From the NCBI GenBank assembly GCA_964535505.1, contig CAZHUH010000001.1, positions 125,591 through 189,590 of the forward strand: a stretch of 64,000 bases of DNA, written 5' to 3'. Position 1 is the stretch's first letter. Each line of letters opens with the position of its first letter. Positions 1 through 64,000 of the stretch are shown here, piece after piece. The position numbers and the translations under genes are program-made. The stretch comes from an uncultured Oscillospiraceae bacterium. GTDB taxonomy: Bacteria; Bacillota; Clostridia; Christensenellales; CAG-314. The notes under the pieces were generated by a model. The model saw only the letters and a list, made by a program, of their open reading frames with translations, did no database searches and had not been told where the DNA came from.

Positions 1-228
1 TGCCGCGGTTACCAAAATTTTGTCGGCAACAGGATCAAGTAGTTTACCGAAATCTGTAACCAAGTTGCGCTTGCGTGCGATGTGCCCGTCACAAATATCA
101 GTAACCGCCGCCAAAACGAAAATAATTGCGGCGCATATTTTCCCCCAGGCAAAGGGCATAAAGTATGCTACCAAAAACAGCGGAATCATGCAAATTCGCA
201 AAACGGTTAGTTTGTTTGGAAGGTTCAT
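1..228 (-). CDS. pgsA: CDP-diacylglycerol--glycerol-3-phosphate 3-phosphatidyltransferase (N-terminal part; gene runs off window edge)
   Basis: Not in the ORF track because it is open at the edge. My translation from ATG at 228 gives MNLPNKLTVLRICMIPLFLVAYF...AAVTDICDGHIARKRNLVTDFGKLLDPVADKILV. This carries the CDP-alcohol phosphatidyltransferase signature D-G-x2-A-R...G-x3-D-x3-D. ATGA start/stop overlap with rimO. Confidence 0.85.
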   Translation of the reverse strand, partial: MNLPNKLTVLRICMIPLFLVAYFMPFAWGKICAAIIFVLAAVTDICDGHIARKRNLVTDFGKLLDPVADKILVTAA

Positions 229-1562
229 TGCACTACTTCTCCTATCAAATCGTATTCCAAGGCGTTAGTGATTTTTACGTTAACAAATTGACCGACGTCC
301 AGTTGTTTTGCCGAATATATGTACACAATGCCGTCAATATCGGGCGCCATAAACTGCGTACGACCTCTGTAAACAAACGATTCGCCCTCTTTGTTGGAAA
401 ACGCGTCCACAACACATTCGTAAACTTGTCCAATATCTTGTTTTTGCAATTGTTGAACAACCTTATATTGCTCTTTGTAAAGTTGTTTTACGTAAGCGTT
501 TTTTGTGCGCGACGGCACTTGGTTTGGCAAGCGTGCCGCCACCGTGCCTTCTTCGCGCGAATAGGCAAAAAAGCCGACATTACGCATTTTGTATTTTTGC
601 AAAAATGCCTTAACTTCATCTATACTCTGTTGTGTTTCCGAAGGGAAACCGCAAATAAATGTGGAGCGAACGCAAATTTTGGGGGAGGAAACTGCCAAAC
701 GGTCAAACAAAGTTTCAATTTGCGCATACGTAGAATGGCGGTTCATTGCTTTTAGAATAGAATCATTTACGTGTTGCAACGGAATATCTATGTACTTTGC
801 AATTTTGGGATTGCTTTCTATTTCGCTAATAAGTTTTTCATCGGTAAGTTCCGGATAGCAATACAAAAGTCGCAACCATTTTACGCCGTCAATTTTGCTT
901 AAACTTTGCAAAAGTTCCACCAATTTGGGTTCGCCGTACAAATCCGCGCCGTATTTAGTTGTGTCTTGAGCCACCAAAATAAGTTCTTTCACGCCTTGCG
1001 AAACAAGCGATTTTGCTTGTTCCACCACTTTTTCCATAGGAACAGAACGTAATCTGCCGCGAATGTACGGGATAAGACAGTAGGAACAAAAATTGTTGCA
1101 ACCATCGCCGATTTTGAGATAGGCAAAATGCGATGGCGTTGTAAGCAGCCTTTTGCCGAAAGTTAGGCACACATTGCTGCCGCCGTTGTAAAGTTCGCGT
1201 TTGCCTTCAAGTGTTTTGGCAACAATATTGCAAATTTCATCGTATTGGTTGGTTCCGACCACGGCATCGGCTTCATCCAAGCCGTCAAAAATTTCTTTTC
1301 CGAATTTTTGCCCCAAGCAGCCCGTTACAATAATTTTTTTGCAAGTGCCTTCATCCTTGTGGTGAAACATTTCCAGAACGGTATCGATAGATTCTTTTCT
1401 GGACGACTCCAAAAATGCGCAAGTGTTTACAATTATAACGTCGGCGCACGCAGGATCGGCGGTTATTTCGTAACCGCCTTTTTGCAAATTTGCCAACATA
1501 ACTTCTGTGTCCACGCGGTTTTTATCACACCCCAAAGACACGACGCCAACTTTTGTTTTCAT
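225..1562 (-). CDS. rimO: Ribosomal protein S12 methylthiotransferase (MiaB/RimO-family radical SAM MTTase)
   Basis: 445 aa. N-terminal MTTase domain (VGVVSLGCDKN), radical-SAM CNNFCSYC motif, C-terminal TRAM-like beta domain. Confidence 0.85.
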   Translation of the reverse strand: MKTKVGVVSLGCDKNRVDTEVMLANLQKGGYEITADPACADVIIVNTCAFLESSRKESIDTVLEMFHHKDEGTCKKIIVTGCLGQKFGKEIFDGLDEADAVVGTNQYDEICNIVAKTLEGKRELYNGGSNVCLTFGKRLLTTPSHFAYLKIGDGCNNFCSYCLIPYIRGRLRSVPMEKVVEQAKSLVSQGVKELILVAQDTTKYGADLYGEPKLVELLQSLSKIDGVKWLRLLYCYPELTDEKLISEIESNPKIAKYIDIPLQHVNDSILKAMNRHSTYAQIETLFDRLAVSSPKICVRSTFICGFPSETQQSIDEVKAFLQKYKMRNVGFFAYSREEGTVAARLPNQVPSRTKNAYVKQLYKEQYKVVQQLQKQDIGQVYECVVDAFSNKEGESFVYRGRTQFMAPDIDGIVYIYSAKQLDVGQFVNVKITNALEYDLIGEVVQ

Positions 1563-1566
1563 TTTT

Positions 1567-4542
1567 CTAATCTTCCATATCAGGGAACAAATTGTCCAGT
1601 TCTTCCAAAGTTACCAAAACCTTCACCGGGCGCGAGCTCGTTTCGTTGGAAGGAACTTCTTCTACGTAGTGAAGGCGTTGCAACGAATCCATAATACGCC
1701 CGGCACGGTTGAATCCGATTTTGAGCGAACGCTGAATCGAAGCAATGGATGCCCGACCGTTTTGTCTTTCCAACCAAAAACGCAATGCTTTTTTGCAATA
1801 GGGATCGAGTTTCTCTTCTTGCGATTCGGCACTTTCCTTGGGTTTTTCCTCTTCTTCGGGTTGTTCTGAAACAAAAATTTCTTTGGCAATGTTTTCGTCA
1901 AAGTACAGTTCGTTGGATTCTTTTACGTAATTTACAAAATCCGCAATTTCTTTGTCGTCAACATAAGTGCCTTGAACACGTGTGGCAGCCGCCTGTCCTT
2001 CTCCGAGATACAGCATATCGCCTTTGCCCAACAATTTTTCGGCGCCGCCTGTAGAAAGAATGGTCATACTGTCTTGCGGAGAAGCCACTTTTAGTGCAAC
2101 ACGACACGAGAAGTTTGTCTTGATTGTGCCCGTGATGGTTCTTACGTCGGGACGTTGCGTTGCCAACACCATGTGGATACCTGCGGCGCGCGATTTTTGC
2201 GCCAAACGCAAAAGTTTTGCTTCAAATTGTTTTTGACAAACTGACATCAAATCGGAAAGCTCGTCTACAACCAGAACCAAGTAAGGCAAACGTTGTTGCA
2301 ATTTAGGATTGATTTTCGCATTGTAACCAACAATGTTTACCACGCCGTTTTGACGGAACAGTTGGTAACGTGATTCCATTTCCTTAATAAGATAGTCCAT
2401 GCTGGCTAACGCCTCAGCCGCATTGGTTACGGTTTCGCTTGTAAGCATGTGCGGAATTCCGTTAAAACGCGAAAGTTCCACAAGTTTTGGGTCTACCATA
2501 ATAAAGCGCAAGTATTCCGGGCCGTATTTGTACATCAAACTGATTATCATCGAATCCAAAAATACGCTTTTGCCCGAGCCGGTTGTGCCTGCAACCAAAA
2601 GGTGCGGCAATTTGGAAAGGTCGCCCACCACAATTTCGCCGGTGATTTCTTGCCCAATGATAAAAGCCAATTTTGCGTTGCTTTCTTGAAATTCTTTGGA
2701 TTCCAACAAGTTGCGAAGTTTTACCGTATGAACAACTTTGTTCGCAACTTCTACGCCCACCAAATTGGTGCCGGCAATGGGCGCTTGAATGATAATGTCG
2801 TTTGCTGCTTCCAAGCAAGCCTTGATATCCGACGAATATCTGTTGAAATCGCTCATTCTAGTTCTTTCCGACAAAACTTTGAAGGAATAACGAGTTACCG
2901 ACGGACCGACAACTTGATCGACGGATTCAACCTTTATGCCGAACACCGCAAGTTTTTGGACAATCGATTGCGCAGCTTGTTCTCTATATGCTTGTTCGTT
3001 ATCTTCCACGTCCACAGATTTCTCCAACAAATCGAATGGCGGTTTTACGTATTTTGGATATTTGTGAATTTTCTCCTCTGCACTGCGAACATCGTCCTTT
3101 GTTTTGAAATCGTAGCCCATTTGAATTCCGCTGTGCGCTGCGCGGCCTGTTTCTACGGCGACAAGTTCGTTGGAATCGTCATCTTCCGTTTCATTTAAAG
3201 AAAATTTCTCATCACTTGCGTCCTTTTCCTCAATAGAAGCAACAGCGGGCTGTTCTTCTGCTACGGTCGGGGTTCCGAAAGATGCGGTTTGATCTTCGCC
3301 GCTTTCGGAAAAGTCGGTGGCTTGTGTGTTATTTTCCGCAACCACGGTTTCTTGCCTATGTTGTTCTGTTTTTGATGCAGAATCTTCCACAAAAAGGTCT
3401 ACCGCGTCGATTTCCGAATCGTCATCTTGCGGAACTTCCACGGGGGTTATCCACTCGCCGCCGTTGGAGTCTTCGGTGATAATAGTCCTCGTTTTCACTT
3501 TGCGCACTGGTCTATCTTCTTGTGTTGGCGTTGTGGAACTTGACGTGGGGGTGGGCGTAAACGATGTGACGTCGGGTTGTCTTTCGGTTGTTTCTTCGGT
3601 GCTGCTACTTATGCGCCAAGGCAAAATATCCGGTTGCTCTTGTTGTTTTGCTGGTTGTTGCCCGAAGTAACTTCCACCACCCATTTCTTCGTTGAAAGAA
3701 TTGTTCGAGTCGTCGGTGTTTATTTGATAATCCGTTTCATCAACGTCTACGTTGTTGAACAAAATATCCACAGCGCGATCTCGTTGCGAAGGTTGAGAGT
3801 TGTTATCCAATTTAGATTGCGGCGCTGTGCCGTAAACTTCGGTGGGGGCTGCGTCTTCGGAGTGCAGCGAACGTTCGGTGGGCGTAAACAAAATTTTATA
3901 CGCGCGCGAGCGTAGGTCGTCATCGTCATCGCCTTGTACCTTTTCGTCATCATGGACGGGTTGCGCCACTTCCGGAGCAACAGGTGCGGCAGCCGATTTG
4001 GGTTTGGATTCGTGTTTGAGAGAAAGCCTACCTGTAAAATAGCTGTAGAAAAAGTCGCCCATCATAATAACCGACCAGACTAGCAAACCAAACAGCAACA
4101 CCGCTGTCGCATAAATGGTGATAACGCGTTGCAAACCGTAGACTATTGTGCCAAACACAATTCCGCCAAAGGTGGGAATCCAACTGTAGTAGTGATAAAC
4201 ATAGTTGGCGTACTCGGCGTAAGTTTCGCTGGCGTTGTAGATAAACAAGGTGGAAAACATGTGAACCAACAACACAATTTCCACAAACATCAGCACAAAG
4301 TGCGCCACGTATTTTTTGGGAATCTGAATTTTTTTGCCGGCAAGCGAAAAAGACGCTATGACTATTGCTGCAATCATTATGCCGTAAAAAGCCATGCCGA
4401 AACTGCCAACAAAGAAATTTGCCACTTCTTTTATCCAAGAATTAAAAAATCTGCCGCAAAATGTAAAAATCATAAGAACCGCCGCAACAGCAATGGTTAC
4501 TGCACAAGCTATTTTTTGGCGTGCGGAAACATCTTTTGCCAT
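1567..4542 (-). CDS. ftsK: DNA translocase FtsK/SpoIIIE
   Basis: 991 aa. N-terminal multi-TM region, ~300-aa acidic/Ser-Thr-Pro-rich linker, motor domain with Walker A GTTGSGKS, C-terminal gamma winged-helix. SD GGAGGGTG precedes the ATG. Confidence 0.92.
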   Translation of the reverse strand: MAKDVSARQKIACAVTIAVAAVLMIFTFCGRFFNSWIKEVANFFVGSFGMAFYGIMIAAIVIASFSLAGKKIQIPKKYVAHFVLMFVEIVLLVHMFSTLFIYNASETYAEYANYVYHYYSWIPTFGGIVFGTIVYGLQRVITIYATAVLLFGLLVWSVIMMGDFFYSYFTGRLSLKHESKPKSAAAPVAPEVAQPVHDDEKVQGDDDDDLRSRAYKILFTPTERSLHSEDAAPTEVYGTAPQSKLDNNSQPSQRDRAVDILFNNVDVDETDYQINTDDSNNSFNEEMGGGSYFGQQPAKQQEQPDILPWRISSSTEETTERQPDVTSFTPTPTSSSTTPTQEDRPVRKVKTRTIITEDSNGGEWITPVEVPQDDDSEIDAVDLFVEDSASKTEQHRQETVVAENNTQATDFSESGEDQTASFGTPTVAEEQPAVASIEEKDASDEKFSLNETEDDDSNELVAVETGRAAHSGIQMGYDFKTKDDVRSAEEKIHKYPKYVKPPFDLLEKSVDVEDNEQAYREQAAQSIVQKLAVFGIKVESVDQVVGPSVTRYSFKVLSERTRMSDFNRYSSDIKACLEAANDIIIQAPIAGTNLVGVEVANKVVHTVKLRNLLESKEFQESNAKLAFIIGQEITGEIVVGDLSKLPHLLVAGTTGSGKSVFLDSMIISLMYKYGPEYLRFIMVDPKLVELSRFNGIPHMLTSETVTNAAEALASMDYLIKEMESRYQLFRQNGVVNIVGYNAKINPKLQQRLPYLVLVVDELSDLMSVCQKQFEAKLLRLAQKSRAAGIHMVLATQRPDVRTITGTIKTNFSCRVALKVASPQDSMTILSTGGAEKLLGKGDMLYLGEGQAAATRVQGTYVDDKEIADFVNYVKESNELYFDENIAKEIFVSEQPEEEEKPKESAESQEEKLDPYCKKALRFWLERQNGRASIASIQRSLKIGFNRAGRIMDSLQRLHYVEEVPSNETSSRPVKVLVTLEELDNLFPDMED

Positions 4543-5104
4543 TTGTTACACCCTCCGATATATACAAGTGCCAATGCGACACATTGTAAACGAATTTTGA
4601 AATATCGTTGCAGAACGAAATTTACTGCAAAATACACTTGGGTAAACTCCGTGGCAACGTTTACTGCCTACGAAAACAGCAAAATTGCGTTTTCTTCCGA
4701 CATTATATAATATTATACAAGATATTCACTAAATAATCAATAAATAAATGGCAATTCAAAATTAAAGAGTGCGATATTTTTTTCACTTTTTGAATATAGC
4801 AAGCGAATTTTGTGCAATGCAAAGAGCGAAATGGTAAGCGAAAGAAAAATAAATGCGACTGTGTCGGCAGTTGAATACACGTTGACGACAACTCTAACGG
4901 AAAAAATCCAAACCAGCCTTCAACTTGGTTGGTATTGCGCAAAAAGCAAAATAATTAGTTTGGCCGGAAAAGGCTTTGCAAGAAAGCAACTTATAAACGT
5001 TTCTTGACATTGACTGACATTGGCTCTTTTAGTTTTGCACATCGGCATTCGAACAGAACCAAGAAAAATGCGGCGCGCAAAATTTGTTACACACCGCAAA
5101 AAAA

Positions 5105-6367
5105 TCAAAATTTCAATTTGGAAATTTCGTCGAAATTTTTCACTTCTTTTCCCACATAGGAAGAGGCAAAGTCTTGAGCAAAAAGTTCACGCGCAAGGTT
5201 GTTTACATCTTCGATTGTTACCGACTTGTAGTTTTCCACCTCTGTTTCGACGTTATAAAGTTTTCCTGTTTTAAGCATGCATCTTCCGTAAAGGCGCATA
5301 AGCGTCATATTGCTTTCTTCTATATTCATATAAAGTCCGTTTACCGCTTGCGCTTTTGCACGATTCAATTCCGCTTTGGTTATGCCCTTTTCCAACAACA
5401 AACAAATTTCTTGCTTCAAAAGACGGCAAACTTCTCCGATGTTATCGGGGCTTAGCCCAACGTAAGTTTCCAACATTCCGCAATCGGAATAGAATGAGGG
5501 ATAACTGTAAACGGAATAGGCCAAACCGTTTTTTTCGCGTACCGACTGGAAAAGTCTGCTGGACATTCCGCCGCCCAAAACACCCGTCAAAATAGAAAGC
5601 GCGTAACGCTTGGGGGAGGAAAGCGCGCAACCGCCCACGGCAATTTCCAAATGAGATTGCTCGATTTTTTTGAACTTGTGCAAAAATTTGTTTGTGTAAA
5701 CGGTTGACACCGCAACGTCTTGAGTAGTTTGCTTGGAGAAGTTGCTTTCGAAGTATTTTTCCACAAACTTGTCCAATTGATCAAACTCGAAGTTGCCGGC
5801 AACGGTAAGCACTGTATTTGTGGGAATATAGTGTTTATCTTTGAATTTTTTAATACTATGTCTGTCAGAGTTCTTTATGTTTGCGGCATTTCCAAGAATA
5901 GTTTGTCCTAAAGCTTGGTTAAAAAACAGTGCATTCGATATCAAATCTTGACTTACCTCGTCGGGAGTGTCCTCGCACATGTTTATCTCTTCTACAACGA
6001 CGCTTTTTTCTCGTTGCAATTCTACTTCGTCGAACTTAGCAAAAAAGTACATGTCCGAAAGCAAATCCATACACTTTTCCAAATCGGATGCTACGCTTTT
6101 GGTGTAAAAACAAGTGCAGTCCTTGGCAGTATAGGCATTTAAGTTGGCGCCGATATCATCCATTTCTTCGGAAATTTGTTGCGAAGTTCGCCTTTCGGTG
6201 CCTTTGAACAGCAAGTGCTCGATAAAGTGCGAATAACCGTTATTTGCACCGCTTTCCTTAACGGAACCCACATCAACGTAGATGCCGAAACTTACGGTGT
6301 AATAAAAATTTTCTAATTTTCTGGCGACAAGCCTTAATCCGCTTGGATATTGTTTGAAAAAATCCAT
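5105..6367 (-). CDS. M16-family (pitrilysin/insulinase-like) zinc peptidase
   Basis: 420 aa with the inverted zinc motif HFIEH (HxxEH) near the N-terminus. Confidence 0.85.
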   Translation of the reverse strand: MDFFKQYPSGLRLVARKLENFYYTVSFGIYVDVGSVKESGANNGYSHFIEHLLFKGTERRTSQQISEEMDDIGANLNAYTAKDCTCFYTKSVASDLEKCMDLLSDMYFFAKFDEVELQREKSVVVEEINMCEDTPDEVSQDLISNALFFNQALGQTILGNAANIKNSDRHSIKKFKDKHYIPTNTVLTVAGNFEFDQLDKFVEKYFESNFSKQTTQDVAVSTVYTNKFLHKFKKIEQSHLEIAVGGCALSSPKRYALSILTGVLGGGMSSRLFQSVREKNGLAYSVYSYPSFYSDCGMLETYVGLSPDNIGEVCRLLKQEICLLLEKGITKAELNRAKAQAVNGLYMNIEESNMTLMRLYGRCMLKTGKLYNVETEVENYKSVTIEDVNNLARELFAQDFASSYVGKEVKNFDEISKLKF

Positions 6368-6403
6368 TTTACGCTCCCATTTTTCTTCGATTGGGTTTGA
6401 ATA

Positions 6404-7111
6404 CTAAACTTCTCCGATAATTTCCCCTACAGTTACGGGGCGAATATTGTTTTGCAAATAGTATTTTACTATTTTTTCCAACGCTTGTAAAGTGTGCGGC
6501 GTGGGATGCATCAAAATAAGTTCTCCGCCGGAGGTGGATTTTGTGGCACGGGTGTACACCAACTCGCTGTCTTTATCTCGCCAATCGATGGTATCGCGAG
6601 ACCACATTATTGTTTTGAAGCCGTTGTCTTTTGCCGCTTTCAATGTTTCTGCGGAAAAATCTCCGCTTGGAGGCGCAAATAATGTGGGATAAATTCCGCA
6701 ATACTCAAACACAATTTTGCTGCAAGCCACAATTTCATCGGCATTTTGCTTATAGGTAAGTTTGCCGTACTCTTTGTGAAAATAACCGTGATTTCCTATT
6801 TCGTGCCCTTCCGACACAATTTTTTGCAAATATTCGGGGTTTTGCGCAACCCATGAACCTCCCACAAAAAAGGTACACTTTACGTCGTACTTTTTGAAGA
6901 TTTCCAAAAAACCGTCCAAATATTCAGTCCCCCAGTAGACGTTTATCATAAGCGCAACTTTGTCAGAAGCATTTCCGCGGTATATCGGCGCGCTGTCGTC
7001 CTTATTGAAAACGTTGGCGGTTGCCCCTGTCAAACTTACGGCAACAATGCACACAACCATTGCCACCAGCAAAACGTTAACCACAATATGCAAAAATATT
7101 TTGGATTTCAC
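6404..7111 (-). CDS. Polysaccharide deacetylase (NodB domain), PdaB-like sporulation type, membrane-anchored
   Basis: 235 aa, N-terminal TM anchor, NodB motifs (GNHGYFH, LMHP). Motif 1 reads MINVYWG rather than TFDDG, as in PdaB-type proteins. GTG start after a GGGAG SD. Confidence 0.8.
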   Translation of the reverse strand: MKSKIFLHIVVNVLLVAMVVCIVAVSLTGATANVFNKDDSAPIYRGNASDKVALMINVYWGTEYLDGFLEIFKKYDVKCTFFVGGSWVAQNPEYLQKIVSEGHEIGNHGYFHKEYGKLTYKQNADEIVACSKIVFEYCGIYPTLFAPPSGDFSAETLKAAKDNGFKTIMWSRDTIDWRDKDSELVYTRATKSTSGGELILMHPTPHTLQALEKIVKYYLQNNIRPVTVGEIIGEV

Positions 7112-7267
7112 ACTACAACTCCCAAGATATTATACTAATAAAAAATCGGATATTTTCTTTTTAAAAAAAATTTCGAAAATTGCAATGGAAAATTGACGAT
7201 GAAATGCAACTTAAAAAAATTGTTTAATATCAAATTTATTCCTACGCAAGTTCACACCTCACAAGAA

Positions 7268-7289
7268 ACTATGTCTGAAATAATATTCT
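7268..7289 (+). repeat. REP-like intergenic element, copy 1 (short form)
   Basis: ACTATGTCTGAAATAATATTCT matches the family core ACTATGTCTGAAATAGTATTCTGC (motif written on the + strand). Confidence 0.75.
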
Positions 7290-7362
7290 ATGTTAATGCG
7301 ATTTATAGAGTAATTTGTTATATTTTTCAGTAATTATAGAGCAAATTGCGCATATAAAGCCG

Positions 7363-7384
7363 AAAAAAGACGCATTGCTGCGCC
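7363..7384 (-). terminator. Intrinsic terminator after spoVM
   Basis: Minus strand GGCGCA-GCAA-TGCGTC hairpin (6 bp, one G-U) followed by TTTTTT. Confidence 0.5.
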
Positions 7385-7431
7385 TTTTGTAAACTATTGG
7401 TAAATTGGTTCAAAATCTATTTTTTCCAAAA

Positions 7432-7521
7432 CTATTTGCTATCACCTTTTTTGCCCAAAAGAAACTTCAAAATTTTACCCAAAAAACCGGGCAGTTTGCA
7501 ACATACTATTTTACTTTTCAT
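7432..7521 (-). CDS. spoVM: Stage V sporulation protein M (29-aa amphipathic peptide)
   Basis: Too short for the ORF track. My translation is MKSKIVCCKLPGFLGKILKFLLGKKGDSK, compared with B. subtilis SpoVM MKFYTIKLPKFLGGIVRAMLGSFRKD (shared KLPxFLGxI...LG). SD GGAGAG lies 4 nt upstream. It sits directly downstream of rpe, as in B. subtilis. Confidence 0.8.
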   Translation of the reverse strand: MKSKIVCCKLPGFLGKILKFLLGKKGDSK

Positions 7522-7546
7522 GCAACTCTCCATTGTTTTTTGTAAA

Positions 7547-7575
7547 ATTATATGCCGTGTTTCGCCAAAAGGTTA
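7547..7575 (-). promoter_or_regulatory. Candidate sigma-E-type promoter for spoVM
   Basis: Minus strand -10 CATATAAT (consensus CATACAnT). 14-nt spacer. Weak -35 TAACCTT, overlapping the rpe stop. Confidence 0.35.
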
Positions 7576-8214
7576 CAAAGTTTTTAATTTTTGCACTGCG
7601 TCTTTTCTGTTGGGTGATTTTATTATATAACTGCCGGCAACCAGCACGTCCGCCCCTGCTTCAACCGCAAGTGCGCCCGTTTCGGCATTTATACCACCGT
7701 CCACTTCAATCAATTTATCGGCAAACAGTTTGCGTGCGGTTTTGATTTTTTTTAAACAACCGTGCATAAACTTTTGACCGCCAAAACCCGGCTCCACAGT
7801 CATAATCAAAATCATATCGAAAAACTCAACAAAAGGCAAAAGCGCTTCTACTGCCGTTGAAGGTTTTATGCACAGCCCCACTTTTGCGCCGCTTTGGCGA
7901 ATGCGCGCCGATGTTTCGGCAATGTCGCTGCCCGCTTCCAAATGAAAAGTTACAATGTTTGCCCCTGCGGCAATAAAATCGTCAACAACTTTGTGTGGGT
8001 TTTGTACCATCAAGTGTACATCCAACGGCAAAGAAACCGCCTTTTTAACTTGCGAAACCGCCTCAACGCTCAAAGCCGTGTTGGGAACAAACTTACCGTC
8101 CATAATATCGCAATGAATCCAATCAGCGCCACTGTTTTCCAACGACAAACATTCTTCATTCAGCCGTGAAAAATCCGCATTCAAAATTGACGGACTTACC
8201 AAAACTTTTTCCAT
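7573..8214 (-). CDS. rpe: Ribulose-phosphate 3-epimerase
   Basis: 213 aa, full-length match to the Rpe pattern (SILNADF...HCDIMDG...HLMV...MTVEPGFGGQ). Confidence 0.95.
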   Translation of the reverse strand: MEKVLVSPSILNADFSRLNEECLSLENSGADWIHCDIMDGKFVPNTALSVEAVSQVKKAVSLPLDVHLMVQNPHKVVDDFIAAGANIVTFHLEAGSDIAETSARIRQSGAKVGLCIKPSTAVEALLPFVEFFDMILIMTVEPGFGGQKFMHGCLKKIKTARKLFADKLIEVDGGINAETGALAVEAGADVLVAGSYIIKSPNRKDAVQKLKTL

Positions 8215-8250
8215 ATTTTCTCCCTTTTTTACGGCAATACTTGCCCTATT

Positions 8251-9123
8251 TTAATATTGGTTTTCTTCAAAATCCACCAATTCTTTGTATTCGTCCAAGT
8301 AGCGTTGATATCTTGCTTTGCACAATTTGCCCGTTTCCGCCGCTTTTTTTACTGCGCAATCTGGTTCCACCGTGTGTGTGCACGACGTAAATTTGCAGTT
8401 TTGTGCAATGGAAACAAAATCGTCCAAATAAAGCCTCAACTCGTCGTGGCGAATGCCCACCAAATTGCACAGCGAAAAGCCGCAGGTATCCACTACGTAG
8501 CCACCCCACACTTTGTGAAGCGAGCTATGCCGAGTGGTATGCATTCCCTTACCGGATTTTTCCGAAATGCCACCGGTTTTCCCCTGAAAATTAGGCAAGA
8601 TGGCGTTTAGAATGGAAGTTTTTCCAACGGCGGATTGACCTGCAAAACACACAATTTTGCCTTCAACATAGTTTTTCAAGCACTCCAAACTTGCGCTATC
8701 GAAAGCGGAAAGACAAACAATATCGCAAACAGAACTGAAATTCTGTCTAACTTCTTCTGCCGTACCGTCGTCGATATCCATTTTGTTCACAACAATAACA
8801 GGCTCGATTTTTTCTTGAAAACAGTTTATCAGCACCTTATCCGTAAGGTAAAAATCCGGTTGCGGCACACTTGCCAAAACAATAAAGCACACGTCCACAT
8901 TTGCCACTTCGGGGCGATTGAGACGGTTTTTGCGCGGTAAAATTTCCGTTATGTTGCCTTTGCCTTTGTGCAAATCCACAAATCGCACCATATCGCCCAC
9001 CAACACGTCAAATTCATTGTAGCGCAATTTTTTTGGAGAAAAACAAGTGAACTTGCCATTTTCCGATTCCACCGTGAAAACTCCACCGACGATTTTGGTT
9101 ACCACTCCATACAAGTCAGTCAT
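8251..9123 (-). CDS. rsgA: Ribosome small-subunit-dependent GTPase A
   Basis: OB-fold N-terminus, circularly permuted GTPase (VNKMD...GQSAVGKTS), C-terminal Zn knuckle (CKFTSCTHTVEPDCAV). Start moved to ATG 9123 (MTDLYG), which overlaps the rlmN end by 8 nt. Confidence 0.9.
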   Translation of the reverse strand: MTDLYGVVTKIVGGVFTVESENGKFTCFSPKKLRYNEFDVLVGDMVRFVDLHKGKGNITEILPRKNRLNRPEVANVDVCFIVLASVPQPDFYLTDKVLINCFQEKIEPVIVVNKMDIDDGTAEEVRQNFSSVCDIVCLSAFDSASLECLKNYVEGKIVCFAGQSAVGKTSILNAILPNFQGKTGGISEKSGKGMHTTRHSSLHKVWGGYVVDTCGFSLCNLVGIRHDELRLYLDDFVSIAQNCKFTSCTHTVEPDCAVKKAAETGKLCKARYQRYLDEYKELVDFEENQY

Positions 9124-10165
9124 GGTTGCCCTCCGAAAGATACCTTCTACGCAGTTGCCCACAAGCGCCTTCTATGTCTTGCCCCATAGTGCGACGGCGT
9201 GTTGCCGAAACGCCCAATCGTTCCAAATATTGCAAAAATTTCTTCAAATTTGCTTCGCTTGTGCCCTTCAAATTCGTTTCTTTCACAGGGTTAAGCGCAA
9301 TTATGTTTACGTGAACGGATATTCCGCGAAGCAACGCCGCCAATTTCAGCGCATGCGAATAACTGTCGTTTTGACCGTCGATAAGCGTGTATTCCACAAT
9401 CACGCGGCGGCCGGTTTTTTCAAAGTAGTATTTGCATGCGGAAACCGCTTCCTCCACACTGTATGCGTTGGTAATGGGCATTATTTGCTTGCGCTGTTCG
9501 GAATCAGGGTTGTGCAAACTTAACGTCAAGTTCACCGAAAACCCCATATCTGCCAATTCACGCATTTTTGGCACAACGCCGCAGGTAGAAAGGGAAATAT
9601 TTCGTTCAGAAATGTTTATGCCGTCTGCGGCAGTTACCAAACGTAAAAATTCAGTTACGTTTTCGAAGTTATCCAGCGGCTCGCCACTTCCCATCATAAC
9701 AACGTTAGTAACGTAGCGTTGCTTGCCGTCGCCCAGCGCATTTACGCTTAAAACTTCCCCCAAAATTTCGCCTGAGGAAAGGTTGCGTACCAACCCGCCC
9801 AGCGTGCTTGCGCAAAACTTGCACCCCATTCGACAACCGACTTGACTGGAAACGCACAGCGTGTTGCCGTATTTGTATTTCATTAAAACACCTTCCACCA
9901 CGTTGCCGTCGAAAAGTTCAAACAAAAACTTTTGTGTGCCGTCAATTTCGGACGTAAGCACGCGAATGATTTTTGCCGAAACAGCCACGCAAGTTTGCTT
10001 CAATTTTTGCCTAAAATCCTTTGATAGGTTGGTCATTGAATCGAAATCTGCGCCTTTTTGCAGCCACGAATAAAGTTGTTTGGCAACAAAGGGCTTAACA
10101 CCGAAGTTGCCCGTGATAAATTCCGTAAGTTTTTCCAAGGAAAAATCGTTAAGTATAGTTGCCAT
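9116..10165 (-). CDS. rlmN: 23S rRNA/tRNA (adenine-C2)-methyltransferase, radical SAM
   Basis: 349 aa with a CRMGCKFC radical-SAM motif and RlmN-type N-terminus. Confidence 0.92.
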   Translation of the reverse strand: MATILNDFSLEKLTEFITGNFGVKPFVAKQLYSWLQKGADFDSMTNLSKDFRQKLKQTCVAVSAKIIRVLTSEIDGTQKFLFELFDGNVVEGVLMKYKYGNTLCVSSQVGCRMGCKFCASTLGGLVRNLSSGEILGEVLSVNALGDGKQRYVTNVVMMGSGEPLDNFENVTEFLRLVTAADGINISERNISLSTCGVVPKMRELADMGFSVNLTLSLHNPDSEQRKQIMPITNAYSVEEAVSACKYYFEKTGRRVIVEYTLIDGQNDSYSHALKLAALLRGISVHVNIIALNPVKETNLKGTSEANLKKFLQYLERLGVSATRRRTMGQDIEGACGQLRRRYLSEGNHD

Positions 10166-10168
10166 AAA

Positions 10169-11431
10169 CTAACCCTTGCGTCTCAAAACCGCCAAATAAA
10201 AACCTTGCATTCCGTCCTTGTAAGGCAAAAACTGATATTGGCTTTTGCCGTGCGTTTGCGGAAGCTCATCTATCGAAATTGTTCCTTCTTCAAAATTGTC
10301 GTGTTCTTTTAAGAATTTGCGAACATTTTGACCATTTTCGTTGTCGAAAATCGTGCAAGTGGAATACACCAACGTGCCGCCCACCTTCACATAGTTGGCG
10401 CAATTGCACAAAATTGTATATTGCACCTTCATCAAATCGGAAATATCCTTGTTTTCGCGGAAAAGTTTTATGTCGGGTCTATTGTCCAACACACCGAAAC
10501 CGCTGCACGGCACATCGCACAGAACAGTGTCAAAGGCTTGTTCCCATTGGCTATTGTAAATTGTCATATCGGCGCAATGCGTTTCTGTTTCCGTCTGCAT
10601 ACGCGCCGCATAGGAATTTATCAAATCCACACGATGTTGATGAATATCGCATGCCACCACCTTTACGTCGGGGCGCAACTGTTTTACGTAAACAGCCTTG
10701 CCGCCCGGTGCCGAACAGCAATCCAAAACGCTGTTTTGTGCACAATTTGCCACAGCTTTTGAAATTGCCATAGAGGACAAACTTTGCACTGTAAAACTGT
10801 CGTCAGGCTTCAACCATTTGCCGAAAACTTTGAAAGCATCGGCAAAGCATGTAGGCTCGGCATTGCCGAATTTGTCTTTTGCAAGGCAAATATCGCCATT
10901 TTTAAGTCTAACTATGTTACAATTTGTATTTTTATAAGATACTATGTCTAACATAGTGCTCTTTCCGTAGTCTTTTATTAATTTTTTCACTGCCCACAAC
11001 GGATAGGAATAAATCACCGAAACTCGTTCCGATTCGTCGGTCGGAAAGTCGTCAAAACTCTTTATAGACTGCGCAATGTGTTTCAATGTGGCATTTACAA
11101 AGCCAACCGTTCGTATGTCCCCTGTTATTTTTGCCAACTCAGCAAAATCGTTTACAACTGCGTAAACCGGCAAGGAAAGTTCCATCAAACAGTAAATTCC
11201 CATTTTCAAAATGATAAGCGCTTCTTTCTTGGGCATTTTGTGCACATACTTGCTTAAAATATAGGTAAGTTTTATGTCGTTGTCCAACACGCCGTACACT
11301 ACTTTCGTTATCAGTGCCTTATCCTGCATTTTGCACGAGCTCAATGTTCTGTTCAAAGTTATGGAAGAAAAGGCTTGTTCTTGGTAAATGCTTTGCAGCG
11401 TGGAAAAACTTTTCAAAAAAGCCGTGTTCAT
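10169..11431 (-). CDS. rsmB: 16S rRNA (cytosine967-C5)-methyltransferase
   Basis: NusB-like N-domain plus SAM MTase (DCCSAPGGK, DVPCSG). Start moved to ATG 11431, an ATGA overlap with the fmt stop. Confidence 0.9.
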   Translation of the reverse strand: MNTAFLKSFSTLQSIYQEQAFSSITLNRTLSSCKMQDKALITKVVYGVLDNDIKLTYILSKYVHKMPKKEALIILKMGIYCLMELSLPVYAVVNDFAELAKITGDIRTVGFVNATLKHIAQSIKSFDDFPTDESERVSVIYSYPLWAVKKLIKDYGKSTMLDIVSYKNTNCNIVRLKNGDICLAKDKFGNAEPTCFADAFKVFGKWLKPDDSFTVQSLSSMAISKAVANCAQNSVLDCCSAPGGKAVYVKQLRPDVKVVACDIHQHRVDLINSYAARMQTETETHCADMTIYNSQWEQAFDTVLCDVPCSGFGVLDNRPDIKLFRENKDISDLMKVQYTILCNCANYVKVGGTLVYSTCTIFDNENGQNVRKFLKEHDNFEEGTISIDELPQTHGKSQYQFLPYKDGMQGFYLAVLRRKG

Positions 11432-12357
11432 TGCGCACCCAAAATTGTTCCTACGGGGATTTTTTTGCCGCAAAGAAAACTAACTATATCCATCTTTTTG
11501 GCATTTTCCATTTGCAACTGCTTTACCAAAACAGCCTTGCCATCGCCGCACAAAACGCACAAAGATTTTTTGCCGCATTCCACAACTTGCCCCGCCTTGC
11601 CGCCAAAAGTATTTTCCGAAATTCGCAAATCGAAAATTTTCAAATGTTTTCCGTCAAACTCCGTCCAGCCGCCCGTCATAGGGGAAAGTGCACGCACCAA
11701 ATTTACAATTTCATCCGCACTTTTTGTCCAATCGATTTTTTCTTGTTCGGCTGTAAGCTTTTTTGTGAACGTGGCTTTGGATTCGTCTTGTGGTATGTAC
11801 GTTGCCGTGCCGTTTTCTATTTGTTCTAATGCTTCTGAAATTGCCTCCGCACCCAACACGGAAAGCCGTTCAAAAAGTTCGCCGCAATTTTCGTAAGGCA
11901 AAATATCCAAAGACTTTTGCAAAATAATTTCTCCTGCGTCCACCGCTTTCACCGTGTTCAAAATGGTTATGCCTGTGGTTTTATATCCCTTCAAAACGGC
12001 ATATTGAATAGGTGCGGCACCTCTCAAATCGGGCAAAAGCGAGCCATGAATGTTCACTATGCCGTGTTTGGCAATGTCTATCACTTCCTGCGACAAAATT
12101 TGCCCATACGCCGCCGTTACCATAATGTCCGGTTCAAGTTGGCGCAGAGTGTCTACCCCGTCACGAGAAATTTTTTCAAACTGAAAAAGCGGAATGTTGT
12201 GTTGCAACGCAAATTTTTTGACGGCGCAAAACTCGACTTTGCCGCGTGTGCCCACCTTGTCGGGTTGACAAACGCATGCAACAAGTTGATGCTTTTGCAT
12301 TATCCGCTGCAAAGCACAAATGCCGAAATCGGGCGTTCCCAAAAAGACCACTTTCAT
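11428..12357 (-). CDS. fmt: Methionyl-tRNA formyltransferase
   Basis: 309 aa. MKVVFLGTPDF..., HGSLLPDLRGAAPIQ motif. Confidence 0.95.
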   Translation of the reverse strand: MKVVFLGTPDFGICALQRIMQKHQLVACVCQPDKVGTRGKVEFCAVKKFALQHNIPLFQFEKISRDGVDTLRQLEPDIMVTAAYGQILSQEVIDIAKHGIVNIHGSLLPDLRGAAPIQYAVLKGYKTTGITILNTVKAVDAGEIILQKSLDILPYENCGELFERLSVLGAEAISEALEQIENGTATYIPQDESKATFTKKLTAEQEKIDWTKSADEIVNLVRALSPMTGGWTEFDGKHLKIFDLRISENTFGGKAGQVVECGKKSLCVLCGDGKAVLVKQLQMENAKKMDIVSFLCGKKIPVGTILGAQ

Positions 12358-12367
12358 TTTTCACCTA

Positions 12368-12820
12368 TCAGTCCAAAATTTTCTTTGTCATTTTGTCGGG
12401 AAACAAAATTCCGTCCAAATGATCCATTTCGTGCAAAAACACGCGCGCAAAGTAGTCTTCGGCGTGCAGAGATTGCTTTTTGCCAAACCTATCGAAATAG
12501 GTTATATCTATTTTTTGAGGACGTTCAACCAAACCGCGGAAGCCCACAACCGATAGGCACCCTTCGTTGTCGATGCACTTGCCTTCGCTGTGTACCAAAA
12601 CGGGGTTTATCAGTTCGTAAAGTTTATCGTCGTATTCCACAATGCAAACGCGTTTTAGAATTCCAACTTGCGGCGCTGCCAAACCCAAACCTTCTTCGTA
12701 GTGCAATGTGTCGATCATGTCGTCCAACAACACATGCAACTTTTCGTCAAAAACATCAACAGGTTTGGAAATTTTTCTCAACAGCGGATCACCCATTTTT
12801 ACTATATTTCTTCTTGCCAT
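12368..12820 (-). CDS. def: Peptide deformylase
   Basis: 150 aa with the three Def motifs (GLAAPQVG, EGCLS, HEMDHL). Confidence 0.95.
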   Translation of the reverse strand: MARRNIVKMGDPLLRKISKPVDVFDEKLHVLLDDMIDTLHYEEGLGLAAPQVGILKRVCIVEYDDKLYELINPVLVHSEGKCIDNEGCLSVVGFRGLVERPQKIDITYFDRFGKKQSLHAEDYFARVFLHEMDHLDGILFPDKMTKKILD

Positions 12821-12903
12821 TGTTATTAAAACTCCTTAATACTTTATAAAAATGTCGAATTCTGTGTTCAAATATGCGCTTATTAACCAAACGCCGCACT
12901 CTT

Positions 12904-15102
12904 TTAGCTTAAATTTTGCGGATTTCTCTCTGCAAAAACGGAAACTTTTCCACGCTTTTTGGCGTTGCAAATTTCGAATATTTCAGGCAGAATGTCTTCC
13001 ACTTCCGTTTTTGGCAATTTCATCAAAATTTGAAAACGGTATTTCTTCTCTGCGCGCCGTAACGGGCAACGCATTTTGTCCAAATACATAAACGCTTGCG
13101 GTTTTTCGCTGCGCAAGGCAGAAAGTTCGGCAAACTGTTCTGTCAGTTCATCTATGCAATCTTTTTCGTTTTCGCCTTGAAACAAAATTCGCACAATTTC
13201 CGTAAAGGGCGGAAATCCTGCCGTTTCGCGAATGTTTATCTCCTTGCGATAAAAGCCCAAGTAGTCTTGCTTGGCGGCAAAAGACAAACAATAGTGATGC
13301 GGCGTGTAAGTTTGCAAAACCACTTTGCCTTTGTCAGTGCTTCTGCCACTGCGCCCTGCAACTTGCGTCAGCAGTTGAAACGTGCGCTCGCAAGCCAAAT
13401 AGTCGTCGTGATGCAAACTTTGATCGCCATCCAAAATTCCCACCAAGGTTACTTTGGGGAAATCGTGCCCTTTGGCAATCATTTGTGTGCCCACCAAAAT
13501 TTGCGCCTCTTCTCGTGCAAAGGCTTCCAAAATTTTGCCATGGCTTTCCTTAGTTTGTGTGGTATCGGCATCCATGCGCAAAATCTTCACATTGGGATAC
13601 GCCTGCTGCAACAGCTGTACAATTTGTTGCGTGCCTATGCGCCCTTGACGAAAACTATCTTCGTGACAGTTGGGACAACGCGTAAGCATGTAGTATTTTT
13701 TGCCGCAGTAATGACATTTTAGCATATTGTCTTCGCGATGGACCGTCAAACTTACATCGCAATCGGCGCACTTTGCCACATAGCCACACTTGGTGCACAT
13801 CAAAAATGAAGAATACCCCCTGCGGTTAAGAAAAATCATAGCTTGGTTTCCGCCGCGCAAGGTTTCCGAAAGCCTTGTCAGAAGCAACCGCGAAAAGATG
13901 CCCTTGTGCCCGTCCGCCACTTCTTTGGACATATTTACAATTTCCACATCGGGCAACGGTTGCTTGTTGATGCGCTCCGGCATGGAAATAAGTTTCAACT
14001 CGCCTTGCGTTGCCTCGTAGAAACTTGCCAAACTAGGCGTGGCACTGCCCAAAACCAGCAAGGCGGAATTCAAATCGGCACGTTTTTTTGCAACGGCAAT
14101 TGTATCATATCGTGGGTTGAAATCGGAAACATAACTGCCGTCGTGCTCTTCGTCGATAATGATTGCACCAATGTTTGTGAGCGGCGCAAAAACCGCGCTT
14201 CGTGCACCGATGGCGATTTTAGCCTCGCCTTTTTTCAGGCGCAACCACTCGTCGTATCTTTCTCCCACGGAAAGTCCGCTGTGCAACAATGCCACCGTGT
14301 TACCAAAGCGCTCACGCAGTTGCCTCAACATGTTGGGCGTAAGGGAAATTTCCGGCACCAACATTATCGCCGTTTTGCCTTCGGAAACGATTTTGTCGAT
14401 TATGGTAAGGTAAACTTCCGTTTTGCCTGAGCCGGTTACGCCGTGCAGCAAAAATCTGCCTTGTCTGTTGGCAAGCACGGTATCAACGGCGTTTTGTTGC
14501 GTGGAAGTAAGCGTGCGTTTTGGCGGAGTTGCCAACGCCAATTGCTTGTAGGGCGTGCGGTTTACCGTTATTTCAAAAACTTCCACTATGCCTTTTTCTT
14601 GCAATGCTTTCAATGCGCCATTGCCGAAAGTTGCGTTTAATTTTTCGCAAAGAGTAACGCCTTCGGCGTATAAAAATTTCACCAAATTCCTTTGCTTTAC
14701 GGCATTGGTTTTCAGTGAATTCAAAATATCTTCTAAATCGGCCTTTGTAGCCAACTGAGCTACGCTTTTTTCCAACGATTTTACGCGGTTTCCCCTCATT
14801 TCCGCAGGAATAAACAGGCGAAGCACGTCTACCCAGCGCAAATTGTACTGCTTGCGCATAAACGCACCCAGTTGCAACAATTCCCTGCTTACAGCAGGGA
14901 AAGTATCCAAAGGCTTGATTATTTCTTTTAGTTTTTCTGGGGGACAATCGGAAGTTTGCTGTTCGTCTACGATAAAACCCTCGATTTCTCTGTTGGCAAA
15001 ATTAACCAAAACTCGGCTACCAACTTGATAGCCTTCGCCTTTGTAGTGAAAAATTTTGTCAACTTCGCTTGCAGACACGTCTACGATAACCGAATAAATC
15101 AT
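12904..15102 (-). CDS. priA: Primosomal protein N' (replication restart helicase)
   Basis: 732 aa. Walker A GVTGSGKT, DEEH box, Cys-rich zinc-binding insert (CTKCGY...CADC...CHYCG...CPNC). Confidence 0.95.
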   Translation of the reverse strand: MIYSVIVDVSASEVDKIFHYKGEGYQVGSRVLVNFANREIEGFIVDEQQTSDCPPEKLKEIIKPLDTFPAVSRELLQLGAFMRKQYNLRWVDVLRLFIPAEMRGNRVKSLEKSVAQLATKADLEDILNSLKTNAVKQRNLVKFLYAEGVTLCEKLNATFGNGALKALQEKGIVEVFEITVNRTPYKQLALATPPKRTLTSTQQNAVDTVLANRQGRFLLHGVTGSGKTEVYLTIIDKIVSEGKTAIMLVPEISLTPNMLRQLRERFGNTVALLHSGLSVGERYDEWLRLKKGEAKIAIGARSAVFAPLTNIGAIIIDEEHDGSYVSDFNPRYDTIAVAKKRADLNSALLVLGSATPSLASFYEATQGELKLISMPERINKQPLPDVEIVNMSKEVADGHKGIFSRLLLTRLSETLRGGNQAMIFLNRRGYSSFLMCTKCGYVAKCADCDVSLTVHREDNMLKCHYCGKKYYMLTRCPNCHEDSFRQGRIGTQQIVQLLQQAYPNVKILRMDADTTQTKESHGKILEAFAREEAQILVGTQMIAKGHDFPKVTLVGILDGDQSLHHDDYLACERTFQLLTQVAGRSGRSTDKGKVVLQTYTPHHYCLSFAAKQDYLGFYRKEINIRETAGFPPFTEIVRILFQGENEKDCIDELTEQFAELSALRSEKPQAFMYLDKMRCPLRRAEKKYRFQILMKLPKTEVEDILPEIFEICNAKKRGKVSVFAERNPQNLS

Positions 15103-16274
15103 TTGCCGATTGCCCTATCCAAAATCAAATTGGCAACGTCGTCCTTCGACATTTTGGGGAAAGACGTTGTGCCATCTTTTGTTACAAACGTAACGACGTT
15201 GGTGTCGCTATCGAACACATCGTTATGCTTTATGTCGTTCAAAACCGCCAAATCGGCATTTTTCTTCAAAAGTTTTTTCGTTGCGTTTTCTACGCCGTTA
15301 TCCGTTTCGGCGGCAAAAATGCACAAAAAGCCCTTTTTGTTTTGTCCGACCGCTTTGGCAATATCGGGATTTTTTTCAAATTCCACCGTCAATGATTCGG
15401 ATTTTATTTTGCTTTCAGAAAAGCACTTCGGCTTGTAGTCACATGGGGCTGCGGCAAGCACCAAAATATCGAAATCGGCTGCCGTGGGAACCACTGCGTC
15501 AAACATCTGTTGCGTTGTGGAAACTTCCACAAGATTTGCGCGCGCGTCCATTTCGGCCGTATGCCTTGCCAACACTGCGGTTACTTCCGCACCGCGATTA
15601 AGCGCTTGTTTGATTACGGCTGCGCCCATTTTGCCGCTGGAAAAGTTTGTGATAAACCTCACATCGTCAAGTTTTTCCAACGTAGCGCCGCAACTTACCA
15701 ACACTTTTTTTCCGGCCAAATCTTGTTTTGGCGCCAAAATTTTCACGCAATTGTCCACAATTTCTTGCGGTTCGGCCATTCTGCCGTCGCCGACATCGCC
15801 GCATGCCAAAAAACCGCATCCGGGGTTTACCACGCCCACTCCGCGCTGTTTCAACACCTTCAAATTTTCAGTAAAAGCGGCGCTGTGATACATATTCACG
15901 TTCATTGCCGGGCAAACAAGCACAGGGGCCGTTGTTGCCATTAAGGTTGTAGAAAGCATATCATCGGCAATGCCGTTTGCCATTTTGCCCACAATATTAG
16001 CAGTTGCCGGGCAAACCAAAAACAAATTTGCCTTTTTTGCCAGCGAAACATGCTCTACATCAAAGTGAGTTTTTGCGGCGAACATATCGGTAACCACGGG
16101 TCTTCCCGAAAGGGTTTCGAAAGTTAAGGGCGTAACAAATTGCGTGGCATGCTCCGTCATAATAATATCCACATTTGCGCCCAGTTTCTTCAAACCGCGC
16201 ACCACTTGGCATACCTTGTACACGGCAATACCGCCGGTTATGCCTATAACTACATTTTTTCCATCAAGTAACAT
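15099..16274 (-). CDS. coaBC: Bifunctional phosphopantothenoylcysteine decarboxylase / phosphopantothenate-cysteine ligase
   Basis: 391 aa. N-terminal flavoprotein domain (GITGGIAVYK) plus C-terminal DFP/CoaB domain. ATGA overlap with priA. Confidence 0.95.
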   Translation of the reverse strand: MLLDGKNVVIGITGGIAVYKVCQVVRGLKKLGANVDIIMTEHATQFVTPLTFETLSGRPVVTDMFAAKTHFDVEHVSLAKKANLFLVCPATANIVGKMANGIADDMLSTTLMATTAPVLVCPAMNVNMYHSAAFTENLKVLKQRGVGVVNPGCGFLACGDVGDGRMAEPQEIVDNCVKILAPKQDLAGKKVLVSCGATLEKLDDVRFITNFSSGKMGAAVIKQALNRGAEVTAVLARHTAEMDARANLVEVSTTQQMFDAVVPTAADFDILVLAAAPCDYKPKCFSESKIKSESLTVEFEKNPDIAKAVGQNKKGFLCIFAAETDNGVENATKKLLKKNADLAVLNDIKHNDVFDSDTNVVTFVTKDGTTSFPKMSKDDVANLILDRAIGK

Positions 16275-16276
16275 TT

Positions 16277-16459
16277 CTATTTTTTAATTTCTGTAATGCC
16301 TTCGGCAAATTCATCAGCCGCATAAGAAATGGGCTTCACATTTTGCGGAAGTTCGGGATTGTTGTTGAGTTCCTTGGCTCTTTTGGCAATTACACAGCAC
16401 AAAGCGTATTTGTCGCCTGCTTTTTCAGTCAGTTCGTCAATAGGTGGTTTTGTTATCAT
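16277..16459 (-). CDS. rpoZ: DNA-directed RNA polymerase subunit omega
   Basis: 60 aa, KYALCCVIAKRAKEL motif, conserved gmk-rpoZ-coaBC position. Confidence 0.85.
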   Translation of the reverse strand: MITKPPIDELTEKAGDKYALCCVIAKRAKELNNNPELPQNVKPISYAADEFAEGITEIKK

Positions 16460-17025
16460 TTCTTGTCTCCTTTCAAAATGTCGATAATTTCGTTTACCGC
16501 GCGATCAACTTCATCGTTCATAATGCAATAATCATATTTGTCGCGTTGTGCCGCTTCAAGTTTGTATCGCGCCATGCGAATTTGAATTTTTTCCGCCGAT
16601 TCCGTCCCACGTTGAAGCAATCTGTCATACAAATCTTTTTCGCTGGGGGCGTCGATGAAAAACAATAAACTTTCGGGATAATTCAGTTTTACCTGCAAAG
16701 CGCCTTTCACGTCAATTTCCAAAATAACGTCCTTGCCGAAGTTGAGCATATCCACCACGAACTTTTTGGGCGTGCCGTAGTAGTTTTCGAAGTGCTGATC
16801 GTATTCTAGCAATTCATGGTTCTTTACCATTTCTAAAAAAGTTTCTGTGGAAACAAAGAAATAACTTCTTTCTTTTCTTTCGTTGGGACGCGGTGAACGT
16901 GTTGTTGCCGAACGAGAAATAACAAGTTCAGGCATTTTACGCAGTAATTCGGCGCAAATTGTGCCTTTTCCTGCGCCGCTGGGACCGGAAATAATGATCA
17001 ACCGTCCCATCTTTTTTCCTTCCAT
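16456..17025 (-). CDS. gmk: Guanylate kinase
   Basis: P-loop GPSGAGKGT and ATTR motif. The real start may be ATG 17010 (MGRLIIISG). Confidence 0.95.
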   Translation of the reverse strand: MEGKKMGRLIIISGPSGAGKGTICAELLRKMPELVISRSATTRSPRPNERKERSYFFVSTETFLEMVKNHELLEYDQHFENYYGTPKKFVVDMLNFGKDVILEIDVKGALQVKLNYPESLLFFIDAPSEKDLYDRLLQRGTESAEKIQIRMARYKLEAAQRDKYDYCIMNDEVDRAVNEIIDILKGDKK

Positions 17026-17155
17026 TGTTTGTTTACCTCTTTTTGTGTGTTTTATAGTAACCGCAACAAAACTTGTTGCAAAAAGTTATGCATTCGAACT
17101 CAAAACTTAAAACCACTTTGAATTTTTCACTTGTATTCTACAGCAAAGCTTAAAG

Positions 17156-17215
17156 ATGCGCAGTTGTGAAAATTGCAAGCTAACCTAAAATGTTGCAGTT
17201 GTACAATTTGCGAGC
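17156..17215 (+). repeat. Two ~25-nt direct repeats in the yicC-gmk spacer
   Basis: ATGCGCAGTTGTGAAAATTGCAAGC at 17156-17180 and ATGTTGCAGTTGTACAATTTGCGAGC at 17190-17215, ~80% identical by eye. Confidence 0.6.
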
Positions 17216-17259
17216 AAAATTGAAACTTTGCAATTGCATTTAAGCGCAAAAAACCAAAA

Positions 17260-18147
17260 TTACTCTAAATTTTGCACTTGTTCGCGAATTTTTTCTATTT
17301 CATTTTTCATTTCCAATGCAATGTTTGTAATGGCAATGCAACTGGATTTGCTGCAAATGGTATTGGTTTCGCGATTAAGTTCTTGAACCAAAAAATCCAT
17401 TTTGCGCCCCACCGCTTCGTTTGACGCCAAAATTTCACGTGCGTGCGCAATGTGGGTAGTTAGGCGAGTGATTTCTTCATCGATGCAAACTTTGTCGGCA
17501 AAGAAACACACTTCGTTTGCCAATTTGCTTTCGTCCAAAGACACGTCACCAAGTGCCGCTTGCACGCGAACACGCAATTTTTCGCGATAGTTCTCCGCAA
17601 CGGTAGGTGCTTCCGCCTTTATCTTTTCCAAAAGGCCTTCAACGGCGGAAATTTTATGCAAAAGGTCACTGCGAAGTTTGTTGCCTTCCGTTTCGCGCAT
17701 TACGTTCAAGTTTTCCACTGCTCGCTTTAATCCCTCGCGCAACATTTCGCGCATAAGCTCGTCATCGTTCACTTGTTGTTCTACGCTCAAAACATCGCTG
17801 CTGCGCATGAGCGAAGCAATGGTAAAATCGTCGCGCAATTCGGGAAATTCTTCACGCAACTGCCTTGCCGCTTCAACGTAGCCTTTTGCCAAAGTCAAAT
17901 CGACAGTTACCACCTTGTCGGAATCGGAAATCAAACGATAGTTAACAAAAACGTCAACATGCCCACGTGCAATGCCCGACGAAAGCACACTGCGAACCAA
18001 ATCTTCGTGCGCAGAAAAAGCACGCGACATTTTTGTGGAAATGTCCAAAAAACGATGATTTACACTTTTAAGTTCTACGGTAAGTTCTCTGTTGCCACTA
18101 CTGACAATCGCCTTGCCGTACCCCGTCATACTTTTCATATCAAACAA
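17260..18147 (-). CDS. yicC: YicC/YloC-family stress-induced protein
   Basis: 295 aa with the family N-terminus (KSMTGYGKA) and C-terminal DUF1732-type helix (EIEKIREQVQNLE). Confidence 0.85.
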   Translation of the reverse strand: MFDMKSMTGYGKAIVSSGNRELTVELKSVNHRFLDISTKMSRAFSAHEDLVRSVLSSGIARGHVDVFVNYRLISDSDKVVTVDLTLAKGYVEAARQLREEFPELRDDFTIASLMRSSDVLSVEQQVNDDELMREMLREGLKRAVENLNVMRETEGNKLRSDLLHKISAVEGLLEKIKAEAPTVAENYREKLRVRVQAALGDVSLDESKLANEVCFFADKVCIDEEITRLTTHIAHAREILASNEAVGRKMDFLVQELNRETNTICSKSSCIAITNIALEMKNEIEKIREQVQNLE

Positions 18148-18482
18148 ATTCCTTTGCCGATCGAAACCAAGTTGGCTACGAAAATTTTTTCATCAAATTA
18201 TTTTAGCACAAAACAAATTATTTTTCAATAAATATAAAGCAAGTGTACTAAAATATTTTGTCAACAAGCATTTAAGCCGCCCGAAACAAACCAAATCAAT
18301 GTTGCGTGGTTCTTACATCTTATACACTACGTATCTTGTAAAAGTCTGTCAACTGACCGGCTCGTAGCACTGTGCGCAAACAAAACCGATTTCTTATTCG
18401 GCAGCAAAACAAGTTCTGCCACAACTTTCTGCTAAAATGCTTTTCTTGAGAAAAGCAAGCTTGCGTCTGCACTTCGCTCGCA

Positions 18483-18562
18483 ATTAAGCGCTAACGCTGG
18501 CAATTCAGTACTAAAATACGCAATAAAATGCTGAAATGCGGGATTAAGCGCTAACGCTCGCA
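18483..18562 (+). repeat. Two 20-nt direct repeats exactly 60 bp apart
   Basis: ATTAAGCGCTAACGCTGGCA at 18483-18502 and ATTAAGCGCTAACGCTCGCA at 18543-18562. They contain the palindrome AGCGCT. Confidence 0.7.
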
Positions 18563-18591
18563 CAGTACCACACTTTGACCTTCCAAATAAT

Positions 18592-18640
18592 ATTATGTCT
18601 GAAATAGTATTATCCGATAAGGAAAAACTCAATATACTTT
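18592..18640 (+). repeat. REP-like intergenic element, copy 2 (long form), abutting the ligA stop
   Basis: ATTATGTCTGAAATAGTATTATCCGATAAGGAAAAACTCAATATACTTT. Core plus the distal ATATACTTT box, which ends at the ligA stop codon. Confidence 0.75.
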
Positions 18641-20574
18641 TAGCCGATTAAGTCGTCAAATTGCTCTTCATTTATGATTTCAATGCCCAATGCCTTGGCT
18701 TTTGCCAGTTTGCTGCCGGCATCTTCGCCAGCCAAAACCAAATTTACCGATTTTGAAATTGTAGCCGACACTTCGCCACCCAAACTTTCGATAATTTTCG
18801 CCGCTTGGCTACGAGTGTATTTAGACAAACTTCCCGTAAGCACCACCTTTTTTCCGCTAAACGCCCCAAATGTTAGTGCTACGTGAAACTGCGGATCTAT
18901 TCCCAAAGCCTTAAGTTTGTCAATTATCTCGAGGTTTTGGCATTCGCGGAAATATTGGACTATACCCTCGGCAACCACTTCGCCCACACCGTCAATTGCG
19001 GTAAGTTGTTGTACAGTGGCGTTGCGAAGGTTATCCACACAGCCGCACACCGTTGCTAAATCTTTTGCGGTAACCGTACCGACGTTATCTAATCCCAACG
19101 CAAAAATAAACTGCGGCAAGGAAACGTTTTTGCTGTTTTCCAATGCTTCCACAACCTTTTGCGCCTTACGCTCTTTAAATCCTTCAAGGGTAAGGAGTTG
19201 TTCTTCGGTAAGGTCGTACAGATCCGCAACGGATTTCACATTGAGTTTGTCAACCAAAAGTTCAACGGTTTTGTCGCTCAAGCCGTCGATATCGCAGGCG
19301 TTTTTGCTGCAATAATGAGAAATTCGTGCCACAATTTGCGGACGGCAACTTTCGGCGTTAACACAATACAAATTTGCGCCCACCTCTTGCAACGCACATC
19401 CGCACGCCGGGCATACTTGCGGCTTTTCTATTTCTTCTCCGCCCTCCTCTGCTGCGCCCAGCACTTCGGGAATGACATCGTTACTTCTGCGAACAAACAC
19501 AAGTGCGTGCTTTTTTAGGCGTTTGCGCAAAATATCGCCAAAGTTGTTCAACGTGGCACGTCTGATTGTCGCTCCGCAAAGTTCCACAGCGTCCAATTTG
19601 CCAATTGGGGTAAGTTTTCCGGTTCGCCCAACTTGCCAATCGACATCCAAAAGTTCGGTGGTAACTTGTTCGGCATCGAATTTATACGCCACAGCCCATT
19701 TAGGAAATTTGTCCGTGTAGCCCAGTTGTTCACGAATGGCAAAATCATCCACTTTCACAACTACGCCGTCAATCAAAAAATCCAAATTGGGGCGCATTTC
19801 ACCTATTTTTTCGATAACACGCTTTACTTCCTCAAAAGTTTTTGCATGATCGAAAACAAAGTTAGTAAGCATGCCGTTGGATTTCAGAAACGCCACCAGT
19901 TCCGTCTGAGAACGCGCGGTAAGCCCTTCTTCATAACCATTGCTGTAAAAAACCACGTCCAAGTTGCGTTGCGCTGTGGTTTTTGGGTCCAAATTGCGAA
20001 TTGCGCCTGCCGCAGCATTTCGTGCATTTTTCAGCTGTTCATCGGGGTGTGTGTCGTTATATTTTTTTAGGGCAGAAAGTTTCATAATTCCTTCGCCCTG
20101 CAATTCGCAAACGCCGCCAAATGGGATGGCAAGCGGAACGGTTTTTATGGTTTTTACTTGTTCGGTAACATCCTCGCCTACTATGCCGTTTCCGCGAGTG
20201 CTTGCCCCAACGAAATTGCCATCGCGATACGTTACGTTTATGGCAAGTCCGTCGTACTTCAACTCAACTGTAAAATCCACTTCGCCGACGGCTTTGTTAA
20301 TTTTGTTCATCCAGTCGGCAAGTTCGCCAAAACTTTGCACTTTATCCAAACTGTAAAGTCTTTTCAAATGGCTGTGTTGAACGAAGTTTTTCAGCGGTTC
20401 GCCGCCAACACGCCTAGTCGGGCTATCCGGCAGAACAACGCCCGTTTGTTTTTCCAGCAAGACCAACCTGTCATAAAGAGCGTCGTACTCTGTGTCGGCA
20501 ACCGAAGGATTGTCCAAAACGTAGTATTGATACGCCCACTCATTAAGCTGATCCACCATTTCTCGCATTGTCAT
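18640..20574 (-). CDS. ligA: NAD-dependent DNA ligase
   Basis: 644 aa. Adenylation motif ELKYDG, Zn finger (CPACG...C), HhH and BRCT regions. Confidence 0.97.
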   Translation of the reverse strand: MTMREMVDQLNEWAYQYYVLDNPSVADTEYDALYDRLVLLEKQTGVVLPDSPTRRVGGEPLKNFVQHSHLKRLYSLDKVQSFGELADWMNKINKAVGEVDFTVELKYDGLAINVTYRDGNFVGASTRGNGIVGEDVTEQVKTIKTVPLAIPFGGVCELQGEGIMKLSALKKYNDTHPDEQLKNARNAAAGAIRNLDPKTTAQRNLDVVFYSNGYEEGLTARSQTELVAFLKSNGMLTNFVFDHAKTFEEVKRVIEKIGEMRPNLDFLIDGVVVKVDDFAIREQLGYTDKFPKWAVAYKFDAEQVTTELLDVDWQVGRTGKLTPIGKLDAVELCGATIRRATLNNFGDILRKRLKKHALVFVRRSNDVIPEVLGAAEEGGEEIEKPQVCPACGCALQEVGANLYCVNAESCRPQIVARISHYCSKNACDIDGLSDKTVELLVDKLNVKSVADLYDLTEEQLLTLEGFKERKAQKVVEALENSKNVSLPQFIFALGLDNVGTVTAKDLATVCGCVDNLRNATVQQLTAIDGVGEVVAEGIVQYFRECQNLEIIDKLKALGIDPQFHVALTFGAFSGKKVVLTGSLSKYTRSQAAKIIESLGGEVSATISKSVNLVLAGEDAGSKLAKAKALGIEIINEEQFDDLIG

Positions 20575-20586
20575 AGCAAATGTCCC

Positions 20587-22809
20587 CTATTTTATTATTT
20601 TTAAGGGCGCAAATTTCAAATTTAACGCCTTTTTGCCCATTTTGTCGAAGAAAATCTCTGCAACATCGCCGCTGATTCGTAAAATCATTCCTTGCCCGAA
20701 CGTTGTGTGCTCCACCTTTTGCCCCACCTTAAACTGCTTCAATTCCGACGAATTTTTCCCCGGATTGGGGGCGGCGGCAATGGGTTCCTTGTTTATAAGT
20801 TTGTCCAAATATCCGTTATCCGATAGCTGCATTTCCGTTGCGACAGGCCTCGGCGGTTGCAAAAACTTCTGTATTTCCGAAAAATACCTGCTAGGAAATT
20901 TTTGCTGACGTTCACCCCACATAAAACGTGAGTTGGCTCGTGTAAGAAAAAGTCTTTTTTCGGCACGCGTAGCGGCCACGTACATAAGCCGACGTTCCTC
21001 TTGCAGGGTTTCCGATTCGTAAGTGGAACGAGACGTTGGAAATATGCCTTCTTCCATGCCTACTACAAACACCGCCTTAAATTCCAAACCTTTTACGGCG
21101 TGAATTGTGGCAATTGTTATGTAATCGCCGTTATCCGCTTCGTCAATATCCGAAGCAAGGGAAACAGTTTGCAAATATTCCGACAAATTCGACGTTGGAT
21201 TGACGTTTTGAAATTCGTTTATGGATTCTTCGAATTCGTCCACGTTCAGCGCGCGGTCTTCATCCTCCGCTTCCTCATAAACTTTGCGAAACTCCAAAAT
21301 GTCCAACATTGTGTGAACAAACTGCTTCACTGAAAGCTTTTGCGCCAAATCGCACAAATCGGAATATATTGCGTAGAAATCCAAAAGCTTTTGACGCGTG
21401 GGTTTATTGAAAATTTCCAAATTGCGTTCGTCGGAAATTACGTCCACCAACGAAATGCCGTATTCGGCGGAAAGTCCGCGCAGTTTTGAAAGAGTTGTGT
21501 CGCCAATACCACGTCTTCTCGGCACGTTGATTGCGCGGAAAAACGCTTCGGAATCGTACTTGTTTACCACAAGACGCATGTAGCACAAGATGTCCTTTAT
21601 TTCTTTGCGATCGAAAAACTTAAACCCACCAAAAACTTTGTAGGGAAGACGTGCGTGCTGAAATTCTTGCTCGAAGTTGCGCGAAAGTGCATTCATACGC
21701 ATAAGCACGGCAAAATCGCGTAGATTGTAACCGCCGAAAGCCAAAAGTTCGCGAATTTGCTGACAAACCCAGTAAGCTTCGTCTTGTTCGTTATATGCTG
21801 TAAACAGTTGTGCTTTCAGTCCGTCGTCATTTTCCGTCCACAAAACCTTGTCGAATCTATCAGTGTTTTTGGAAATAATTTGGTTGGCAACCTCCAAAAT
21901 GCGTTTGGTGGAACGATAGTTTTGTTCCAACTTGAAAATTTGACAGCCGTCAAAATCGCGAGAAAATTTCAAAAGGTTGCGCGAATCGGCGCCGCGCCAA
22001 CTGTAAATTGATTGGTCGTCATCGCCCACAACAAAAATGTTGCCGTATTTTTCTCCCAACATTTTGAAAATTTGATATTGCACTTTGTTGGTATCTTGAA
22101 ATTCGTCTATCAAAATGAATTTGTAACGTTCGCGATACTTTTCCAAAATTTGCGGCACATGCGAAAACAGTTTGTGCACGTAATAAAGCAAATCGTCAAA
22201 ATCCAATGCGTTGTTTTCCGCCATCTTGGCGTTGTATTCGTCAATTATTTTCAGCAATTCTTCTTGCGAAGAGGCTTGTGCGGCGTGTTGCATTTTTTCC
22301 AATTCAGCCAAAAGATATTCGTCGACAATTTGCTGTTCGGAAAGTTTGCTGTCCAAAAGTTCGGGCACATTGTTTTTCAAATCGGAAATGCCGTCGCAAA
22401 GGTCATCCACCACCTTTGTGTCGGAGCCGTCAGTTAAATCCTTGACAATTTTTTTTATAAGACCTTTCTTTTCGTCCTCGGTGTAGATGGAAAAGTTGCT
22501 GTTTCTATCCAAAGCCGAAGCTTCCAAACGTAACACACTTGCACAAAACGAGTGTATTGTGGAAATATGCATAAACTGAGCATTGCAGTCAAAATCGAAC
22601 AGCCTACGTTTCATCTCGTTGGCTGCCTTATTGGTAAAAGTTATGGCAAGAATTTCCGATGGATTTACACCGCATTCCTGCACCAAATATAATATTCTAT
22701 TGGTAAGCACACGTGTTTTGCCGGAGCCTGCACCTGCCAAAACCAACGTGGGTTTTAATGGAGCAGTTACGGCGGCTCGTTGTGCATCGTTCAGTTTTTG
22801 TAAATTCAA
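20587..22809 (-). CDS. pcrA: ATP-dependent DNA helicase PcrA/UvrD (SF1)
   Basis: 740 aa. Walker A AGAGSGKT, DEFQDT, other UvrD-family motifs and a C-terminal Tudor-like tail. Confidence 0.93.
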   Translation of the reverse strand: MNLQKLNDAQRAAVTAPLKPTLVLAGAGSGKTRVLTNRILYLVQECGVNPSEILAITFTNKAANEMKRRLFDFDCNAQFMHISTIHSFCASVLRLEASALDRNSNFSIYTEDEKKGLIKKIVKDLTDGSDTKVVDDLCDGISDLKNNVPELLDSKLSEQQIVDEYLLAELEKMQHAAQASSQEELLKIIDEYNAKMAENNALDFDDLLYYVHKLFSHVPQILEKYRERYKFILIDEFQDTNKVQYQIFKMLGEKYGNIFVVGDDDQSIYSWRGADSRNLLKFSRDFDGCQIFKLEQNYRSTKRILEVANQIISKNTDRFDKVLWTENDDGLKAQLFTAYNEQDEAYWVCQQIRELLAFGGYNLRDFAVLMRMNALSRNFEQEFQHARLPYKVFGGFKFFDRKEIKDILCYMRLVVNKYDSEAFFRAINVPRRRGIGDTTLSKLRGLSAEYGISLVDVISDERNLEIFNKPTRQKLLDFYAIYSDLCDLAQKLSVKQFVHTMLDILEFRKVYEEAEDEDRALNVDEFEESINEFQNVNPTSNLSEYLQTVSLASDIDEADNGDYITIATIHAVKGLEFKAVFVVGMEEGIFPTSRSTYESETLQEERRLMYVAATRAEKRLFLTRANSRFMWGERQQKFPSRYFSEIQKFLQPPRPVATEMQLSDNGYLDKLINKEPIAAAPNPGKNSSELKQFKVGQKVEHTTFGQGMILRISGDVAEIFFDKMGKKALNLKFAPLKIIK

Positions 22810-23015
22810 TTTTTTCTCCGTCTATATTCCAAATTACCTGGAAATTATTTTGCATTGAATCTGCAGCTGAAACAGTTTGTTAATCTGTTTTCGAAAACTG
22901 TTTTCCAAAAGTGTTTGCATTATTGCTTTCATCAAACAAATTCAAGCACACTTTTCCGCAAAATTAATAATTTACTTTTGCCGAAAAGCCTAAATTTGAA
23001 AAATTTGTTTGCAAA

Positions 23016-23654
23016 CTACTTTTTGGAAGGTTTTCTGCGAGTTAGCGTGGCCTTTTTGATATCAACATCCACACCTTTGCCGTGTTTCGCAATAAATTTG
23101 CGTTGTGCCGCAAAACCGAAACGCCCAAGGTGCTTGCCGGTTGCATAGTATTCGCCATGCTGATAGTTTACCAAATGCGCAAGTGCGAAGTCGATTTTGC
23201 CATCTTCCGTAACGATGTCGCTGTTGGCATGAACCGCCAAAACGTCGGCCAAAAACATATCGTGCGAGCCTAAATTCAAAACATCAAACACTTTGCACTC
23301 CAAATTGACAGGCGATTGCTCTATCATCGGCGCCGAAACATACGTTGCGGCACACTTGTTCAATTTCATTTCCGCAAACTTATCCTCATCGCGACCGCTG
23401 CGAATACCGCAATAATCGCAACTTGCCAACAAATTTTCCGAAGTAAGATTTATCACAAACTCTCCGCGTTCTTTTAAAATGTCGTAAGAAAATCTGTCGT
23501 GCCTTATGGAAACATAAACGCGCGGCGGATAAGAGCAAACAACTCCCGTCCAAGCAACTGTTATGATATTTGATTCTTCCATCGTTCCAACCGAAACCAT
23601 AACGGCGGGTAACGGAGCAAGCAAAGTTCCGGCTTTTATTTCCATTTTAGACAT
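23016..23654 (-). CDS. Flavin reductase-like (FMN-binding split-barrel) protein
   Basis: 212 aa. The N-terminal pattern LLAPLPAVMVSVGT...NIITVAWTG is typical of the flavin reductase-like domain. Basic C-terminal tail. Confidence 0.75.
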   Translation of the reverse strand: MSKMEIKAGTLLAPLPAVMVSVGTMEESNIITVAWTGVVCSYPPRVYVSIRHDRFSYDILKERGEFVINLTSENLLASCDYCGIRSGRDEDKFAEMKLNKCAATYVSAPMIEQSPVNLECKVFDVLNLGSHDMFLADVLAVHANSDIVTEDGKIDFALAHLVNYQHGEYYATGKHLGRFGFAAQRKFIAKHGKGVDVDIKKATLTRRKPSKK

Positions 23655-24020
23655 ATAAGATCAAACCTCCCTAAATAATAATTACCTCAGATACCTGAAA
23701 ATTTACAACGGCGTTCAACGCTCGCAGATTTCCAACTACGACAACGCACACGCCAAAGCAACATTCTTTAGAAGAACGCTACAACCGACTTACTCTGCTA
23801 CGCAGAAATAACGCCAACACGCAAAGCATATAAACGCGCGCCCAAATTGCGAAAAATACAGCAGATTTCCATACGTTCGAAATGAGCACATTGAAAAACG
23901 TTTCCGTCCACCTTAAATAGAGGCGCAATACAGCACTAAAAGGCATTTTTTAAGTTTTTGCAGACAAAAAATTTTGCGAAAAAAAGCAAAATAATTTGCA
24001 AAATTCTGTTAAAAATGCTT

Positions 24021-24641
24021 TTAGACAACAAAATGACAAAGCAACCGTTCTTGCACGCAAGTTTCTGCCTTCCCCAATGTATTTTCTGATACTATGTCTA
24101 AAATAGTATTCAACAAAATGCTAGGGAACAAGAATACTATGTTAACTTTGGCATCGTAAACCACCGATTCTTCTTTAGCAATGCATTGCAATGCCCTACG
24201 CAGGGGCTTCAACAGCGAATAATCCACCACGACAAGCAGGCGTACGCAATCGGTCATACGCAGTTTTTCGCACCGCTTCAAAACTTCGGCGCAACTGTCG
24301 CTGTAAGCACGTATAAGCCCACCGGCGCCTAATTTTACGCCGCCAAAGTAGCGAGTTACCACAACGCACAATCTGTCAAGCCCGTTGTTTTTGATACATT
24401 CGAAAATGGGCATGCCTGCAGTGCCTTGCGGTTCTCCGTCATCGCTGAATTTTGCTTTGTCGCCTACGATATAGCCATAGCAACTGTGCGTGGCGTCAAA
24501 ATATTGCTTGCGCTTGGTGTTCACAAAATTCATTGCCTCTTCTACACTTTCGGTATGAATTGCGGAAGCAATAAACCGAGATTTTTCAATCACGATTTCG
24601 CAAACAACTTCTTTTGAATCTATCGTAGTATATTCTTTCAT
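24021..24641 (-). CDS. yigZ: YigZ/IMPACT-family protein
   Basis: 206 aa. EKSRFIA...ATHSCYGY...DDGEPQGTAG signature. The last ~30 codons run through a REP-like element. Confidence 0.8.
   Translation of the reverse strand: MKEYTTIDSKEVVCEIVIEKSRFIASAIHTESVEEAMNFVNTKRKQYFDATHSCYGYIVGDKAKFSDDGEPQGTAGMPIFECIKNNGLDRLCVVVTRYFGGVKLGAGGLIRAYSDSCAEVLKRCEKLRMTDCVRLLVVVDYSLLKPLRRALQCIAKEESVVYDAKVNIVFLFPSILLNTILDIVSENTLGKAETCVQERLLCHFVV
24089..24140 (+). repeat. REP-like element, copy 3, inside the yigZ 3' coding end
   Basis: ATACTATGTCTAAAATAGTATTC at 24089-24111, with an inverted partner GAATACTAT at 24132-24140. Confidence 0.7.
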
Positions 24642-24644
24642 AAC

Positions 24645-25853
24645 TCACTTTGCAATTGTAACTTTTAAGTGCACTTTTTTGCCCTTGTGCAGCACGAATT
24701 CGCCCTTGTTCAAAATTTCTTGCGGCACATTCCACGAAAATTCCGTGATTTTTTCATCGTTTACCGAAACGCCGCCTCCTTCCACAAGTCTACGTGCTTC
24801 GCCATTGGATTTGCATAAACCGCATTTTACCAAAACATCGACGATGTTGGTAGGCGCAGCAATTTCCACTGATGGCATATTATCCGCATCTTGCGAAAAT
24901 GCCGCCTTAACTTGTTTAAACACTTGGTCGGCAATTTCCTTGCCGTGCACTATTGCCGTTACTTCGTAAGCCAAACGTTCTTTTGCAATGTTCATACGCT
25001 CGTCGTTGTACGCACAAAGTTCGGCAATTTCTTCAAGAGGCATGAATGTCAACAACTTCATACAAGTTTCCACACGATCATCTTCCACGTTTCGCCAATA
25101 TTGGAAAAAGTCGTAAGGTGAAGTTTTTTCAGGATCAAGCCATACGGCGCCTTTTGCCGTTTTGCCCATCTTCTTGCCATCGGAGGTAGTCAGCAACGAA
25201 AATGTTGCCGCATAAGCGACCTTTTGCTCTTTTCTGCGTACCAAATCGGCACCGGCAAGCATATTGCTCCACTGGTCGTCGCCGCCCAATTCCAACACAC
25301 AGCCGTACTTTTTGTTCAAATACAAAAAGTCGTAGGCCTGCATAAGCATGTAGTTAAATTCCAAAAAAGTAAGCCCTTTTTCCAAACGCTGTTTGTAGCA
25401 TTCGGCGGTCAGCATTTTGTTTACCGAAAAACACGCTCCGACATCGCGCAAAAAATCAATGTAATTCAATTCGCACAGCCAGTCGGCGTTGTTTTCGAAA
25501 ATAACTTTGCCGTCGGAAACGTCAATAAAGTGCGACATTTGAGTTTTGAAACATTCTACGTTGTGCGCAATGGTTTCCTTGGTCATCATTTTGCGCATAT
25601 CCGTGCGCCCCGTAGGATCGCCCACCATTGCTGTGCCGCCACCGATAAGCACGATAGGTCTGTGCCCGGCGCGTTGCATGTGCGCCATTGCCATAAGCGT
25701 TACAAAGTGCCCGGCCGTCAAACTGTCGGCAGTTGGATCATAGCCAATGTAGAAGGTGACTTTTTCTTTGTCCAACAATTCGTACAATTCGTCTTCGAAA
25801 ACCGTTTGCTTCAAAAATCCGCGCTCTTTTAGAACGTCCAAAACATTTTTCAT
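24645..25853 (-). CDS. tyrS: Tyrosine--tRNA ligase
   Basis: 402 aa. HIGH-type motif (TAGHF), KMGKT (KMSKS) motif, C-terminal S4 domain. Confidence 0.97.
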
Positions 25854-26025
25854 ACTTACTCCTTAAATCATTCTTCTTACTTAAAACTTTCTTTATTATC
25901 TATTTTTTTCGCACAATTTGCCTCATTTTTCAAGCAAATTTCACACTTGTTTTTGAAATATTAGCCGCTGTTTTAGAAATCAATTGCCAATATTTTCAAG
26001 CGTATTCCATACATTTCGTCTTCGT

Positions 26026-27702
26026 TTAGGTTTCTATTTGGGCAAACAGTTTGGCGGCTTTGCTCACCATAATTTTGTAGCAAACAACGGAAAACACCGC
26101 GCACAATGCCACAACAACAAACCACATCAACAGCAACACAAACCAATGACGCACAACAAGTGCATATAGCAGAATAAATGCCGTGAAAACCGCACCGATA
26201 ACAAGCGCGCACAGCAGCCCGATAAGCATAGCCATAAAACTGTTTTTGCTGTTTTTCAAACTTTGGCTAAAATTAGACCACCCAAGTTTTGGCGACGACA
26301 AATCCATTAGCGTTGTGATACACATCGCACCGAAACTCAAAAGCGCCATAACAAGCATCATCGCTACACCACAGTACCAAGGAATTTTGAAGAAAATAAC
26401 CGCCATAATGCATATTACAAAATTGCTTGCCAACATAAGCGCCGTCGCCAACACCACCTTTGCAAAAAGAATTTTATCAAAAGGCACAGGCAAACTTTTC
26501 ATCAAGTAAAGCGAATTGTTTTCGCGCGAAATGGGATAAAGCCCCAAAACGTTGCATCCTATCCCCAACATCGACATATATGCGACCAAAATTGCCGGCG
26601 CAATAACGTAGTACATTGGTTCGGCAAACAACTTGCTCATATTTTCGCCCATAGATAGCGACAGCATAACAATCACAAGGGGCATAATAATCAGCGTGGC
26701 ACACACCTGAAATCCCATTTGACTGTTTCGCAAAACGCGCTTAAAATCGGTTACAACCAATTCGCACACAACGCCTTTGTTGGTAATTTGTAAATGCTGT
26801 TCCGCACCGCGATGTTTTTTGCTTCCACCGCTTTCCTGCGATGCAAGCAAAATCCAACGATAAAATGGCAACGAAACCAAAACAACCAATCCAAACAATG
26901 CAGCATTTTCTGCCATAGCAACCAAAAAAGCAATCCACCAACTATTCCACGTTGTTACCGTCATTGCCGTTGCAAGCATCGTATCGGGGTGAACGTACAC
27001 CATTCTTTGGCCGATTCGTCTTAGTTGCTCCGCGATGTTTTGCAGCATTTCCGCATCAGTTTGTTCTTCGCCGGAGCCGCCGGAACCGGACGATATCAAC
27101 GCGAGATACAACACAAAAAATGCCGCAAACATCAAAACTTGAATTATTGTTTTAACTGTGTTGTTTGATTTGAACTTTGTAAGCAATGCCGAAATGGGCA
27201 TAGCAATCAAACAACCTAACAACAACGGCAACAAAGGAATTACCAAAATTGTTATCGGCAACATCAAAAAGAAACTTGCCGTTGCACCTGCGCCAATGCC
27301 GAAAGGCAAAAGCAAAACCAATGTTGCCAATGCCGAAGTTAGCGTTTCGTTTATGTAAACCACCGTCAACCGCGCCAAAAATATGGTGGTTGCTTTAATA
27401 GGTAGGAAAAGCAAGCGGTCGGAATCGGCGCCGTTAAATATGTTTGTTACAATAGAAAGGATACCGAATATCAACACAAAGCCTTGACATATTAAAATAA
27501 GCATTGCCAAAACGCCCGTATCGCTTCCAACAACCGTGCCTATGGAATAGCTGCCCACACAAACGGATACAATCAGTGGCAAAAAGCAAACCGCCAAAAC
27601 AACGTATATGGCAATTTTGCTACTGCGTTTTTTGCCTGCGTTTGGTTTTATTTTGTATTGTTGCGAAAACAACAATTTTACCAAAGCCAAAAACTGTTTC
27701 AT
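26026..27702 (-). CDS. Polytopic membrane permease of an ABC exporter (ABC-2-like, uncharacterised)
   Basis: ~558 aa after moving the start to ATG 27702 (MKQFLALV), just after the ATPase stop. At least 12 hydrophobic segments. Translationally adjacent to an ABC ATPase. Confidence 0.6.
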   Translation of the reverse strand: MKQFLALVKLLFSQQYKIKPNAGKKRSSKIAIYVVLAVCFLPLIVSVCVGSYSIGTVVGSDTGVLAMLILICQGFVLIFGILSIVTNIFNGADSDRLLFLPIKATTIFLARLTVVYINETLTSALATLVLLLPFGIGAGATASFFLMLPITILVIPLLPLLLGCLIAMPISALLTKFKSNNTVKTIIQVLMFAAFFVLYLALISSGSGGSGEEQTDAEMLQNIAEQLRRIGQRMVYVHPDTMLATAMTVTTWNSWWIAFLVAMAENAALFGLVVLVSLPFYRWILLASQESGGSKKHRGAEQHLQITNKGVVCELVVTDFKRVLRNSQMGFQVCATLIIMPLVIVMLSLSMGENMSKLFAEPMYYVIAPAILVAYMSMLGIGCNVLGLYPISRENNSLYLMKSLPVPFDKILFAKVVLATALMLASNFVICIMAVIFFKIPWYCGVAMMLVMALLSFGAMCITTLMDLSSPKLGWSNFSQSLKNSKNSFMAMLIGLLCALVIGAVFTAFILLYALVVRHWFVLLLMWFVVVALCAVFSVVCYKIMVSKAAKLFAQIET

Positions 27703-27709
27703 ATCGTAC

Positions 27710-28456
27710 CTACTTTTCCGCTTCGGAGAGATCGTGCTTGTCGTTTGTGATAGTGAGGAAAATGCTTTCCAGCGAAACGTTGCTATCGGCACGAATGTTA
27801 TCCAGAGTGTCCACGGCAACCAATTCGCCGTGATTAATTATGCCAATGCGGTCACATACTTTTTCCACCACGTCGATAACGTGCGAACTGAAAAACACGG
27901 TGTTGCCTTCGTCTGCATACTTGCGCATAAGTTGTTTGAGGCGAAACGCCGATTGCGGATCCAACCCGGTTAGCGGCTCGTCCAAAATCCAAACTTTGGG
28001 TTGGTGAATAAGTGCCGCAATAATCATTAGTTTTTGCTTCATTCCATGCGAATAGGAAGAGATCATGTCGGGCAATGCACTTTTCAATTCAAACGCCTCG
28101 GCATATTCTTCAATGCGTTGTTTCAACACAATGCTTTCCACGTTGTACATCGTTCCAATGAAGTTTAGATACTCTATGCCCTTCAATGTTTCGTAGGCAT
28201 CGTGGTTATCGGGAACGAAACCGATAAGGCTTTTTACACCAATGGGATTTTCCGCCATATTTATTCCGTTCACTTCTATTGTGCCGCAATCTGGGGTCAA
28301 AATGCCTGTTATCATTTTTATTGTTGTGGATTTTCCCGCACCGTTAGGTCCCAAAAAACCGAAAATTTCACCATCGCGAATTTCCAATGTAAGATTTTTT
28401 ACCGCCATCGAGTCTGATTTTGCGTAAGTTTTTGATACGTTGCTTAGTTTAATCAT
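27710..28456 (-). CDS. ABC transporter ATP-binding protein
   Basis: 248 aa. Walker A GPNGAGKST, signature YSHGMKQK, Walker B ILDEP. Confidence 0.9.
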   Translation of the reverse strand: MIKLSNVSKTYAKSDSMAVKNLTLEIRDGEIFGFLGPNGAGKSTTIKMITGILTPDCGTIEVNGINMAENPIGVKSLIGFVPDNHDAYETLKGIEYLNFIGTMYNVESIVLKQRIEEYAEAFELKSALPDMISSYSHGMKQKLMIIAALIHQPKVWILDEPLTGLDPQSAFRLKQLMRKYADEGNTVFFSSHVIDVVEKVCDRIGIINHGELVAVDTLDNIRADSNVSLESIFLTITNDKHDLSEAEK

Positions 28457-28525
28457 CGTTACTCCTTGTGTTTATTAAGAAATAGCCGCATTGCGCCTAA
28501 TGGAAGAAATTTCGTTTAACAGGCT

Positions 28526-28548
28526 ACTATGTCAGAAATAGTATACTG
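28526..28548 (+). repeat. REP-like intergenic element, copy 4 (short form)
   Basis: ACTATGTCAGAAATAGTATACTGC. Confidence 0.75.
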
Positions 28549-28590
28549 CGAAAGGCTCAATTTGTAGAGCAATTGCCCTATTTTGTCATT

Positions 28591-28750
28591 TCAAAGAGCT
28601 TTCTCTCAACAGCCAAAAGACCTTTTGCAAAGTGGTTTAAAAGAGCTTTTGCAATGGTAAAAGAACATGTTGCAAAGAAAACCGACATCTTTGTTACTGT
28701 AAAAGAACTCTTTCCAAGGCAAAAATAACTCTTATGCAAAGTGAAAAGCT
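28591..28750. repeat. Degenerate ~21-23-bp tandem array with phased A-tracts
   Basis: (C/T)AAAAGA(G/A)C-like units begin near 28591, 28613, 28638, 28658, 28676, 28699, 28720 and 28741, interleaved with TTGCAAAG. Confidence 0.55.
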
Positions 28751-28756
28751 TAGCTG

Positions 28757-30061
28757 CTACTTTTTGTTTTTGCTTTGTCGGCAACCGATATCCTGTCCGA
28801 TTCCGCTGGGGGTATAAAACACTTCGTCTTTTACTTCGTCGGGTAAGTATTGCTGCTCTACCCAACTGCCGTAGCTGTGCGGATATTTGTACGGAATTTC
28901 ATCCAAGCTTTCGGTATCTCGCGGAAAGTTTTTGTCCATAAGATAACTTGGCACACGTGCGGTAGGATGTTCCTTTGCGCACCGCGTGGCTTCCTCCAAT
29001 GCAGTTACCACAGAATTGGATTTCGGACAGTTGCAAATGTACAAAATTGCCTGCGAAAGCGGAATTCTGCCTTCGGGCAAGCCTATGTGTTGAAATGCCG
29101 TAAGCGCACTTGTTGCCACCACCAATGCCATTGGGTCGGCCAAGCCCACGTCTTCCGAAGCGTGAATAACAATCCTGCGTGCCAAAAGCAAAGGGTCGGT
29201 GCCTGCTTCCAAAAGGCGCTCAAACCAAAACATTGCCGCGTTGGCATCGCTGCCGCGCATACTTTTGATAAATGCGCTTATCATATCGTAATACATTCCC
29301 GTATCCACCGAAAGCGCTTTCTTTTGAGTTGACTGCGACGCCGTCATTCTGTCTACGTGAATTGCGCCGTTTGTATCCATATCGGTGGTCATAACGGCAA
29401 GTTCCAATGCGTTGTATGCACTGCGCATATCGCCTGCGCAAGTTTCGGCAATGTAGTCCAAGGCGTCGTCGTCCACTACAATTTTCTTTTTGGAAAGCAC
29501 GACATCGCGCTGCAACGCATCGCGTAAACCCTTCAAAATGTCGGCACGAGTCAACGGCAAAAATTCAAACACACGGCAACGAGAAACAATTGCGCGAGTC
29601 ATTGCCACGTATGGGTTTTCCGTTGTGGAGCCGATAAACGTGATTATGCCTTTTTCGATGGCAGGCAAAACGCAATCGCTTTGCGCCTTGCTCCACCGAT
29701 GACATTCATCCAAAAGCAAATAGGTCTTTTGTCCGTAGGCATTGAAACGCTTTGTAGCTTCGTCAATTACTTTCTTTGCGTCTGCCACCCCACTGCTGAC
29801 GGCATTCATCTTTTCGAAATGACTGCCCGTTGTGTTGGCAATTATGTTTGCCAAAGAAGTTTTTCCTGTGCCGGGAGCACCCCAAAATATGCAACTACCA
29901 AGCCTATCTGCCTTTATGGCGCGGCAAAGCAACGAGCCATCGTAAATTATGTGCGATTGTCCGATAAATTGTGAAAGAACTTTGGGACGCATACGCTCAG
30001 CCAATGGTATGTTCAAAGTCTTTTCTTGTTGAAAAATCGAGTTTTGTTCATATAGTGCCAT
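28757..30061 (-). CDS. rarA: Replication-associated recombination protein A (AAA+ ATPase)
   Basis: 434 aa. Walker A GAPGTGKTS, Walker B LLLDECH, MgsA C-terminal domain. Confidence 0.93.
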   Translation of the reverse strand: MALYEQNSIFQQEKTLNIPLAERMRPKVLSQFIGQSHIIYDGSLLCRAIKADRLGSCIFWGAPGTGKTSLANIIANTTGSHFEKMNAVSSGVADAKKVIDEATKRFNAYGQKTYLLLDECHRWSKAQSDCVLPAIEKGIITFIGSTTENPYVAMTRAIVSRCRVFEFLPLTRADILKGLRDALQRDVVLSKKKIVVDDDALDYIAETCAGDMRSAYNALELAVMTTDMDTNGAIHVDRMTASQSTQKKALSVDTGMYYDMISAFIKSMRGSDANAAMFWFERLLEAGTDPLLLARRIVIHASEDVGLADPMALVVATSALTAFQHIGLPEGRIPLSQAILYICNCPKSNSVVTALEEATRCAKEHPTARVPSYLMDKNFPRDTESLDEIPYKYPHSYGSWVEQQYLPDEVKDEVFYTPSGIGQDIGCRQSKNKK

Positions 30062-30166
30062 AATACAAGTTTACCATTTTTCCCAAACTATTGCAACGGT
30101 CTGGCAAAAGAATTATAAATATTATTTTATATATAAAAGTGCCAAAACGATTTTTCGCCTTAACTT

Positions 30167-30263
30167 CTTTCGGTTTTGCAATTCAATAGGTATTTCCCGA
30201 AAGAAATTTTTGCTTTTTCTTCTTTCGATTGAACAATTCATTGCTTTCGGTTTTGCAATTCAA
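30167..30263 (+). repeat. Perfect 20-nt direct repeat (plus one degenerate copy between) upstream of murG
   Basis: CTTTCGGTTTTGCAATTCAA at 30167-30186 and 30244-30263. Degenerate copy CTTTCGATTGAACAATTCA near 30221. Confidence 0.8.
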
Positions 30264-30298
30264 CCCATATTTTTAGCGCAACAAAATATACTATAAGT

Positions 30299-31360
30299 AT
30301 GAAAATAGTTTTTTGCGGCGGAGGAACCGCAGGTCACGTGATGCCCAACGTTGCCATAATCAACAAGTTGCAAAAGGAAGCATGTTTTTACATCGGTACC
30401 GACGGAATGGAAAAGCAATTGACAAAAAAATTAGTAACCGAAGGGAAAATCAAAGGCTACTACGAAATAAGCGCCGCTAAGTTGCAACGGAAACTTACCC
30501 TGAAAAATTTTGAATTGCCCTTTGTTTTGCTTAAAAGCATCAAGCAGTCCAAAGCGCACTTGAAAGAAATTGCTCCCGATGTTGTTTTCAGCAAAGGCGG
30601 CTATGTCGGGTTGCCCGTTGTGGTTGCGGCAAAACTGTTAGGTGTACCGACCATAGTTCACGAAAGCGACATGACCATGGGGCTTGCCAACAAAATTTCT
30701 GCACTGTTTGCAAAAGAAGTACTCACCACCTACCCCACCTACAAAAAGTACAACGCCGTAGGGTGCATTGTTCGAGATGAAATATTGCACGGAAACCGAC
30801 AAAAGGGTTTGAATACCATGTGCTTTGACGGCCGCAAACCGATTTTATTGGTGATGGGAGGAAGCTTGGGCGCAAAGGCCTTGAACGATGCCGTTTGCGC
30901 AAACGAAAATTTATCGCAGCAGTTTGATATTTTTGTAATTTGCGGCAAAAACAAGAAACTGAATTGCAATTTTGTTCATCAGACGGAGTTTGTTTCCAAC
31001 ATTGCGGATATTTTTGCAGCAACCTCCGTTTGCTTAACACGAGCCGGCAGCAACGCCCTTGCAGAACTGACATTGGCAAACGTTCCATTTGTGGCGGTGC
31101 CGCTGGAAAAGTGCTCGCGTGGCGAACAAATTAAAAACGCCAAGTGGTACGCAAAAAACGGTTGTTGTCTTTGCGTTTCGGAAAACGACCTAAAGGACAA
31201 ATTGCCCCTTTCAATAAAAACTATTTACGACAACAGAGACAATTTGATACGCAAACAAAAACTTTTGGCAGACCTTTACGGCACAGATAAGGTTGTAAAC
31301 TGTATTTTGAAATACGAAAACACCATTGAAGCGCACGCATGGCTTGCAAAACAGCGTTAA
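30299..31360 (+). CDS. murG: Undecaprenyldiphospho-muramoylpentapeptide beta-N-acetylglucosaminyltransferase (MurG-type GT28)
   Basis: 353 aa. N-terminal GGGTAGHV motif and GT28 C-terminal domain. Not in a dcw cluster and has no recognisable SD. Confidence 0.85.
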   Translation: MKIVFCGGGTAGHVMPNVAIINKLQKEACFYIGTDGMEKQLTKKLVTEGKIKGYYEISAAKLQRKLTLKNFELPFVLLKSIKQSKAHLKEIAPDVVFSKGGYVGLPVVVAAKLLGVPTIVHESDMTMGLANKISALFAKEVLTTYPTYKKYNAVGCIVRDEILHGNRQKGLNTMCFDGRKPILLVMGGSLGAKALNDAVCANENLSQQFDIFVICGKNKKLNCNFVHQTEFVSNIADIFAATSVCLTRAGSNALAELTLANVPFVAVPLEKCSRGEQIKNAKWYAKNGCCLCVSENDLKDKLPLSIKTIYDNRDNLIRKQKLLADLYGTDKVVNCILKYENTIEAHAWLAKQR

Positions 31361-31406
31361 GCAAAAACTGCCTTTCAAAATATTTTTAAATAACGCCGGT
31401 TTTGTT

Positions 31407-31430
31407 TCTATGTCTGAAATAATATTCTGC
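31407..31430 (+). repeat. REP-like intergenic element, copy 5 (between convergent murG and cvpA)
   Basis: TCTATGTCTGAAATAATATTCTGC. Confidence 0.75.
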
Positions 31431-31456
31431 ACTAACTAAAAAAATAGAATAATTTG

Positions 31457-31490
31457 CAAAAAAATGTCCCTTGCGAAGTTGCGAGGGACA
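31457..31490 (-). terminator. Intrinsic terminator after cvpA
   Basis: 10-bp stem TGTCCCTTGC/GCGAGGGACA with a 6-nt loop, followed by T8 on the minus strand. Confidence 0.7.
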
Positions 31491-31533
31491 AAATATTTAG
31501 TATTTACACTGCGTCTTGAGGCAACCTTCCAAA

Positions 31534-32061
31534 TTAAGTCGCCGAGAAATAGGTAGACAGTGCGTTTTGCACAACATCGGCAATCCAATTGCCGAAAAAG
31601 TTGTTTTTGTAGACATTTGCAACAATCCAACTGCCGTCCATTTGTGATTGCAAGGCTTTTTTTATGGAAACCAAAATGCCTGCCGATGTGTTTGTCAACA
31701 GTCCGACAAACACGGCAATCACCAAATATGCCATCACTAAGCCCATAATTCCGCCCAAAACAATATCCAATCCTTTGAAGAACGGAACGGATCTGAACGC
31801 CTTTCGCAACAAAAAGGACACGAGACAGCACACAGATGAGAGTATAACCATCGTTGCAACCACCGCAACAATAACACGCACGGTGCCGTTGGGTATTACG
31901 CTCACCAGCCACATATCAGGGAACACAAACAAATACGACGTGCCCATAATAACAACTGCACAGCTTACAAGCGAAAACAATTGTTTCAAAAACCCTTGGC
32001 AAAAACCCAAAATCATACCAAGCACAAATATACCCAAAAATACAAAATCAATTACTACCAC
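31534..32061 (-). CDS. CvpA-family membrane protein
   Basis: 175 aa, four hydrophobic segments, N-terminus MVVIDFVFLGIFVLGMILGFCQGF typical of the CvpA family. Confidence 0.7.
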   Translation of the reverse strand: MVVIDFVFLGIFVLGMILGFCQGFLKQLFSLVSCAVVIMGTSYLFVFPDMWLVSVIPNGTVRVIVAVVATMVILSSVCCLVSFLLRKAFRSVPFFKGLDIVLGGIMGLVMAYLVIAVFVGLLTNTSAGILVSIKKALQSQMDGSWIVANVYKNNFFGNWIADVVQNALSTYFSAT

Positions 32062-32070
32062 CTTCGCCCC

Positions 32071-33084
32071 CTATTTTGAAAAGTTAATGCGAATGCTGCC
32101 AACGTCAACCTCTACAAATAAATTTCCCGCTGCGCCTGCATTGGCTGTTGTGGAAATGTTAGATGAGCCTATGCCCTTTTCAACTGTAATATTATATTCG
32201 CTGCGCGAACGATTTACAGTTCCGGAAACGGAGCCGGTGTTGCTTTCCAAACGTATATTTTTTGCCGCCGTTTCAAAGTTTACCGAGCCGGCATCCGATC
32301 TTATATCCAAAACTTCCGTTTCCACATTGCAATTTACATTGCCGGCAACAACTTCAACAATAGCTTTTTCTTCCGCCGTTGTTTCAAGAATTTTTACCGA
32401 ACCTGCGTCTGAATGTACGTCGAGCACATCGCAATACAACGAATTTACGCTTACAGAACCTGCTTGCGTTTTGAGCGTTACCAGGCTTGAGGTTACCTTG
32501 TCCAAAAATACCGAGCCCGCTTCGGTGCTTAGCGTCAAGTCGGCAGTGCTTATGCCGTCAAGATTAATGCTACCTGCGGAAAGTTTGCACGACACGTTCC
32601 CCAAAATCAAACCGACATTATCCTTTACGTCAAAATTACCAACATTGGAAGTTACATTTACGTTCACTTCCACACCTGTCGGAACTTCAACAACGATAAA
32701 TCTTTTTTTGCCGAAGATATCACCGAAAAACGCAAAGGGAAACCAACCCGATTCGTCGTCTTCCTCAACGGTAACGTGGTTGTTGCCGTTGTTGGCAATG
32801 TTTATCGTAACGCCCTTGTTGAGCATTTCGTATAAATATTTCACTTGGACTTTGTTGCCAACATCCGAACAACGCAAATACACCGAATAACTGTTGGCAA
32901 AAATATGCAAATTCAATGGACTCGTCAAATCTACTTCTACGCTATCACTTGCATCCGCTGCGGAAATATCCTGAACAAATGCGTTTTTCATGTTGTCAAA
33001 CCCCCTAATACATCCAAATACACACGCCAAAACCAGGCCCACTACAACCAGCAATATGCCCAGTGCGATAAAAAACTTTTTCAT
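32071..33084 (-). CDS. DUF4097-type putative beta-helical surface protein with N-terminal membrane anchor
   Basis: 337 aa, TM anchor, then about 7 tandem ~20-aa units each containing (A/T)GS(V/I): SAGSINL, EAGSVFL, QAGSVSV, DAGSVKI, VAGNVNC, DAGSVNF, NTGSVSG. Confidence 0.65.
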   Translation of the reverse strand: MKKFFIALGILLVVVGLVLACVFGCIRGFDNMKNAFVQDISAADASDSVEVDLTSPLNLHIFANSYSVYLRCSDVGNKVQVKYLYEMLNKGVTINIANNGNNHVTVEEDDESGWFPFAFFGDIFGKKRFIVVEVPTGVEVNVNVTSNVGNFDVKDNVGLILGNVSCKLSAGSINLDGISTADLTLSTEAGSVFLDKVTSSLVTLKTQAGSVSVNSLYCDVLDVHSDAGSVKILETTAEEKAIVEVVAGNVNCNVETEVLDIRSDAGSVNFETAAKNIRLESNTGSVSGTVNRSRSEYNITVEKGIGSSNISTTANAGAAGNLFVEVDVGSIRINFSK

Positions 33085-33090
33085 AATTCA

Positions 33091-34263
33091 CTACTCCTTT
33101 GCATTGAAACACGCCGATATTGTTTTGCCAAACTGCTTGCACATTTTGACGCAATACTTAAATACACTTGCCATGCCGAAAGTGAACACCAATCCCAATC
33201 CAACCAAAACCAGTGCCGCACCCAGCATCAAAATTCCCCAGTAGATATCCGCAACAAAATTTGCAAAGGAGGCAATCAACATCACCAAGCCGCCGCAAAT
33301 CATGCCTAGGCCTGTGCAGAATAACCCTATTACTGCCGACCAAACCACAACCATCACGTAAACCAAAATTATGGTAAGCAACACTCCGGCAATAACTCTG
33401 CCGACATTTGCGCTTTTGCCCTGCGTTGTGCCGCTGGAATTACCATTTGAACTTTTGTTGTCAGAGGCAGTGTCATGCGAATTTGCAGTTGATTGTGCCG
33501 AAGATTTTTTACTCTCGTAGTTTTCGTCGATACCTACGTTTTTGGAAATGTACGAGCCAATTGTGTAGTAAAGCGGAATGGTTATAAATAACACCCACAT
33601 AGGATGCCACAACTTGCCGTAAAAGCCACACAAAAGGTAAATTATCACCACCAAAACGGGATAGCAAAAAAGGTGCCAATTATGTTTTTCTATCGCTTCT
33701 ATAAGCGTTATTACCACGGGGATGAGCAAAAACACCATCCACCCGGGGTGCCACAAGTTGAAGAACGCACCCAACACGAAAAACATCAAAGTGCAAATCA
33801 ACGTTACCATTCCGCCAAAGGATTCTCTGCCCTTGTTAGAATGAAATTCCACTTTTACTTTGTGGCGGTTGCCTTTTTTGAACTTTGCGCCGCGGTCGAT
33901 TCCGCTTTGGTTCTGTTTTTCGTTTTTCGTATCAGCTTCTTCATTTTCGGTGTTCTCCGAAACCGTAACAGGTTGCTCCGCAAAAGTTTCTTCATCGTTT
34001 TCTTCTATCGAATCGGGCGAAGAATAGATATATTCGTCCGCTTTGGGGTTGTTTTTACCTTCGTTGTAGAAATCCACCAAAATTTTGTTTGCAACATCGT
34101 AAGGATTTCCGAATTCCGCCACAATTTCTTTTTCACTCATTCCGGCTTCGATTTTATCGGAAAAGAGTTCGCTGTAGTATTCCAACACTCTTTGCTGCTC
34201 GCTGTTCGGCAAACCCGAAATTCCCTTTTTAAGTTGCCTTTCCCATTCAAACTTTGTCATCAA
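33091..34263 (-). CDS. DUF1700-type membrane sensor partner of PadR
   Basis: 390 aa. N-terminal DUF1700 pattern (QLKKGISGLPNSEQQRVLEYYSELFSD...GMSEKEIVAEFGNP), acidic linker, then at least 6 TM segments. Confidence 0.7.
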   Translation of the reverse strand: MMTKFEWERQLKKGISGLPNSEQQRVLEYYSELFSDKIEAGMSEKEIVAEFGNPYDVANKILVDFYNEGKNNPKADEYIYSSPDSIEENDEETFAEQPVTVSENTENEEADTKNEKQNQSGIDRGAKFKKGNRHKVKVEFHSNKGRESFGGMVTLICTLMFFVLGAFFNLWHPGWMVFLLIPVVITLIEAIEKHNWHLFCYPVLVVIIYLLCGFYGKLWHPMWVLFITIPLYYTIGSYISKNVGIDENYESKKSSAQSTANSHDTASDNKSSNGNSSGTTQGKSANVGRVIAGVLLTIILVYVMVVVWSAVIGLFCTGLGMICGGLVMLIASFANFVADIYWGILMLGAALVLVGLGLVFTFGMASVFKYCVKMCKQFGKTISACFNAKE

Positions 34264-34575
34264 CTAATTATCTCCTTTCCGAATAAATTCGGATACCCTA
34301 TTTAGCTCGTTAATATCTCGCAAAAATGCTTTTATTTTACCAACGCCTTGCTCAGTTATGCGATAGTATTTTCGCAACCTACCGTTATATTCCTTTGTGT
34401 GAGTAACAAGAAACCCACCGCTTTCCAGGCGCTTCAAAATGGGATAAAGCGTAGATTCGGATATATCTATATACGGCGAAATATCGCTTATAATTTTGTA
34501 TCCGTAAGATTCTTCCTTGCGAAGTGCCGCCAAAACAAACACTTCCAAGAAGCCTTTTTTTAATTGTGCATCCAC
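34264..34575 (-). CDS. PadR-family transcriptional regulator (short subfamily)
   Basis: 103 aa winged-helix pattern (LEVFVLAALRKEESYGYKI...STLYPILKRLESGGFL). Confidence 0.85.
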   Translation of the reverse strand: MDAQLKKGFLEVFVLAALRKEESYGYKIISDISPYIDISESTLYPILKRLESGGFLVTHTKEYNGRLRKYYRITEQGVGKIKAFLRDINELNRVSEFIRKGDN

Positions 34576-34650
34576 AAAAATTTCTCCCTTTAGGATTTTT
34601 AACTGAATATAGTGCCTTTAAATTTCGCGTTATACATCGTTATGCCTAAT

Positions 34651-34679
34651 ACTATACAATACATAGTATTGCTTGTCAA
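34651..34679 (-). promoter_or_regulatory. Sigma-A promoter of the padR operon with an embedded palindrome
   Basis: Minus strand TTGACA-17 nt-TATAGT. The spacer and -10 carry the palindrome AATACTAT-N7-ATAGTATT, a candidate autoregulatory operator. Confidence 0.65.
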
Positions 34680-34730
34680 GAGTTTTGTTAACAAATTTTC
34701 GCATTATTTTGCATTTTTTTCAAAAAGCGT

Positions 34731-34791
34731 GATTTTGGGGTAAAAAAACGAGAATTTGGGTGAAAAAAAGAGATTTAGAAATAAATAAGCC
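34731..34791. repeat. Three 21-bp phased A-tract units upstream of the padR promoter
   Basis: GATTTTGGGGTAAAAAAACG / GAATTTGGGTGAAAAAAAGA / GATTTAGAAATAAATAAGCC. Confidence 0.55.
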
Positions 34792-34869
34792 GTAGTTTAT
34801 GTGTAAAGAAATCACGCTATGCTGGTGGGAAAACTATGATTTCAACGTTTCCCCCTGCTTTGCGCTTAG

Positions 34870-35169
34870 TTATAAAATTTGTTTTTCAAATGAACACCAC
34901 ATCTTTGAGAGAACAACCTTCGATTTTGCATAAGATGTGTGGATAGAAATATGCTCCGTTACTATTTTATTTTGAAATCCAACCCCACCATGTTCTTCGC
35001 TCAAATTTCTATTTTCGTCCACCTGTCTAGCCGTTTTTTGGATCATAGCGTTATCGCTCGTCAATGCCGCGAAAGGAGAGAATTGCGCCGCCCTGTCCAA
35101 AAGTGACATTTGCGGATGGGTTTTCGATATATAATGAAGATGGTTAATAATGCTGTCATACTTGCCCAT
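34870..35169 (-). CDS. YolD-like family protein, probably C-terminally degenerate
   Basis: 99 aa. The N-terminal half (MSLLDRAAQFSPFAALTSDNAMIQKTARQVDE) matches the clostridial YolD-like pattern as I remember it. The C-terminal half does not. No adjacent Y-family polymerase gene. Confidence 0.5.
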   Translation of the reverse strand: MGKYDSIINHLHYISKTHPQMSLLDRAAQFSPFAALTSDNAMIQKTARQVDENRNLSEEHGGVGFQNKIVTEHISIHTSYAKSKVVLSKMWCSFEKQIL

Positions 35170-35260
35170 GTTACCTCACCCCCCTAACCATTTGAATGTG
35201 CCTCTACCCTCTACAAGGCTCTGATATTCATTTACACATAGGAAATTAAACCCTTTATGT

Positions 35261-35296
35261 AAAAGAAAACAGGTTCAATACTTTCGTATCAAACCT
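35261..35296 (-). terminator. Intrinsic terminator after tRNA-Ala
   Basis: Minus strand AGGTTTGATAC-GAAA-GTATTGAACCT (11 bp, two G-U) followed by GTTTTCTTTT. Confidence 0.6.
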
Positions 35297-35308
35297 ATGC
35301 TTTTCTTA

Positions 35309-35384
35309 TGGTGGAGCTAAGGGGATTCGAACCCCTGGCCTTTTGACTGCCAGTCAAACGCGCTACCAACTGCGCCATAGCCCC
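35309..35384 (-). tRNA. tRNA-Ala (anticodon GGC), CCA encoded
   Basis: Hand-folded cloverleaf. Acceptor GGGGCUA/UAGCUCC with the G3:U70 Ala identity pair. Anticodon loop CUGGCAG. T-arm GGTTCGAATCC. Confidence 0.95.
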
Positions 35385-35455
35385 AAATTATTTTTGGGTT
35401 CGACATTTTGGCTGTATAACGTTACCAAACTGCGGCAAAATTCATTTGCAAATGT

Positions 35456-35484
35456 ATTATACAATAAAACCGTGTGTATGTCAA
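35456..35484 (-). promoter_or_regulatory. Consensus sigma-A promoter for tRNA-Ala
   Basis: Minus strand TTGACA-17 nt-TATAAT, about 65 nt upstream of the mature tRNA 5' end. Confidence 0.7.
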
Positions 35485-35536
35485 AGCAAATTTCGGTTTT
35501 CTTTAATGATTTTTTTATTGCGTATATTTTATAATG

Positions 35537-35570
35537 TCTTGCGAAAGATAATGATTTCGCAAGATTTTTT
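35537..35570 (+). terminator. Orphan plus-strand intrinsic terminator
   Basis: Perfect 10-bp stem TCTTGCGAAA/TTTCGCAAGA, 8-nt loop, then T6. No annotated plus-strand gene upstream. Confidence 0.6.
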
Positions 35571-35613
35571 ATCAAATCAAATCGTTGCAATGCTTTTTGA
35601 CATTTTCTTGATT

Positions 35614-35941
35614 TTATATTCTTTGCAAATGAGAATACTCAAAACGCACAAGCGGAAAGGCGATTGCATACATTTTCAGCCGTACTGTGCCCAAATTACC
35701 CGCCGTTAAAGCCCTTAGCCGCACTCGCCACACCCCACCCACACCGCCTGCGGAATTTTCAGCCGCCTCATCGGCAAATGCCTGCACGGCGGTTACTCCC
35801 GAAAGTTCATCCGCGCTTTTTGACGCCTGTTTTATTCCCTCGCCGCCTAAACTTTCAAGCATTGAGCGAACCTCCGAATGTATTTTGCCGCCCGATGCGC
35901 CGCCGAACCGGTAGCAGAGCGAGAATGAAAAGAAGTCGCAT
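35614..35941 (-). pseudogene. Frameshifted small ORF of unknown family with an apparently intact promoter and SD
   Basis: AAGGAG-8 nt-ATG at 35941 opens MRLLFILALLPV... and stops after 28 codons. The adjacent frame continues ...GGASGGKIHSEVRSMLESLGGEGIKQASKSADELSGVTAVQAFADEAAENSAGGVGG... to 35614. TTGAAT-16 nt-TAATAT lies upstream. The stretch is locally GC-rich. Confidence 0.3.
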
Positions 35942-36426
35942 AAATTTTACTCCTTGCATATTTCGATATTATCAGTATATACAAGTAATTCAATGAAAGT
36001 TTTTAAAAGTTATTCGCAAGAAGTCCCCAAAGCGGCAGCTCTACGGAAAACAACGCCAATAGGAACTTGAACAATGGCGTAAACGGCAGTTCAGAAAGCA
36101 AAAAAGCGGAATGATTTCCGCGGTGGAAATGGGCTTAAATTTTGTCGCGGGCGATAAACGGTAAAAGCGAAGGACAGATTTTGAACACAATCATTGCCGA
36201 AGCGGAGCACAGAAAGCGCACGGAAACGCTTACTAACACAGATTTAGACAATTTTACAACAGTCTTCAACCGCTAGACGGATTTAAGCAAAAAACCTAAA
36301 GAAATGATAACCACATTGAAACAAATTATATTACCCGAAAGCGGCACCATGCAAATTCACGGCACCGCTTCCAAGCGTATTAAAAATCAGAAGAATTGAA
36401 ACAAATAAGCAAATACTCAAAAGAAA

Positions 36427-37356
36427 TTAATCGGCAAACAACGGCGTTGAAAGATATCTGTCACCCGTGTCGGGAAGCACAACCACGATGTTTTTGCCAA
36501 TGTTTTCGGGGCGTTTGGCAAGTTCTGTCGCCGCCCACAGCGCCGCGCCCGATGAAATGCCCACAAGGAAGCCCTCTACCCTGCCAAGCTCTTTGCCCGT
36601 GGCAAAAGCCGCCTCGTTTTCAACGGTTATAATTTCGTCGTAGATCTTTGTATCGAGCACGTCTGGCACAAAACCTGCGCCTATGCCCTGTATTTTATGC
36701 GTGCCCGCAACGCCCGTTGAAAGCACAGCGGAAGTGGCCGGTTCCACAGCTACTATCTTAACATTGGGGTTTTTCCCCTTCAAATACTGCCCCGCACCAG
36801 TAATGGTACCGCCCGTTCCAACCCCTGCAACGAAAATATCAACCTTGCCTTCGGTATCCTCCCAAATTTCGGGACCCGTAGTGGCAAAATGCGCGGCGGG
36901 GTTTGCGGGATTGACAAACTGCCCTATAATTATACTACCTTCTATTTCGGCTTTGAGTTCTTCGGCTTTGGCAATAGCGCCCTTCATGCCCTTCGCACCA
37001 TCAGTAAGCACAATCTGTGCGCCGTATGCTTTGATAAGGCTGCGGCGTTCCACGCTCATCGTTTCAGGCATAGTGAGAATGACTTTATACCCCTTTGCCG
37101 CCGCAATAGCCGCAAGACCTATACCCGTATTGCCGGACGTAGGCTCTATGATGGTTGCTCCCGCTTTAAGCTTGCCGCTTTTTTCCGCATCCTCAATCAT
37201 GGCTTTTGCGATTCTGTCCTTGACGGAACCCGCAGGGTTGAAGTATTCCAATTTTGCCAATACTTTGGCTTTGAGGTTGTGTTTATTTTCGTAATTTGTT
37301 AATTCAAGAAGGGGTGTTTTACCCACAAGCTCTGTTATTGATTTATATACAGGCAT
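36427..37356 (-). CDS. cysK: Cysteine synthase A (O-acetylserine sulfhydrylase)
   Basis: 309 aa. PLP-lysine region NPAGSVKDR and GTGGT loop. Full-length CysK pattern. Confidence 0.95.
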
Positions 37357-37418
37357 TTTATTATTCTCCTTTTGACGTCATTTTATTTTTTTTTGAATTT
37401 TTATAGCGTAATTTGGCT

Positions 37419-37472
37419 TCAGATTCGTACACGCATTCGTATTTTGGAACAACATCGGAAATCTAATTTCAT
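37419..37472 (-). CDS. Candidate 17-aa leader peptide with tandem Cys codons in the cysK 5' UTR
   Basis: GGAGG-6 nt-ATG. ATG AAA TTA GAT TTC CGA TGT TGT TCC AAA ATA CGA ATG CGT GTA CGA ATC TGA translates to MKLDFRCCSKIRMRVRI. Confidence 0.35.
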   Translation of the reverse strand: MKLDFRCCSKIRMRVRI

Positions 37473-37523
37473 AGAACACCTCCGCCATTTATTATTGATA
37501 CTTTTTTATTTTTGTTTTATCCG

Positions 37524-37540
37524 TAATCCCTATCGGATTA
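37524..37540. promoter_or_regulatory. Inverted repeat TAATCC-N5-GGATTA at about +4 to +20 of the cysK promoter
   Basis: TAATCCCTATCGGATTA lies just downstream of the -10. The half ATAGGGATTA resembles the 3' part of the B. subtilis CymR box as I remember it. Confidence 0.4.
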
Positions 37541-37550
37541 GTATGGTATC

Positions 37551-37579
37551 ATAATACCGACTTATTATACGTTTGTCAA
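37551..37579 (-). promoter_or_regulatory. Sigma-A promoter of cysK
   Basis: Minus strand TTGACA-17 nt-TATTAT, leaving a ~190-nt 5' UTR. Confidence 0.65.
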
Positions 37580-37618
37580 GCAAAATAGAAACTTTTTTTA
37601 AATTTTTTTACAGAACAA

Positions 37619-37661
37619 ACCGCCGTTCTATGCATGTTTAAAACACGCAAAGCGCGGCGGT
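37619..37661 (-). terminator. Terminator-like hairpin after the Rrf2 gene
   Basis: GC-rich stem ACCGCCG/CGGCGGT enclosing an inner hairpin. The downstream U-tract (TTGTTCTGT) is weak. Confidence 0.4.
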
Positions 37662-37676
37662 ATCATTATATTAATA

Positions 37677-38105
37677 TTAAATACTGTAAAAATCCGCCGA
37701 ATCGGGGGTAGAGTCCACAAGATCCTGCAACGTTATGCCGTCAAGATAGTTATTAACACATTCGTTAAGCCCTTGCCAAAGCTTGCGCGTTGCGCAACCC
37801 GCACCATGCGGACAGTGGCTTGACGGATTGCAATCCACAAGCGAAATATCGCCTTCGGTTTTACGCAAAATCTCACCGACGGTGATATCCTGTGGTTTTT
37901 TCAGAAGTTCGTACCCGCCCTGCGAACCGCGAACGCTCCTTAACAAACCGCACCTAACAAGATTGCCCGTTATCTGCTCGGTATATTTTGCCGTTATGCC
38001 CTGACGCGAGGAAATGTCCGCTATCCTAACGGGAGTGCTTCCGCCATGCTGTGCAATATCGATCAAAATCCAAACACTGTATCTGCCTTTTGTAGAAATT
38101 TTCAT
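37677..38105 (-). CDS. Rrf2-family transcriptional regulator with three clustered Cys (IscR/CymR-like)
   Basis: 142 aa. N-terminal wHTH (MKISTKGRYSVWILIDIA) and C-x6-C-x5-C cluster (VDCNPSSHCPHGAGC), suggesting Fe-S ligation. Confidence 0.9.
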   Translation of the reverse strand: MKISTKGRYSVWILIDIAQHGGSTPVRIADISSRQGITAKYTEQITGNLVRCGLLRSVRGSQGGYELLKKPQDITVGEILRKTEGDISLVDCNPSSHCPHGAGCATRKLWQGLNECVNNYLDGITLQDLVDSTPDSADFYSI

Positions 38106-38160
38106 AAATTGTAACCCACCGTTAGAAAACTCAGTATACTATATCGTTACTACATATTAA

Positions 38161-38189
38161 ATTATAATACTATGTGCGGATATTGTCAA
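38161..38189 (-). promoter_or_regulatory. Consensus sigma-A promoter of the Rrf2 gene
   Basis: Minus strand TTGACA-17 nt-TATAAT, about 50 nt upstream of the ATG. Confidence 0.7.
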
Positions 38190-38350
38190 GCTCGCACCGC
38201 AGCCTTTAGGTGCTCGGGCGGGCGTTCTTAAATTATTTGTCATGCGCTCGCCACCATTTTTAGCGCGCTTAAGAAAACTGCATCTGTTTGTACCTTGACA
38301 GATTCTCCTCTGTTCAAACTAGATAGTCCCCACCATTTTGATTTGTCCTA

Positions 38351-38545
38351 TTCTTTGAATTAACCGTTAAAATTAGTCTGCTATATTAAATTGTTATTAG
38401 TTACTATGTCTGAAATAGTATTCTGCCCTAACAGGATTTTAGATATACTTTGACTGTCTTATGATATAAAAACATCACAAATAACCTTCTCGTCATTTTC
38501 ACACATCGTTGCCAATGCTGTTAGAAAGTACATCATTTTTTTGTT
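38351..38545 (+). repeat. Long direct repeat, left copy (REP-like long form, copy 6, plus relic of an SDR gene 3' end)
   Basis: 38351-38488 is ~85-90% identical by eye to 43211-43354 and includes the core ACTATGTCTGAAATAGTATTCTGC at 38403-38426. 38478-38545 is colinear (~60% by eye) with the last ~20 codons of the SDR gene at 43344. Confidence 0.75.
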
Positions 38546-38558
38546 TACAACTCTACTG

Positions 38559-39740
38559 CTATTTTTCATGTTGCAAGTGAACCGAGCAAAGAATCGTCAC
38601 AAAGTTTATTGCCAACAACACCAAAAAAGAAATGAATATTGAAAATAAATCGAAGTTGAATCCAAATTTTACCCCGGCAATAAGCGCAGAAAAGTCGCAA
38701 AGCGCATTGGCGAAAACAGCCGACACACCAATAGATAAGACAAACGACACTACGGATAGCACGAGATATTCCATAACAAAAACTACGAACAGTTGCTTTT
38801 TCTCCAAGCCAAATGCCCGAACTGCCGTTACAAATTTTTGTTTTTTGTTGAGATAATTGCTTATTATAACAAATTGTATTACAGAATAGACAATGCCCAC
38901 CACTACAAAGATCAAAATCAACACGTTTTGCATAAAGTGAGCTATTTTTTCCAATTCCTCTATACCCCAATTTGTAATTGTATTTGGCATCACGTTTTCT
39001 TCACCGTAATGTTCGATAAGCATTTTTTGCACATTATCGATGTTTTCTTTATTTACAAAGACTTCAAGCATATCGCTGTTCGCATTTGCGTCCAAAAGCA
39101 AAAAGCAAGAATAACCTCCGATTTTATTCAAACTATCAAGTGCCGTTATTTTGGTCAGTTCAGACGCAAAAACTCCTACAACAGTTGCTTTTTCTATATA
39201 GTAGCTGTTAAAAACAGGTTCAAAAACATCAATGGTTTTGCCTAACAAAACAGAGTAGTCGTAAATTTGCAAACTGTCGACAAAATCCGAAGCAAGCAAT
39301 ATTTCATTGTCCGACTGCGACAATCGTCCGGCAAGTATCAGCTTTGTGTCGCTTATTTGTTCAAATTCCTGCAGATAAGCTTGGGGCAGCAACGCCGAAC
39401 AACTCTCCCCCTTTACAACGGCAACATTAGTCTGAAACGTACCTACCTCCTCGATAGACACATTTCCCGATAGGTAAAAAATTTTGTTCATCGGCGCAAC
39501 CTCGTTCACAAACTGAAACTGCTCAATTGAGGAAATTTCCGTCTTGTCTGCACGAACAAATACCGAATTGCCACTACTGCGGCTGTTGAGAAGTTGTGAA
39601 ATGGATTTTTGTACAGAGGCAGAAAACATTGCGGCAGTCAGCACCACAAAAGAAAGTGCAAAAATCATAAAGCTTCGTCCCAATGCGTTCATCCAATAAC
39701 AACGCAAGTTTTGCATAGCTAACTTAAAAGAGGTTTTCAT
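38559..39740 (-). CDS. FtsX/MacB-type ABC permease subunit B
   Basis: 393 aa. TM1, ~220-aa extracytoplasmic domain, then 3 C-terminal TMs. 4-nt overlap with the upstream permease gene. Confidence 0.8.
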   Translation of the reverse strand: MKTSFKLAMQNLRCYWMNALGRSFMIFALSFVVLTAAMFSASVQKSISQLLNSRSSGNSVFVRADKTEISSIEQFQFVNEVAPMNKIFYLSGNVSIEEVGTFQTNVAVVKGESCSALLPQAYLQEFEQISDTKLILAGRLSQSDNEILLASDFVDSLQIYDYSVLLGKTIDVFEPVFNSYYIEKATVVGVFASELTKITALDSLNKIGGYSCFLLLDANANSDMLEVFVNKENIDNVQKMLIEHYGEENVMPNTITNWGIEELEKIAHFMQNVLILIFVVVGIVYSVIQFVIISNYLNKKQKFVTAVRAFGLEKKQLFVVFVMEYLVLSVVSFVLSIGVSAVFANALCDFSALIAGVKFGFNFDLFSIFISFLVLLAINFVTILCSVHLQHEK

Positions 39741-40810
39741 TTGTTATCAACCCCCATCACCTTATTCCTACCGAAAATAGATATTGTCGCGGCAACGACG
39801 AGTATTATCAAGCAACACACAAATTCCAAACAAAACACAAGAAAAATGTTGTGTGAATAATATACAACACCCAAGATATTTTCCGCCCACGTTGTTATCA
39901 AATAGTTTATTCCCAAACTCGCAACCGACGCCAAAACACAGGCAATAAAACCGACAATGGCGAATATAACACATATTTCGCCTACCAATGCGGCTTTTGA
40001 ACTTCCCAAGAGACGTATAACACGCAAAACGTTCTCTCTTTTGATAAAATAAACATTTATCAACCCTATCAAAAGTGCCACAAACAATACTTCCAAGATA
40101 ACTACAATGACGTCTAATCCAACAAGAAAGCTTTTGTAGCCACGGCAAAATGACAAAAGCCCTTCTTCATCGTCTAAAAGATCTTGCGGCAATTCCGACA
40201 GTCGCAAAAGTTGTTCGGCATCTGTTGCCGTTACAAAAAAAGAACCGCTGTACACACTATGTGGCGTGCGATATATCAAAAATGAAACATTTCCTGCGAT
40301 ACAATCTGGCAAATCACTCGGCGAAAAGGTCCCCACAACGCTAAGCGTTTCTTCGTTCAATGTAATATCGTCGCCCACTTGGCATTCAATTAAAGCGGCA
40401 AGTTCATCCGCAAGCCAAATTGCGTGCTCATTCTTGGAAAAAGTTTCGCCAGATGTTGCTCTCGGTAAAACATCTACTTTGTCGCATACAAAAAACACGC
40501 AAACTCCGCCGACATAACTCGGAAAATTTTGCGCGTTGTCATTGTGCACTATTTTTGTATTGTACGTTAAGCCGTCAATTCTACCATACACAAAAAAATC
40601 CTCTAAATTCGTGCTCAACAGTGCATTATTTTCGCTTTTAAGCACAACAAATGAATCTTTTTGGAATTTGTCGGAATATGCCGCAGGAAGTTGAAAAACA
40701 AGATTGCCCAAAACCGCAATAATGGACAGGAGCACGGAAAGACTCAAAATCGACAGTGCAAAAAATACTGCGTTTGTTTTAAATTCTTTTATGGCAATGC
40801 GCGACAACAT
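39737..40810 (-). CDS. FtsX/MacB-type ABC permease subunit A
   Basis: Same architecture as subunit B. Start moved to ATG 40810 (MLSRIAIKEF), adjacent to the ATPase stop. Confidence 0.8.
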   Translation of the reverse strand: MLSRIAIKEFKTNAVFFALSILSLSVLLSIIAVLGNLVFQLPAAYSDKFQKDSFVVLKSENNALLSTNLEDFFVYGRIDGLTYNTKIVHNDNAQNFPSYVGGVCVFFVCDKVDVLPRATSGETFSKNEHAIWLADELAALIECQVGDDITLNEETLSVVGTFSPSDLPDCIAGNVSFLIYRTPHSVYSGSFFVTATDAEQLLRLSELPQDLLDDEEGLLSFCRGYKSFLVGLDVIVVILEVLFVALLIGLINVYFIKRENVLRVIRLLGSSKAALVGEICVIFAIVGFIACVLASVASLGINYLITTWAENILGVVYYSHNIFLVFCLEFVCCLIILVVAATISIFGRNKVMGVDNK

Positions 40811-40811
40811 A

Positions 40812-41459
40812 TCAAACAATCCTTCCGTCCAACAACTCAATAACTTTATCAGGTTTTGTAACATCCTGTGGCTGATGCGTCACCAAAACGACTGTGGTTC
40901 CGCTATTTTTTACTGAATACAACAGGTTTATAACCGCTTCACTGTTTTGTTTGTCCAAATTGCCGCATGGCTCGTCGGCAAAAATAATTTGCGGTTTATT
41001 CACAAGTGCGCGAGCAACACCTACTCTTTGCTGTTCTCCTCCCGAAAGAATCTCCGTTCGCTTGTTCAAAAGGCTTGAAATTCCAACAAATGCCGCTACC
41101 TCGCGAACACGGCTCTTGCGCTTTGCTGTGCTATCTCCCTTAATCAGCATAGGCAATTCGATATTTTCAAAAGCCGTGTACTTAGGCTCCAATGCGTAGG
41201 ATTGAAAAATGAAGCCGATTTTTTGGTTCCGAAAACAACACTTTTCCGATTCCGTCATTTGGTAAATATTTTTTCCGTCAATCAGCACTTCGCCGGAACT
41301 GGGCAAAAGCAACCCACACATACATTTGAGCAAGGTGCTTTTTCCACTGCCGCTACGCCCGGTGACAACTATAAACTCTCCGTTGTCTACCTCAAAGTTA
41401 ATATCGTTCAGCGCTACGCAATTTTCATATTTTTTTGTAAGATTTATTACTTCAATCAT
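40812..41459 (-). CDS. ABC ATP-binding protein (MacB/LolD/FtsE-like)
   Basis: 215 aa. Walker A GRSGSGKST, signature LSGGEQQR, Walker B IFADEP. Confidence 0.9.
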   Translation of the reverse strand: MIEVINLTKKYENCVALNDINFEVDNGEFIVVTGRSGSGKSTLLKCMCGLLLPSSGEVLIDGKNIYQMTESEKCCFRNQKIGFIFQSYALEPKYTAFENIELPMLIKGDSTAKRKSRVREVAAFVGISSLLNKRTEILSGGEQQRVGVARALVNKPQIIFADEPCGNLDKQNSEAVINLLYSVKNSGTTVVLVTHQPQDVTKPDKVIELLDGRIV

Positions 41460-42472
41460 CTTTCAGACAATGTATATTTTACAAGTAGGTCGCCCAATGC
41501 TGTTGTTTCGGAAACAACGTATTCATGCTTTACGTAATGCGTCGACAAATCGTCCTCAAATTCGAAATAAATTTCTTGCGTAATACTATCTAGTTTTAAA
41601 TCTTTTGGAACAAGCAATGCAATCAACTTGCTATGTTTTGTTTCGTTTGAATAAAGGTAATGATTCGAACGTATTATGGTAATTTTCACTGCGTCATTCG
41701 TTGCTGTGGCAACACAGTTCTCGAAATCGGACGACGGCAACCTTATCAACATCAATGCATATTGTTCAAAAACTTCTTCGCCATACATATTCAGGTTTAA
41801 ATAAACATACGACTGTTCGCTCAAAACACCATCGTTTTGAAAAAATGCCAAGATGCCTGCTTTCGAATCTATTTTGAAAACAACAGGATTTGGTTGATCT
41901 TCAAACAAATAATATTCGTTATTGTCCGTTATGTATGAAAATTGTTGGCTTTCGTGAACTATCGCGTCCAACATCACAACCTCAACTTTAAACTCGGAAA
42001 TGTCTGTTTGTGTTTCTACAAAACAGCCGTATGTCGTTGGCTGTTCTGTGATTTTGGCTACTCTTTTCACGGGCAACAACGAAACGGTGCACAAATTCGA
42101 ATCGAATTTTACATTTGCCACCGTAAAATCTATGTTCTTTTCAGCATTGTTAAATTTAATTGCAATCAAATCACGCGTTTCGAAAAACACCGAAGAATAA
42201 CGTTCTTCTTTTGCCGTCTTTTGCGAAATAAAGTTGTAATCTGCCAAATTAGACTTTGAAAAGGCGGCATAATCGCAATATTTCTCAATCGAATATGAGT
42301 CTGCTATTTCTTCATATGCTAATTCGACGACATAACTTCCTTGAACTTGCGGAATCCATTCATTTTCCTTGTCGCAGGCTCCCAATGCAAATACGGCCGT
42401 TATTGCGATTAATAGTACGACCAAAACAACATCGATTCTTTTTACAAAGTTTTTATTCATAATTCTCACCAA
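41456..42472 (-). CDS. Lipoprotein of unknown function
   Basis: Lipobox FALGAC after a hydrophobic segment. No family recognised. Start may be ATG 42460 (MNKNF). 4-nt overlap with the ATPase gene. Confidence 0.7.
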   Translation of the reverse strand: MVRIMNKNFVKRIDVVLVVLLIAITAVFALGACDKENEWIPQVQGSYVVELAYEEIADSYSIEKYCDYAAFSKSNLADYNFISQKTAKEERYSSVFFETRDLIAIKFNNAEKNIDFTVANVKFDSNLCTVSLLPVKRVAKITEQPTTYGCFVETQTDISEFKVEVVMLDAIVHESQQFSYITDNNEYYLFEDQPNPVVFKIDSKAGILAFFQNDGVLSEQSYVYLNLNMYGEEVFEQYALMLIRLPSSDFENCVATATNDAVKITIIRSNHYLYSNETKHSKLIALLVPKDLKLDSITQEIYFEFEDDLSTHYVKHEYVVSETTALGDLLVKYTLSER

Positions 42473-42519
42473 TATCTATAATTTAATGTTGTGTAACGAA
42501 GAGCACCAATAAACAAAGA

Positions 42520-42939
42520 CTATTTGCTTTTTGCAAACCATATTTGGCTATTTCCGTAATATGTTAGGTGAATATCGTATGTTTCTAAATTGTCTGCAAA
42601 CGAGCCGGAAAAGTTAGCTGTACCCTTCACCGATGATGACAATGATTCTACATACGCCTGAAATTCAAACGACTTATCCGAGAAGTAAGTAAAAGAAACG
42701 GGATCCCAACAAACCAACTCGGCGCTAATAGTAACATCGCCGACCACACATTGCGGCAAAAGCAACAGTTCGGTAGAAACAGTCGTATTAGTAACAATTA
42801 AGTTACCATACTGCCCGCTGCCGTATGTACCGGTATATTTGTCAGGCAACGGCGACTCACTTGATTCACAAGCGACCAAAGATAATACAGTCACAAAAAG
42901 AAACAAAGAAACCAACAACAAGAATTTAACTTTTTTCAT
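42520..42939 (-). CDS. Small lipoprotein of unknown function
   Basis: 139 aa. Signal peptide plus lipobox SLVAC. GGAGG SD. First gene of the cassette. Confidence 0.7.
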   Translation of the reverse strand: MKKVKFLLLVSLFLFVTVLSLVACESSESPLPDKYTGTYGSGQYGNLIVTNTTVSTELLLLPQCVVGDVTISAELVCWDPVSFTYFSDKSFEFQAYVESLSSSVKGTANFSGSFADNLETYDIHLTYYGNSQIWFAKSK

Positions 42940-42966
42940 AGCAAGCCTCCTAATTTTGATATTTGT

Positions 42967-42995
42967 ATTGTAGCAAAGTTTTTATACAATTTCAA
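42967..42995 (-). promoter_or_regulatory. Sigma-A promoter of the lipoprotein/ABC cassette
   Basis: Minus strand TTGAAA-17 nt-(TGc)TACAAT with an extended -10, about 20 nt upstream of the SD. Confidence 0.65.
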
Positions 42996-43210
42996 TAGTA
43001 TTTTATAATTAACTTGCAACTTTTTACTAAAATTTAAGAGAAGAGACGAAAAAAATATATAAATGCGTGACTTTTGTGAATATTTGAAGAGGCGTGCATA
43101 AATTTTACCAATCTTTTTTAAGTAAAAAAAGAAAAAATATGTATAACACAACGCAAGACAACACGGCGTATCCTTTTGAAAAACCCCACTACCGAAAAGC
43201 CAATTCGTTG

Positions 43211-43405
43211 GTTTAAGCGGTTTCTTTGAATTAAGCGTCAAAAATAGTCTGACATAAAATCGTTATTAGTTGCTATGTCTGAAATAGTATTCTGCAATAA
43301 CAGAATTTTGGATATACTTTGACGGTCTTGTGACATAAAAACATCACAAATAACTCTTTATCATCTCTTCACAACGCCTCCAAAGTGCGTCTGAAATGGC
43401 ACCAT
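43211..43405 (+). repeat. Long direct repeat, right copy (REP-like long form, copy 7, overlapping the intact SDR 3' end)
   Basis: Partner of 38351-38545. Core GCTATGTCTGAAATAGTATTCTGC at 43272-43295. Internal 10-nt direct repeat TGACATAAAA at ~43248 and ~43331. Confidence 0.75.
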
Positions 43406-44189
43406 TTTTGTCACGGAACTTTATCTTATATTTCTTTTTGAAAGTATAAGTTTCGCCGCAAACAAAATCGACGTTAGGTTTTGCCAAAGCAAAGTACACC
43501 ATTCGTTTTGCGCTGCGTTTTTTGGATATCGTAAACAAATATTTTATAGGCGAGTGGTAGGCAAAGCGCAAAAATTTTGTAGATTCGCAAGCAAAGTTTG
43601 TGCGCGGAATTCCCGGTTGAAATGCCACTGCGCAAATGCCTTGTTCAGCAAAGCGTTTGTGCAATTGGCGCGTAAGCAAAATGCCGCACAGTTTCGCTCT
43701 GCCATAGGCTTTAAGCGGCGAAAAATCCTTTTCGTTTTGCAAATCGTCAACCGAGAAGTCTTTTCCAAACAAATTGGCGGCAATGCTGGCAGTTTGCACC
43801 ACGGTTGCGTTGCATTCGCAAAGTGTCTTGGTCAGCAAATAAGTCAACAAAAAGGGCGACAAAACATTCACTTGGAACGTTTGTTCAAATCCGTCTACCG
43901 TCAATTTGCGTTTGTCCATTGCTGCGCCGGCGTTGTTTATCAAAACGTCGATTTGAGCATAACGTTGCAATTCGTTTGCCAAACGCACCACATCTGACAG
44001 TTTTGCGTAATCGGCAACGTGAAAAGGTACGCCCAATTCGCGTGCAATCTTTTCCGTTTTTTGCGGATTGCGCCCCACAATCACCACGTTGTGACCTTGC
44101 GCCGTCAATTCTCGTGCAGTCACGGCGCCTATGCCATCGCTCGCACCGGTTATTACAATAGTTTTCTTTGTCTCGTTAGTTTTTTGCAT
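43344..44189 (-). CDS. Short-chain dehydrogenase/reductase (SDR) family oxidoreductase
   Basis: 281 aa. TGASDGIG cofactor motif, NNAG, and a YxxxK-like YGRAK. Confidence 0.9.
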   Translation of the reverse strand: MQKTNETKKTIVITGASDGIGAVTARELTAQGHNVVIVGRNPQKTEKIARELGVPFHVADYAKLSDVVRLANELQRYAQIDVLINNAGAAMDKRKLTVDGFEQTFQVNVLSPFLLTYLLTKTLCECNATVVQTASIAANLFGKDFSVDDLQNEKDFSPLKAYGRAKLCGILLTRQLHKRFAEQGICAVAFQPGIPRTNFACESTKFLRFAYHSPIKYLFTISKKRSAKRMVYFALAKPNVDFVCGETYTFKKKYKIKFRDKNGAISDALWRRCEEMIKSYL

Positions 44190-44252
44190 GTTTTCTTAGC
44201 AACCGACATTATGCGAAGCGACTGAGCCGATACCAAGCCGATTCTGTTTAAC

Positions 44253-44281
44253 AAAAAAGCCCAAAGCGCAATTCGCCTTGG
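44253..44281 (-). terminator. Intrinsic terminator after the tRNA cluster
   Basis: Minus strand CCAAGGCG-AATTG-CGCTTTGG (one mismatch) followed by GCTTTTTTGTT. Confidence 0.6.
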
Positions 44282-44285
44282 ACCT

Positions 44286-44371
44286 TGGTGGGAGGAGATG
44301 GATTCGAACCATCGAAGTCGACGGACGACAGATTTACAGTCTGTTCCCTTTGGCCACTCGGGAATCCTCCC
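44286..44371 (-). tRNA. tRNA-Tyr (GTA), long variable arm, CCA encoded
   Basis: 86 nt. Anticodon loop CTGTAAA. Class II variable arm. T-arm GGTTCGAATCC. Confidence 0.93.
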
Positions 44372-44409
44372 ATATATGAATATACTGTGATGTAGCCCGA
44401 ATAAAAAAA

Positions 44410-44486
44410 TGGAGCTGGTGAACGGAATCGAACCATCAACCTATTGATTACAAATCAATTGCTCTGCCTGATTGAGCTACACCAGC
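44410..44486 (-). tRNA. tRNA-Thr (TGT), CCA encoded
   Basis: Acceptor GCTGGTG/CACCAGC. Anticodon stem ATTGA/TCAAT with loop TTTGTAA. Confidence 0.92.
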
Positions 44487-44514
44487 ACAAAATTTGTTGT
44501 TGACGCCAATGAAA

Positions 44515-44590
44515 TGGTGCTTCGGGGCGGAATCGAACCACCGACACGGGGATTTTCAGTCCCCTGCTCTACCTACTGAGCTACCGAAGC
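44515..44590 (-). tRNA. tRNA-Phe (GAA), CCA encoded
   Basis: 76 nt. GCTTCGGTAGCTCAGTAGGTAGAGC... with anticodon loop CTGAAAA. Confidence 0.95.
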
Positions 44591-44597
44591 AAAACAT

Positions 44598-44674
44598 TGG
44601 CGACCCGGATGGGGCTCGAACCCACGACCTCCAGCGTGACAGGCTGGCGTACTAACCAACTGTACTACCGGGCC
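44598..44674 (-). tRNA. tRNA-Asp (GTC), CCA encoded
   Basis: 77 nt. GGCCCGGTAGTACAGTTGGTTAGTAC... with anticodon loop CTGTCAC. Confidence 0.95.
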
Positions 44675-44695
44675 AAATGTAATTTGTTTTGCGTT

Positions 44696-44771
44696 TGGTG
44701 GGCCTTCAGGGACTTGAACCCCGGACCGATCGGTTATGAGCCGACTGCTCTAACCACTGAGCTAAAGGCCC
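44696..44771 (-). tRNA. tRNA with CAT anticodon, most like tRNA-Ile2 (lysidine) rather than Met
   Basis: GGGCCTTTAGCTCAGTGGTTAGAGCAGTCGGCTCATAACCG... closely resembles the B. subtilis tRNA-Ile(CAU) body as I remember it. This is not initiator-like. Confidence 0.8.
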
Positions 44772-44783
44772 AAATTATTCCTG

Positions 44784-44860
44784 TGGTCGGGGTGGCGAGA
44801 CTCGAACTCACGACATCTTGCTCCCAAAGCAAGCGCGCTACCAAACTGCGCTACACCCCG
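44784..44860 (-). tRNA. tRNA-Pro (TGG), CCA encoded
   Basis: 77 nt. CGGGGTG acceptor. Anticodon stem CTTGC/GCAAG with loop TTTGGGA. Confidence 0.93.
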
Positions 44861-44882
44861 CTGCATCAACATCAGCTTTTGT

Positions 44883-44911
44883 ATATTACAATATTTTGAA
44901 ATTATTGTCAA
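44883..44911 (-). promoter_or_regulatory. Sigma-A promoter of the six-tRNA operon
   Basis: Minus strand TTGACA-17 nt-(TGt)TAATAT with an A/T-rich UP-like region upstream. Confidence 0.7.
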
Positions 44912-45217
44912 CAAATTTGTTAACTTTTTTCAAAAAAATTGTGCACTTTTTAGTGAGAGTACACCATATTTCGCTGCCATTCAATCCTTATTTATCTACT
45001 CGTTTAATTTTGCAACAGCTTACATTTCGGCAAACACAGTGTCAACGCTTTTGCAATCGTTATTTCCCGGATAAGATTCTCTGCACCACTCTTATATCAA
45101 AATTTCAATAAGCTATTTCGCACCACTAAACTTGCGGCAAACCACCTAACGTATTTGTAAGTTTTTCTCTTGAAAAAAACCATTTCTTGTGATAAAATAA
45201 ATTTTAAAGGAATATTT

Positions 45218-45578
45218 GTGTGAAAATAAGAAAAATCCGATATAAATTGCAATGGCTAATATGCCGTGTTCTTTTTTAGATACCTCCTACTTCAATAATG
45301 TTTTAACCGACTAAGAAGATTATTCAAACAAGTCGATTTGTATTGTTGCTGAAGATGACGGAAAAATCGTAGGTCTTGTTGATGCTGAAATTGAAAATGC
45401 CGTTGGCGATTTGCGCGTTGCAGAACAGTCAATTTGAGCGGTAATATGACATTTGACAGTCTTGCCTAAATACAGAAAAAAGGTTGCCACATCGCTGTGG
45501 AATGAACTGAAACAAACAACTTTTTGGCCGATTGTACACTTTTTGACGGCATTGTGCCACCGTCGGGAGGGGGATTGA
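45218..45578 (+). pseudogene. Decayed GNAT-family acetyltransferase
   Basis: Fragments in three frames: VKIRKIR..., IVAEDDGKIVGLVDAEIENAVGD..., LPKYRKKGVATSLWNELKQ (GNAT motif A-like). Several stops and frameshifts. Too short for an intact GNAT. Confidence 0.55.
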
Positions 45579-46489
45579 CGAAAGAAATAAACTTGCAGCT
45601 TCTTCCGTTTTTCAAGGAATTGAAGGAAATAAGAAAAATAGAATATGGTTGGAGTGCCGACAGCAAATTTTTTGCAGTAAACAAAAATGGCAACAAACTG
45701 CTAATAAGGCTAAGCAGTTTGGATCAATTCGAAACAAAACAGCAAGAATTCGACGCACTTTTTACCTTCAACAAGGCACTCGACAACATGAGTACACCAT
45801 TGCTATTCGGAAAAACGTCGGAATACGTTTTTATGGTGCTGAATTGGTTGGAAGGGATGTCGTTGGAAACGGTTTTGCCGCAACTAAACCGGCAAACGCA
45901 GTTCCATTTGGGCGTGAAAGCCGGCACTCTATTAAACAAAATTCACAGCTTGCCGGTGCCTAAAGGTTGGGAATTTTGTTCGCGTGAGCAAGAGTTTACC
46001 GATAAACTGAAAAAATACGAGCAACAAAGTTTGCGTCAGCCGCACGACCAACTGGCTTTGAACTACTTCTACAACCACCTAAACGACATCGAAGTGGCAC
46101 AACCGTGTTTGCTTCACGGTGATTTTCACCCCGGAAATTTGGTAATAGACAACCAACTGAACATCGGAGTAATAGATTTCAACCGCTATCGTGTGGGCGA
46201 CCCCTATTACGAATTTATAAAGGTTGAGGCTTTCACAATCGAGAGCAGTGTTGCCTTTTCATGCGGACAAATTATTGGTTACTTCAACGGGGAAATTCCA
46301 ACGGAATTTTGGGACGCCTTGAAAGAATACTGCGCATATTCGTCCTTGTTTGGCATTGTGTGGGCAGTGCCCTTTGGAAGAAAAGATGTTGACGGCATGA
46401 TACGGCGATACAACAACTTTATGCACCACTTCGACAACATGTCAAGGCAAATTCCCACTTGGTTTGAAAACTATATGAACAACAAATAA
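45524..46489 (+). CDS. Aminoglycoside/choline-kinase-type phosphotransferase (APH family)
   Basis: Brenner motif HGDFHPGNLVID and DFNRYRVGDPYYEF. The likely true start is TTG 45575, just after GGGAGGGGGA. The listed ORF start (TTG 45524) lies inside the GNAT relic. Confidence 0.85.
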   Translation: MADCTLFDGIVPPSGGGLTKEINLQLLPFFKELKEIRKIEYGWSADSKFFAVNKNGNKLLIRLSSLDQFETKQQEFDALFTFNKALDNMSTPLLFGKTSEYVFMVLNWLEGMSLETVLPQLNRQTQFHLGVKAGTLLNKIHSLPVPKGWEFCSREQEFTDKLKKYEQQSLRQPHDQLALNYFYNHLNDIEVAQPCLLHGDFHPGNLVIDNQLNIGVIDFNRYRVGDPYYEFIKVEAFTIESSVAFSCGQIIGYFNGEIPTEFWDALKEYCAYSSLFGIVWAVPFGRKDVDGMIRRYNNFMHHFDNMSRQIPTWFENYMNNK

Positions 46490-46557
46490 AATAATTTCGG
46501 CAGTTAAACAATTTTAAGTGCCGATGTCGAACGTTAAGAAAAAGGAGGAATAACACT

Positions 46558-47067
46558 ATGGAACTCAAAGAAGCGTTGTTATGCCGCAGAAGCGTGCGCA
46601 AATTTACCGACGAAGCGGTTTCCGACGAAATGATTGAAGAAATTTTGCATGCCGCCATGTGCGGCCCCAGCGCATGCAACAAAATGCCCTGGGAATTTTA
46701 CGTTGTAAGCAACAAAGAAATGCTGTCGGCACTGAAAGGCGCGACAATGTTTACCAAAATGGATGCGCCATTGGCAATAATTGTGTGCGGAAACCTTTCG
46801 CGAGCGCTGCCGCTGCAACTTTCGGAATACTGGATTCAGGATTGCAGCGCGGCAACGGAGAACATTTTGCTGCGTGTAACTGATTTGTCGCTCGGCGCCG
46901 TTTGGTGCGGCCTGCATCCGCGAAAAAGCGGGGTAGAAAATGTCCAAAAACTGTTGAATATGCCTTCAAAGCACATTCCGCTAAACGTCATATTTATCGG
47001 GCACCCTGCGGAATTTCCCGAAGCGCGCGATCAATTCAACGAACAGCGCGTGCACTTTGTGAAGTAA
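46558..47067 (+). CDS. Nitroreductase-family protein
   Basis: 169 aa. N-terminal RRSVRKF motif and FMN-binding fold pattern. AGGAGG SD. Confidence 0.9.
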   Translation: MELKEALLCRRSVRKFTDEAVSDEMIEEILHAAMCGPSACNKMPWEFYVVSNKEMLSALKGATMFTKMDAPLAIIVCGNLSRALPLQLSEYWIQDCSAATENILLRVTDLSLGAVWCGLHPRKSGVENVQKLLNMPSKHIPLNVIFIGHPAEFPEARDQFNEQRVHFVK

Positions 47068-47182
47068 AAAAAGCTTTTGCAGTGGTTTTACAGCACCACA
47101 AACAAATTCTGCACCGCATATCTTTGGCGGCAAAGACAAAAACAGCCGCCACTATCAGAGCAAACCCCAAAAGAACAAACCG

Positions 47183-47854
47183 ATGAAAGACGTGAAATTT
47201 ATATATTTCGATTTGGGCTACACCTTGGTGGACGAAACCGACGCTTGGCAAACACGCTACGCAAAGCAATGTGCATTGGAAGAATCGATTTCAGCCAAAA
47301 TTACTCCTAAAATCCTCTTTGAAAACATGAAAATCGCTTCGGCGAATCGTGCGCCATCGCCATACGGCGAAACACTGAAGAAATTCGGCATCAAATGCAA
47401 TATGCCCTATTGCCCCGATGGCGAAAAGGTCTACCCGGAAGCCGCCGATGTTTTGCGTCAACTGAAAAAGCACTATCGCTTGGGGCTTTTGGCAAATCAA
47501 GTGGCAGGCACTTTCGAGCGCCTGCGGCATTTTGGAATTGCCGATTTTTTCGATGTCGTCGTTGCTTCTTCCGACTACAAACTTGCCAAACCCGATTTGC
47601 GCTTGTTTGAAATTGCCGCACAAAAAGCGCAATGTTCCCCCAACCAAATTGTAATGGTTGGCGACAGATTGGATAACGACATACTGCCTGCCAAAGCAAT
47701 GGGTTGGAAAACAATTTGGATAAAACAAGGGTTCGGCGCGGCTCAAAGCCCTGTGGACAAAACCGACACGCCTGATTTCGCCGTAAGCTCTCTTTGGGAA
47801 ATTCCGGCAATACTTGGGTGCGCTTGCAAAAGTTATGCAAAACGACTAAATTGA
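47183..47854 (+). CDS. HAD-superfamily hydrolase (subfamily IA-like)
   Basis: 223 aa. Motif I reads FDLGYT (second Asp replaced by Gly). Motif IV GDRLDNDI. Confidence 0.85.
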   Translation: MKDVKFIYFDLGYTLVDETDAWQTRYAKQCALEESISAKITPKILFENMKIASANRAPSPYGETLKKFGIKCNMPYCPDGEKVYPEAADVLRQLKKHYRLGLLANQVAGTFERLRHFGIADFFDVVVASSDYKLAKPDLRLFEIAAQKAQCSPNQIVMVGDRLDNDILPAKAMGWKTIWIKQGFGAAQSPVDKTDTPDFAVSSLWEIPAILGCACKSYAKRLN

Positions 47855-48293
47855 TTTTGTGAACGTTGCAACAAAAAAACGGCCATAAGAATTCTTGAAC
47901 CACTATTTTTATGAACAATACGACAGCAATAAGATTTGTAGTAAATGCGCCAAATTATGCATGTAAACGAAGTCATCTCAAAGTAATGCCGAACAACTTC
48001 AATTTTGAAATATAAAATACTGTTATCAACTAGGTAAACAAAAAATATATAGAACAACAGAATTTCAAAATTTCTAATAATGCTTGCATTTTGTGTGGCA
48101 GGATTGCTATTTTGGGGGCATTAAATCTTGACATTTTGCTTTCTTCTAGCAAGCCAATACTGCAAGTTGCACTTTCCCATTTGGATTTATTTTTAGTCTG
48201 CACTGTGTTGAGTGTTGTTAGTTTGGTATCGATATTGGCTATTTATATAAATATTCAAAAGTCCTCTGATACATATTGGGGTGATAGTATAAT

Positions 48294-48350
48294 ATGCGTA
48301 AGCACATAGCCGTATTTCTCTGCTTTTGGCTCTTGCACCACAATATTTGA
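48294..48350 (+). CDS. Speculative 18-aa hydrophobic micro-ORF
   Basis: GGGGTGA-9 nt-ATG. Peptide MRKHIAVFLCFWLLHHNI. Ends 12 nt before a strong terminator. No homology evidence. Confidence 0.2.
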   Translation: MRKHIAVFLCFWLLHHNI

Positions 48351-48362
48351 CATAAAACCTGC

Positions 48363-48390
48363 AAACGGTAGTCGTTTGACTACCGTTTTT
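48363..48390 (+). terminator. Strong intrinsic terminator with no annotated upstream gene
   Basis: Perfect 11-bp stem AAACGGTAGTC/GACTACCGTTT, loop GTTT, then T-rich TTTTTATATTGTATTTTT. Confidence 0.7.
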
Positions 48391-48590
48391 ATATTGTATT
48401 TTTGGGGAGCACAAAAAATTTTTAATTTTTCACCACTTATTACATTGCAATTTTCGAAACGCATTTTGCAGTCTTTTTCAAATACTTTTTTCGACTGATT
48501 GCACTTTAGCAACTCTTTTTTCGGATTCTCACTAATTTATTATCGTTTCAAAGTTCGTTCAACACACCGTCTATTTTCATTTCGACACAA

Positions 48591-48597
48591 CTTTCAA
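48591..48597 (-). promoter_or_regulatory. Perfect Spo0A box (TGTCGAA) upstream of spoIIAA
   Basis: TTCGACA on the + strand, 68 nt before the spoIIAA ATG. 6/7 matches at 48453-48459 and 48489-48495. Confidence 0.35.
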
Positions 48598-48664
48598 CCT
48601 AATACCAAAACTTTACAAACCATACCCCACTTCTTTTGTTATATTATTTTCGGAGGCGCAAGTT

Positions 48665-48970
48665 ATGGAAGTGTACTTGAATTTCGAAAAACAAACGCTT
48701 GTTGCACGATTGGTGGGCGAATTGGACGAACATTCCGCCGAGTACGTGCGACGCAAACTAGATGCGGCGTTTAGAGAAAATGTTTTTGACGGCGTTGTGT
48801 TAGATATGTCGCGAATGTCATTTATGGATTCTACCGGCATTGGTGTTGTTATCGGAAGATACAAACTATTGCGCAAAATGGACAAAAAACTTTACGTCAA
48901 AAATCCTTCTGCCACGGTTGATAAAATTTTCAAAATGTCCGGATTATACGAAATTATCGAAAAAATATAA
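48665..48970 (+). CDS. spoIIAA: Anti-sigma-F factor antagonist (STAS domain)
   Basis: 101 aa. A DSTGIG-type phosphorylatable serine region (MDSTGIGVVIG). First gene of the spoIIA operon. Confidence 0.92.
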   Translation: MEVYLNFEKQTLVARLVGELDEHSAEYVRRKLDAAFRENVFDGVVLDMSRMSFMDSTGIGVVIGRYKLLRKMDKKLYVKNPSATVDKIFKMSGLYEIIEKI

Positions 48971-48985
48971 ATTTGAGGTAGCAAA

Positions 48986-49408
48986 ATGTCTGATTTGAAC
49001 AGTATGGAACTTATTGTAGATGCAAAATCTCGAAACGAAAAATTTGCGCGCAGTGTTGTTGGGGCGTTTTTGACGCAGCTTAACCCCACCTTGGAACAAC
49101 TCGAAGACGTAAAAACAGCTGTTTCCGAGGCGGTTACAAATTGCATCGTTCATGCCTACGAATGCAAACAAGAGGGCAAAATTCACGTTGTGTGCCAAAT
49201 TTCCGCAGATACGCTGTTTGTGGAAATTGTCGATTACGGCAAAGGCATTGAAAACGTGGAAGAAGCCATGCAGCCTTTTTTCACCACAGTTTCTAGCGGA
49301 GAACGTTCCGGCATGGGTTTCACTGTAATGCAAGCTTTCTGTGATAAAGTAGAAGTATCATCTATAAAAGGCAAAACTTCTGTAAAACTGACTAAAAAGA
49401 TTGTATGA
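48986..49408 (+). CDS. spoIIAB: Anti-sigma-F factor (serine protein kinase)
   Basis: 140 aa. HATPase_c N-box (EAVTNCIVHAY) and G-box (ERSGMGF). Confidence 0.92.
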   Translation: MSDLNSMELIVDAKSRNEKFARSVVGAFLTQLNPTLEQLEDVKTAVSEAVTNCIVHAYECKQEGKIHVVCQISADTLFVEIVDYGKGIENVEEAMQPFFTTVSSGERSGMGFTVMQAFCDKVEVSSIKGKTSVKLTKKIV

Positions 49409-49417
49409 GGGAGCGTA

Positions 49418-50140
49418 ATGGTAAGTCACGAAGAAACAATGCGGCTGATTGCGCAGGCTCAACAAGGCGATGAGGATGCGTGCTCTACTTTGATAACAGA
49501 AAACACGCCGCTGCTCAAAAGCATTGTAAAACGCTATTTGGGCAAGCATGTAGAGTACGATGACCTATTGCAAATTGCCGGAATAGGACTTTTGAAAGCT
49601 ATCAAAAATTTTTCAACCGAGTTCAACGTGCGTTTTTCCACCTACGCCGTACCCATGATTTTGGGAGAAATAAAGCGATACATGCGCGACGACGGATATT
49701 TGAAAGTTTCACGCTCGGTAAAAAGCATTTCAACCAAAATCATGCGCTATATCGACAGCAAAGCCAAAGAAGGTTTTGACGAACCCACCGTTGAAGAAAT
49801 TGCAAAAGAATTTGATATGGACGTAAACGAAGTTGTGTTTGCTTTGGACGCAACACGATTGCCCGTTTCGCTTTACGAAACGTCAAGCGACAAAGATGGA
49901 AAAGAAATGGAACTTATTGACCGTTTGCCTACCGATGAAGACAAAAAGATGCTTGACAATGTTATTTTGAAAGATATGCTTTCGCAACTGACACCGCGCG
50001 AGCAGAAAATAGTTATTTTGCGCTATTTCAGAGATATGACGCAAGGAGAAATTGCTCAAAAAATGGGCGTTTCTCAGGTGCAAATTTCGCGAATGGAAAA
50101 CAAAATTCTACAAAAACTGAAAGAACTGTATCAAGAATAG
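49418..50140 (+). CDS. sigF: Sporulation sigma factor F
   Basis: 240 aa. Sigma-70 regions 2-4 (DLLQIAGIGLLKAIKNF, FSTYAVPMILGEIKRYMRD). Operon context spoIIAA-AB-sigF. Confidence 0.92.
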   Translation: MVSHEETMRLIAQAQQGDEDACSTLITENTPLLKSIVKRYLGKHVEYDDLLQIAGIGLLKAIKNFSTEFNVRFSTYAVPMILGEIKRYMRDDGYLKVSRSVKSISTKIMRYIDSKAKEGFDEPTVEEIAKEFDMDVNEVVFALDATRLPVSLYETSSDKDGKEMELIDRLPTDEDKKMLDNVILKDMLSQLTPREQKIVILRYFRDMTQGEIAQKMGVSQVQISRMENKILQKLKELYQE

Positions 50141-50190
50141 AATTTGTAGGGCGGCATTTTACGACAAATTTTGCAAAATTCGAGTGTAGT

Positions 50191-50219
50191 ACGGTGCGGA
50201 CTTGACCTGCACCGTTTTT
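50191..50219 (+). terminator. Intrinsic terminator of the spoIIA operon
   Basis: ACGGTGC...GCACCGT stem followed by TTTTT. Confidence 0.65.
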
Positions 50220-50408
50220 ACACAAAATAGTTTGCGTAGAAACGGCAATGCTGATTTGCCCGGCCAACTTTTACCACAAAAACCGCAAGCAAAAATCTAC
50301 ACGTTGATTGAAGAAAATCTTGCTGCAAAACATTTTGTTTTCTACGACAAAATCAAGCAACCCATTAACCTTGCAACGAAAACATCCTCATTCTCGGCGG
50401 ATTTGTCG

Positions 50409-50456
50409 AAAAAAAAATCAAGAGAGGCAACGAAGTATTGCCCCTCATGTTTTTTG
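50409..50456. terminator. Bidirectional terminator-like hairpin between sigF and spoIVA
   Basis: GAGGCAA/TTGCC(CC)TC stem with a 2-nt bulge. A9 upstream and T6 downstream on the + strand. Confidence 0.45.
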
Positions 50457-50477
50457 AAAATTTGCTATATTTATGAT

Positions 50478-50525
50478 ATTATGTTAAAAATAGTATTCTG
50501 CGTTATTGAAAATCCCGATATACTT
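50478..50525 (+). repeat. REP-like intergenic element, copy 8 (long form), abutting the spoIVA stop
   Basis: ATTATGTTAAAAATAGTATTCTGCGTTATTGAAAATCCCGATATACTT. Confidence 0.7.
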
Positions 50526-51984
50526 ACAGCAACAAACAGATAAGTCCACCGCGATTTTCGTTTACAATTTTGCTAACTGTGCGGGTCAGCTTCTCTTTAA
50601 TTTCCGTAGGCATTGCGGTGCACTTTCCTTCAAGTCCTTCTTTCGCCAAGCCCGACATTGTTTTGCCAAACATGTTGGTATTCCAAATTGCCTGCGGATT
50701 TTGCTTGTACTCCGCCAAAACGTATTGGCTCTGCTGTTCTGTGCCTATCATAGGGCTAACTTCCGTTGCCACGTCAACACGAATAATGTGGTAGCTGGGT
50801 GCAGAGGCTTTCAGCCTTACTCCGTAAATGTTGCCCTGCCGCACCATTTCCGGTTCGTTAAGCGACATCTTCTCCATATCGGGCGACACAATGCCGTAGC
50901 CCAATTTGTCAGCTTGATCTAACGCGTCTTTCATTGTTTCAAAACAGCGGTTTGCTTTTGCCGATGCTGTTACAAAACTCATCAATGAAAACTCATCGGT
51001 TATTGGCATATTGGCTTCTTCCGACAACACATCGAAGAACAAATTTGCCTTGGGTGCCAGTTGGTAACAAGCAATTCCACAGCCCATTTGCAAACTTTCC
51101 ACCTTGCATTCTTCCAAAAAATCGCAATCGGCGAAACCTTCCGTTAATTTTTCGCAATCTTTCATTTTGTCAATGTCGGCGCAAACCTTTTTTACACGCT
51201 CGATTATTGATGAAATAACTTTGCTGTCCTTATCCAAAGCGCGCATCCAGTTGGGAATATTGATTGCCAAACGGCGCACGGGAAACTCTTTCAAAATATT
51301 TTGCAGCACTTCTTCAAGCTGCTTGGTATTTGCAGTTGCAACGTTCAATGGCATAACGCACACACCATACTTTTCGCGCAGTGCTTGGCAAAGGCTTTCG
51401 GTAGTTTCGGATGTGGGGTTTTTGCTGTTCACAACCACAACAAATGGTTTTCCAATGACTTTAAGTTCTCTTACTGTTTTTTCTTCGGCAGGAATGTAGT
51501 TTTGCCGAGGAATTTCCCCAACGGAGCCATCGTTGGTAACAACCACAACCACCGTGGAATGTTCCGCTGCCACCTTTTGCGTGCCGATTTCCGCTGCGCG
51601 CTCAAACGGCATTGGTTCGCCGGACCAAGGTGTGTTTACCAAACGCATTTTATCCCCTTCCAAGTGCCCCTCGGCGCCTTCGATCAAAAAACCAACACAG
51701 TCGATAAGTCGCACATTTGCAGTTGCCTTGTCCTCCAAAATCAGTTTTACCGCAGTGTTAGGCACAAATTTCGGTTGCGTGGTCATAATGGTTCTGCCGT
51801 CTGCCGATTGCGGCAATTCGTCTGTTGCGCGAGCACGTTCGTTCGGGTCGGCAATCTCCGGCAAAATCAACTTTTCCATAAAGTTTGTTACAAAAGTAGA
51901 TTTTCCGCTGCGAACGGGCCCCACCACGCCGATATATATATCTCCGTTTGTTCTTTCCGAAATATCCTGATAAATGTTGTTCAT
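50524..51984 (-). CDS. spoIVA: Stage IV sporulation protein A (spore coat morphogenetic ATPase)
   Basis: Walker A GPVRSGKST with the N-terminal pattern MNNIYQDISERTNGDIYIGVVGP. Start set to ATG 51984, since the listed TTG 51996 overlaps the GGAGG SD. Confidence 0.95.
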   Translation of the reverse strand: MNNIYQDISERTNGDIYIGVVGPVRSGKSTFVTNFMEKLILPEIADPNERARATDELPQSADGRTIMTTQPKFVPNTAVKLILEDKATANVRLIDCVGFLIEGAEGHLEGDKMRLVNTPWSGEPMPFERAAEIGTQKVAAEHSTVVVVVTNDGSVGEIPRQNYIPAEEKTVRELKVIGKPFVVVVNSKNPTSETTESLCQALREKYGVCVMPLNVATANTKQLEEVLQNILKEFPVRRLAINIPNWMRALDKDSKVISSIIERVKKVCADIDKMKDCEKLTEGFADCDFLEECKVESLQMGCGIACYQLAPKANLFFDVLSEEANMPITDEFSLMSFVTASAKANRCFETMKDALDQADKLGYGIVSPDMEKMSLNEPEMVRQGNIYGVRLKASAPSYHIIRVDVATEVSPMIGTEQQSQYVLAEYKQNPQAIWNTNMFGKTMSGLAKEGLEGKCTAMPTEIKEKLTRTVSKIVNENRGGLICLLL

Positions 51985-52011
51985 ACCTTCCTCCAAATAT
52001 GCGTTTGGTAG

Positions 52012-52040
52012 ATTGTATGAAAAATCCCCTTGCGATAGAA
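52012..52040 (-). promoter_or_regulatory. Candidate sigma-E-type promoter of spoIVA
   Basis: Minus strand -35 TTCTATC, 14-nt spacer, -10 CATACAAT (consensus CATACAnT), about 20 nt upstream of the SD. Confidence 0.45.
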
Positions 52041-52297
52041 CAAAGGGAAAAAGATTATCAGTGGAGAATAAACTTATATTGCCGAAAAAAGTAAAACCGT
52101 AAGTTTTGCGATGAATATTTGCGAACTGCTCCGATTTTCAGCACCCGTAACAAAAGGTTCGCACACCACAGCACACGTCAAACACTGCCGACTGTATGCG
52201 CATTCCAACCGCCGCCCGATAATATCAACTACCCAAAAACTTAACGGCCGTTTTGCAGCGAATATTTTGCGAACCAACTGTTTTCGGAACAATCACG

Positions 52298-53461
52298 CTA
52301 GTTGCCGCCATACAGCAATTCGTACAAAGTTTGCTTAAAATGGTATTTTTGCATCAATTCTTCAATAACGGCAACATTTTTAGAGGATTTTTCTCGAGTT
52401 CTTTTGGCGCGTATCATCAAATTTTTGGGAGAATGTACCAAATCGACAAATTCCAGTACGTCCACGGAATAGCCTTCATCCTCCAAAAGCATTGCGCGAA
52501 TACTGTCGGTAAGCAATGCCGAAACGCGTTCCTTGATGATTCCGTATTTTAAGAAAATGTCTAAATCGGCACCGCTATTTGCTTCGTCTAAACTGCCTCC
52601 GCGCCCAATGGAAAGATTTACCTCGTGTTGACAGCACGGCACGGAAAAAATATACTTTGCATTTTTGCTTACGGCGTAATTCAATGCGTAGTCGGTCGCC
52701 GTGTCGCAAGCATGCAACGAAATTACCATATCTATGTGCTTATCGTAAAGTTTGTCCCTCGAAACGTCCGCCACCACAAAATGCAAATTTTCGTAGCCGT
52801 ATTTTTGCGCAATTTCGTTGCAGTGCGCCACCACATTTGCTTTCAAATCGTAACCTATAATTTTTGCGTTTACACCTTTTACTTTCACAAAGTAGTAGTA
52901 AACAAAAAAAGTCAAATACGATTTTCCACACCCAAAATCCAAAACGGTAATTTGCGGCTTTTCATAGTTTTTGAACACATCGTCAAGCAGCTCCACAAAG
53001 CGATTTATCTGCTTAAATTTATCCTGCTTGGATGGTACAATTTTGTTATCCGAAGTAAAAATTCCAAGGTCTACAAAAGGCGGAATATTTTCTCCTTCTT
53101 TCAGAACGTAGTTTTTGGCGCGGTTGAAATCTTGCGAAAGCTTTTTATTTCCCGTTTTGTTTTCCATTCGTTTGAAATTGCTTTTTGAAAACAAATAAGT
53201 AACCGTTTTGTCCTCGAAAAGCAGACAAATTTGTTTGTATTTCCCTTCCACATTTGCAGAAAGCCATTCGAAAAGGTTGCTGCAACAAATATTCTCGTGA
53301 AAGGCCTGTGTTTTGGTAAGTTTTTCCGCTTGAAAAAGCCTTGCGCCCTCCACCGACAACGGGCGTAACGAAATTTTTATATAAACAGCACTTTTTGAAA
53401 AAGGATTACTGCACACAATTTTTACCAAATTGTCTGCGGTTATTTCTTCTTTGAAGTTCAT
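52298..53461 (-). CDS. Class I SAM-dependent methyltransferase (Methyltransf_32-like), substrate unknown
   Basis: 387 aa. SAM motif VLDFGCGKSYLT and LHACDTATD. Confidence 0.75.
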   Translation of the reverse strand: MNFKEEITADNLVKIVCSNPFSKSAVYIKISLRPLSVEGARLFQAEKLTKTQAFHENICCSNLFEWLSANVEGKYKQICLLFEDKTVTYLFSKSNFKRMENKTGNKKLSQDFNRAKNYVLKEGENIPPFVDLGIFTSDNKIVPSKQDKFKQINRFVELLDDVFKNYEKPQITVLDFGCGKSYLTFFVYYYFVKVKGVNAKIIGYDLKANVVAHCNEIAQKYGYENLHFVVADVSRDKLYDKHIDMVISLHACDTATDYALNYAVSKNAKYIFSVPCCQHEVNLSIGRGGSLDEANSGADLDIFLKYGIIKERVSALLTDSIRAMLLEDEGYSVDVLEFVDLVHSPKNLMIRAKRTREKSSKNVAVIEELMQKYHFKQTLYELLYGGN

Positions 53462-53491
53462 TTTCTATCCCTTTTATCAGCATCCGCCGAG

Positions 53492-54163
53492 TCATCTTTC
53501 TTTTTTGCGACCCAACACCTGTTTACGAACTCCCGTACGCAATTCTTTGCCCCTAAAAATGCGCAAAATGTTGTGCCTGTGGGCAAACAGCACCACCGCA
53601 AGCATTGCCGTCAAAAATGCGCAACCCACAACGCCATCAACCGGCAAAAGCACAACCCAATGCCACACTATCATAAACACCGCAAACAAAATGGACATAA
53701 CCGACATTCTGTCGACGATAAAAATCACTGCAAGCATCGGCAAAACACAGCACAGCATAAGCAACGGATGAGTTATTGCGCACACTCCTATGCTTGTTGC
53801 CACACCTTTGCCTCCCCTAAACTTGTGATATGGCGGAAAAACGTGCCCCAACACCACAAACAGTCCTGCCCCATGCATAAAAGGCAACAGACAATTTGTG
53901 TATGCAAAGATAAACTTGCACAGCAAGCACACCAAAACACCTTTGAGAGAATCGCACAAAAAAGTCAGTGCGCCCAAGCCCAATCCGAAAACACGAAACA
54001 CGTTAGTGGTTCCGGCGTTGCCGCTTCCTACGGTGCGAATATCCTCGTGCTTTATTGCTTTACAAAACAAAATGGCAAAGTTAATTCCGCCAAAAGCGTA
54101 GCACGCCGCGGCAACCAAAACAAGTTGCCACCAATAAGTTAAAAAAAATGCTGTGCCGTCCAT
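53492..54163 (-). CDS. plsY: Glycerol-3-phosphate acyltransferase PlsY
   Basis: GSGNAGTTN motif in a multi-TM protein. Start moved to ATG 54163, next to the der stop. Confidence 0.93.
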   Translation of the reverse strand: MDGTAFFLTYWWQLVLVAAACYAFGGINFAILFCKAIKHEDIRTVGSGNAGTTNVFRVFGLGLGALTFLCDSLKGVLVCLLCKFIFAYTNCLLPFMHGAGLFVVLGHVFPPYHKFRGGKGVATSIGVCAITHPLLMLCCVLPMLAVIFIVDRMSVMSILFAVFMIVWHWVVLLPVDGVVGCAFLTAMLAVVLFAHRHNILRIFRGKELRTGVRKQVLGRKKER

Positions 54164-54164
54164 A

Positions 54165-55487
54165 TCAATCGTTATCCTTGTCACCACCGCGAAATACCAA
54201 GCGAATGGGCGTACCGTCTAGCGAAAATGCTCTTCTTATGTAATTTTCCAAATATCTACGATAAGAAAAATGTACCAAAGCCGCATCGTTGGTAAAAATC
54301 ACAAATGTCGGCGGTTGGGTGGAGGCTTGCGTTGCATATTTTATTTTGGCACGCTTGCCGTTTGCCGAAGGCGGTTCCACCGCTTGCACGGCATCGGTTA
54401 TAACATCGTTAAGCATACCGGTGGTAACACGAAAAGTGGATTTTGCATAAACGTATTTTACTTCGTCCATCAGTTTGTTCACACGCTGCCCGGTAAGTGC
54501 CGAAACAGTTATATAGCGGAAATAATCCATAAATGCCAAATCGCAAGACAACTCTTTTTTGAATTTTTCCACGGTGTGGGTGTCTTTTTCAATCAAATCC
54601 CACTTGTTTATCACCACAACCGAAGGCTTCCCTTCTTCATGAATAAACCCTGCAATTTTAACATCCTGTTCGGAAAGTCCCTCGTTGGCATCCATAACAA
54701 TCAAACACACATCGGCACGGCGAACGGCATTCAGCGAACGCATAACGCTGTATTGCTCTACAGTGTCATCGGTTATGGCGCGTTTGCGGCGCATGCCTGC
54801 GGTGTCGATTATGACGTACTTTCTCCCGTCGAAAGAAAAGGGCGTATCAATAGCGTCGCGCGTCGTCCCGGCAATATCCGAAACTATCGTGCGATCATAC
54901 CCCAAAATTTTGTTCACCAACGAAGATTTGCCTGCGTTGGGTTTTCCGACAACGGCAATTTTTATCACATCGTCATCTTCTTCGGCAAGGTTTTCTTCGG
55001 GGAAATGTTCCACAACGGCATCCAATAAATCGCCCACACCTTGTTTTTGTTCAGCAGCAATGGGATAAATGTCGCCCAGCCCCAACGAATAAAAGTCCGA
55101 AAGGTCGCTTTCGAGGTAGTTATCCACCTTGTTTACCACCATCACAATTGGCTTGTTACTTTTGCGAAGTAAAGTTGCAACATCGTAGTCTTCCGAAGTA
55201 AGCCCCGTTTTGTAATCGCAAAAGAACAAAATAACGTCGGCCAAATCGACGGCAATTTGCGCTTGTTGACGAATATGCTTAAACATCACGTCTTCACTTT
55301 TAAATTGAATTCCGCCGGTATCCACCAGCGTAAATTTTTTCCCTAACCATTCAGCATCGGCGTAAATTCTGTCGCGAGTAACCCCTGGCACATCCGAAAC
55401 TATGGAAATACGTCCACCGCAAACCTTATTGAAAAAAGTGGATTTTCCGACATTGGGCTTGCCGACAACGGCAACAAGCGGTTTCAT
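54165..55487 (-). CDS. der: Ribosome biogenesis GTPase Der (EngA)
   Basis: 440 aa. Tandem G domains (GKPNVGKST, GKPNAGKSS) plus a KH-like C-terminus. Confidence 0.97.
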   Translation of the reverse strand: MKPLVAVVGKPNVGKSTFFNKVCGGRISIVSDVPGVTRDRIYADAEWLGKKFTLVDTGGIQFKSEDVMFKHIRQQAQIAVDLADVILFFCDYKTGLTSEDYDVATLLRKSNKPIVMVVNKVDNYLESDLSDFYSLGLGDIYPIAAEQKQGVGDLLDAVVEHFPEENLAEEDDDVIKIAVVGKPNAGKSSLVNKILGYDRTIVSDIAGTTRDAIDTPFSFDGRKYVIIDTAGMRRKRAITDDTVEQYSVMRSLNAVRRADVCLIVMDANEGLSEQDVKIAGFIHEEGKPSVVVINKWDLIEKDTHTVEKFKKELSCDLAFMDYFRYITVSALTGQRVNKLMDEVKYVYAKSTFRVTTGMLNDVITDAVQAVEPPSANGKRAKIKYATQASTQPPTFVIFTNDAALVHFSYRRYLENYIRRAFSLDGTPIRLVFRGGDKDND

Positions 55488-55703
55488 AGTTTATCCTCCT
55501 AAAACAAAAATGTTTTTTCTTGCACAACTAAAGATTGAATAAGAAAAAGTAATGTAGTATAAAAACTGTTTGCTCTGCGCCGAAAGGATTTTTCTATGCC
55601 CAGCATCGTGCACTTGCGCAATTTTCGCAACTTTGCAATACATTTGTGCAACGTTTCGGAAATCTTCGCAACATCAACGGCATATTCTTCGGTAACGCAA
55701 AAA

Positions 55704-57005
55704 TCAGTCGTCGCAATTCAAAATCGCTTGACACATCTCGTAACCATCGGCAGTAACAACAACCTTTTTGCCCGTTTGGCGTATCAATTCGTCCAACGTC
55801 ATGCCGTCCAAAAACACGTTTTCTGTTTCACGCAACATAACGCGCGGCAACAACAATGTGTCGCCAACATCGGTGCGACCTTGCAGTGTGGAAACAATAT
55901 CTTGCCCCACCACCAAACCGGCAACAGTTACCGTTTCGCCGAAAAACTTGTTGTAAACGGTGATAACATTTGCTTGCAACTCGGGGAAAGCGCATTTTGC
56001 TTTTTCCAATGTTTCTTGCATAAGCGGTGTTGCCGAAACACCCGTTACAACTGAAAAACTGCCTTTTTTTGCGGAAGTCGCATCGGCAAAAGCTAAATTG
56101 AATTGATAACGAAAATCGGCAATCAAGCCAACGCCATTTTCCAACTGTTCAAAATCGCCGTAGTAGTCGTAATTGGGCACATCCTTTTGCGCGTAAAGAT
56201 ACATTTCGTCGGAACAATAAGCAAAATGATTACCGGTTGCCTCAAAGCACTTTTTGTCAAAAGCTTCCACAAAAGCCACCGTATCTTCCGCCACACTTTG
56301 CGTTACCGGCGAAAGGTTGCACAGTTCTTCGCGAAACTTGGTAAGCCCCACCGGCACCACGGCAACATTTTTTACCGCGGGGGAAAGAGTGAACAAATCG
56401 GTAAGCGTTTTTTCTAGTTGCTTGCCATCGTTCAACCCGGGGCACATCACCACTTGCGTATACATAGAAATGCCGTTATCCGCAAGATGTTGCAACAGCG
56501 GCATTATCGGGCGCGCACGCTTGTTGCCAAGCAATTTTCGACGCAGCTCGTCATCCGTTGCATGCACTGAAACATAAAGCGGCGAAAACTTTTTTGCAAC
56601 AATTCGCGCAATTTCCGCATCGCTAACGTTTGTGAGTGTAACAAAGTTGCCCGAAACAAACGAGAGCCGCCAGTCGTCGTCCTTCACGTACAACGTTTTG
56701 CGCTGCCCTTTGGGAAGTTGATCGACGAAACAAAACACACACTTATTGGCGCACCAACGCGGCTCGATGTAGCATTCGTCGAAAAAATCCCACCCCATAG
56801 GTTGTCCGCAATCTTTATGAACGTCAAAGGTAAGTTGCTCGCCGTTGCGCAACACAGTTACGGAAAAATCCGACTGCGAATCGAAATAGGCAACGTCCAA
56901 CATATCCTTTGCTTGTTCTCCGTTGAAAAGCACAATTTCATCTTGCTTTTTAAGCCCTATCTTTTCCGCAACGGAACGCTTATCCAATCCCGAAATTTTC
57001 AGCAT
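55704..57005 (-). CDS. DUF512 protein with N-terminal PDZ-like and radical-SAM-like regions
   Basis: 433 aa. CANKCVFC motif. Conserved position upstream of der in Clostridia (from memory). Confidence 0.8.
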   Translation of the reverse strand: MLKISGLDKRSVAEKIGLKKQDEIVLFNGEQAKDMLDVAYFDSQSDFSVTVLRNGEQLTFDVHKDCGQPMGWDFFDECYIEPRWCANKCVFCFVDQLPKGQRKTLYVKDDDWRLSFVSGNFVTLTNVSDAEIARIVAKKFSPLYVSVHATDDELRRKLLGNKRARPIMPLLQHLADNGISMYTQVVMCPGLNDGKQLEKTLTDLFTLSPAVKNVAVVPVGLTKFREELCNLSPVTQSVAEDTVAFVEAFDKKCFEATGNHFAYCSDEMYLYAQKDVPNYDYYGDFEQLENGVGLIADFRYQFNLAFADATSAKKGSFSVVTGVSATPLMQETLEKAKCAFPELQANVITVYNKFFGETVTVAGLVVGQDIVSTLQGRTDVGDTLLLPRVMLRETENVFLDGMTLDELIRQTGKKVVVTADGYEMCQAILNCDD

Positions 57006-57074
57006 GGTATCCTCACAAAAATGGCAACCGAAAAAACGATTGCCACCGACTTTGAAAAGTTTTAATCGAATTAC

Positions 57075-57923
57075 TTACTTTTTGTAAAACTGCGTTAAAT
57101 CCGTATTCAAAACAACGCTTTTGCCGTCAAGATACTTCAACGGACCTTGCTGAAAATGGAAAGTTATTTTTGTACAACACAAAAGTTGCGTTTTTGCGCG
57201 AAAACGACGATTAATCTTGTTGATACCGTACTTTCCGTCCCCCAAAATAGGCAGCTTCATAAAAGCCAAGTGTGCACGAATTTGGTGCGTGCGGCCTGTT
57301 ACAGGTTTAACTTCCAACAGCGAAAGTTCGCCCAAGTTTTTAAGCAATTTGTAGTGCGTTTCAATTGGCAAATAGCCTTGTTTTGGCACGGTGGAAATGT
57401 ACACCATGCTTTTTTTTGCGTCTTTGAACAAAAACGCTTTGAGTTTGGCAGATGCCGGTTTTGGTGTGCCCACCACAATGCAGTTGTAAAGTTTATCGAT
57501 ATCCCTATCCTTGAAAGAATTCAAAAGTTCCGTTTCTGCTGTATTGTTCAACGCAAAAACTACCAACCCCATGGTGTTCCTGTCCAAACGGTGCACGGGA
57601 ACGGCCGTTGCATCGGTAAGAATGTTGTTGATTCTTTCGGTCAGCGAATCGACGCCTTGAACTTCTATGCCGGGCATCTTGTTCACTACCAAAATGTTGT
57701 CATCGCGATAAACAACTTCAATGCTGTCCTTTTCGCGATCTGCCAAGTAAACGTAAACAACGTCCCCGGGGTTCACGTTCATATCCACGCCGACACGCAG
57801 TCCATTTACCTTTACGCTTTTGGATTTTATGATTTTTTGAATTCTGTAATACCCCAACTCAGTGTTGTCGCCGATGGCATCCGACAAGAGTTGACGACTT
57901 TTAACTTCTATTTCCTTTAACAT
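57075..57923 (-). CDS. RluA-family pseudouridine synthase with S4-like N-domain
   Basis: 282 aa. Catalytic HRLDRNTMG motif. Confidence 0.88.
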   Translation of the reverse strand: MLKEIEVKSRQLLSDAIGDNTELGYYRIQKIIKSKSVKVNGLRVGVDMNVNPGDVVYVYLADREKDSIEVVYRDDNILVVNKMPGIEVQGVDSLTERINNILTDATAVPVHRLDRNTMGLVVFALNNTAETELLNSFKDRDIDKLYNCIVVGTPKPASAKLKAFLFKDAKKSMVYISTVPKQGYLPIETHYKLLKNLGELSLLEVKPVTGRTHQIRAHLAFMKLPILGDGKYGINKINRRFRAKTQLLCCTKITFHFQQGPLKYLDGKSVVLNTDLTQFYKK

Positions 57924-58107
57924 ATTTTACATTATATCAAAATACATATAAAAAAGCAAATATTTAATGAGCAATTTTCCGTTGGCTTTTCTCGCCAAAA
58001 TACCCCTTTCCATAGACTTATCGAGCCAAATTGACATTAAACCATGCGTCACATTTCAGTCAGCGTCGTTGTACAAATTTCCGCCCCACCCCCAAAAGCC
58101 ATTTCAA

Positions 58108-58137
58108 GATGTCTGATATAGCCTCTAACATAGAATC
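58108..58137 (+). repeat. Degenerate REP-like fragment
   Basis: GATGTCTGATATAGCCTCTAACATAGAATC, a partial match to the core. Confidence 0.4.
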
Positions 58138-58226
58138 TCACCGAAAAAACAATAAAAAAGTGCAAAAAACACAAATAATTTCATGCTGTTTTCGCAGAAA
58201 AAAAAGTGTTTATTTGCGCCAAATAG

Positions 58227-58248
58227 AATATTATGCGTGTAATAGTAT
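58227..58248 (+). repeat. Degenerate REP-like element, copy 9
   Basis: ATATTATGCGTGTAATAGTATT keeps the ATTAT/ATAGTAT arms but has a diverged spacer. Confidence 0.45.
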
Positions 58249-58272
58249 TTTATAAAACGACGATTTCTGACA

Positions 58273-58590
58273 TTATTCGATAAAATCGCCCTCACAATCG
58301 GCAGCACAAATGCCCTTTTTCTTGTCTTTTTCGTTGGTTTTTGTAACGGTAGTTACACTGTGAATGTTGATAGAAACCAATATCACATCTTCCCCTATTT
58401 TGGAAATATCGTTCCAAGGAATAAAAATATCCTCGCTTGCCTTAAAAAGTTTGCGCACACCCGGCACCACCAACCCCAAAACCTCTTTGCCGTTGCTTTG
58501 AATTATCATATCGATAATTTTCCCCATTCTGGCACCGTTTTGCAAATTTACCACTTCTTTGCACCGCAATTCGTTGTAGCTTATTTCCAT
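58273..58590 (-). CDS. YlmC/YmxH-family sporulation protein (PRC barrel)
   Basis: 105 aa. N-terminus ELRCKEVVNLQNGARMGKIIDMII is typical of the family. Confidence 0.8.
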   Translation of the reverse strand: MEISYNELRCKEVVNLQNGARMGKIIDMIIQSNGKEVLGLVVPGVRKLFKASEDIFIPWNDISKIGEDVILVSINIHSVTTVTKTNEKDKKKGICAADCEGDFIE

Positions 58591-58663
58591 TTAGAACTCC
58601 CTATTTACGATAATGCTTTCAAAAAAAAATAAATTACTCAAAAGCCGCAAAAAGGTACAAGCG

Positions 58664-59434
58664 TCACACAAAATCTTGCCGCAAGTGCGCCATTGCATTT
58701 TTTTCCAATCGCGAAACTTGAGCCTGACTTAGCCCCACTTCCCTGGAAACTTCCATTTGCGTTTTGCCCTCGAAATAACGTTTAAGCAAAATGTTCTTTT
58801 CCCTTTCATCCAAAGCGTTCAGTGCGTCAAACAGCGTAACGCTGTCCGCCCAATTCTGTTCAGATGTGCTTTGATCGCAAATATGATCCAATAGCGACAG
58901 CGAATCTTCTTCGTCAGTATACACTGCGTCGGAAAGCGAAACGGGGTCGCTTATCGCATCCAAGCAGTAAAGCACCCTAAACACAGGTAAATCCATTTCG
59001 TGCGCCACTTCTTCAACGCTAACTTCCTTTACGCTTTCTTTTTCCAACCTATCGCGTGTTTGCAAAGCCTTGTAAGCCACGTCGCGAATGCCCCGACTAA
59101 CGCGCAACGAGTTGGATTCGCGCAAAAATCTGCGAATTTCGCCGTCTATCATTGGCACTGCGTAGGTAGAAAAACACACACCGAATTTGGGATTGAAATT
59201 GTCCACGGATTTTATCAGCCCAACGCACCCGATTTGAAAAAGATCGTCCAAATTGTTGCAACGAGAAGCATAGCGTTGAACAATGGAAAGCACCAATCGC
59301 AAATTGCAGTTTATAAAGGTATTGCGTGCATCGGCATCGCCCTGTCGAATTTGCCGCAAAAGTTGTTTGGATTGCGCCGCCGTCAATGTCGGCAAGACCG
59401 AAGTATCGACACCGCAAATTTCCACCCTTTTCAA
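58664..59434 (-). CDS. sigG: Sporulation sigma factor G
   Basis: KRVEICGVDTSVLPTL... NLRLVLSIVQRY... FSTYAVPMIDGEIRRFLRE, aligned from memory to B. subtilis SigG. No SigE-type pro-sequence. Start set to TTG 59434, since the GTG at 59443 lies within the GGAGGTG SD. Confidence 0.9.
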   Translation of the reverse strand: MKRVEICGVDTSVLPTLTAAQSKQLLRQIRQGDADARNTFINCNLRLVLSIVQRYASRCNNLDDLFQIGCVGLIKSVDNFNPKFGVCFSTYAVPMIDGEIRRFLRESNSLRVSRGIRDVAYKALQTRDRLEKESVKEVSVEEVAHEMDLPVFRVLYCLDAISDPVSLSDAVYTDEEDSLSLLDHICDQSTSEQNWADSVTLFDALNALDEREKNILLKRYFEGKTQMEVSREVGLSQAQVSRLEKNAMAHLRQDFV

Positions 59435-59460
59435 TTTGCTCACCTCCGCTTGTTTTTTGA

Positions 59461-59490
59461 TAGTTTGTTCTCTAAACCGCGGTTTTATAC
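59461..59490 (-). promoter_or_regulatory. Forespore (sigma-F/G-type) promoter of sigG
   Basis: Minus strand GTATA-18 nt-CAAACTA matches GHATR-N17-18-CAHWHTA. Confidence 0.55.
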
Positions 59491-59811
59491 TGTAACTTCC
59501 GCAACAGCAACAAAAAAATGGACACGAATTTGCGCCCGAAATTTTGATTTTAGTGATAAAGTTGGTGATAGAAGAAAATTGCGTAATAAATGTTTGTGTA
59601 AGTATAAAAATTCACTAAATCAACCATGCAGCCGCAATGAACACGCCCAAAATAACACACCGTTGCGGTTGGACACAGCCACAGTTTGCAATTGAAACGC
59701 AAACAAGATATGCTTTCAATTTAGCACTCAAAGCCTGATATTGTTTTTGTTTGCAACAAATACATTCGCAATCTGCTTCCGTTCATAAGTGCGATGCAAG
59801 TGTATTCAAGT

Positions 59812-60393
59812 CTATTTCTTTTTCAATTCCTTTTGCCAACACCAATAGCACATATTTTCGTAGACTTCGTCGCCGCCGATAAGCACCACCGGTCCGTCAT
59901 CCACACACTTACCGTCCACAAAACGCGCATTAACAGTAGATTTTCTGCCGCAACGACACACGGATTTTATCTCTTGTAGCGAATCTGCCAATTCCACCAA
60001 GCGTTTGCTGCCTTCAAACAGTTTGCATTTGAAGTCGGTAAGCAATCCGTAGCACAAAACGGGCACGTATTGCGTAAGTTGTTTGAGTTGGTCTACTTGC
60101 TTTTCTGTGCAAAACTGCGCTTCATCCACAATGATGCAGTTGCACTCATGCAAAGCGTGGTATTTTTCGAACAAATCCAAAAAACTTTCGGTGGGTGAAA
60201 TAACTTCGCATTCGCACACTAACCCTATGCGCGAACGCACCTTGGGCGTTTCGCCGCTGTCGCCGCGATTGTCCACAGTAGGCTTCACAAGCAAAACTTT
60301 CATTCCCTTTTGCTCGTAGTTAAATTTGCACATAAGAGCTTGCGCCGATTTGCTGCTGCCCATTGTGCCGTATTTGAAATACAATCTGAACAT
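59812..60393 (-). CDS. tdk: Thymidine kinase
   Basis: 193 aa. P-loop GTMGSSKS and C-terminal Zn ribbon (CRCG...CYWC). Confidence 0.95.
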   Translation of the reverse strand: MFRLYFKYGTMGSSKSAQALMCKFNYEQKGMKVLLVKPTVDNRGDSGETPKVRSRIGLVCECEVISPTESFLDLFEKYHALHECNCIIVDEAQFCTEKQVDQLKQLTQYVPVLCYGLLTDFKCKLFEGSKRLVELADSLQEIKSVCRCGRKSTVNARFVDGKCVDDGPVVLIGGDEVYENMCYWCWQKELKKK

Positions 60394-60462
60394 CTTATAT
60401 TATCTCCTTGGTGCAGTAAATAATTATTTTTACCGCATTTTCGAAACTTTTGTCGTGCAATT

Positions 60463-62121
60463 TTAATACAATCCGTCAATCAGACCATCGTTATCAATGG
60501 TCATTTTTACTGCGTTAGGCACTTTTGAAAGCCCCGGCATCAACAATATATTTCCCGCAATAGCCACCAAAAAACCTGCGCCGCCGCGATATTCCACGTC
60601 ACGAATTTTAAGGGTAAAGCCTTTCGGCGCGCCCAAAAGCGTCGCATCATCGGAAAAACTGTATTGCGTTTTAGCAATTACCACCGGCAATTTGCTTATA
60701 TTCAATGAGGAAAGTTTTTCCAAACTGTCTAACGCCTTTTCGGAAAACTCAACATCTGCGGCACCGTAAATTTTTGTGGCAATTTTGCGAATTTTTTCTT
60801 TCACACTATCGCTATCGTCGTAAGCAAAAGAAAATTGAGAGTTATCCGCCGTATCACAAAGTTCCTTCACGCACAAAGCCAGTTGTTTGGCGCCTCTGCC
60901 GCCTTTGCCCCACACATCGCAACAAACGGCTTTTACGCCAATTTGCTCAACAGCACGCTTTATAGCGTTAAGTTCGCGCTTTGTATCGGCGGTAAAACGA
61001 TTTATCGCCACCACAACGGGCAATTTATAAACATTTTTGATATTAGAAACATGTCGCAACAAATTGCACATTCCTGTTTTCAATGCCGACAAATTTTCTT
61101 CCGAAAGATTGTCTTTCGAGGCACCGCCGTGCAATTTCAACGCACGCACCGTTGCCACCACGACAACTGCATTTGGCACCAAATTTGCCATGCGGCATTT
61201 TACGTCCAAAAACTTTTCCGCACCCAAATCGGCGCCGAATCCCGCTTCCGTTACCGTGTAATCGGCAAAAGTCATCGCAAGTTTTGTCGCTTGAACGCTG
61301 TTGCAGCCGTGCGCGATATTTGCAAAGGGACCGCAATGTACAAATGCCGGCGTGCCGCCAATGGTTTGCACCAAATTGGGTTTCAGTGCATCTTTCAGTA
61401 AAATTGCCATGGCGTTTTCCGCCTGCAAATCTTTGGCGAACACAGGTTTGTTGTCAAACGTGTAAGCTACCAAGATGTTTCCGAGACGATTTTTCAAATC
61501 ATCGATATCTTCCGCCAAAGTTAAAACCGCCATCACTTCGCTTGCCGCAGTGATGTTGAATTTTTCAGCATGCGGAATGCTGTCTTTCACGCCGCTGTTG
61601 ACGATCACCCCACGCAATGCTCTGTCGTTTACGTCCATCGTGCGGTTGAAAACCACCTTTTCTGGGTCGATATTCAGCAGATTTCCTTGGAAAATGCTAT
61701 TGTCGATAAGCGCGCACAACAGATTGTTTGCCGAAGTTATTGCGTGAAAATCCCCCGTGAAGTGCAAATTAATGTCTTCCATTGGCAAAATTTGAGAGTA
61801 TCCACCGCCGGTTGCACCGCCTTTTATGCCAAAAACGGGACCAAGCGACGGCTCACGCAATGCCAAACAAGTTTTTGCCCCCACAAGGTTAAGTCCATCG
61901 GCAAGCCCTATAGAGACGGTTGTTTTGCCTTCGCCCGCGGCTGTTGGGTTAATCGCTGTAACAAGCACCAGTTTAGCTCCGCTTTTGGGGTTTGGTTTTG
62001 TTGAAACCTTTGCCTTAAAATTTCCGTAAAGTTCCAAAGAGTTTTTTTGTATGCCGATTTTTTTCGCAATATCGGCGATGTTGCGCAATTTGCATTGCCT
62101 TGCAATTTCAATATCAGTCAT
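60463..62121 (-). CDS. fhs: Formate--tetrahydrofolate ligase
   Basis: PTAAGEGKTT motif and full-length FTHFS pattern. Start moved to ATG 62121 (MTDIEIARQ) after a GGGGGTGG SD. Confidence 0.97.
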   Translation of the reverse strand: MTDIEIARQCKLRNIADIAKKIGIQKNSLELYGNFKAKVSTKPNPKSGAKLVLVTAINPTAAGEGKTTVSIGLADGLNLVGAKTCLALREPSLGPVFGIKGGATGGGYSQILPMEDINLHFTGDFHAITSANNLLCALIDNSIFQGNLLNIDPEKVVFNRTMDVNDRALRGVIVNSGVKDSIPHAEKFNITAASEVMAVLTLAEDIDDLKNRLGNILVAYTFDNKPVFAKDLQAENAMAILLKDALKPNLVQTIGGTPAFVHCGPFANIAHGCNSVQATKLAMTFADYTVTEAGFGADLGAEKFLDVKCRMANLVPNAVVVVATVRALKLHGGASKDNLSEENLSALKTGMCNLLRHVSNIKNVYKLPVVVAINRFTADTKRELNAIKRAVEQIGVKAVCCDVWGKGGRGAKQLALCVKELCDTADNSQFSFAYDDSDSVKEKIRKIATKIYGAADVEFSEKALDSLEKLSSLNISKLPVVIAKTQYSFSDDATLLGAPKGFTLKIRDVEYRGGAGFLVAIAGNILLMPGLSKVPNAVKMTIDNDGLIDGLY

Positions 62122-62232
62122 TTTCCACCCCCAAAAAATTTGCAAAACAAATTTTGCCATAGCGCAAAACGTGCAAGTGAAATTTTCAAACAAACTTTGT
62201 CACAAGCAAAACACATACACACAAAATTTGCT

Positions 62233-62281
62233 AAAAAACGCCCGCTACCGCACTTATATCATTTTTCGCGGCGCCAGGCGT
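62233..62281 (-). terminator. Intrinsic terminator inside the fhs 5' UTR (attenuator)
   Basis: Minus strand ACGCCTGGCGCCGC...GCGGTAGCGGGCGT followed by TTTTTT. Its 5' arm overlaps an alternative hairpin GGC(C)GTG-GTCAAAG-CACGCC (62277-62296). Confidence 0.6.
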
Positions 62282-62338
62282 GCTTTGACCACGGCCAACT
62301 GCATTTTACGAAGATAGCCTTTTGTTTCCGTTACCTAA

Positions 62339-62367
62339 ATCATACCAAATTCCCATTCAATTTGCAA
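62339..62367 (-). promoter_or_regulatory. Sigma-A promoter of fhs
   Basis: Minus strand TTGCAA-17 nt-(TGg)TATGAT, leaving a ~210-nt leader. Confidence 0.6.
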
Positions 62368-62455
62368 TCAAAAACATAAAGATTGTTGACGATATTTGAA
62401 ATAAATTGTTGGATAAAAAAATGATTAACAAAAAAGAAAAGTTGCACAAAAACTG

Positions 62456-62484
62456 TTGCTTTTTTTTTCGCTCTTTGGTAAAAT
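62456..62484 (+). promoter_or_regulatory. Sigma-A promoter of tRNA-Cys
   Basis: TTGCTT-17 nt-(TGg)TAAAAT, about 12 nt before the tRNA 5' end. Confidence 0.6.
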
Positions 62485-62496
62485 AGATAGGCGGAT

Positions 62497-62570
62497 GGCA
62501 CCATAGCCAAGTGGTAAGGCAGAGCTCTGCAAAAGCTTCACCCCCAGTCCGAGTCTGGGTGGTGCCTCCA
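62497..62570 (+). tRNA. tRNA-Cys (GCA), CCA encoded
   Basis: 74 nt. GGCACCATAGCCAAGTGGTAAGGC..., anticodon loop CTGCAAA, T-arm CCCAGTCCGAGTCTGGG. Confidence 0.95.
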
Positions 62571-62573
62571 AAA

Positions 62574-62610
62574 AATCCCGAATTGCTTTGTTGCAATTCG
62601 GGATTTTTTT
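62574..62610 (+). terminator. Strong intrinsic terminator after tRNA-Cys
   Basis: Perfect 13-bp stem AATCCCGAATTGC/GCAATTCGGGATT, 6-nt loop, then T7. Confidence 0.85.
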
Positions 62611-62812
62611 AAGGAAAAGGGCGGAGACTTTTTTCTGACCTTGTGAAAGAGTTGCAGATTTTGATATAAATAAGTACACGTTCAAATCGCACTCGACACA
62701 ACACAAATGTTCTCGCCATTCATTCAGACCAATTCAAATCTGTCAATTCGCGCTTAAATTGGTATTAAGCAGTTAAATCAACGTTTACCCATTTAAATAC
62801 TCATTACAGCTT

Positions 62813-62965
62813 TTAGCTTATCAGCATTGTGCTTAAGGCGATGGTCAAAAGATCATTTATGTCGTGAGCTTGGTCAATCACAGTCTTGATAGCCTCTTTT
62901 TTTAGTAATGTTAACGGTCGTTGTCCATTAACTCAAAAAAAATCTTTAATGCTTTCCTCGGTCAT
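62813..62965 (-). pseudogene. Decayed small ORF downstream of the DUF2075 gene
   Basis: ATG 62965 opens MTEESIKDFF and stops at a T8 run. Other frames continue ...KKEAIKTVIDQAHDINDLLTIALSTMLIS. No family recognised. Confidence 0.25.
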
Positions 62966-62981
62966 TTTTGCCCTCAAAATA

Positions 62982-64000
62982 TTATTGTAGTATTTCTTTT
63001 AGATAGTTATATGTTCCATCGTAAAAGGATTTTTGACGTGTTACGTCTCTATCGTCTCCTTCTGGCACAAAGATTGCCATCCCCTGACGAGCTCTTGTCA
63101 AAAGAACGCGGTAAGCATTCTTTAAATATAATCGATTCTCTTCAGAATTAACGTTGTTCCATTTGTTGCCCGTGAATGAGTGATAAGTCCATTTTCCATT
63201 TGTAAATCGCAAATCCGCATCCCAAGCTAATATGGAGTAGTCTATCTCCAACCCCTGAATATCAAACTCTGTAACAACGTCTTCCAGTGCATAGGATGAA
63301 CGCACGTCATCTTTATCGTTCAAAAACCAATTGGGGACAGAAATTTCATTCTTGACAAAAATGCCCTCTGGCTTTAGACGTAAAGCTCCACTGCTTGCAA
63401 TCAAACCATATCGAGTTGTCCCTTTGCAACGCTCTTTTACCCACTCTTTTGCCTCTTTTAGGTTTCGTGTTATAAGAAACGGGTATTTGTCCTTTATCCT
63501 TGCGTATAGTTCTTTTGCTTTTGCTACGTCTATATCAAGCAACGCTTTTACAAATGCAGCCAAATCTGGTGTGCGGAAAGAACGGATTGAAGTTGAAAGG
63601 TGCAAATTCTTATTCTCCGTTACTTGCAAACCGTCAATCATATCTTCCCAGCGAGCATTCCTCCTATATTCGTTATCGTTAAGCTGCGGTGTTAAATATA
63701 CATCCCAATGAGGATATGCTCGCTTCAACGACTCAAACCATTCCGGCAAACCTGCTTCACCCTTATTAATTTCTTGACCACCACCAACGAGGCAAATAAC
63801 CACTGCCCAATCCTTATGACGGTTCATTGTACCAATCAAAAACTCAGGCTCGCTGTATGGAAAATTTGGAATACCTTTTTTTACAGCCATAAAGTTTGCA
63901 ATTTGCTCTTTTGTCCACGCGCGTTGGGCTTCATCAAATATCGCTACGCGTTCAGGTGGAACATCATCATTTCCTACAAATGAATCACGATACTTATGGA
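62982..64000 (-). CDS. DUF2075 (Schlafen-type SF1 helicase-like ATPase) protein, C-terminal ~340 aa; gene continues beyond the window
   Basis: The reading frame stays open upstream of the listed Met: ...FVGNDDVPPERVAIFDEAQRAWTKEQIANFMAVKK... (DEAQ Walker B). It also has VICLVGGGQEINKGE and a C-terminal LLTRARQGMAIFVP motif typical of DUF2075. Confidence 0.8.
   Translation of the reverse strand, partial: HKYRDSFVGNDDVPPERVAIFDEAQRAWTKEQIANFMAVKKGIPNFPYSEPEFLIGTMNRHKDWAVVICLVGGGQEINKGEAGLPEWFESLKRAYPHWDVYLTPQLNDNEYRRNARWEDMIDGLQVTENKNLHLSTSIRSFRTPDLAAFVKALLDIDVAKAKELYARIKDKYPFLITRNLKEAKEWVKERCKGTTRYGLIASSGALRLKPEGIFVKNEISVPNWFLNDKDDVRSSYALEDVVTEFDIQGLEIDYSILAWDADLRFTNGKWTYHSFTGNKWNNVNSEENRLYLKNAYRVLLTRARQGMAIFVPEGDDRDVTRQKSFYDGTYNYLKEILQ

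Follow-up and report, generated by a model that had tools for sequence, protein, structure and literature searches.

A strand-oriented family of palindromic repeats in an uncultured Oscillospiraceae bacterium and its possible role as polar protein-binding sites

A repeat family around the padR locus

The window, a stretch of 64,000 nucleotides, carries among others rpe, rsmB, ligA, yigZ, rarA, murG, spoIVA, sigF, ylmC and rluA, together with a padR-headed operon (Table 1). A module of about 50 bp recurs across this part of a gut Clostridia genome, with one copy per about 6 kb. Eight good copies and one degenerate copy were found, all on the minus strand, against a chance expectation of 0, which bears out the recurring family of single orientation described in the initial annotation. 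The 24-mer ACTATGTCTGAAATAGTATTCTGC occurs with at most three mismatches at 7268, 18592, 24091, 28526, 31407, 38403 and 43272 (0.00 matches expected from shuffles). Since all of these read on the plus strand as written, the sense of the element is the minus strand. The copy at 50478 has more mismatches than the others and was picked up by a profile search (E = 1e-11). Seven of the eight positions given earlier were thereby confirmed, while the third copy lies at 24091 and not at 24089. Of the two degenerate copies proposed, the one at 58228-58248 is genuine, with a good orthologous copy in the relative L013, but the one at 58108 is doubtful, as it keeps only CTATATCAGACAT.

The arms alone (ATACTAT-N7-ATAGTAT) gave 16 matches against 1.2 expected, and a minimal pattern gave 35 per 274 kb against 1.3 in shuffles. 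Eight of the nine copies fall into the non-coding ∼18% of the window (P = 7e-6), and their spacing is more even than random (CV 0.40, P = 0.006). The second part of the unit, box A (ACTATGTCAGA-like), is a weaker partial copy of the palindrome 30 bp upstream of it. The long form with box A as AAGTATAT, 30 nt upstream of the core, holds as annotated for the four copies at 18592, 38403, 43272 and 50478, and every copy has some box at this fixed distance. Orthologues of copy 5 are present in L013/L017 and L021, those of copy 8 in L013, L015 and L007.

Table 1 Repeat copies and related features in the window
Feature	Position	Strand	Context
Copy 1	7268..7316	-	Core ATAGAATATTATTTCAGACATAGT and box A; 3' of rpe terminator, upstream of pdaB/ylxY-like gene
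Copy 2, long form	18592..18640	-	Box A (AAGTATATT) begins at ligA stop codon
Copy 3	24091..24139	-	Within 3' end of yigZ coding sequence
Copy 4	28526..28574	-	Spacer rarA-ABC ATPase
Copy 5	31407..31455	-	3' of cvpA terminator; 47 nt from end of convergent murG
Copy 6	38403..38451	-	Core is the exact consensus; inside ∼135-nt duplication common to copy 7
Copy 7	43272..43320	-	∼25 nt 3' of SDR stop codon
Copy 8	50478..50526	-	Box A overlaps spoIVA stop; terminator 30 nt downstream; sigF convergent
Copy 9, degenerate	58228..58282	-	AAATACTATTACACGCATAATAT and box A AATAATGTCAGAAAT; spacer ylmC-rluA
Doubtful relic	58108..58131	-	CTATATCAGACATC alone
Palindrome in rsmB	10939..10959		Near-perfect ACTATGTCTAACATAGT, no flanking boxes; membership uncertain
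padR promoter palindrome	34647..34669		AATACTAT-N7-ATAGTATT; presumed PadR operator
padR	34264..34575	-	103-aa PadR-s2 winged-helix regulator; heads padR-HAAS-DUF4097-cvpA

Conservation of the core and identity of its arms with the presumed padR operator

The conserved core is the imperfect palindrome AGAATACTAT-TTCAGAC-ATAGTAT (TACT-N11-AGTA), with a conserved and asymmetric centre (TTCAGAC) and a one-sided extension, TTTTG-TAGAAT, beside it. Across 26 sites from about 10 genomes, A-ATA-n-TAT, N5 and ACATAGTA are invariant. Selection acts on the nucleotides of the repeat. The copy at 24091 sits in the yigZ reading frame, contrary to the earlier claim that all copies lie 3' of a stop codon, and encodes LNTILDIVS about 70 nt before the stop. 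In six genomes every synonymous site of the motif AAT ACT ATT nnA GAC ATA GTA is unchanged, while codons outside of it vary and YigZ identity among the six ranges from 66 to 100%. Orthologous copies are also retained between species with 74–84% identical SpoIVA, although their flanks are scrambled.

The repeat is not a known RNA, in line with the initial annotation, which did not recognise it as a described family: Rfam returned no match to it, even at E ≤ 5. The earlier leaning towards a structured RNA or a REP-like hairpin, at the expense of a palindromic protein site, was not upheld. RNAalifold found no consensus structure in 20 copies, covariation of the 7-bp arms was not above shuffles (at the sole variable pair, 1 change was compensatory and 6 were uncompensated), and the hairpins in the window are marginal (dG −0.3 to −3.5 kcal/mol, z near 0). 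The palindrome arms are those of the padR promoter palindrome, which covers the spacer and −10 of that promoter (TTGACA-N17-TATAGT): its 8-bp arms and 7-bp spacing equal those of the repeat, and it is kept in L013 and L015. It fits the operator type defined experimentally for PadR-s2 regulators, of which cdPadR1 was shown by EMSA to bind TACT(N11-12)AGTA boxes, for instance GTACTATACATTATAGAGTA (PMC5050560). The PadR of the window, classed as PadR-s2 from its sequence and from a model, is a candidate binder of the repeat sites.

With PadR-s2 operators (C. difficile cdPadR1; LmrR, LltR-type autoregulation) the repeat shares the inverted repeat TACT-N11-AGTA with an AT-rich centre, arms identical to those at the padR promoter, and a PadR-s2 gene within the repeat cluster. 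In contrast to these operators, it has many copies, the conserved asymmetric centre, the one-sided TTTTG-TAGAAT and, at 30 bp distance, an auxiliary half-site, and its copies are uniform in strand orientation and mostly outside promoters. Known PadR-HAAS-type regulators mainly control their own operon, as does Listeria LltR, the counterpart of the padR-HAAS-DUF4097 regulator (PMC6624303).

Orientation relative to replication

About 20 independent sites from about 10 genomes entered the strand test, of which L001 and L007 had no usable GC skew. Every independent site in loci with measurable skew sits on the G-rich (leading) strand, the only exceptions being padR operators and one gene-internal palindrome. 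This orientation is confounded with gene orientation, and 19 out of 19 would arise by chance with P ∼0.05, assuming that 85% of genes are leading. One site beside pta (L024/L025), kept in two genomes, is antisense to both neighbouring genes; since it is near-symmetric, its orientation depends on the 7-bp centre alone. The initial proposal that orientation follows gene direction usually holds, but the replication strand fits at least as well.

On the HAN105 contig JAFLVM010000001.1 the GC skew is positive at 90–111 kb (pta locus) and negative at 230–252 kb (spoIVA locus), and k141_898498 has the same pattern. Because the skew switches between the pta and spoIVA blocks, the terminus lies between them. 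In both relatives the units lie within roughly 100–170 kb of this GC-skew terminus, and the sites flanking it are oriented oppositely on its two sides. Among 185,579 species genomes, three of the six true exact matches fall into terminus-flanking blocks (L004 pta, L005 ffh-rimM-rplS, L007 spoIVA), and the remaining ones (L001, L006, L008) are without map position. This clustering has a binomial P of 0.002–0.016 if the blocks represent 5–10% of the genome; the unbiased sampling of sites is all syntenic with the window.

Possible polar sites and alternative explanations

From these sequence comparisons we tentatively propose that the repeats are polar protein–DNA sites, akin to Ter/RTP or to terminus-domain marks. 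The repeat would work as double-stranded DNA and dock a winged-helix dimer with the PadR-s2/RTP fold, possibly PadR itself or a paralogue, with box A as a weak site. Copies occur without regard to transcription units: upstream and downstream of terminators, between convergent as well as divergent genes, and inside coding sequence. In the orientation found, a replication fork always meets box A first and then the palindrome. This order, the proximity to the terminus and the reversal between its two sides lead us to read the complexes as polar: forks heading for the terminus, and traffic in the same direction, would get past them, and movement the other way would be hindered, as in a fork-trap-like (Ter/RTP-like) or terminus-domain system. 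If true, the repeats may represent a novel type of site that organises the chromosome or traps forks.

Outside the PadR family, the two proteins named as nearest in structure to the PadR-s2 group are RTP and BlaI (PMC3506622). Ter sites consist of a weak A and a strong B site, forks reaching A first can pass, and rtp is autoregulated through a Ter site (PMC3506622; PMC10331603). The repeat would resemble the Bacillus subtilis system in its polar two-part site of weak and strong halves, in an orientation that passes origin-derived forks, in its terminus-proximal position with opposite orientation on either side, in a putative binder with an RTP-like, PadR-s2 fold and in the autoregulation of the binder gene by a related site. 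However, the half-site register is off by ∼3 bp, 30 bp separate box A from the palindrome whereas Ter A and B abut, the density is ∼10 times higher, and arrest activity is putative. A partial likeness to the Ter sequence (CTATGT...AAAT) is presumably also present. Several observations count against a fork trap: nine sites per 64 kb are far above the density of any known Ter system, sequence search found no RTP homologue, many sites lie within 3' regions that are transcribed, so that RNA polymerase would displace a bound protein, and padR heads an operon whose regulator in Listeria, LltR, acts mainly on its own operon. MatP/matS and XerD/XDS likewise comprise tens of protein-binding palindromic sites around the terminus, in genes or spacers, but no strand orientation is known for these, and neither their sequences nor their binding proteins are related to those of the repeat.

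The T-tract and TAGAAT on one side fit a promoter and argue against a fork trap. The main rival, which we regard as somewhat unlikely, is a PadR-controlled promoter cassette with an extended −10 (T-tract, G, TAGAAT/TACTAT, no −35), in which a PadR-type operator covers the −10 and start site of each unit. The family would then form a large stress regulon, or extra upstream or antisense promoters freed when PadR leaves. TTTTG(N0-2)TAGAAT resembles the −10 of the tRNA, rluA, yicC, lysR and padR promoters of the clade, TAnTAT is invariant, and a repressor bound to the palindrome would be placed to block RNA polymerase, as at the padR promoter and as argued for cdPadR1 (PMC5050560). Some copies lie 30–120 nt upstream of co-oriented genes (the ABC ATPase at 28526, L001a, L006, L016), as does the yigZ-internal copy with respect to flavin reductase in L018–L020. 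However, at least 6 of ∼20 sites (50478, 31407, 18592, L007, L008, L019) meet a terminator or convergent gene before any coding target. Moreover, rluA, yicC and lysR retain conserved canonical promoters of their own downstream, in agreement with the initial view that the element does not serve as promoter for the gene that follows. The yigZ copies do not conserve A-11 of TAGAAT, and, unlike the extended −10 sigma-A promoters of Firmicutes, whose T-tract-G-TAnAAT it carries on one side, the repeat lacks a −35, often has no downstream gene and is most strongly conserved in a palindrome downstream of the box. Even a relative with 92% identity does not conserve the sequence between element and next feature, so no conserved transcript exists. 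A promoter cassette also leaves unexplained the clustering near the terminus and the lack of copies oriented with ∼20 lagging-strand genes, and homologous PadR-HAAS systems have small regulons.

A REP/MITE-like repeat, selfish or domesticated, that owes its spread to a single-strand (HUH/Y1, RAYT, IS200/IS605-type) transposase appears distinctly improbable. The strand bias, which is known from IS608-type elements, could result from transposition as single-stranded DNA on the lagging-strand template. The rarA-ABC and ligA-yicC spacers are empty in L017–L020 (0–127 nt, with 0–52 nt at the site of copy 4) and occupied in the window and its close relative L021 (156–490 nt), a gain specific to the window lineage. 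Window copies share the subfamily traits GCAGAAT and AAGTATATC, the 135-nt duplication holds one copy in each unit, some copies have perfect 10–12-bp arms, and the loop is conserved and asymmetric. Against mobility, the yigZ copy adds no residues (of 120 YigZ homologues listed, nearly all have 204–210 aa) and its synonymous sites are under selection in six genomes, orthologous copies outlast their flanks between species, target-site duplications or clean boundaries are not visible, and most hairpins are unstable. Neither the genes annotated at about 10 loci (∼200 kb) nor the tested window ORFs include a transposase. REP/BIME elements with RAYT transposases, known from Enterobacteria and Pseudomonas, are likewise short imperfect palindromes, extragenic and often directly 3' of genes or between convergent ones, with many copies and a lineage-specific consensus. 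The repeat differs from them in being AT-rich with weak hairpins, in lacking the GTAG/CTAC tetranucleotide and a visible RAYT, in the selected copy inside a gene, and in its sequence conservation across species.

Even less probable is a family of alternative-sigma promoters without a repressor, e.g. forespore SigF-like GTATA-N15-nnnnAGAATA. The four long-form copies match GTATA-N15-(GG)nnAnAATA with a fixed box spacing in an organism that sporulates and has sigF, spoIVA and ylmC within the window. However, conservation peaks downstream of the putative −10 and is palindromic there, genes following the element are mostly housekeeping ones or missing, and box A is weakly conserved, being ACTATGTC-like and not GTATA in relatives.

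A 3'-UTR or other RNA cotranscribed with the upstream gene (protein-binding hairpin, processing site or stabiliser) is hardly credible given the missing Rfam match, alifold structure and covariation and the weak folding, even though 7 of ∼19 sites start at most 30 nt from the upstream stop codon, the upstream gene usually has the orientation of the element, and at spoIVA the element lies between stop codon and terminator hairpin, as first annotated. That case does not extend to a general 3' UTR placement: the copies at 7268 and 31407 are outside the 3' UTR because an intrinsic terminator precedes each, and others lie in divergent spacers (L001a, L006), within genes or antisense to both neighbours (L024/L025).

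The repeat family and its distribution

The 24-mer of the element, searched with up to 3 mismatches, recurs at seven positions of the window in a single orientation, with an expectation of 0.00 in shuffled sequence, and a profile built from the copies recovers an eighth (E=1e-11 in the window search). This bears out the recurrent same-orientation element of the initial annotation, and no direct-repeat family in the window is larger. Of the two degenerate sites described there, 58228 is a true degenerate copy, while 58108 is doubtful. Eight of the nine copies are non-coding, although non-coding sequence makes up about 18% of the window (P=7e-6), and the copies are spaced more evenly than random (CV 0.40, P=0.006). 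Most genes have the minus strand as their sense strand, and on it the core reads GCAGAATACTATTTCAGACATAGT. An ungapped alignment reveals a second box, box A, whose distance upstream of the inner ACTAT is constant at 30 nt; it reads AAGTATAT in four window copies and is ACTATGTC-like in relatives.

Positions of the repeat copies and of further features in the window
Feature	Position	Strand	Remark
Repeat copy	7268	-	24-mer search
Repeat copy	18592	-	24-mer search
Repeat copy	24091	-	24-mer search
Repeat copy	28526	-	24-mer search
Repeat copy	31407	-	24-mer search
Repeat copy	38403	-	24-mer search
Repeat copy	43272	-	24-mer search
Repeat copy	50478	-	profile search
Degenerate copy	58228	-	
Weak profile match	10933-10957		
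Weak profile match	58226-58282		
135-nt duplicate	38351-38485		one element and final SDR codons; non-coding
135-nt duplicate	43222-43354		one element and final SDR codons; 86-90% identical to the other duplicate
yigZ	24021-24641		
padR	34264-34575	-	
padR-promoter palindrome	34647-34669		
rsmB-internal palindrome	10939-10959		
Promoter of tRNA cluster	44900-44935		canonical
Promoter of tRNA-Ala	35455-35490		canonical
Promoter of yicC	18200-18228		canonical
Promoter of padR	34650-34690		canonical
Shine-Dalgarno-like purine run	7225-7262	-	
Shine-Dalgarno-like purine run	18555-18585	-	
Shine-Dalgarno-like purine run	24040-24075	-	
Shine-Dalgarno-like purine run	58060-58100	-	
Two 19-mers in ligA-yicC spacer	18470-18560	-	resemble GCGAGCGTTAGCGCTTAAT; absent from close relative L021
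36-nt direct repeat, rarA/murG divergent spacer	30160-30195 and 30237-30272		77 nt apart, 81% identical
FtsK/SpoIIIE translocase	1567-4542		991 aa
Schlafen-like helicase-domain protein	62982-63890		
tRNA-Cys	62497-62570	+	

An exact search with a 20-mer across 185,579 species, each represented by one genome, returned nine stretches. Six of these, all with flanking boxes, belong to uncultured gut Clostridia, namely MAGs from rabbit, Hadza and chicken (including Ca. Fimimonas merdipullorum) and HAN104/105; the other three (two in Psychrobacter and one in a Bacteroidetes genome) look like chance matches. A 21-mer scan of JGI metagenomes gave 0 matches. Phage origin was discarded, as the three matches in a scan of viral contigs lacked flanking boxes and were taken as chance. 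Further loci were taken from around the orthologues of SpoIVA, YigZ and Pta. The pattern TAnTAT-N5-ACATA, also written TAnTAT-N5-ACATAGTA, which is the minimal invariant one, occurs 35 times in 274 kb versus 1.3 times in shuffles, and the information profile of 26 sites is ..A(A/C)TAT.TC.AAAAT.C..TTTTGTAGAATACTATTTCAGACATAGTAT...

Orthologous copies are found after spoIVA (window and relatives' loci L013, L015 and L007), after cvpA (window, L013/L017 and L021) and in the ylmC-rluA spacer (window and L013). When the window is set against a relative whose YigZ is 92% identical, conserved cores stand amid spacers rich in indels. Other copies were gained specifically in the window lineage: in L017-L020 the rarA-ABC and ligA-yicC spacers are short and contain no copy.

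Putative PadR operators and the copy inside yigZ

The core forms an imperfect palindrome in which 7-12-bp arms enclose a conserved asymmetric 7-bp centre, AGAATACTAT-TTCAGAC-ATAGTAT(TCT); all good copies read TACTAT-TTCAGAC-ATAGTA. A search with the arms only also yielded, with 0 mismatches at 34649-34669, the palindrome AATACTAT-ACAATAC-ATAGTATT, which spans the spacer and -10 of the canonical padR promoter TTGACA-N17-TATAGT and is conserved in L013 and L015. The padR product is a 103-aa PadR-s2 protein according to its PDB sequence matches to PadR proteins, and its AF2 model (pLDDT 82.5) matches LmrR, cdPadR1 and others. PadR-s2 operators are TACT...AGTA inverted repeats, 11-12 bp apart, with an AT-rich core; the boxes bound by C. 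difficile cdPadR1 in EMSA, GTACTATACATTATAGAGTA and GTACTATGTATTATTATAGTA, correspond to TACT(N11-12)AGTA (PMC5050560). The repeat core, TACT-N11-AGTA, has the inverted repeat of a PadR-s2 operator. Since it matches this EMSA-defined box type, the simplest reading of the sequence is that the repeat is a putative binding site for the window PadR or a protein of the same specificity. Overlap with a promoter is seen for the padR palindrome, while for most repeat copies no recognisable working promoter lies at the site. The element, for which no matching RNA or repeat family was found, is an operator-type palindrome with unusual copy number, polarity and location. Box A is identical to the opening 11 nt of a perfect form of the palindrome (ACTATGTCAGA) and therefore represents a partial site 30 bp upstream, presumably a weak one.

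Every copy had been described as lying 3' of a stop codon, but the copy at 24091 lies within yigZ. Since YigZ homologues nearly all have 204-210 aa, the element adds no residues. In the codons AAT ACT ATT nnA GAC ATA GTA every synonymous position is identical in six genomes (66-100% identity), and this extends to the rare ATA and to ACT and GTA, which are four-fold; neighbouring codons vary freely. Selection on the element acts on nucleotides. The YigZ residues T179, I180, D182 and I183 are invariant in 13 orthologues and fall on bases that are invariant in the element. The conservation of YigZ at residues 179-183 may thus be imposed by the embedded DNA site, which appears to fix these four residues; for annotation, such a case illustrates that apparent protein conservation can stem from an embedded DNA signal. 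A full element with box A also lies mid-gene in an HI0933-like flavoprotein gene of a relative (L001, 7756-7794), in the same reading frame as in yigZ (SLNTISDIVS) and with no apparent added length.

Placement relative to genes and rival explanations

Copies occupy convergent spacers (31407, 50478, L008 and L013), divergent spacers (L001a and L006) and genes (yigZ and the HI0933-like gene). In L024/L025 a copy conserved in two genomes is flanked by two lagging-strand genes and is antisense to each of them. On one flank most copies in relatives carry an extended -10-like box (T-tract, G, TAGAAT) with no -35, in the layout of the extended -10 of this clade's authentic promoters. This one-sided flank keeps alive the explanation that the elements are PadR-gated promoter cassettes, which we consider possible but rather doubtful. 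Downstream of the element, at 60-350 nt, rluA, yicC and lysR keep a canonical TTGnnn-N17-TG-TATAAT promoter, so that in at least these three conserved cases the element does not serve as the next gene's working promoter. This agrees with the initial argument against a simple promoter role. At least six sites are followed by a terminator or a convergent gene before any coding target, and a sigma-70 pattern scan showed no enrichment of promoter-like sites relative to shuffles (29 vs 22). Should the elements be repressor-gated cassettes, a transcription factor site multiplied to one per operon would still be unusual, and it would be under nucleotide-level selection even within coding sequence.

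In the window, the promoters of the tRNA cluster, tRNA-Ala, yicC and padR show a TTGACA-like -35, and a T-tract and G directly before the -10. The four Shine-Dalgarno-like purine runs are strong and are followed by TTG/GTG and very short ORFs (6-36 codons), 10-25 nt downstream of the cores.

A REP- or MITE-like mobile repeat is unlikely, being contradicted by the yigZ copy, weak hairpins, missing duplications and the lack of transposases in the loci covered. Single-strand DNA folding of the window copies gave -0.3 to -3.5 kcal/mol (z +0.8 to -1.7), and good folding was limited to two copies in relatives, with arms of 10-12 bp. Of the REP/BIME features, neither a stable hairpin nor a conserved GTAG/CTAC end was found, and the annotated genes of about ten loci and the tested window ORFs include no Y1 (RAYT) transposase. 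Box A, as left arm, is degenerate in contrast to the conserved right arm, and a search for the MITE hallmarks, i.e. terminal inverted repeats, target-site duplication and clean presence/absence alleles, did not find them at the element. No target-site duplication is visible there, and many unrelated indels separate spacers with a copy from those without. An alternative-sigma promoter family is regarded as improbable.

The initial annotation had preferred descent from a common element or a structured RNA over a palindromic protein site. RNAalifold predicted energy 0 and 0 pairs for 20 copies from ten genomes, and an explicit count for the 7-bp arm helix found pairing and covariation no better than in shuffles (103 to 219 of 500). 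The arms are therefore conserved as sequence and not as partners; the sole variable arm pair is C-G in 13, U-G in 2 and U-A in 1 of the 20 copies, with 4 mismatches. Together with the weak folding, these results argue against a structured RNA. The earlier failure to recognise an RNA family is matched by Rfam 15, where at the gathering score and at E<=5 the hits are tRNAs and noise, with none at the elements. Placement in the 3' UTR does not hold as a general rule, as a terminator precedes the element at 7268 and 31407, and a 3'-UTR RNA element is highly improbable.

Several further candidates were discarded. A long hairpin or switch formed by box A and the right arm was dropped, as the arms lack covariation and box A is merely degenerate. 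A small ORF on the + strand (MSEIVFC...) has equally conserved third codon positions, peptides of 9-28 aa and no ribosome-binding site. Compared with known consensus sequences, none of the CodY, Spo0A, ArgR, ScoC, LexA, Fur, NrdR and parS motifs, nor those of dif/XerCD, ComX, SigE, SigK, SigG and SigH, fits both sequence and spacing, and scanning the window for dif-like sites gave no match.

Replication strand, terminus and a possible polar complex

In 10 of the 10 loci first examined the sense strand of the element is the G-rich strand, and in the longer loci each 5-kb block has positive skew, even where it holds lagging-strand genes. Where skew was measurable (L001 and L007 gave no usable skew), about 20 independent sites lie on the G-rich strand, except for the padR operators and the palindrome inside rsmB. 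Gene direction partly confounds this bias. On the + strand of the 1.1-Mb contig of HAN105 (JAFLVM010000001.1) the skew is positive at the pta locus (90-111 kb) and negative at the spoIVA locus (230-252 kb), and therefore forks converge between them. The contig k141_898498 shows the same switch between pta (0.7-21.7 kb) and yigZ (188-209 kb). In both genomes pta-side and spoIVA-side sites have opposite orientation on the same contig. The skew switch between the blocks thus implies that the region syntenic to the window flanks the terminus, with the sites on the other flank pointing the opposite way. Three of the six true exact matches among the species genomes fall into these two terminus-flanking blocks: between ylbM-like and ylbJ-like genes beside pta (L004), downstream of ffh-rimM and adjoining rplS (L005), and after spoIVA (L007). 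Binomial P for this clustering is 0.002-0.016, assuming that the blocks represent 5-10% of the genome.

To our knowledge, fork traps are known only as Tus/Ter in Enterobacteria and relatives and as RTP/Ter in the Bacillus subtilis group; how they arose and what purpose they serve is a matter of debate. The element may bear a partial likeness to the CTATGT..AAAT of B. subtilis Ter sites. B. subtilis Ter consists of a weak A and a strong B site, forks arriving A-first pass while B-first forks stop, and a Ter site mediates the autoregulation of rtp (PMC10331603). The closest structural homologues of PadR-s2 proteins outside the PadR family are RTP and BlaI (PMC3506622). At the element, a fork would meet the weak partial site, box A, first and then the strong palindrome, and a related palindrome would autoregulate padR, the gene of the candidate binder, within the cluster. 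Because this weak-then-strong order and the padR palindrome go together with the published facts on Ter and RTP, our tentative preference is for polar protein-DNA complexes that would resemble a fork trap or belong to a terminus-domain system, a reading that is plausible rather than probable.

As in RTP/Ter, the element has the orientation that would let terminus-bound forks pass, and it is opposite on the two replichores. In contrast to the A and B sites of Ter, which abut within about 30 bp, box A and the palindrome are 30 bp apart, start to start, and the roughly tenfold higher density than in known Ter systems counts against a fork trap. So does the transcription of many sites, as does the context of padR-HAAS-DUF4097, a local envelope-stress module comparable to that of Listeria LltR (PMC6624303). 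A further counter-argument is that sequence searches reveal no RTP homologue: RTP retrieves no PadR protein, and RTP (1BM9) and the window PadR share only a weak local match of 24 residues (pairwise E=0.008). The fold relation of RTP and PadR comes only from the literature. Our literature search found no paper linking PadR-type proteins to fork traps in Clostridia.

It is conceivable, if rather doubtful, that a lineage of uncultured gut Clostridia related to Ca. Fimimonas possesses a fork trap or polar terminus-domain system in which a PadR-s2-type winged-helix protein occupies tens of oriented sites. If the fork-trap reading were true, this would be a new system and a third bacterial fork-trap type, a counterpart of Bacillus RTP/Ter of either independent or ancestral standing, and PadR-like repressors would be a plausible evolutionary source of RTP. 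Dense, oriented, terminus-flanking sites with a PadR operator core would tie RTP to the repressors that are its structural look-alikes, and would make the origin and purpose of fork traps testable in a new phylum-level context.

The FtsK/SpoIIIE translocase is encoded at the terminus-facing end of the window and the Schlafen-like protein at the opposite end. The lone tRNA-Cys is on the lagging strand and overlaps a minus-strand ORF call.

Follow-up and report, generated by a model that had tools for sequence, protein, structure and literature searches.

Cysteine-codon leader ORF and putative Rrf2 operator conserved upstream of cysK in a clade of Clostridia

The cysK locus, its Rrf2 regulator and the operator

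The window, meaning the whole 64-kb stretch of clostridial DNA that was analysed, carries on its minus strand a gene for an Rrf2-family regulator followed by the cysteine synthase gene cysK. Between them lie, in this order, a terminator-like hairpin, a promoter (TTGACA-17-TATTAT), an inverted repeat at about +1 and a short upstream open reading frame (uORF). The features are listed below in the direction of transcription; SD stands for Shine-Dalgarno sequence.

38161 to 38189, minus strand: rrf2 promoter TTGACA-17-TATAAT, 12/12 consensus positions
38135 to 38156, minus strand: operator-like box after the rrf2 -10 element, TATGTAGTAACGATATAGTATA, putative autoregulation site
37677 to 38105, minus strand: rrf2, Rrf2-family regulator, 142 aa (Pfam PF02082 at 2.6e-39)
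37619 to 37661, minus strand: hairpin after the rrf2 stop codon, probable terminator (inverted repeat I1, 21-nt arms, 81% complementary)
37551 to 37579, minus strand: cysK promoter TTGACA-17-TATTAT, 11/12 consensus positions
37524 to 37545, minus strand: putative operator CATACTAATCCGATAGGGATTA, with inverted-repeat core TAATCC-N5-GGATTA at 37540 to 37524, overlapping the transcription start
37479 to 37483, minus strand: SD of the uORF, GGAGG, 6 nt before the ATG (read from the sequence)
37419 to 37472, minus strand: uORF, 17 codons and stop, MKLDFRCCSKIRMRVRI (ATG at 37472, TGA ending at 37419), kept in relatives with synonymous changes
37365 to 37382, minus strand: AATGACGTC-AAA-AGGAGA, cysK SD with its 5' flank, predicted pairing partner of the uORF core GAUUUCCGAUGUUGUU
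37370 to 37365, minus strand: cysK SD AGGAGA, with the cysK ATG at 37356 (read from the sequence)
36427 to 37356, minus strand: cysK, cysteine synthase A (O-acetylserine sulfhydrylase), 309 aa (NCBIfam TIGR01139 equivalog)

The assignment of cysK rests on a score of 443.6 bits against the TIGR01139 cysK equivalog, above its cut-off of 350.95. The promoter that the sequence-only reading had placed ahead of cysK is present at 37579 to 37551, and a TTGACA with a -10 element is found at the equivalent place in relatives of this locus. With a transcription start predicted near 37544 the cysK leader measures about 188 nt, close to the 190 nt proposed earlier. The same reading had described rrf2 as a divergent neighbour. 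It is instead co-directional with cysK, since it lies upstream on the same strand with the terminator-like hairpin in between. This hairpin is a probable terminator separating the rrf2 and cysK transcription units; in the related leader L001 a near-perfect long stem occupies its position and is followed by TTTGTT.

The regulator scores above the cut-off of NCBIfam rrf2_super and below those of the more specific equivalogs, both for CymR (113.8 bits vs 195) and for IscR (133.7 vs 207.55 for TIGR02010, 104.6 vs 275 for NF008110). Its closest solved structures are IscR proteins, namely 4CIC (2.3e-28), which we take to be IscR of Thermincola potens, and also E. coli 4HF0, and CymR structures match as well (2Y75 at 7.5e-22, 3T8R at 3.1e-21). 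Cys92, Cys98 and Cys104 form a C-x5-C-x5-C triad with IscR-type spacing, which corrects the C-x6-C-x5-C cluster given earlier. Residue 107, at the aligned IscR position, is an arginine, so that His107 of the IscR ligand set, presumably the fourth cluster ligand, is absent. The C-terminal tail ...ADFYSI, in which D138, Y140 and I142 are invariant in 20 homologues, resembles the YMFYI tail of S. aureus CymR, whose C-terminal EDLDGYMFYI docks in CysK. The regulator, by joining an IscR-like cysteine triad to a CymR-like tail, suggests that Fe-S status and cysteine synthesis are connected.

Related loci were compared through 13 distinct cysK or metY leaders adjoining Rrf2 homologues (47-100% identity). 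The inverted repeat TAATCC-GATAG-GGATTA had been reported at about +4 to +20 of the transcript, and it lies there in the window, given a start near 37544. It is conserved in 13/13 leaders. The complete operator is nearly invariant in 12 cysK/metY leaders that are otherwise unalignable, and recognisable in L003. Judged from this pattern, the inverted repeat is a conserved operator and the putative binding site of the Rrf2 regulator. Its 19-nt form occurs once in the window vs 0.01 expected, and a position-weight-matrix scan of the 64 kb gave no convincing further copies. The sequence (CATACTAwTCCGATAGGGATTA) loosely resembles what we take to be the B. subtilis CymR box. At the equivalent position before rrf2, a box of related sequence, CATAkAATAAC(G/T)ATAkGG, is found in L001, L002, L016, L018, L020, L021, L024, L031 and L032. 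In addition, a 5'-terminal mRNA stem-loop arising from the operator is predicted in all leaders. A scan of viral contigs with the operator 18-mer returned one phage family, two CRISPR spacers against that family and two single matches, none near cysK or rrf2 and in a number about equal to chance expectation.

A metagenome scan with the Rrf2 alignment recovered only homologues of 43-53% identity, whose cysK/metY leaders are mostly short, with a ATAGGAAAT-type box and without a uORF. Two further loci, P0019 and P0024, carry rrf2 beside unrelated genes and were uninformative.

Cysteine codons and reading frame of the leader ORF

The uORF sits between the cysK promoter and cysK, i.e. on the cysK transcript, and starts about 72 nt past the predicted transcription start. 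All its elements described earlier were found on the minus strand: a GGAGG at 6-nt spacing and a 17-codon ORF with two adjacent Cys codons (TGT TGT, 37454 to 37449), which belong to a conserved core TTC CGA TGT TGT at 37460 to 37449. Among 50,000 random leaders of matched composition, about 30 contain a short ORF with an SD and two adjacent Cys codons (6e-4 per leader), and about 3.8% contain a uORF with any Cys codon. Cysteine makes up about 12% of uORF codons, as counted by hand from the peptides, vs 2.1% in the ORFs of the window. The core is written in minor codons, CGA accounting for 10.6% of Arg codons and TGT for 34% of Cys codons. A 36-aa ORF in an alternative frame (37378 to 37488) was rejected because it lacks an SD and is retained only in the near-identical L001.

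An SD-led uORF containing Cys codons is present in 11/13 leaders, in all 11 with the SD 5-8 nt upstream, a start codon and an in-frame stop, and a strong GGAGG occurs in every leader. SD, start and the core [F/Y]-R-C-C (TTY CGA TGT TGY) are kept together in nine independent cysK leaders. Two metY leaders have longer uORFs with two separated Cys codons, and the remaining two leaders, L030 and L033, have the operator and no uORF. The check proposed earlier, whether relatives keep an SD-led ORF with adjacent Cys codons in an otherwise variable peptide, came out largely positive. Cys-Cys is kept in 7 of the 9 core-bearing cysK leaders, and both the peptide outside the core and the flanking leader vary, the latter to the point of not being alignable; the departures are L002, with Cys-Arg, L024, with Cys-stop in a uORF reduced to MFFRC*, and the two leaders of the 13 without a uORF.

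Several signs of frame keeping accompany this conservation. Within the subgroup of peptides beginning MKLDFRCCS, leucine is written as TTA, TTG, CTT and CTC, lysine as AAA or AAG, phenylalanine as TTC or TTT and serine as TCC or TCT, against one non-synonymous change only. Moreover, the 12-nt core varies at two bases only, each of them the third of its codon. The synonymous changes, with their four leucine codons, point to translation of the uORF. The conservation of MKLDF at the amino-acid level is more than a pure codon sensor needs, and counts against the explanation that we consider best.

This conservation would be accounted for if the uORF were translated and sensed no cysteine, serving as a constitutive 5' mRNA stabiliser or encoding an FRCC micropeptide while cysteine control passed through Rrf2 only. 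We regard such a role as unlikely, although it would also suit the strong GGAGG of every leader, the lack of conserved downstream structure and the retention of the operator alone in L030 and L033. Outside the subgroup the peptide termini vary freely, and together with the MFFRC* of L024 this variation is hard to square with a peptide that folds or binds. Universal conservation is confined to the Cys codons and their immediate surroundings, CGA and TGT are the minor codons chosen every time, and the amino-acid bias tracks the downstream gene, the uORF before metY in L080 being dominated by Met codons and those before cysK by Cys codons.

The arginine of the core is always CGA and its first cysteine always TGT in all core leaders, and the core string is read in another frame in L003 and L080. 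Such strict nucleotide conservation of CGATGT, with its reading in other frames, could mean an element acting at the level of RNA or DNA. The conserved object would then be the string YCGATGTTG, with CGAATG repeats, acting as an anti-SD, a protein-binding site or an auxiliary half-operator like the TTCCGAT of the main operator, with an incidental frame. The sharing of TCCGAT between the core and the left half of the operator fits this, as does the position of the core as the best SD complement in the leader. We nevertheless hold it to be improbable, since the SD at 5-8 nt, the start codon and the in-frame stop accompany the string in 11/11 cases, the variable bases fall on third codon positions and four leucine codons are in use. 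In addition, the string is non-palindromic, unlike Rrf2 sites, and every CGAATG inside a uORF is read in frame as Arg-Met.

Finally, the uORF could be a non-functional relic, for example of an mnmA 3' end, as the MnmA of L065 reads ...AFRCCAKIRYKQ... directly upstream of cysK. The ten-residue match (FRCCSKIRMR / FRCCAKIRYK) has E = 0.002 against the leaders alone, but E = 0.73 against the whole window, and it is limited to one MnmA. Other MnmA proteins lack FRCC, and none of the leaders shows anything more of mnmA. A relic, moreover, would not retain SD, start, frame and core amid diverged surroundings, and this origin is therefore very hard to credit.

Pairing with the cysK Shine-Dalgarno region and leader structure

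In the window, pairing between the uORF core and the cysK SD region appears in both the MFE and the centroid folds, and it ranks first among the 151 leader windows compared. The predicted halves are UUUCC/GAUGUU of the uORF and AAUGACGUC...GGAGA near the cysK SD. Base-pair probabilities and MFE agree on this pairing in the window and in L001, and full-leader folds gave no core-SD pairing in L002, L016, L020, L021 and L031. In 7/9 leaders the segment that best complements the SD region falls within the stretch that a ribosome stalled at the first Cys codon would cover; in the remaining 2/9 the covered segment ranks close to the best. Complementarity to the SD is, however, generic, with only L020 and L021 exceeding composition shuffles, and matched uORF/SD pairs were no better than pairs swapped between leaders (p about 0.13-0.17). 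As this covariation is not significant, the unmasking of the SD is put forward as a mechanism that we infer. When folding was repeated with the ribosome mask, the SD was clearly freed only in L001, L024, L031 and L003, and weakly in the window.

The fold energy of the window leader equals that of shuffled sequence (z = 0), and RNAalifold on the nine leaders gave no consensus structure (-1 kcal/mol). The statement that no T-box is present was confirmed with Rfam, where the leader returned neither a T-box nor another family even at E<=10 (35000 to 39000 searched) and the 13 related loci gave no match in any leader at gathering score. The sequence-only reading had also failed to see a terminator/antiterminator pair. 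A terminator scan of the window leader likewise gave no terminator-like site, folds with or without the ribosome mask gave no such pair, and no U tract occurs in the window leader or in L001.

These results bear on classical transcription attenuation of the trp/his type, in which the position of the ribosome on the uORF would choose between antiterminator and terminator or expose a Rho site. The uORF has the tandem codons for the regulatory amino acid (Cys-Cys) that are the hallmark of this type, good intrinsic terminators are present in the related leaders L033 and L080, and several relatives have GC-rich hairpins between uORF and SD. Attenuation is all the same quite unlikely here. Neither a terminator-like hairpin nor a U tract is found in the window leader or L001, and the relatives' hairpins are without U tracts, are unaltered by masking of the uORF in folding and lie 40-100 nt from the uORF stop. 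Masking gave no predicted change in terminator/antiterminator switching in L080. Moreover, the leader is A-rich, not C-rich, which is poor for Rho.

Two-layer control of cysK and its known counterparts

On sequence evidence, the proposal of a Cys-codon leader peptide joined to an Rrf2 operator is supported. From the features, their conservation and the signs of frame keeping, we infer translation of the uORF, its dependence on cysteine, masking of the cysK SD and the binding of Rrf2 and CysK. Our preferred reading, to which we give a probability of about 0.55, is that cysK would be under two layers of control, repression by Rrf2 and a translated Cys-codon uORF sensing cysteine supply.

In the first layer, the regulator encoded upstream would bind the operator over the cysK start and the related box at the rrf2 promoter. 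Like the tail of CymR, its ...DFYSI tail probably docks into the active site of CysK, with CysK as co-repressor and O-acetylserine as inducer, and the IscR-type cysteine triad may contribute an Fe-S or redox input. In the second layer, the 17-codon uORF would be translated, and when charged tRNA-Cys is scarce the ribosome would pause at UGU UGU, which directly follows CGA, a slow minor codon. In this position it would cover the pyrimidine-rich core UUUCCGAUGUUGUU and free the cysK SD region, raising cysK translation; with plentiful cysteine, fast passage along the uORF would let the SD be masked again. Stalling close to the 5' end may also shield the mRNA from 5'-to-3' decay.

A wider formulation, which we offer only speculatively, would make the leader a ribosome-read sensor of sulfur amino acids built on a nucleotide core, CGATGTT with CGAATG repeats. 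The frame would set its specificity, Arg-Cys-Cys before cysK and a Met-rich A-M-F-M-R-M-R-M before metY, and single-base indels would therefore convert cysteine sensing into methionine sensing. This sensor would act in series with a hybrid Rrf2 repressor combining an IscR-type cluster site and a CymR-type CysK-docking tail, and the whole would be the first cysteine-specific leader-peptide system in Firmicutes.

The two-layer reading has partial counterparts in known systems. With respect to CymR-CysK of B. subtilis and S. aureus, the window shares an Rrf2-family repressor, a putative operator at the cysK promoter and an aromatic-x-Ile C-terminal tail, but the regulator falls below the NCBIfam CymR cut-off, has an autoregulatory-type box and carries the IscR-type Cys92/98/104. 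This triad is presumably lacking in B. subtilis CymR, and S. aureus CymR is taken to have a single Cys. An rrf2-cysK pair with a predicted CymR site is known from C. acetobutylicum, where the regulator was proposed as CymR (PMC3828012). The three cysteines align with those of IscR, the [2Fe-2S] Rrf2 regulator of Fe-S cluster biogenesis, whereas the window rrf2 adjoins cysK instead of isc/suf genes and its product has the CysK-type docking tail and Arg107. Translational attenuation of ermC/cat in Firmicutes likewise relies on an SD-led leader peptide on which a stalled ribosome frees the downstream SD and stabilises the mRNA, but the signal here would be aminoacyl-tRNA supply instead of an antibiotic, and no stable stem-loop pair is evident.

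Polycysteine short ORFs were predicted earlier in Actinobacteria (PMC1262725) and act in mycobacteria as the attenuators of a "Cys ribulon" (Canestrari et al., bioRxiv 10.1101/834739), where two consecutive Cys codons suffice and stalled ribosomes block an RBS-sequestering duplex. The likeness extends to a short ORF with at least two consecutive Cys codons before cysteine-metabolism genes, to the proposed sensing by ribosome pausing at low tRNA-Cys charging, to a stalled ribosome that would cover the complement of the downstream RBS, and to the lack of an intrinsic terminator in both. By contrast, the ORF described here has an SD and begins about 72 nt downstream of the leader's 5' end while the mycobacterial type is leaderless, it belongs to Clostridia and has no sequence similarity to that type, and its two Cys codons stand in a conserved F-R-C-C with the minor codons CGA/TGT. 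Its leader also carries a repressor operator, and the predicted duplex is short. Cys-specific T-boxes precede cysK, cysP and ubiG in Clostridium (PMC2940859) and perform the same task, the control of clostridial cysK by tRNA-Cys charging. Here the ribosome would be the sensor instead of a tRNA-binding RNA, and no T-box was found; Cys T-boxes use a TGC specifier, whereas the first Cys codon of the uORF core is always TGT.

In Firmicutes, T-boxes are considered the main means by which leaders respond to amino-acid supply. To our knowledge, amino-acid-specific leader peptides are rare in this phylum, and we know of cysteine-sensing short ORFs demonstrated only in mycobacteria, where they are leaderless. 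The uORF described here is conserved in related genomes and most likely serves the ribosome as a sensor of cysteine supply. If so, ribosome-based cysteine sensing would have arisen independently in another phylum, in a group of Clostridia from gut and digester. This would settle what was asked about clostridia without a cysK T-box (PMC2940859), and provide a compact case in which one leader combines a repressor with a translational sensor. Moreover, the fixed slow pair CGA-UGU offers a hypothesis for how two codons may become sensitive enough.

The rrf2-cysK locus and its leader

In the window, cysK is preceded by its own promoter and by a leader that carries an operator-like box and a short upstream ORF (uORF) of 17 codons.

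Features of the rrf2-cysK locus (window positions)
38189..38161, minus strand: rrf2 promoter TTGACA-17-TATAAT, 12/12 consensus positions
38156..38135, minus strand: operator-like box after the rrf2 promoter, TATGTAGTAACGATATAGTATA, related to the cysK operator
38105..37677, minus strand: rrf2
37661..37619, minus strand: hairpin between rrf2 and the cysK promoter
37579..37551, minus strand: cysK promoter TTGACA-17-TATTAT
37545..37524, minus strand: conserved box CATACTAATCCGATAGGGATTA with inverted repeat TAATCC-N5-GGATTA
37483..37479, minus strand: uORF SD GGAGG, 6 nt before the uORF ATG
37472 (ATG) to 37419 (TGA), minus strand: uORF, product MKLDFRCCSKIRMRVRI
37370..37365, minus strand: cysK SD AGGAGA
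37356, minus strand: cysK start ATG

The promoter, the SD-led ORF with adjacent Cys codons and the inverted repeat are as the sequence-only reading had described them, on the minus strand, whereas rrf2, which it had taken for a divergent neighbour, is in fact co-directional with cysK and lies upstream of it. In L001, a close relative, the hairpin after rrf2 takes the form of a near-perfect terminator stem. The spacer between the box and the uORF SD is A-rich, as are the 48 nt from the uORF stop to the cysK SD. A 36-codon ORF in another frame (37378-37488, minus strand) overlaps the uORF but is incidental, having no SD and being kept only in the near-identical L001. Downstream of cysK, at a distance of about 1 kb, is a tRNA gene (35312-35384, minus strand; Rfam RF00005, 73 bits). 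In most relatives (L016, L018, L020, L021, L022 and L031), a class-V aminotransferase (cysteine desulfurase-like) gene precedes rrf2 and a divergent Se/S-carrier gene is also found upstream; in their place, the window has ABC-transporter permease-like ORFs (38559..40864, minus strand).

Conservation and reading frame of the cysteine uORF

Rrf2 homologues were sought in one genome per species and in public assemblies, and the comparison set comprised 13 distinct leaders, each 3' of rrf2 and 5' of cysK or metY, with Rrf2 proteins 47-100% identical to that of the window. All relatives are from uncultured Clostridia, as metagenome-assembled or raw assemblies, and represent few independent lineages (about nine). 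The conservation in related cysK leaders that the sequence-only reading had proposed to look for was largely borne out: 11 of the 13 have a short ORF with Cys codons and an SD 5-8 nt upstream, and L030 and L033 keep the operator and lack the uORF.

Leader ORF products
Window: MKLDFRCCSKIRMRVRI
L001: MKLDFRCCSGIRMCVRM
L002: MKLDFRCRSRMRMQK
L018: MKLDFRCCSRMRM
L016: MFAFYRCCRLKERM
L031: MYNFFRCCRMSGRM
L020: MKVFFRCCSFKHK
L021: MTDFRCCFLDQKNAVTE
L024: MFFRC-stop, TTG start
L032, upstream of metY: ...GRMRRCRSC...
L003, upstream of metY-cysK: ...GRMCRLSSC...

By chance, two Cys codons side by side within an SD-led ORF of 4-45 codons occur in ~30 of 50,000 random leaders of equal composition (6e-4), and a uORF with any Cys codon in 3.8% of such leaders (n = 50,000). 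Cys makes up ~12% of uORF codons, by hand count over the listed peptides, against 2.1% in the long ORFs of the window.

Only the operator and the uORF core can be aligned across the leaders. The 12-nt core, TTY CGA TGT TGY, is almost unchanging, and its two variable bases are both third codon positions. Moreover, the subgroup encoding MKLDFRCCS uses four Leu codons (TTA, TTG, CTT, CTC), varies synonymously at Lys, Phe and Ser as well, and shows a single non-synonymous change. This third-position and synonymous variation indicates that the uORF frame is read, and thus presumably translated. The metY leader of L080 has the same nucleotide core (GCGATGTTCATGCGAATGCGAATGT; L018 counterpart, CCGATGTTGTTCCCGAATGCGAATGT) read one base out of frame as E-A-M-F-M-R-M-R-M-Y, which has Met at five internal codons and lacks Cys. 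This core belongs to an SD-led, Met-rich uORF of 37 codons (minus strand of the L080 locus, about 1025-1330), and a strong intrinsic terminator, GCCAGGG…CCCTGGCTTTT, comes after it; the L003 motif TTGATGTTA is likewise read in the ATG frame. These shifts may mean that the nucleotides, as RNA or DNA, matter rather than the codons. Alternatively, small insertions or deletions may adapt the sensor to the product of the downstream gene, which fits the gene context (Met codons before metY, Cys codons before cysK) but is based on few cases.

The core Arg codon is always CGA (10.6% of Arg codons) and the first core Cys codon always TGT (34% of Cys codons). Each is read through a wobble pair, I:A at CGA and G:U at UGU, and the pair is what one would choose for making two codons sensitive to tRNA charging. 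An FRCC match was also seen in MnmA (tRNA 2-thiouridylase) of L065, whose gene (L065 100-350) stops 26 nt short of cysK and includes …AFRCCAKIRYKQ…, resembling DFRCCSKIRMR of the window uORF; this is probably coincidence, as FRCC is missing from other MnmA proteins and the match falls short of significance when scored against the whole window.

Possible action of the leader on cysK

No T-box or any other Rfam family was matched in the window leader or in the 13 related loci, and neither an intrinsic terminator nor, in folds with the ribosome mask on or off, a terminator/antiterminator alternative was found in the window leader, which bears out the sequence-only reading on both points. Clostridia lacking a cysK T-box must rely on another mechanism, according to a study of C. 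perfringens (PMC2940859). RNAalifold gave no conserved structure, and the fold energy of the window leader is at the level of shuffled sequences. Lacking terminator, fold alternative and conserved structure, the window leader is unlikely to work by classical trp-type attenuation. L033, where no sensor is recognisable, has a canonical terminator in its cysK leader (CCGCAG-GCG-CTGCGG-TTTTT; 1066-1280). In L016, L020, L021, L024 and L031, the 30-45 nt before the cysK SD include a GC-rich hairpin of variable sequence and without a U tract, at 6-15 nt from the SD. AATAGGC-like bases precede it in L016, L020 and L021, and neither the window nor L001 has such a hairpin.

The uORF core is rich in pyrimidines and complements the SD region of cysK, which is rich in purines; in the window, GAUUUCCGAUGUUGUU pairs with AAUGACGUC-AAAA-GGAGA in both the MFE and centroid structures. 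When an 18-nt window was slid along each of nine leaders and paired with the SD region (-20..+3), the most stable duplex in seven, and a near-best one in the other two, fell within the footprint that a ribosome would cover when stalled at the first Cys codon. Some lineages have the complementary stretch 5' of the Cys codons (UUUUCC) and others 3' of them (L020, CUCCUUUAA; L021, GCUUCUU), in every case inside this footprint. A ribosome stalled at the Cys codons would block the duplex and unmask the cysK SD. The same logic was found experimentally for mycobacterial polycysteine short ORFs, where a duplex that sequesters the RBS is blocked by stalled ribosomes and a run of two Cys codons is enough (10.1101/834739). 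Taken alone, SD unmasking is put at somewhat below even odds, since duplex stability did not drop significantly when SD regions were exchanged between leaders (p about 0.13-0.17), composition shuffles were beaten by L020 and L021 only, and full-length folds favour local hairpins in five relatives. Equally compatible with the data is a role of the stalled ribosome in shielding the mRNA from 5'-to-3' decay, as for ermC in Firmicutes, which requires no downstream structure. Cysteine dependence of the leader is inferred from sequence.

The Rrf2 regulator and relation to known systems

The box CATACTAwTCCGATAGGGATTA lies 3' of the -10 in 12/12 close leaders and can still be made out in L003; the operator 19-mer has a single copy in the window, where 0.01 would be expected. 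At the rrf2 promoter, ten loci (the window and nine relatives) have a related box, CATAkAATAAC(G/T)ATAkGG, 3' of the -10, and its conserved position suggests autoregulation. Together, the two boxes support repression of cysK and of rrf2 by one protein, the Rrf2 regulator, as their predicted ligand. The operator 18-mer also occurs in viral contigs (L115-L123), with about the chance number of independent matches and none near cysK or rrf2; these include one phage family and two CRISPR spacers against it (L118, L121).

The regulator belongs to the Rrf2 family, falls short of the equivalog cut-offs for IscR and for CymR, and has IscR proteins and CymR as its nearest solved structures. Its cysteines, at residues 92, 98 and 104, are IscR-type and form C-x5-C-x5-C, not C-x6-C-x5-C as first read, and position 107 is Arg instead of His. 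The C-terminal tail D-[FY]-Y-x-I is invariant (...ADFYSI in the window, last five codons at 37680-37694, minus strand), with D138, Y140 and the terminal Ile unchanged in 20 homologues. It resembles two peptides that enter the active site of CysK: the C-terminal peptide of CysE, and the tail of S. aureus CymR, ...YMFYI, which does so with nanomolar affinity (10.1101/2024.09.19.614015). From triad and tail, the regulator looks like an IscR/CymR hybrid, whose tail would dock into CysK. Given this tail and the Rrf2-cysK pair CAC2236-CAC2235 of C. acetobutylicum, which has a predicted CymR site (PMC3828012), the repressor layer is a variant of a known system.

In the open-access literature searched, cysteine leader peptides are on record in Actinobacteria only (predicted in PMC1262725, demonstrated in 10.1101/834739), although absence elsewhere is no proof, and those of Firmicutes concern other amino acids (PMC2965389, PMC5794164). 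What is new is the proposed mycobacterial-type principle in an unrelated lineage, with an ORF that is SD-led here and leaderless there, a distinctive conserved codon context, and a repressor operator on which it is stacked.

Follow-up and report, generated by a model that had tools for sequence, protein, structure and literature searches.

Direct repeats around an ABC/lipoprotein operon in an uncultured clostridial genome: a copied SDR gene end in a remodelled stretch of chromosome

Introduction

A five-gene operon for an ABC system and two lipoproteins lies between two imperfect direct repeats in the genome of an uncultured Oscillospiraceae bacterium, and the question is what put the repeats there. 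The operon is contained in a contiguous window of 64,000 nt (GCA_964535505.1 CAZHUH010000001.1:125591-189590), the whole stretch analysed here, in which positions are counted from the first letter. The first-pass annotation took the repeats as the footprint of an insertion or segmental duplication that had copied the end of a neighbouring SDR gene, and suggested a REP-like element in each repeat as the recombination substrate. All features given with coordinates below lie on the minus strand.

Results and discussion

Extent of the direct repeats

Formal alignment places the tight part of the left repeat at 38351..38485 (135 nt) and that of the right repeat at 43222..43354 (133 nt). A repeat search returned two matches offset by a 2-nt indel, one of 101 nt at 90% identity (38385-38485 vs 43254-43354) and one of 35 nt at 86% (38351-38385 vs 43222-43256). 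Blastn merges the two into a single alignment of 192 columns (38351-38540 vs 43222-43409; 80.2% identity, E 9e-41). In the tight part 118 of 132 positions are identical, ie ~89%, so that an estimate by eye of ~85-90% over ~135 nt was accurate, but the right copy begins at 43222 and not at 43211 as first read. The similarity past the REP-like core stands above background. The right copy contains, in order, the end of the intact SDR gene (its last three codons and the stop), as had been noticed, then a 9-bp hairpin, a copy of a ~50-nt intergenic motif (copy R, 43271..43319; box1 AAGTATATC, 16 nt, then GCAGAATACTATTTCAGACATAGCA) and a 50-nt distal part ending ...TTAATTCAAAGAA. The corresponding motif copy L is at 38402-38450. 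The distal edge of the repeat is sharp, the anchored extension score being 0 before 38351/43222. Neither terminal inverted repeats nor a target-site duplication were found at 38351/38485 or at 43222/43354, and a MITE was rejected as a candidate on both counts.

The window is matched at 100% identity over 35308-44353 by an independent Logan contig (L001), and in a second strain (L026 and L034; 98.2-98.4% identical) both the junction of the last operon gene with the SDR-end relic described below and the SDR end itself are present. The structure is therefore not an assembly artefact; it is seen in two strains, the two sampled for this species, and in two independent assemblies.

A relic of the SDR gene end

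The SDR-family oxidoreductase gene (43344..44189, 281 aa, Pfam adh_short 2e-29) has an orthologue in a sister species (L002) that is 87% identical, the nucleotide identity being 84%. On the gene-end side, weak colinear similarity between the repeats runs on for ~93 nt past the tight part, to ~38578 and ~43445, ie the SDR coding end (43355..43445) is matched by a decayed and frameshifted copy of its last ~30 codons at 38486..38578, in which 37 of 68 positions are identical. Where the right copy reads ...RRCEEMIKSYL-stop, the left reads ...MCENDEK, a frameshift, and GYL-stop. The anchored extension score of 11 over 91-93 nt was equalled by 1 of 1500 shuffles and by 1 of 1500 random position pairs (p ~1e-3), whereas the 3' ends taken from 48 other genes, compared 288 times in all, scored no higher than 8; an unanchored search did not single the similarity out. 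The second strain also carries the relic, with 5 differences per ~97 nt as read from the printed sequences (whole contig 98.2%). These results support the view that the left repeat was copied from the SDR gene end and the sequence after it, and the colinear relic proposed in the first-pass annotation stands.

The identity between the copies is a mosaic. In the relic it is 54% and in the remaining 135 nt 88-90%, and the latter part includes the distal 50 nt, which are not conserved in the sister species. Neutral decay after a single duplication would not be expected to give such a mosaic; either selection on the whole 135 nt or a later homogenisation must be added. One could suppose that the operon already lay behind the SDR gene with a motif copy of its own after its last gene, for an FtsX-type permease, and that a break there was repaired from the SDR-adjacent copy, the synthesis running into the flanks and copying the SDR end and the distal 50 nt; the repeats would then not be the boundaries at which the operon was inserted. 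The motif usually lies 24-90 nt past the stop codons of co-oriented genes, so a copy behind the permease would be expected, and the longest identical run between the repeats, 23 nt, is exactly the motif block. The contrast of 88-90% with 54% likewise suggests that at least the 135 nt were homogenised more recently. Template-switch repair leaves short segments between large blocks, a pattern shown here by the repeat copy and a 69-nt orphan spacer, which have a large block on either side. However, a single such event would leave the relic as young as the rest, so that the mosaic calls for a second step, and conversion tracts do not as a rule run on into flanks that lack homology, here by ~95 nt and 50 nt. 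Nor does a motif follow the last gene in either of the two homologues of the operon examined (L032 and L033). We consider such a later repair unlikely, and keep to a segmental copy of the SDR end.

The ABC/lipoprotein operon

The operon has a promoter of its own, as first proposed (TTGAAA-17-TGcTACAAT, 42967..42995, reading from 42995 to 42967; 10 of 12 matches, with the upstream TG), followed by the ribosome-binding site AGGAGG. Its first gene encodes a small lipoprotein of 139 aa (42520..42939, lipobox LVAC), 48.6% identical to gene 1 of the homologous operon in L032 and without a match in Pfam or NCBIfam. The second encodes a lipoprotein of 338 aa (41456..42472), the true start of which is probably a few codons within the ORF; it is 49% and 44% identical to its counterparts in L032 and L033, and has 35 representative relatives among 1.84e9 proteins, the best non-self match being 46%. 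The third gene product is an ABC ATPase of 215 aa (40812..41459; Pfam ABC_tran 9e-36) for which the best models are FtsE, LolD and MacB-like (NCBIfam FtsE 4e-63 and LolD 5e-61, both under the cut-offs). Two FtsX-type permeases follow. Permease 1 is a 375-aa ORF (39737..40864), for which gene callers place the start later to give 357 aa; its Pfam FtsX score of 0.0015 is under the cut-off, and it is 32% identical to a 358-aa gene product in L033. Permease 2 (38559..39740, 393 aa; Pfam FtsX 6e-11, above the cut-off) is 41% identical over residues 1-393 to a 396-aa homologue in L033. Since it is full-length by this comparison, the junction is at the very end of the ORF; its stop codon (38559-38561) falls within the SDR-end relic. 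No orthologue of the permease was found outside the species in 5.8e9 proteins.

An ATPase of the FtsE/LolD/MacB class is thus encoded in one operon with FtsX-fold permeases, as in MacB/FtsX-type transporters. MacB, LolCDE and FtsEX are the type VII ABC systems; like them, the operon combines a LolD/FtsE-like ATPase with FtsX-fold permeases and accompanying lipoproteins, and it resembles LolC/LolE in having two different permease genes. It differs in that the permeases are very divergent by the Pfam scores given above and in that both lipoproteins lack a family match. Judged by domain content only, the operon most likely encodes an exporter or extractor that works by MacB-type mechanotransmission and has lipoproteins as partners.

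The operon had looked more AT-rich than its flanks, and computation bears this out. Its genes have 36.4-42.4% GC, compared to 44.3 +/- 2.5% in 45 other genes, and rank 1, 3, 5, 6 and 13 of 50; GC3 is also low. The homologous operon in L033 is likewise below its flanks (32.8 vs 38.6%), and low GC may therefore be a trait of the operon family instead of a sign of recent transfer. Both homologues, in L032 and in L033, have neighbourhoods unrelated to this one, and in L032 a promoter can be recognised before the operon and a canonical terminator after it. After permease 2 there is no canonical terminator. The operon is a self-contained accessory unit which has its own terminator elsewhere and lacks one here.

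Integron cassettes of the attC type (eg the Vibrio cholerae repeats) and the pdif modules of Acinetobacter plasmids are also carried between similar sites of ~30-130 nt in fixed orientation. The resemblance of our ~89% identical repeats to these is superficial: the GTTRRRY/RYYYAAC cores are absent from the boundaries, no integron integrase was found, the contents are a five-gene operon with its own promoter, and other copies of the motif sit behind syntenic housekeeping genes. An integron gene cassette was accordingly rejected.

The neighbouring block and the sister species

Beyond the left repeat lies a block consisting of an Rrf2 gene (CymR/IscR-like, 37677-38105) and cysK (36427-37356), both assigned by domain search. 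Three relatives carry Rrf2-cysK behind a cysteine desulfurase gene, with homology to the window from 38232 down, a region that takes in the Rrf2 promoter, a perfect TTGACA-17-TATAAT (38161..38189). At 38240..38281, ie 69 nt past the left repeat, there are 42 nt which are probably a relic of the desulfurase gene, comprising its last 13 codons and stop. It aligns colinearly with the ends of the desulfurase genes in L021, L022 and L024 (AVFLSALKMVASA against EVFLNVVKKVAGVGK, both followed by a stop), and blastn gives 76% over 34 nt (E 0.05). The 69-nt spacer between relic and repeat (38282..38350) contains a weak hairpin and T-run (ATCTGT..ACAGAT GCAGTTTTCTT) and has no match within the window or at any compared locus.

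In the sister species, for which at least 10 contigs were sampled and ~9 kb of the locus compared (other relatives were represented by short contigs), the SDR gene and motif are followed by genes for a lipoprotein, a flavodoxin/Fer4 protein, GrpB and a methyltransferase, and then by tRNA-Ala-PadR. Homology stops at 43273, none of the five unrelated genes that come next matches the window, and both the ABC/lipoprotein operon and Rrf2-cysK are absent from the locus. An empty site, with the SDR gene followed directly by Rrf2, had been suggested as a check; neither it nor an intermediate was seen among the relatives compared, in which the sister has other genes after SDR and three others have Rrf2-cysK elsewhere, and the order of events was therefore not observed. 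The gene content of the sister and the desulfurase-linked Rrf2-cysK of the relatives indicate that the interval from SDR to tRNA-Ala has been remodelled several times. The structure is part of this multi-step remodelling, and a single clean insertion that separated SDR from Rrf2 does not account for it. The copying of the SDR end proposed at first holds.

Phage 21 and prophage e14 integrate at the 3' end of icd in E. coli, leaving a displaced icd fragment. The present locus is similar in that an imperfect direct repeat of a gene 3' end flanks the insert, one copy belonging to the intact gene and the other being a non-functional leftover, and attL/attR-like repeats with the target gene 3' end are found at 38351-38578 and 43222-43445. 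The operon might accordingly be a decayed islet, integrated site-specifically where an att site overlapped the 3' end of SDR and carrying a replacement end, with subsequent decay of the old end and loss of the integrase. The repeats do flank a compositionally atypical block, tRNA genes flank the locus, and identity of SDR to the sister species falls to 72% in its last 60 nt, from 88-92% in the 300 nt before them, as it would in a replaced end; a less conserved C-terminus is, however, common without replacement. The motif block has a 7-7-7 layout (ATACTAT TTCAGAC ATAGTAT), a resemblance only; such a layout is typical of tyrosine-recombinase core sites. Against an islet, the genes between 30.3 and 52 kb gave no match to a domain of a recombinase or transposase, in agreement with the first-pass annotation, and there is no integrase, excisionase or mobility gene in the islet or within ~8 kb of it. 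There is no plasmid or phage match, the contents are one housekeeping-type operon, and close relatives provide no empty target site. In contrast to the phage 21 and e14 case, the locus has no phage genes or identifiable att core and its repeat includes ~135 nt of non-coding DNA, while the adjoining Rrf2 block, with an unrelated gene-end relic of its own, shows that illegitimate joins occurred here. We therefore regard an islet as quite improbable.

A proposed history

We give a probability of about 0.55 to the left repeat being a segmental copy of the last ~95 nt of SDR and ~135 nt past its stop, left as a junction scar when the interval from SDR to tRNA-Ala/PadR was remodelled in this lineage without a recombinase. 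The host belongs to uncultured spore-forming Clostridia, and on this reading the repeats are an ordinary scar, left where a variable part of its chromosome was rearranged without a recombinase. A self-contained accessory operon (two lipoproteins, a MacB/LolD-type ATPase and two FtsX-type permeases) would have lodged directly behind the conserved post-gene element of SDR, keeping its sigma-A-type promoter and losing its terminator. Its 3' join, within a few codons of the permease stop, would have been made to, or filled by, the copy of the SDR end, and the Rrf2-cysK block would have joined alongside where a break had fallen within the 3' end of a cysteine desulfurase gene. The join may be due to an insertion that duplicated a long target, to a single crossover (Campbell-type) that integrated a circle with the segment on it, or to a template switch while a break was being repaired; we infer both the mechanism and the order of events.

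Orphan rhs/cdi tips are displaced gene ends arrayed beside polymorphic loci. They, and the T6SS effector modules of Vibrio cholerae, which are reported to undergo sequential displacement (PMC5361080), resemble our locus in that a module is lodged by a conserved anchor without a dedicated recombinase and remnants of old gene ends are left. Our locus differs in its anchor, an SDR end plus an intergenic motif, in its cargo, a transporter operon and not a toxin/immunity pair, and in having one displaced end only. In having one end homologous and the other illegitimate it is also like homology-facilitated illegitimate recombination (PMC3240628).

The intergenic motif

The motif occurs in 9-10 copies in the 64-kb window, in a single orientation and always on the G-rich strand; one copy lies within the 3' end of an ORF. 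Some copies are at orthologous positions across genera, and in L002 and L008 copy R has the same place behind the SDR stop. Both repeats do contain the element first called REP-like, but it does not look like a classical REP, being strand-polar, conserved in sequence and without compensatory changes. Nor is it likely to have been the recombination substrate. The duplication reaches ~95 nt and ~50 nt beyond the core on its two sides, so motif-motif recombination did not create it, and the identical run is limited to 23 nt.

Single-strand (HUH-type) transposition gives an orientation and strand bias such as that seen here, and the copy inside an ORF would fit an insertion. The repeats might then be copies of a ~135-nt non-autonomous element (a long MITE- or REP-like form) that inserted twice independently, at the SDR end and behind permease 2, with the relic due to chance. 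However, no other copy in the window or at any locus shares more than the ~50-nt core. The stretch from the SDR stop to the motif is 79% identical to its orthologue in the sister species and is thus resident DNA, not part of an insert. The left copy also holds the last codons and stop of SDR with the colinear similarity beyond them, and the boundaries lack the terminal repeats and target duplications of such elements. Two insertions are thus very improbable indeed, and a copied SDR end remains our preferred origin for the left repeat.

REP/BIME elements go with RAYT transposases, and the Correia, RUP and BOX elements are MITEs. The motif may be like these in being a short, dispersed extragenic repeat with a palindromic core, in many copies and often just past genes. 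It is unlike them in the sequence conservation of its 23-nt block, in its copies being single rather than paired, all of one orientation and on the G-rich strand, and in the orthologous sites across genera; no inverted terminal repeats, target duplications or transposase were seen, and no RAYT (IS200/IS605-like TnpA) gene is present among the scanned genes of the 64-kb window. It is a long shot that the motif, AAnTATrTC-N16-GCAGAATACTATTTYAGACATAGTA, is the recognition site of a putative protein, either a recombinase, site-specific or single-strand (tyrosine/HUH), or a factor that acts where transcription units end. If it were read by a recombinase, exchange points behind genes would be marked by the motif throughout this clade of uncultured Clostridia, and the operon bracketed by two motifs and the break in sister synteny right after the SDR copy would be products of such exchange. 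The motif family is a more novel item than the rearrangement scar.

Among the Rfam 15 covariance models only tRNAs reach gathering scores in the window, the best E in 38250-38600 being ~3. The 7-bp arms of the motif pair in 88% of cells with 0 compensatory changes, no better than shuffles; judged by alignment, the motif is conserved as sequence, without base-pair covariation. A strict pattern for it finds 1-4 matches per related species-representative genome.

Gene order and setting

The window derives from an uncultured Clostridia genome and carries the majority of its genes on the minus strand, the G-rich one. Its products include SpoIVA and a SpoIIAB/sigma-F-like pair, and the nearest public relatives are MAGs filed as 'uncultured Clostridia bacterium', 'Oscillospiraceae bacterium' and 'Candidatus Fimimonas merdipullorum'. 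Along the minus strand the order is six clustered tRNA genes, the SDR gene (44189 to 43344), the right repeat (43222-43354), the cassette promoter, the five cassette genes (42939 to 38559), the left repeat (38351-38485), Rrf2 (38105 to 37677) and cysK. Beyond cysK lie tRNA-Ala and then the genes for PadR and a HAAS-domain protein.

The direct repeats and the probable SDR-end relic

The two direct repeats described in the first-pass annotation were recovered by formal alignment with an E value of 9e-41, which rules out a chance repeat. A repeat search of the window paired 38385-38485 with 43254-43354 (101 nt, 90% identity) and, a 2-nt indel apart, 38351-38385 with 43222-43256 (35 nt, 86%); blastn merges both blocks into one alignment of 38351-38540 and 43222-43409 (192 columns, 80.2% identity, E 9e-41). 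An assembly artefact is ruled out by a separately assembled 9-kb contig, identical over the whole region, and by a second strain (98.2-98.4% identical) that carries both the FtsX-relic junction and the SDR end.

Taken in the direction of the SDR gene, the repeat starts in its last codons and ends sharply at ...TTAATTCAAAGAA. Outward anchored extension from 38351/43222 scored 0, and a 69-nt spacer follows the left copy. Past 38485/43354, at the other end, similarity fades without stopping. Anchored extension there scored 11 over 91-93 nt. One shuffle in 1500 and one random position pair in 1500 did as well, and setting the left segment against the 3' ends of 48 other genes (288 comparisons) gave no score above 8. 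The left segment translates as ...ALATMCENDEK, then a frameshift and GYL before a stop, the SDR counterpart being ...DALWRRCEEMIKSYL and a stop. It extends to about 38578, with the FtsX stop codon (38559-38561) inside it. In an unanchored search this segment matched the SDR end at 63.6% over 88 nt, no better than the best matches of shuffled sequences. The claim that a frameshifted relic of the SDR gene end lies here therefore stands in part: at a minimum the left copy contains the last three SDR codons and the stop, and the longer colinear relic is probable on the alignment scores (p ~1e-3), not certain.

The interval in related genomes

The closest SDR orthologue is that of the sister species, which is sampled on about ten contigs (locus L002; 87% identical in amino acids, 84% in nucleotides), and there SDR and the motif inside the repeat are conserved through 43273. 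The motif is followed there by genes for a 136-aa lipoprotein, a flavodoxin/Fer4 protein, GrpB, a methyltransferase and a 130-aa protein, and then by tRNA-Ala and PadR/HAAS. The five genes after SDR have no match in the window, and neither the cassette nor Rrf2-cysK is present at the sister-species SDR locus. Between SDR with its motif and tRNA-Ala, the two species differ throughout. The final 60 nt of SDR (43344-43403) are 72% identical to L002 and the preceding 300 nt 88-92%; the diverged 3' end may mean that the C-terminus is less constrained or that the gene end was replaced.

In three other relatives the Rrf2 orthologues (92%, 83% and 77% identical) are each preceded by a cysteine desulfurase gene, beyond which lie Se_S_carrier and HhH-GPD genes. 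Homology of these loci with the window begins at 38232. The segment 38240-38281, directly upstream of the Rrf2 promoter, is colinear with the desulfurase gene ends (AVFLSALKMVASA and EVFLNVVKKVAGVGK, each before a stop; 76% over 34 nt, E 0.05) and is probably what remains of the final 13 codons and stop of such a gene. Together with the intact desulfurase gene before Rrf2-cysK in the relatives, this relic suggests that the block was cut out of, or copied from, that context. An empty site with SDR running directly into Rrf2, as the first-pass annotation envisaged, was not found, the sister species having five other genes after SDR and the relatives a desulfurase before Rrf2. The position of Rrf2-cysK next to this locus is thus derived.

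The tRNA cluster and tRNA-Ala with its promoter are inverted in the sister species, while SDR and PadR keep their orientation; two local inversions bracket the variable interval (44286-44860 and 35309-35493 in the window, 1-399 and 6116-6304 in L002). Between cysK and tRNA-Ala, 35773-36327 contains stretches 51-54% similar in amino acids to two small genes, both unannotated, located after cysK in one desulfurase-bearing relative (L024), so that synteny continues downstream of cysK; the stretches are possibly degraded genes.

The cassette operon

Three further proposals about the cassette agreed with the computed data. The promoter is TTGAAA-17-TACAAT with a TG (42995..42967), domain scans of the genes between 30.3 and 52 kb found no recombinase, and the cassette genes are AT-rich, at 36.4-42.4% GC against 44.3 +/- 2.5% for the other genes of the window (ranks 1, 3, 5, 6 and 13 of 50; rank-sum z about -3.2 by our own arithmetic). 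The products are lipoproteins of 139 and 338 aa without family assignment, an ATPase of the FtsE/LolD/MacB class and two divergent FtsX-type permeases. Outside the species, a word-indexed search turned up nothing homologous to the last permease. Exhaustive HMMER searching with the 338-aa lipoprotein gave 35 representative relatives, of which the closest is at 46%, and two of the 35 lie in operons of the same order in unrelated neighbourhoods (L032, 516-6070; L033, 10001-13916). A promoter can be recognised at the L032 operon, as can a canonical terminator; in the window the promoter is present and no terminator follows the cassette. The motif is absent at both operons.

The last permease is full length against its L033 homologue, which places the junction with the SDR-derived sequence at the very end of the open reading frame. 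The cassette is thus a self-contained accessory operon, found in different places in different genomes and apparently lacking in the sister species. Low GC would be consistent with acquisition of the cassette, but may instead belong to the operon family: GC in the L033 operon likewise falls short of that in its flanks (32.8 vs 38.6%), so that composition alone is weak evidence of acquisition. Homology between the sister-species 136-aa and cassette 139-aa lipoproteins was unconvincing, the match being confined to the signal peptide and first residues. A phage or plasmid origin was likewise rejected, the 338-aa lipoprotein having no plasmid match and the left repeat no phage match.

Origin of the repeats

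In form the locus is a small genomic islet lying between two copies of a gene end. Integration at icd and at tRNA genes produces such a structure, and displaced gene ends beside polymorphic loci are another known instance. A decayed integrative islet would share this form; here, neither the recombinase nor the empty site that defines an integrase-mediated island was found. The cassette also differs from an integron cassette, and the left/right repeat structure from a MITE. Independent insertions of a 135-nt mobile element would account for two similar copies, and related sequence does recur in the window; however, the other copies share just a core of about 50 nt with the repeats, and the stretch common to left and right is far longer, at 135 nt.

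The suggestion that the motif itself was the recombination substrate fares poorly. Exchange between motifs would leave unrelated flanks, but the shared sequence runs about 95 nt past the core on one side and about 50 nt on the other, which excludes motif-motif exchange as the source of that shared sequence and makes such an origin of the repeat unlikely. The longest identical left-right run is 23 nt, short for homologous exchange. Best supported is a recombinase-free join, in which the SDR-end segment would have been duplicated as the operon lodged behind SDR, or later. It could have arisen by insertion with a long target duplication, by Campbell-type integration of a circle or by template switching during break repair, and the same interval would also have received the Rrf2-cysK block via a break in the desulfurase gene.

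Divergence differs sharply among the parts of the repeat. In the coding end and relic, left and right agree at 37 of 68 positions (54%), with 21 left-specific and 6 right-specific changes, and identity to the sister species is 74% for the right copy and 51% for the left. From the stop codon to the motif the two copies are 90% identical (75/83), and each is 79% identical to the sister species. Over the distal 50 nt they agree at 43 of 49 positions (88%), each being unalignable with the sister sequence (42-43%). Between strains the relic differs by about 5% (5 differences in ~97 nt, counted by reading the sequences) and the genes by 1.6-1.8%, which points to near-neutral evolution of the relic. 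Were the 135 nt likewise evolving neutrally, the two copies would share an ancestor several times more recent than that of the relic. The 135 nt may have been constrained in both copies or homogenised later, or two events may be superimposed. Later patching, or conversion from the right copy onto a motif copy already present behind FtsX, is a rival of the recombinase-free join that would suit such a younger ancestor. As a finding, the cassette and its repeats are an ordinary, well-documented rearrangement scar. They provide a useful, if unsurprising, example of an accessory transporter operon becoming fixed without a mobility gene. The traces are a copied gene end and the remnant of another, unrelated gene's end, in a stretch wholly different between sister species.

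A dispersed, oriented motif

The motif family is the more novel item and merits separate follow-up. The central 21-mer of the repeats occurs eight times in the window at up to 3 mismatches (0 expected), on the plus strand every time. A wider scan of the window gave nine good copies and one doubtful one, all ten in a single orientation; the good copies have blocks at 7267-7289, 18591-18613, 24090-24112, 28525-28547, 31406-31428, 38402-38424, 43271-43293, 50477-50499 and 58229-58251, and the doubtful one lies at 10940-10962. The 23-nt block, on the minus strand AGAATACTATTTYAGACATAGTA, holds nearly all the information; 26 nt upstream of it is a weaker box. Read in the direction of the genes, the consensus is AAnTATrTC, 16 nt, (G)CAGAATACTATTTYAGACATAGTA, with fixed spacing.

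Scanning the strict pattern over 185,579 species-representative genomes returned 12 loci, ten of them in related uncultured Clostridia; a scan of JGI metagenomes added one true relative, and two viral contigs also matched the motif pattern. Some copies are orthologous in position across genera. In Ca. Fimimonas (L018, genes about 72% identical in DNA) the motif is at the position of window copy 50477-50499, which sits between spoIVA and a convergent sigma-factor operon; that of L011 corresponds to copy 58229-58251, and in L002 and L008 the motif directly follows SDR orthologues. An exact 22-nt match to the block in two JGI contigs (Ga0193731_1016815, 1144-1165; Ga0193733_1001727, 4119-4140), in a GC-rich, otherwise unrelated context that is the same in both, could be coincidental or belong to some unrelated element.

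In most cases the block starts 24-90 nt past the stop of a co-oriented gene, and the genes ahead of it are housekeeping genes of unrelated function (rpe, ligA, a RarA/MgsA-like ATPase, cvpA, spoIVA, a PRC-barrel protein and SDR). The motif is on the G-rich strand in 13 of 13 sources, a bias confounded with gene orientation in these data; in L014 both neighbouring genes are antisense to it. One copy is inside the 3' end of a UPF0029 gene. This YigZ-like reading frame (24021-24641, minus strand) reads through the motif near its end (..LLNTILDIVSENTLGKAE..), and the motif either evolved within the gene end or replaced it.

The block holds a 7-7-7 palindrome, ATACTAT TTCAGAC ATAGTAT, in which compensation of mispairs was never seen. 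A structured RNA was rejected, the 7-7-7 helix and a longer helix between box 1 and the block showing no covariation and scoring no better than shuffles; single-sequence folds were not consistently above shuffles, and Rfam 15 gave no match to a known RNA family. Nor is a small peptide likely to be encoded, as frames are unconserved and ATG-started frames of 16-23 codons occur in 4 of 22 copies (by reading). A comparison by eye with the consensus sequences of sporulation sigma E/F/G/K promoters, the Spo0A box, dif/Xer, RTP Ter and the ARG box gave no fit, the spacing or essential bases being wrong. A promoter for downstream genes was rejected because at least 5 of the 22 copies face a convergent gene and the next co-oriented start is 13-435 nt away, as was a fixed link to intrinsic terminators, which lie within 170 nt downstream in 5 of 22 copies and upstream in 3 or 4. 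No paper in the literature searched contained the core in any of four 15-mer versions (both strands, C/T variants).

The motif, described earlier as REP-like, differs from a classical REP in being conserved as sequence, without compensated pairing, and in having all copies in one orientation. Our reading is of a site recognised as sequence, probably by a protein, with a putative polar function; ending transcription units, chromosome polarity and a recombination site are testable candidate roles.

NCBI taxonomy places Candidatus Fimimonas (L018, contig DVOC01000064.1) in Myxococcaceae. The contig is syntenic with the window region encoding SpoIVA and the SpoIIAB/sigma-F-like pair, which suggests an endospore-forming Clostridia lineage, and the filing in Myxococcaceae therefore looks wrong.
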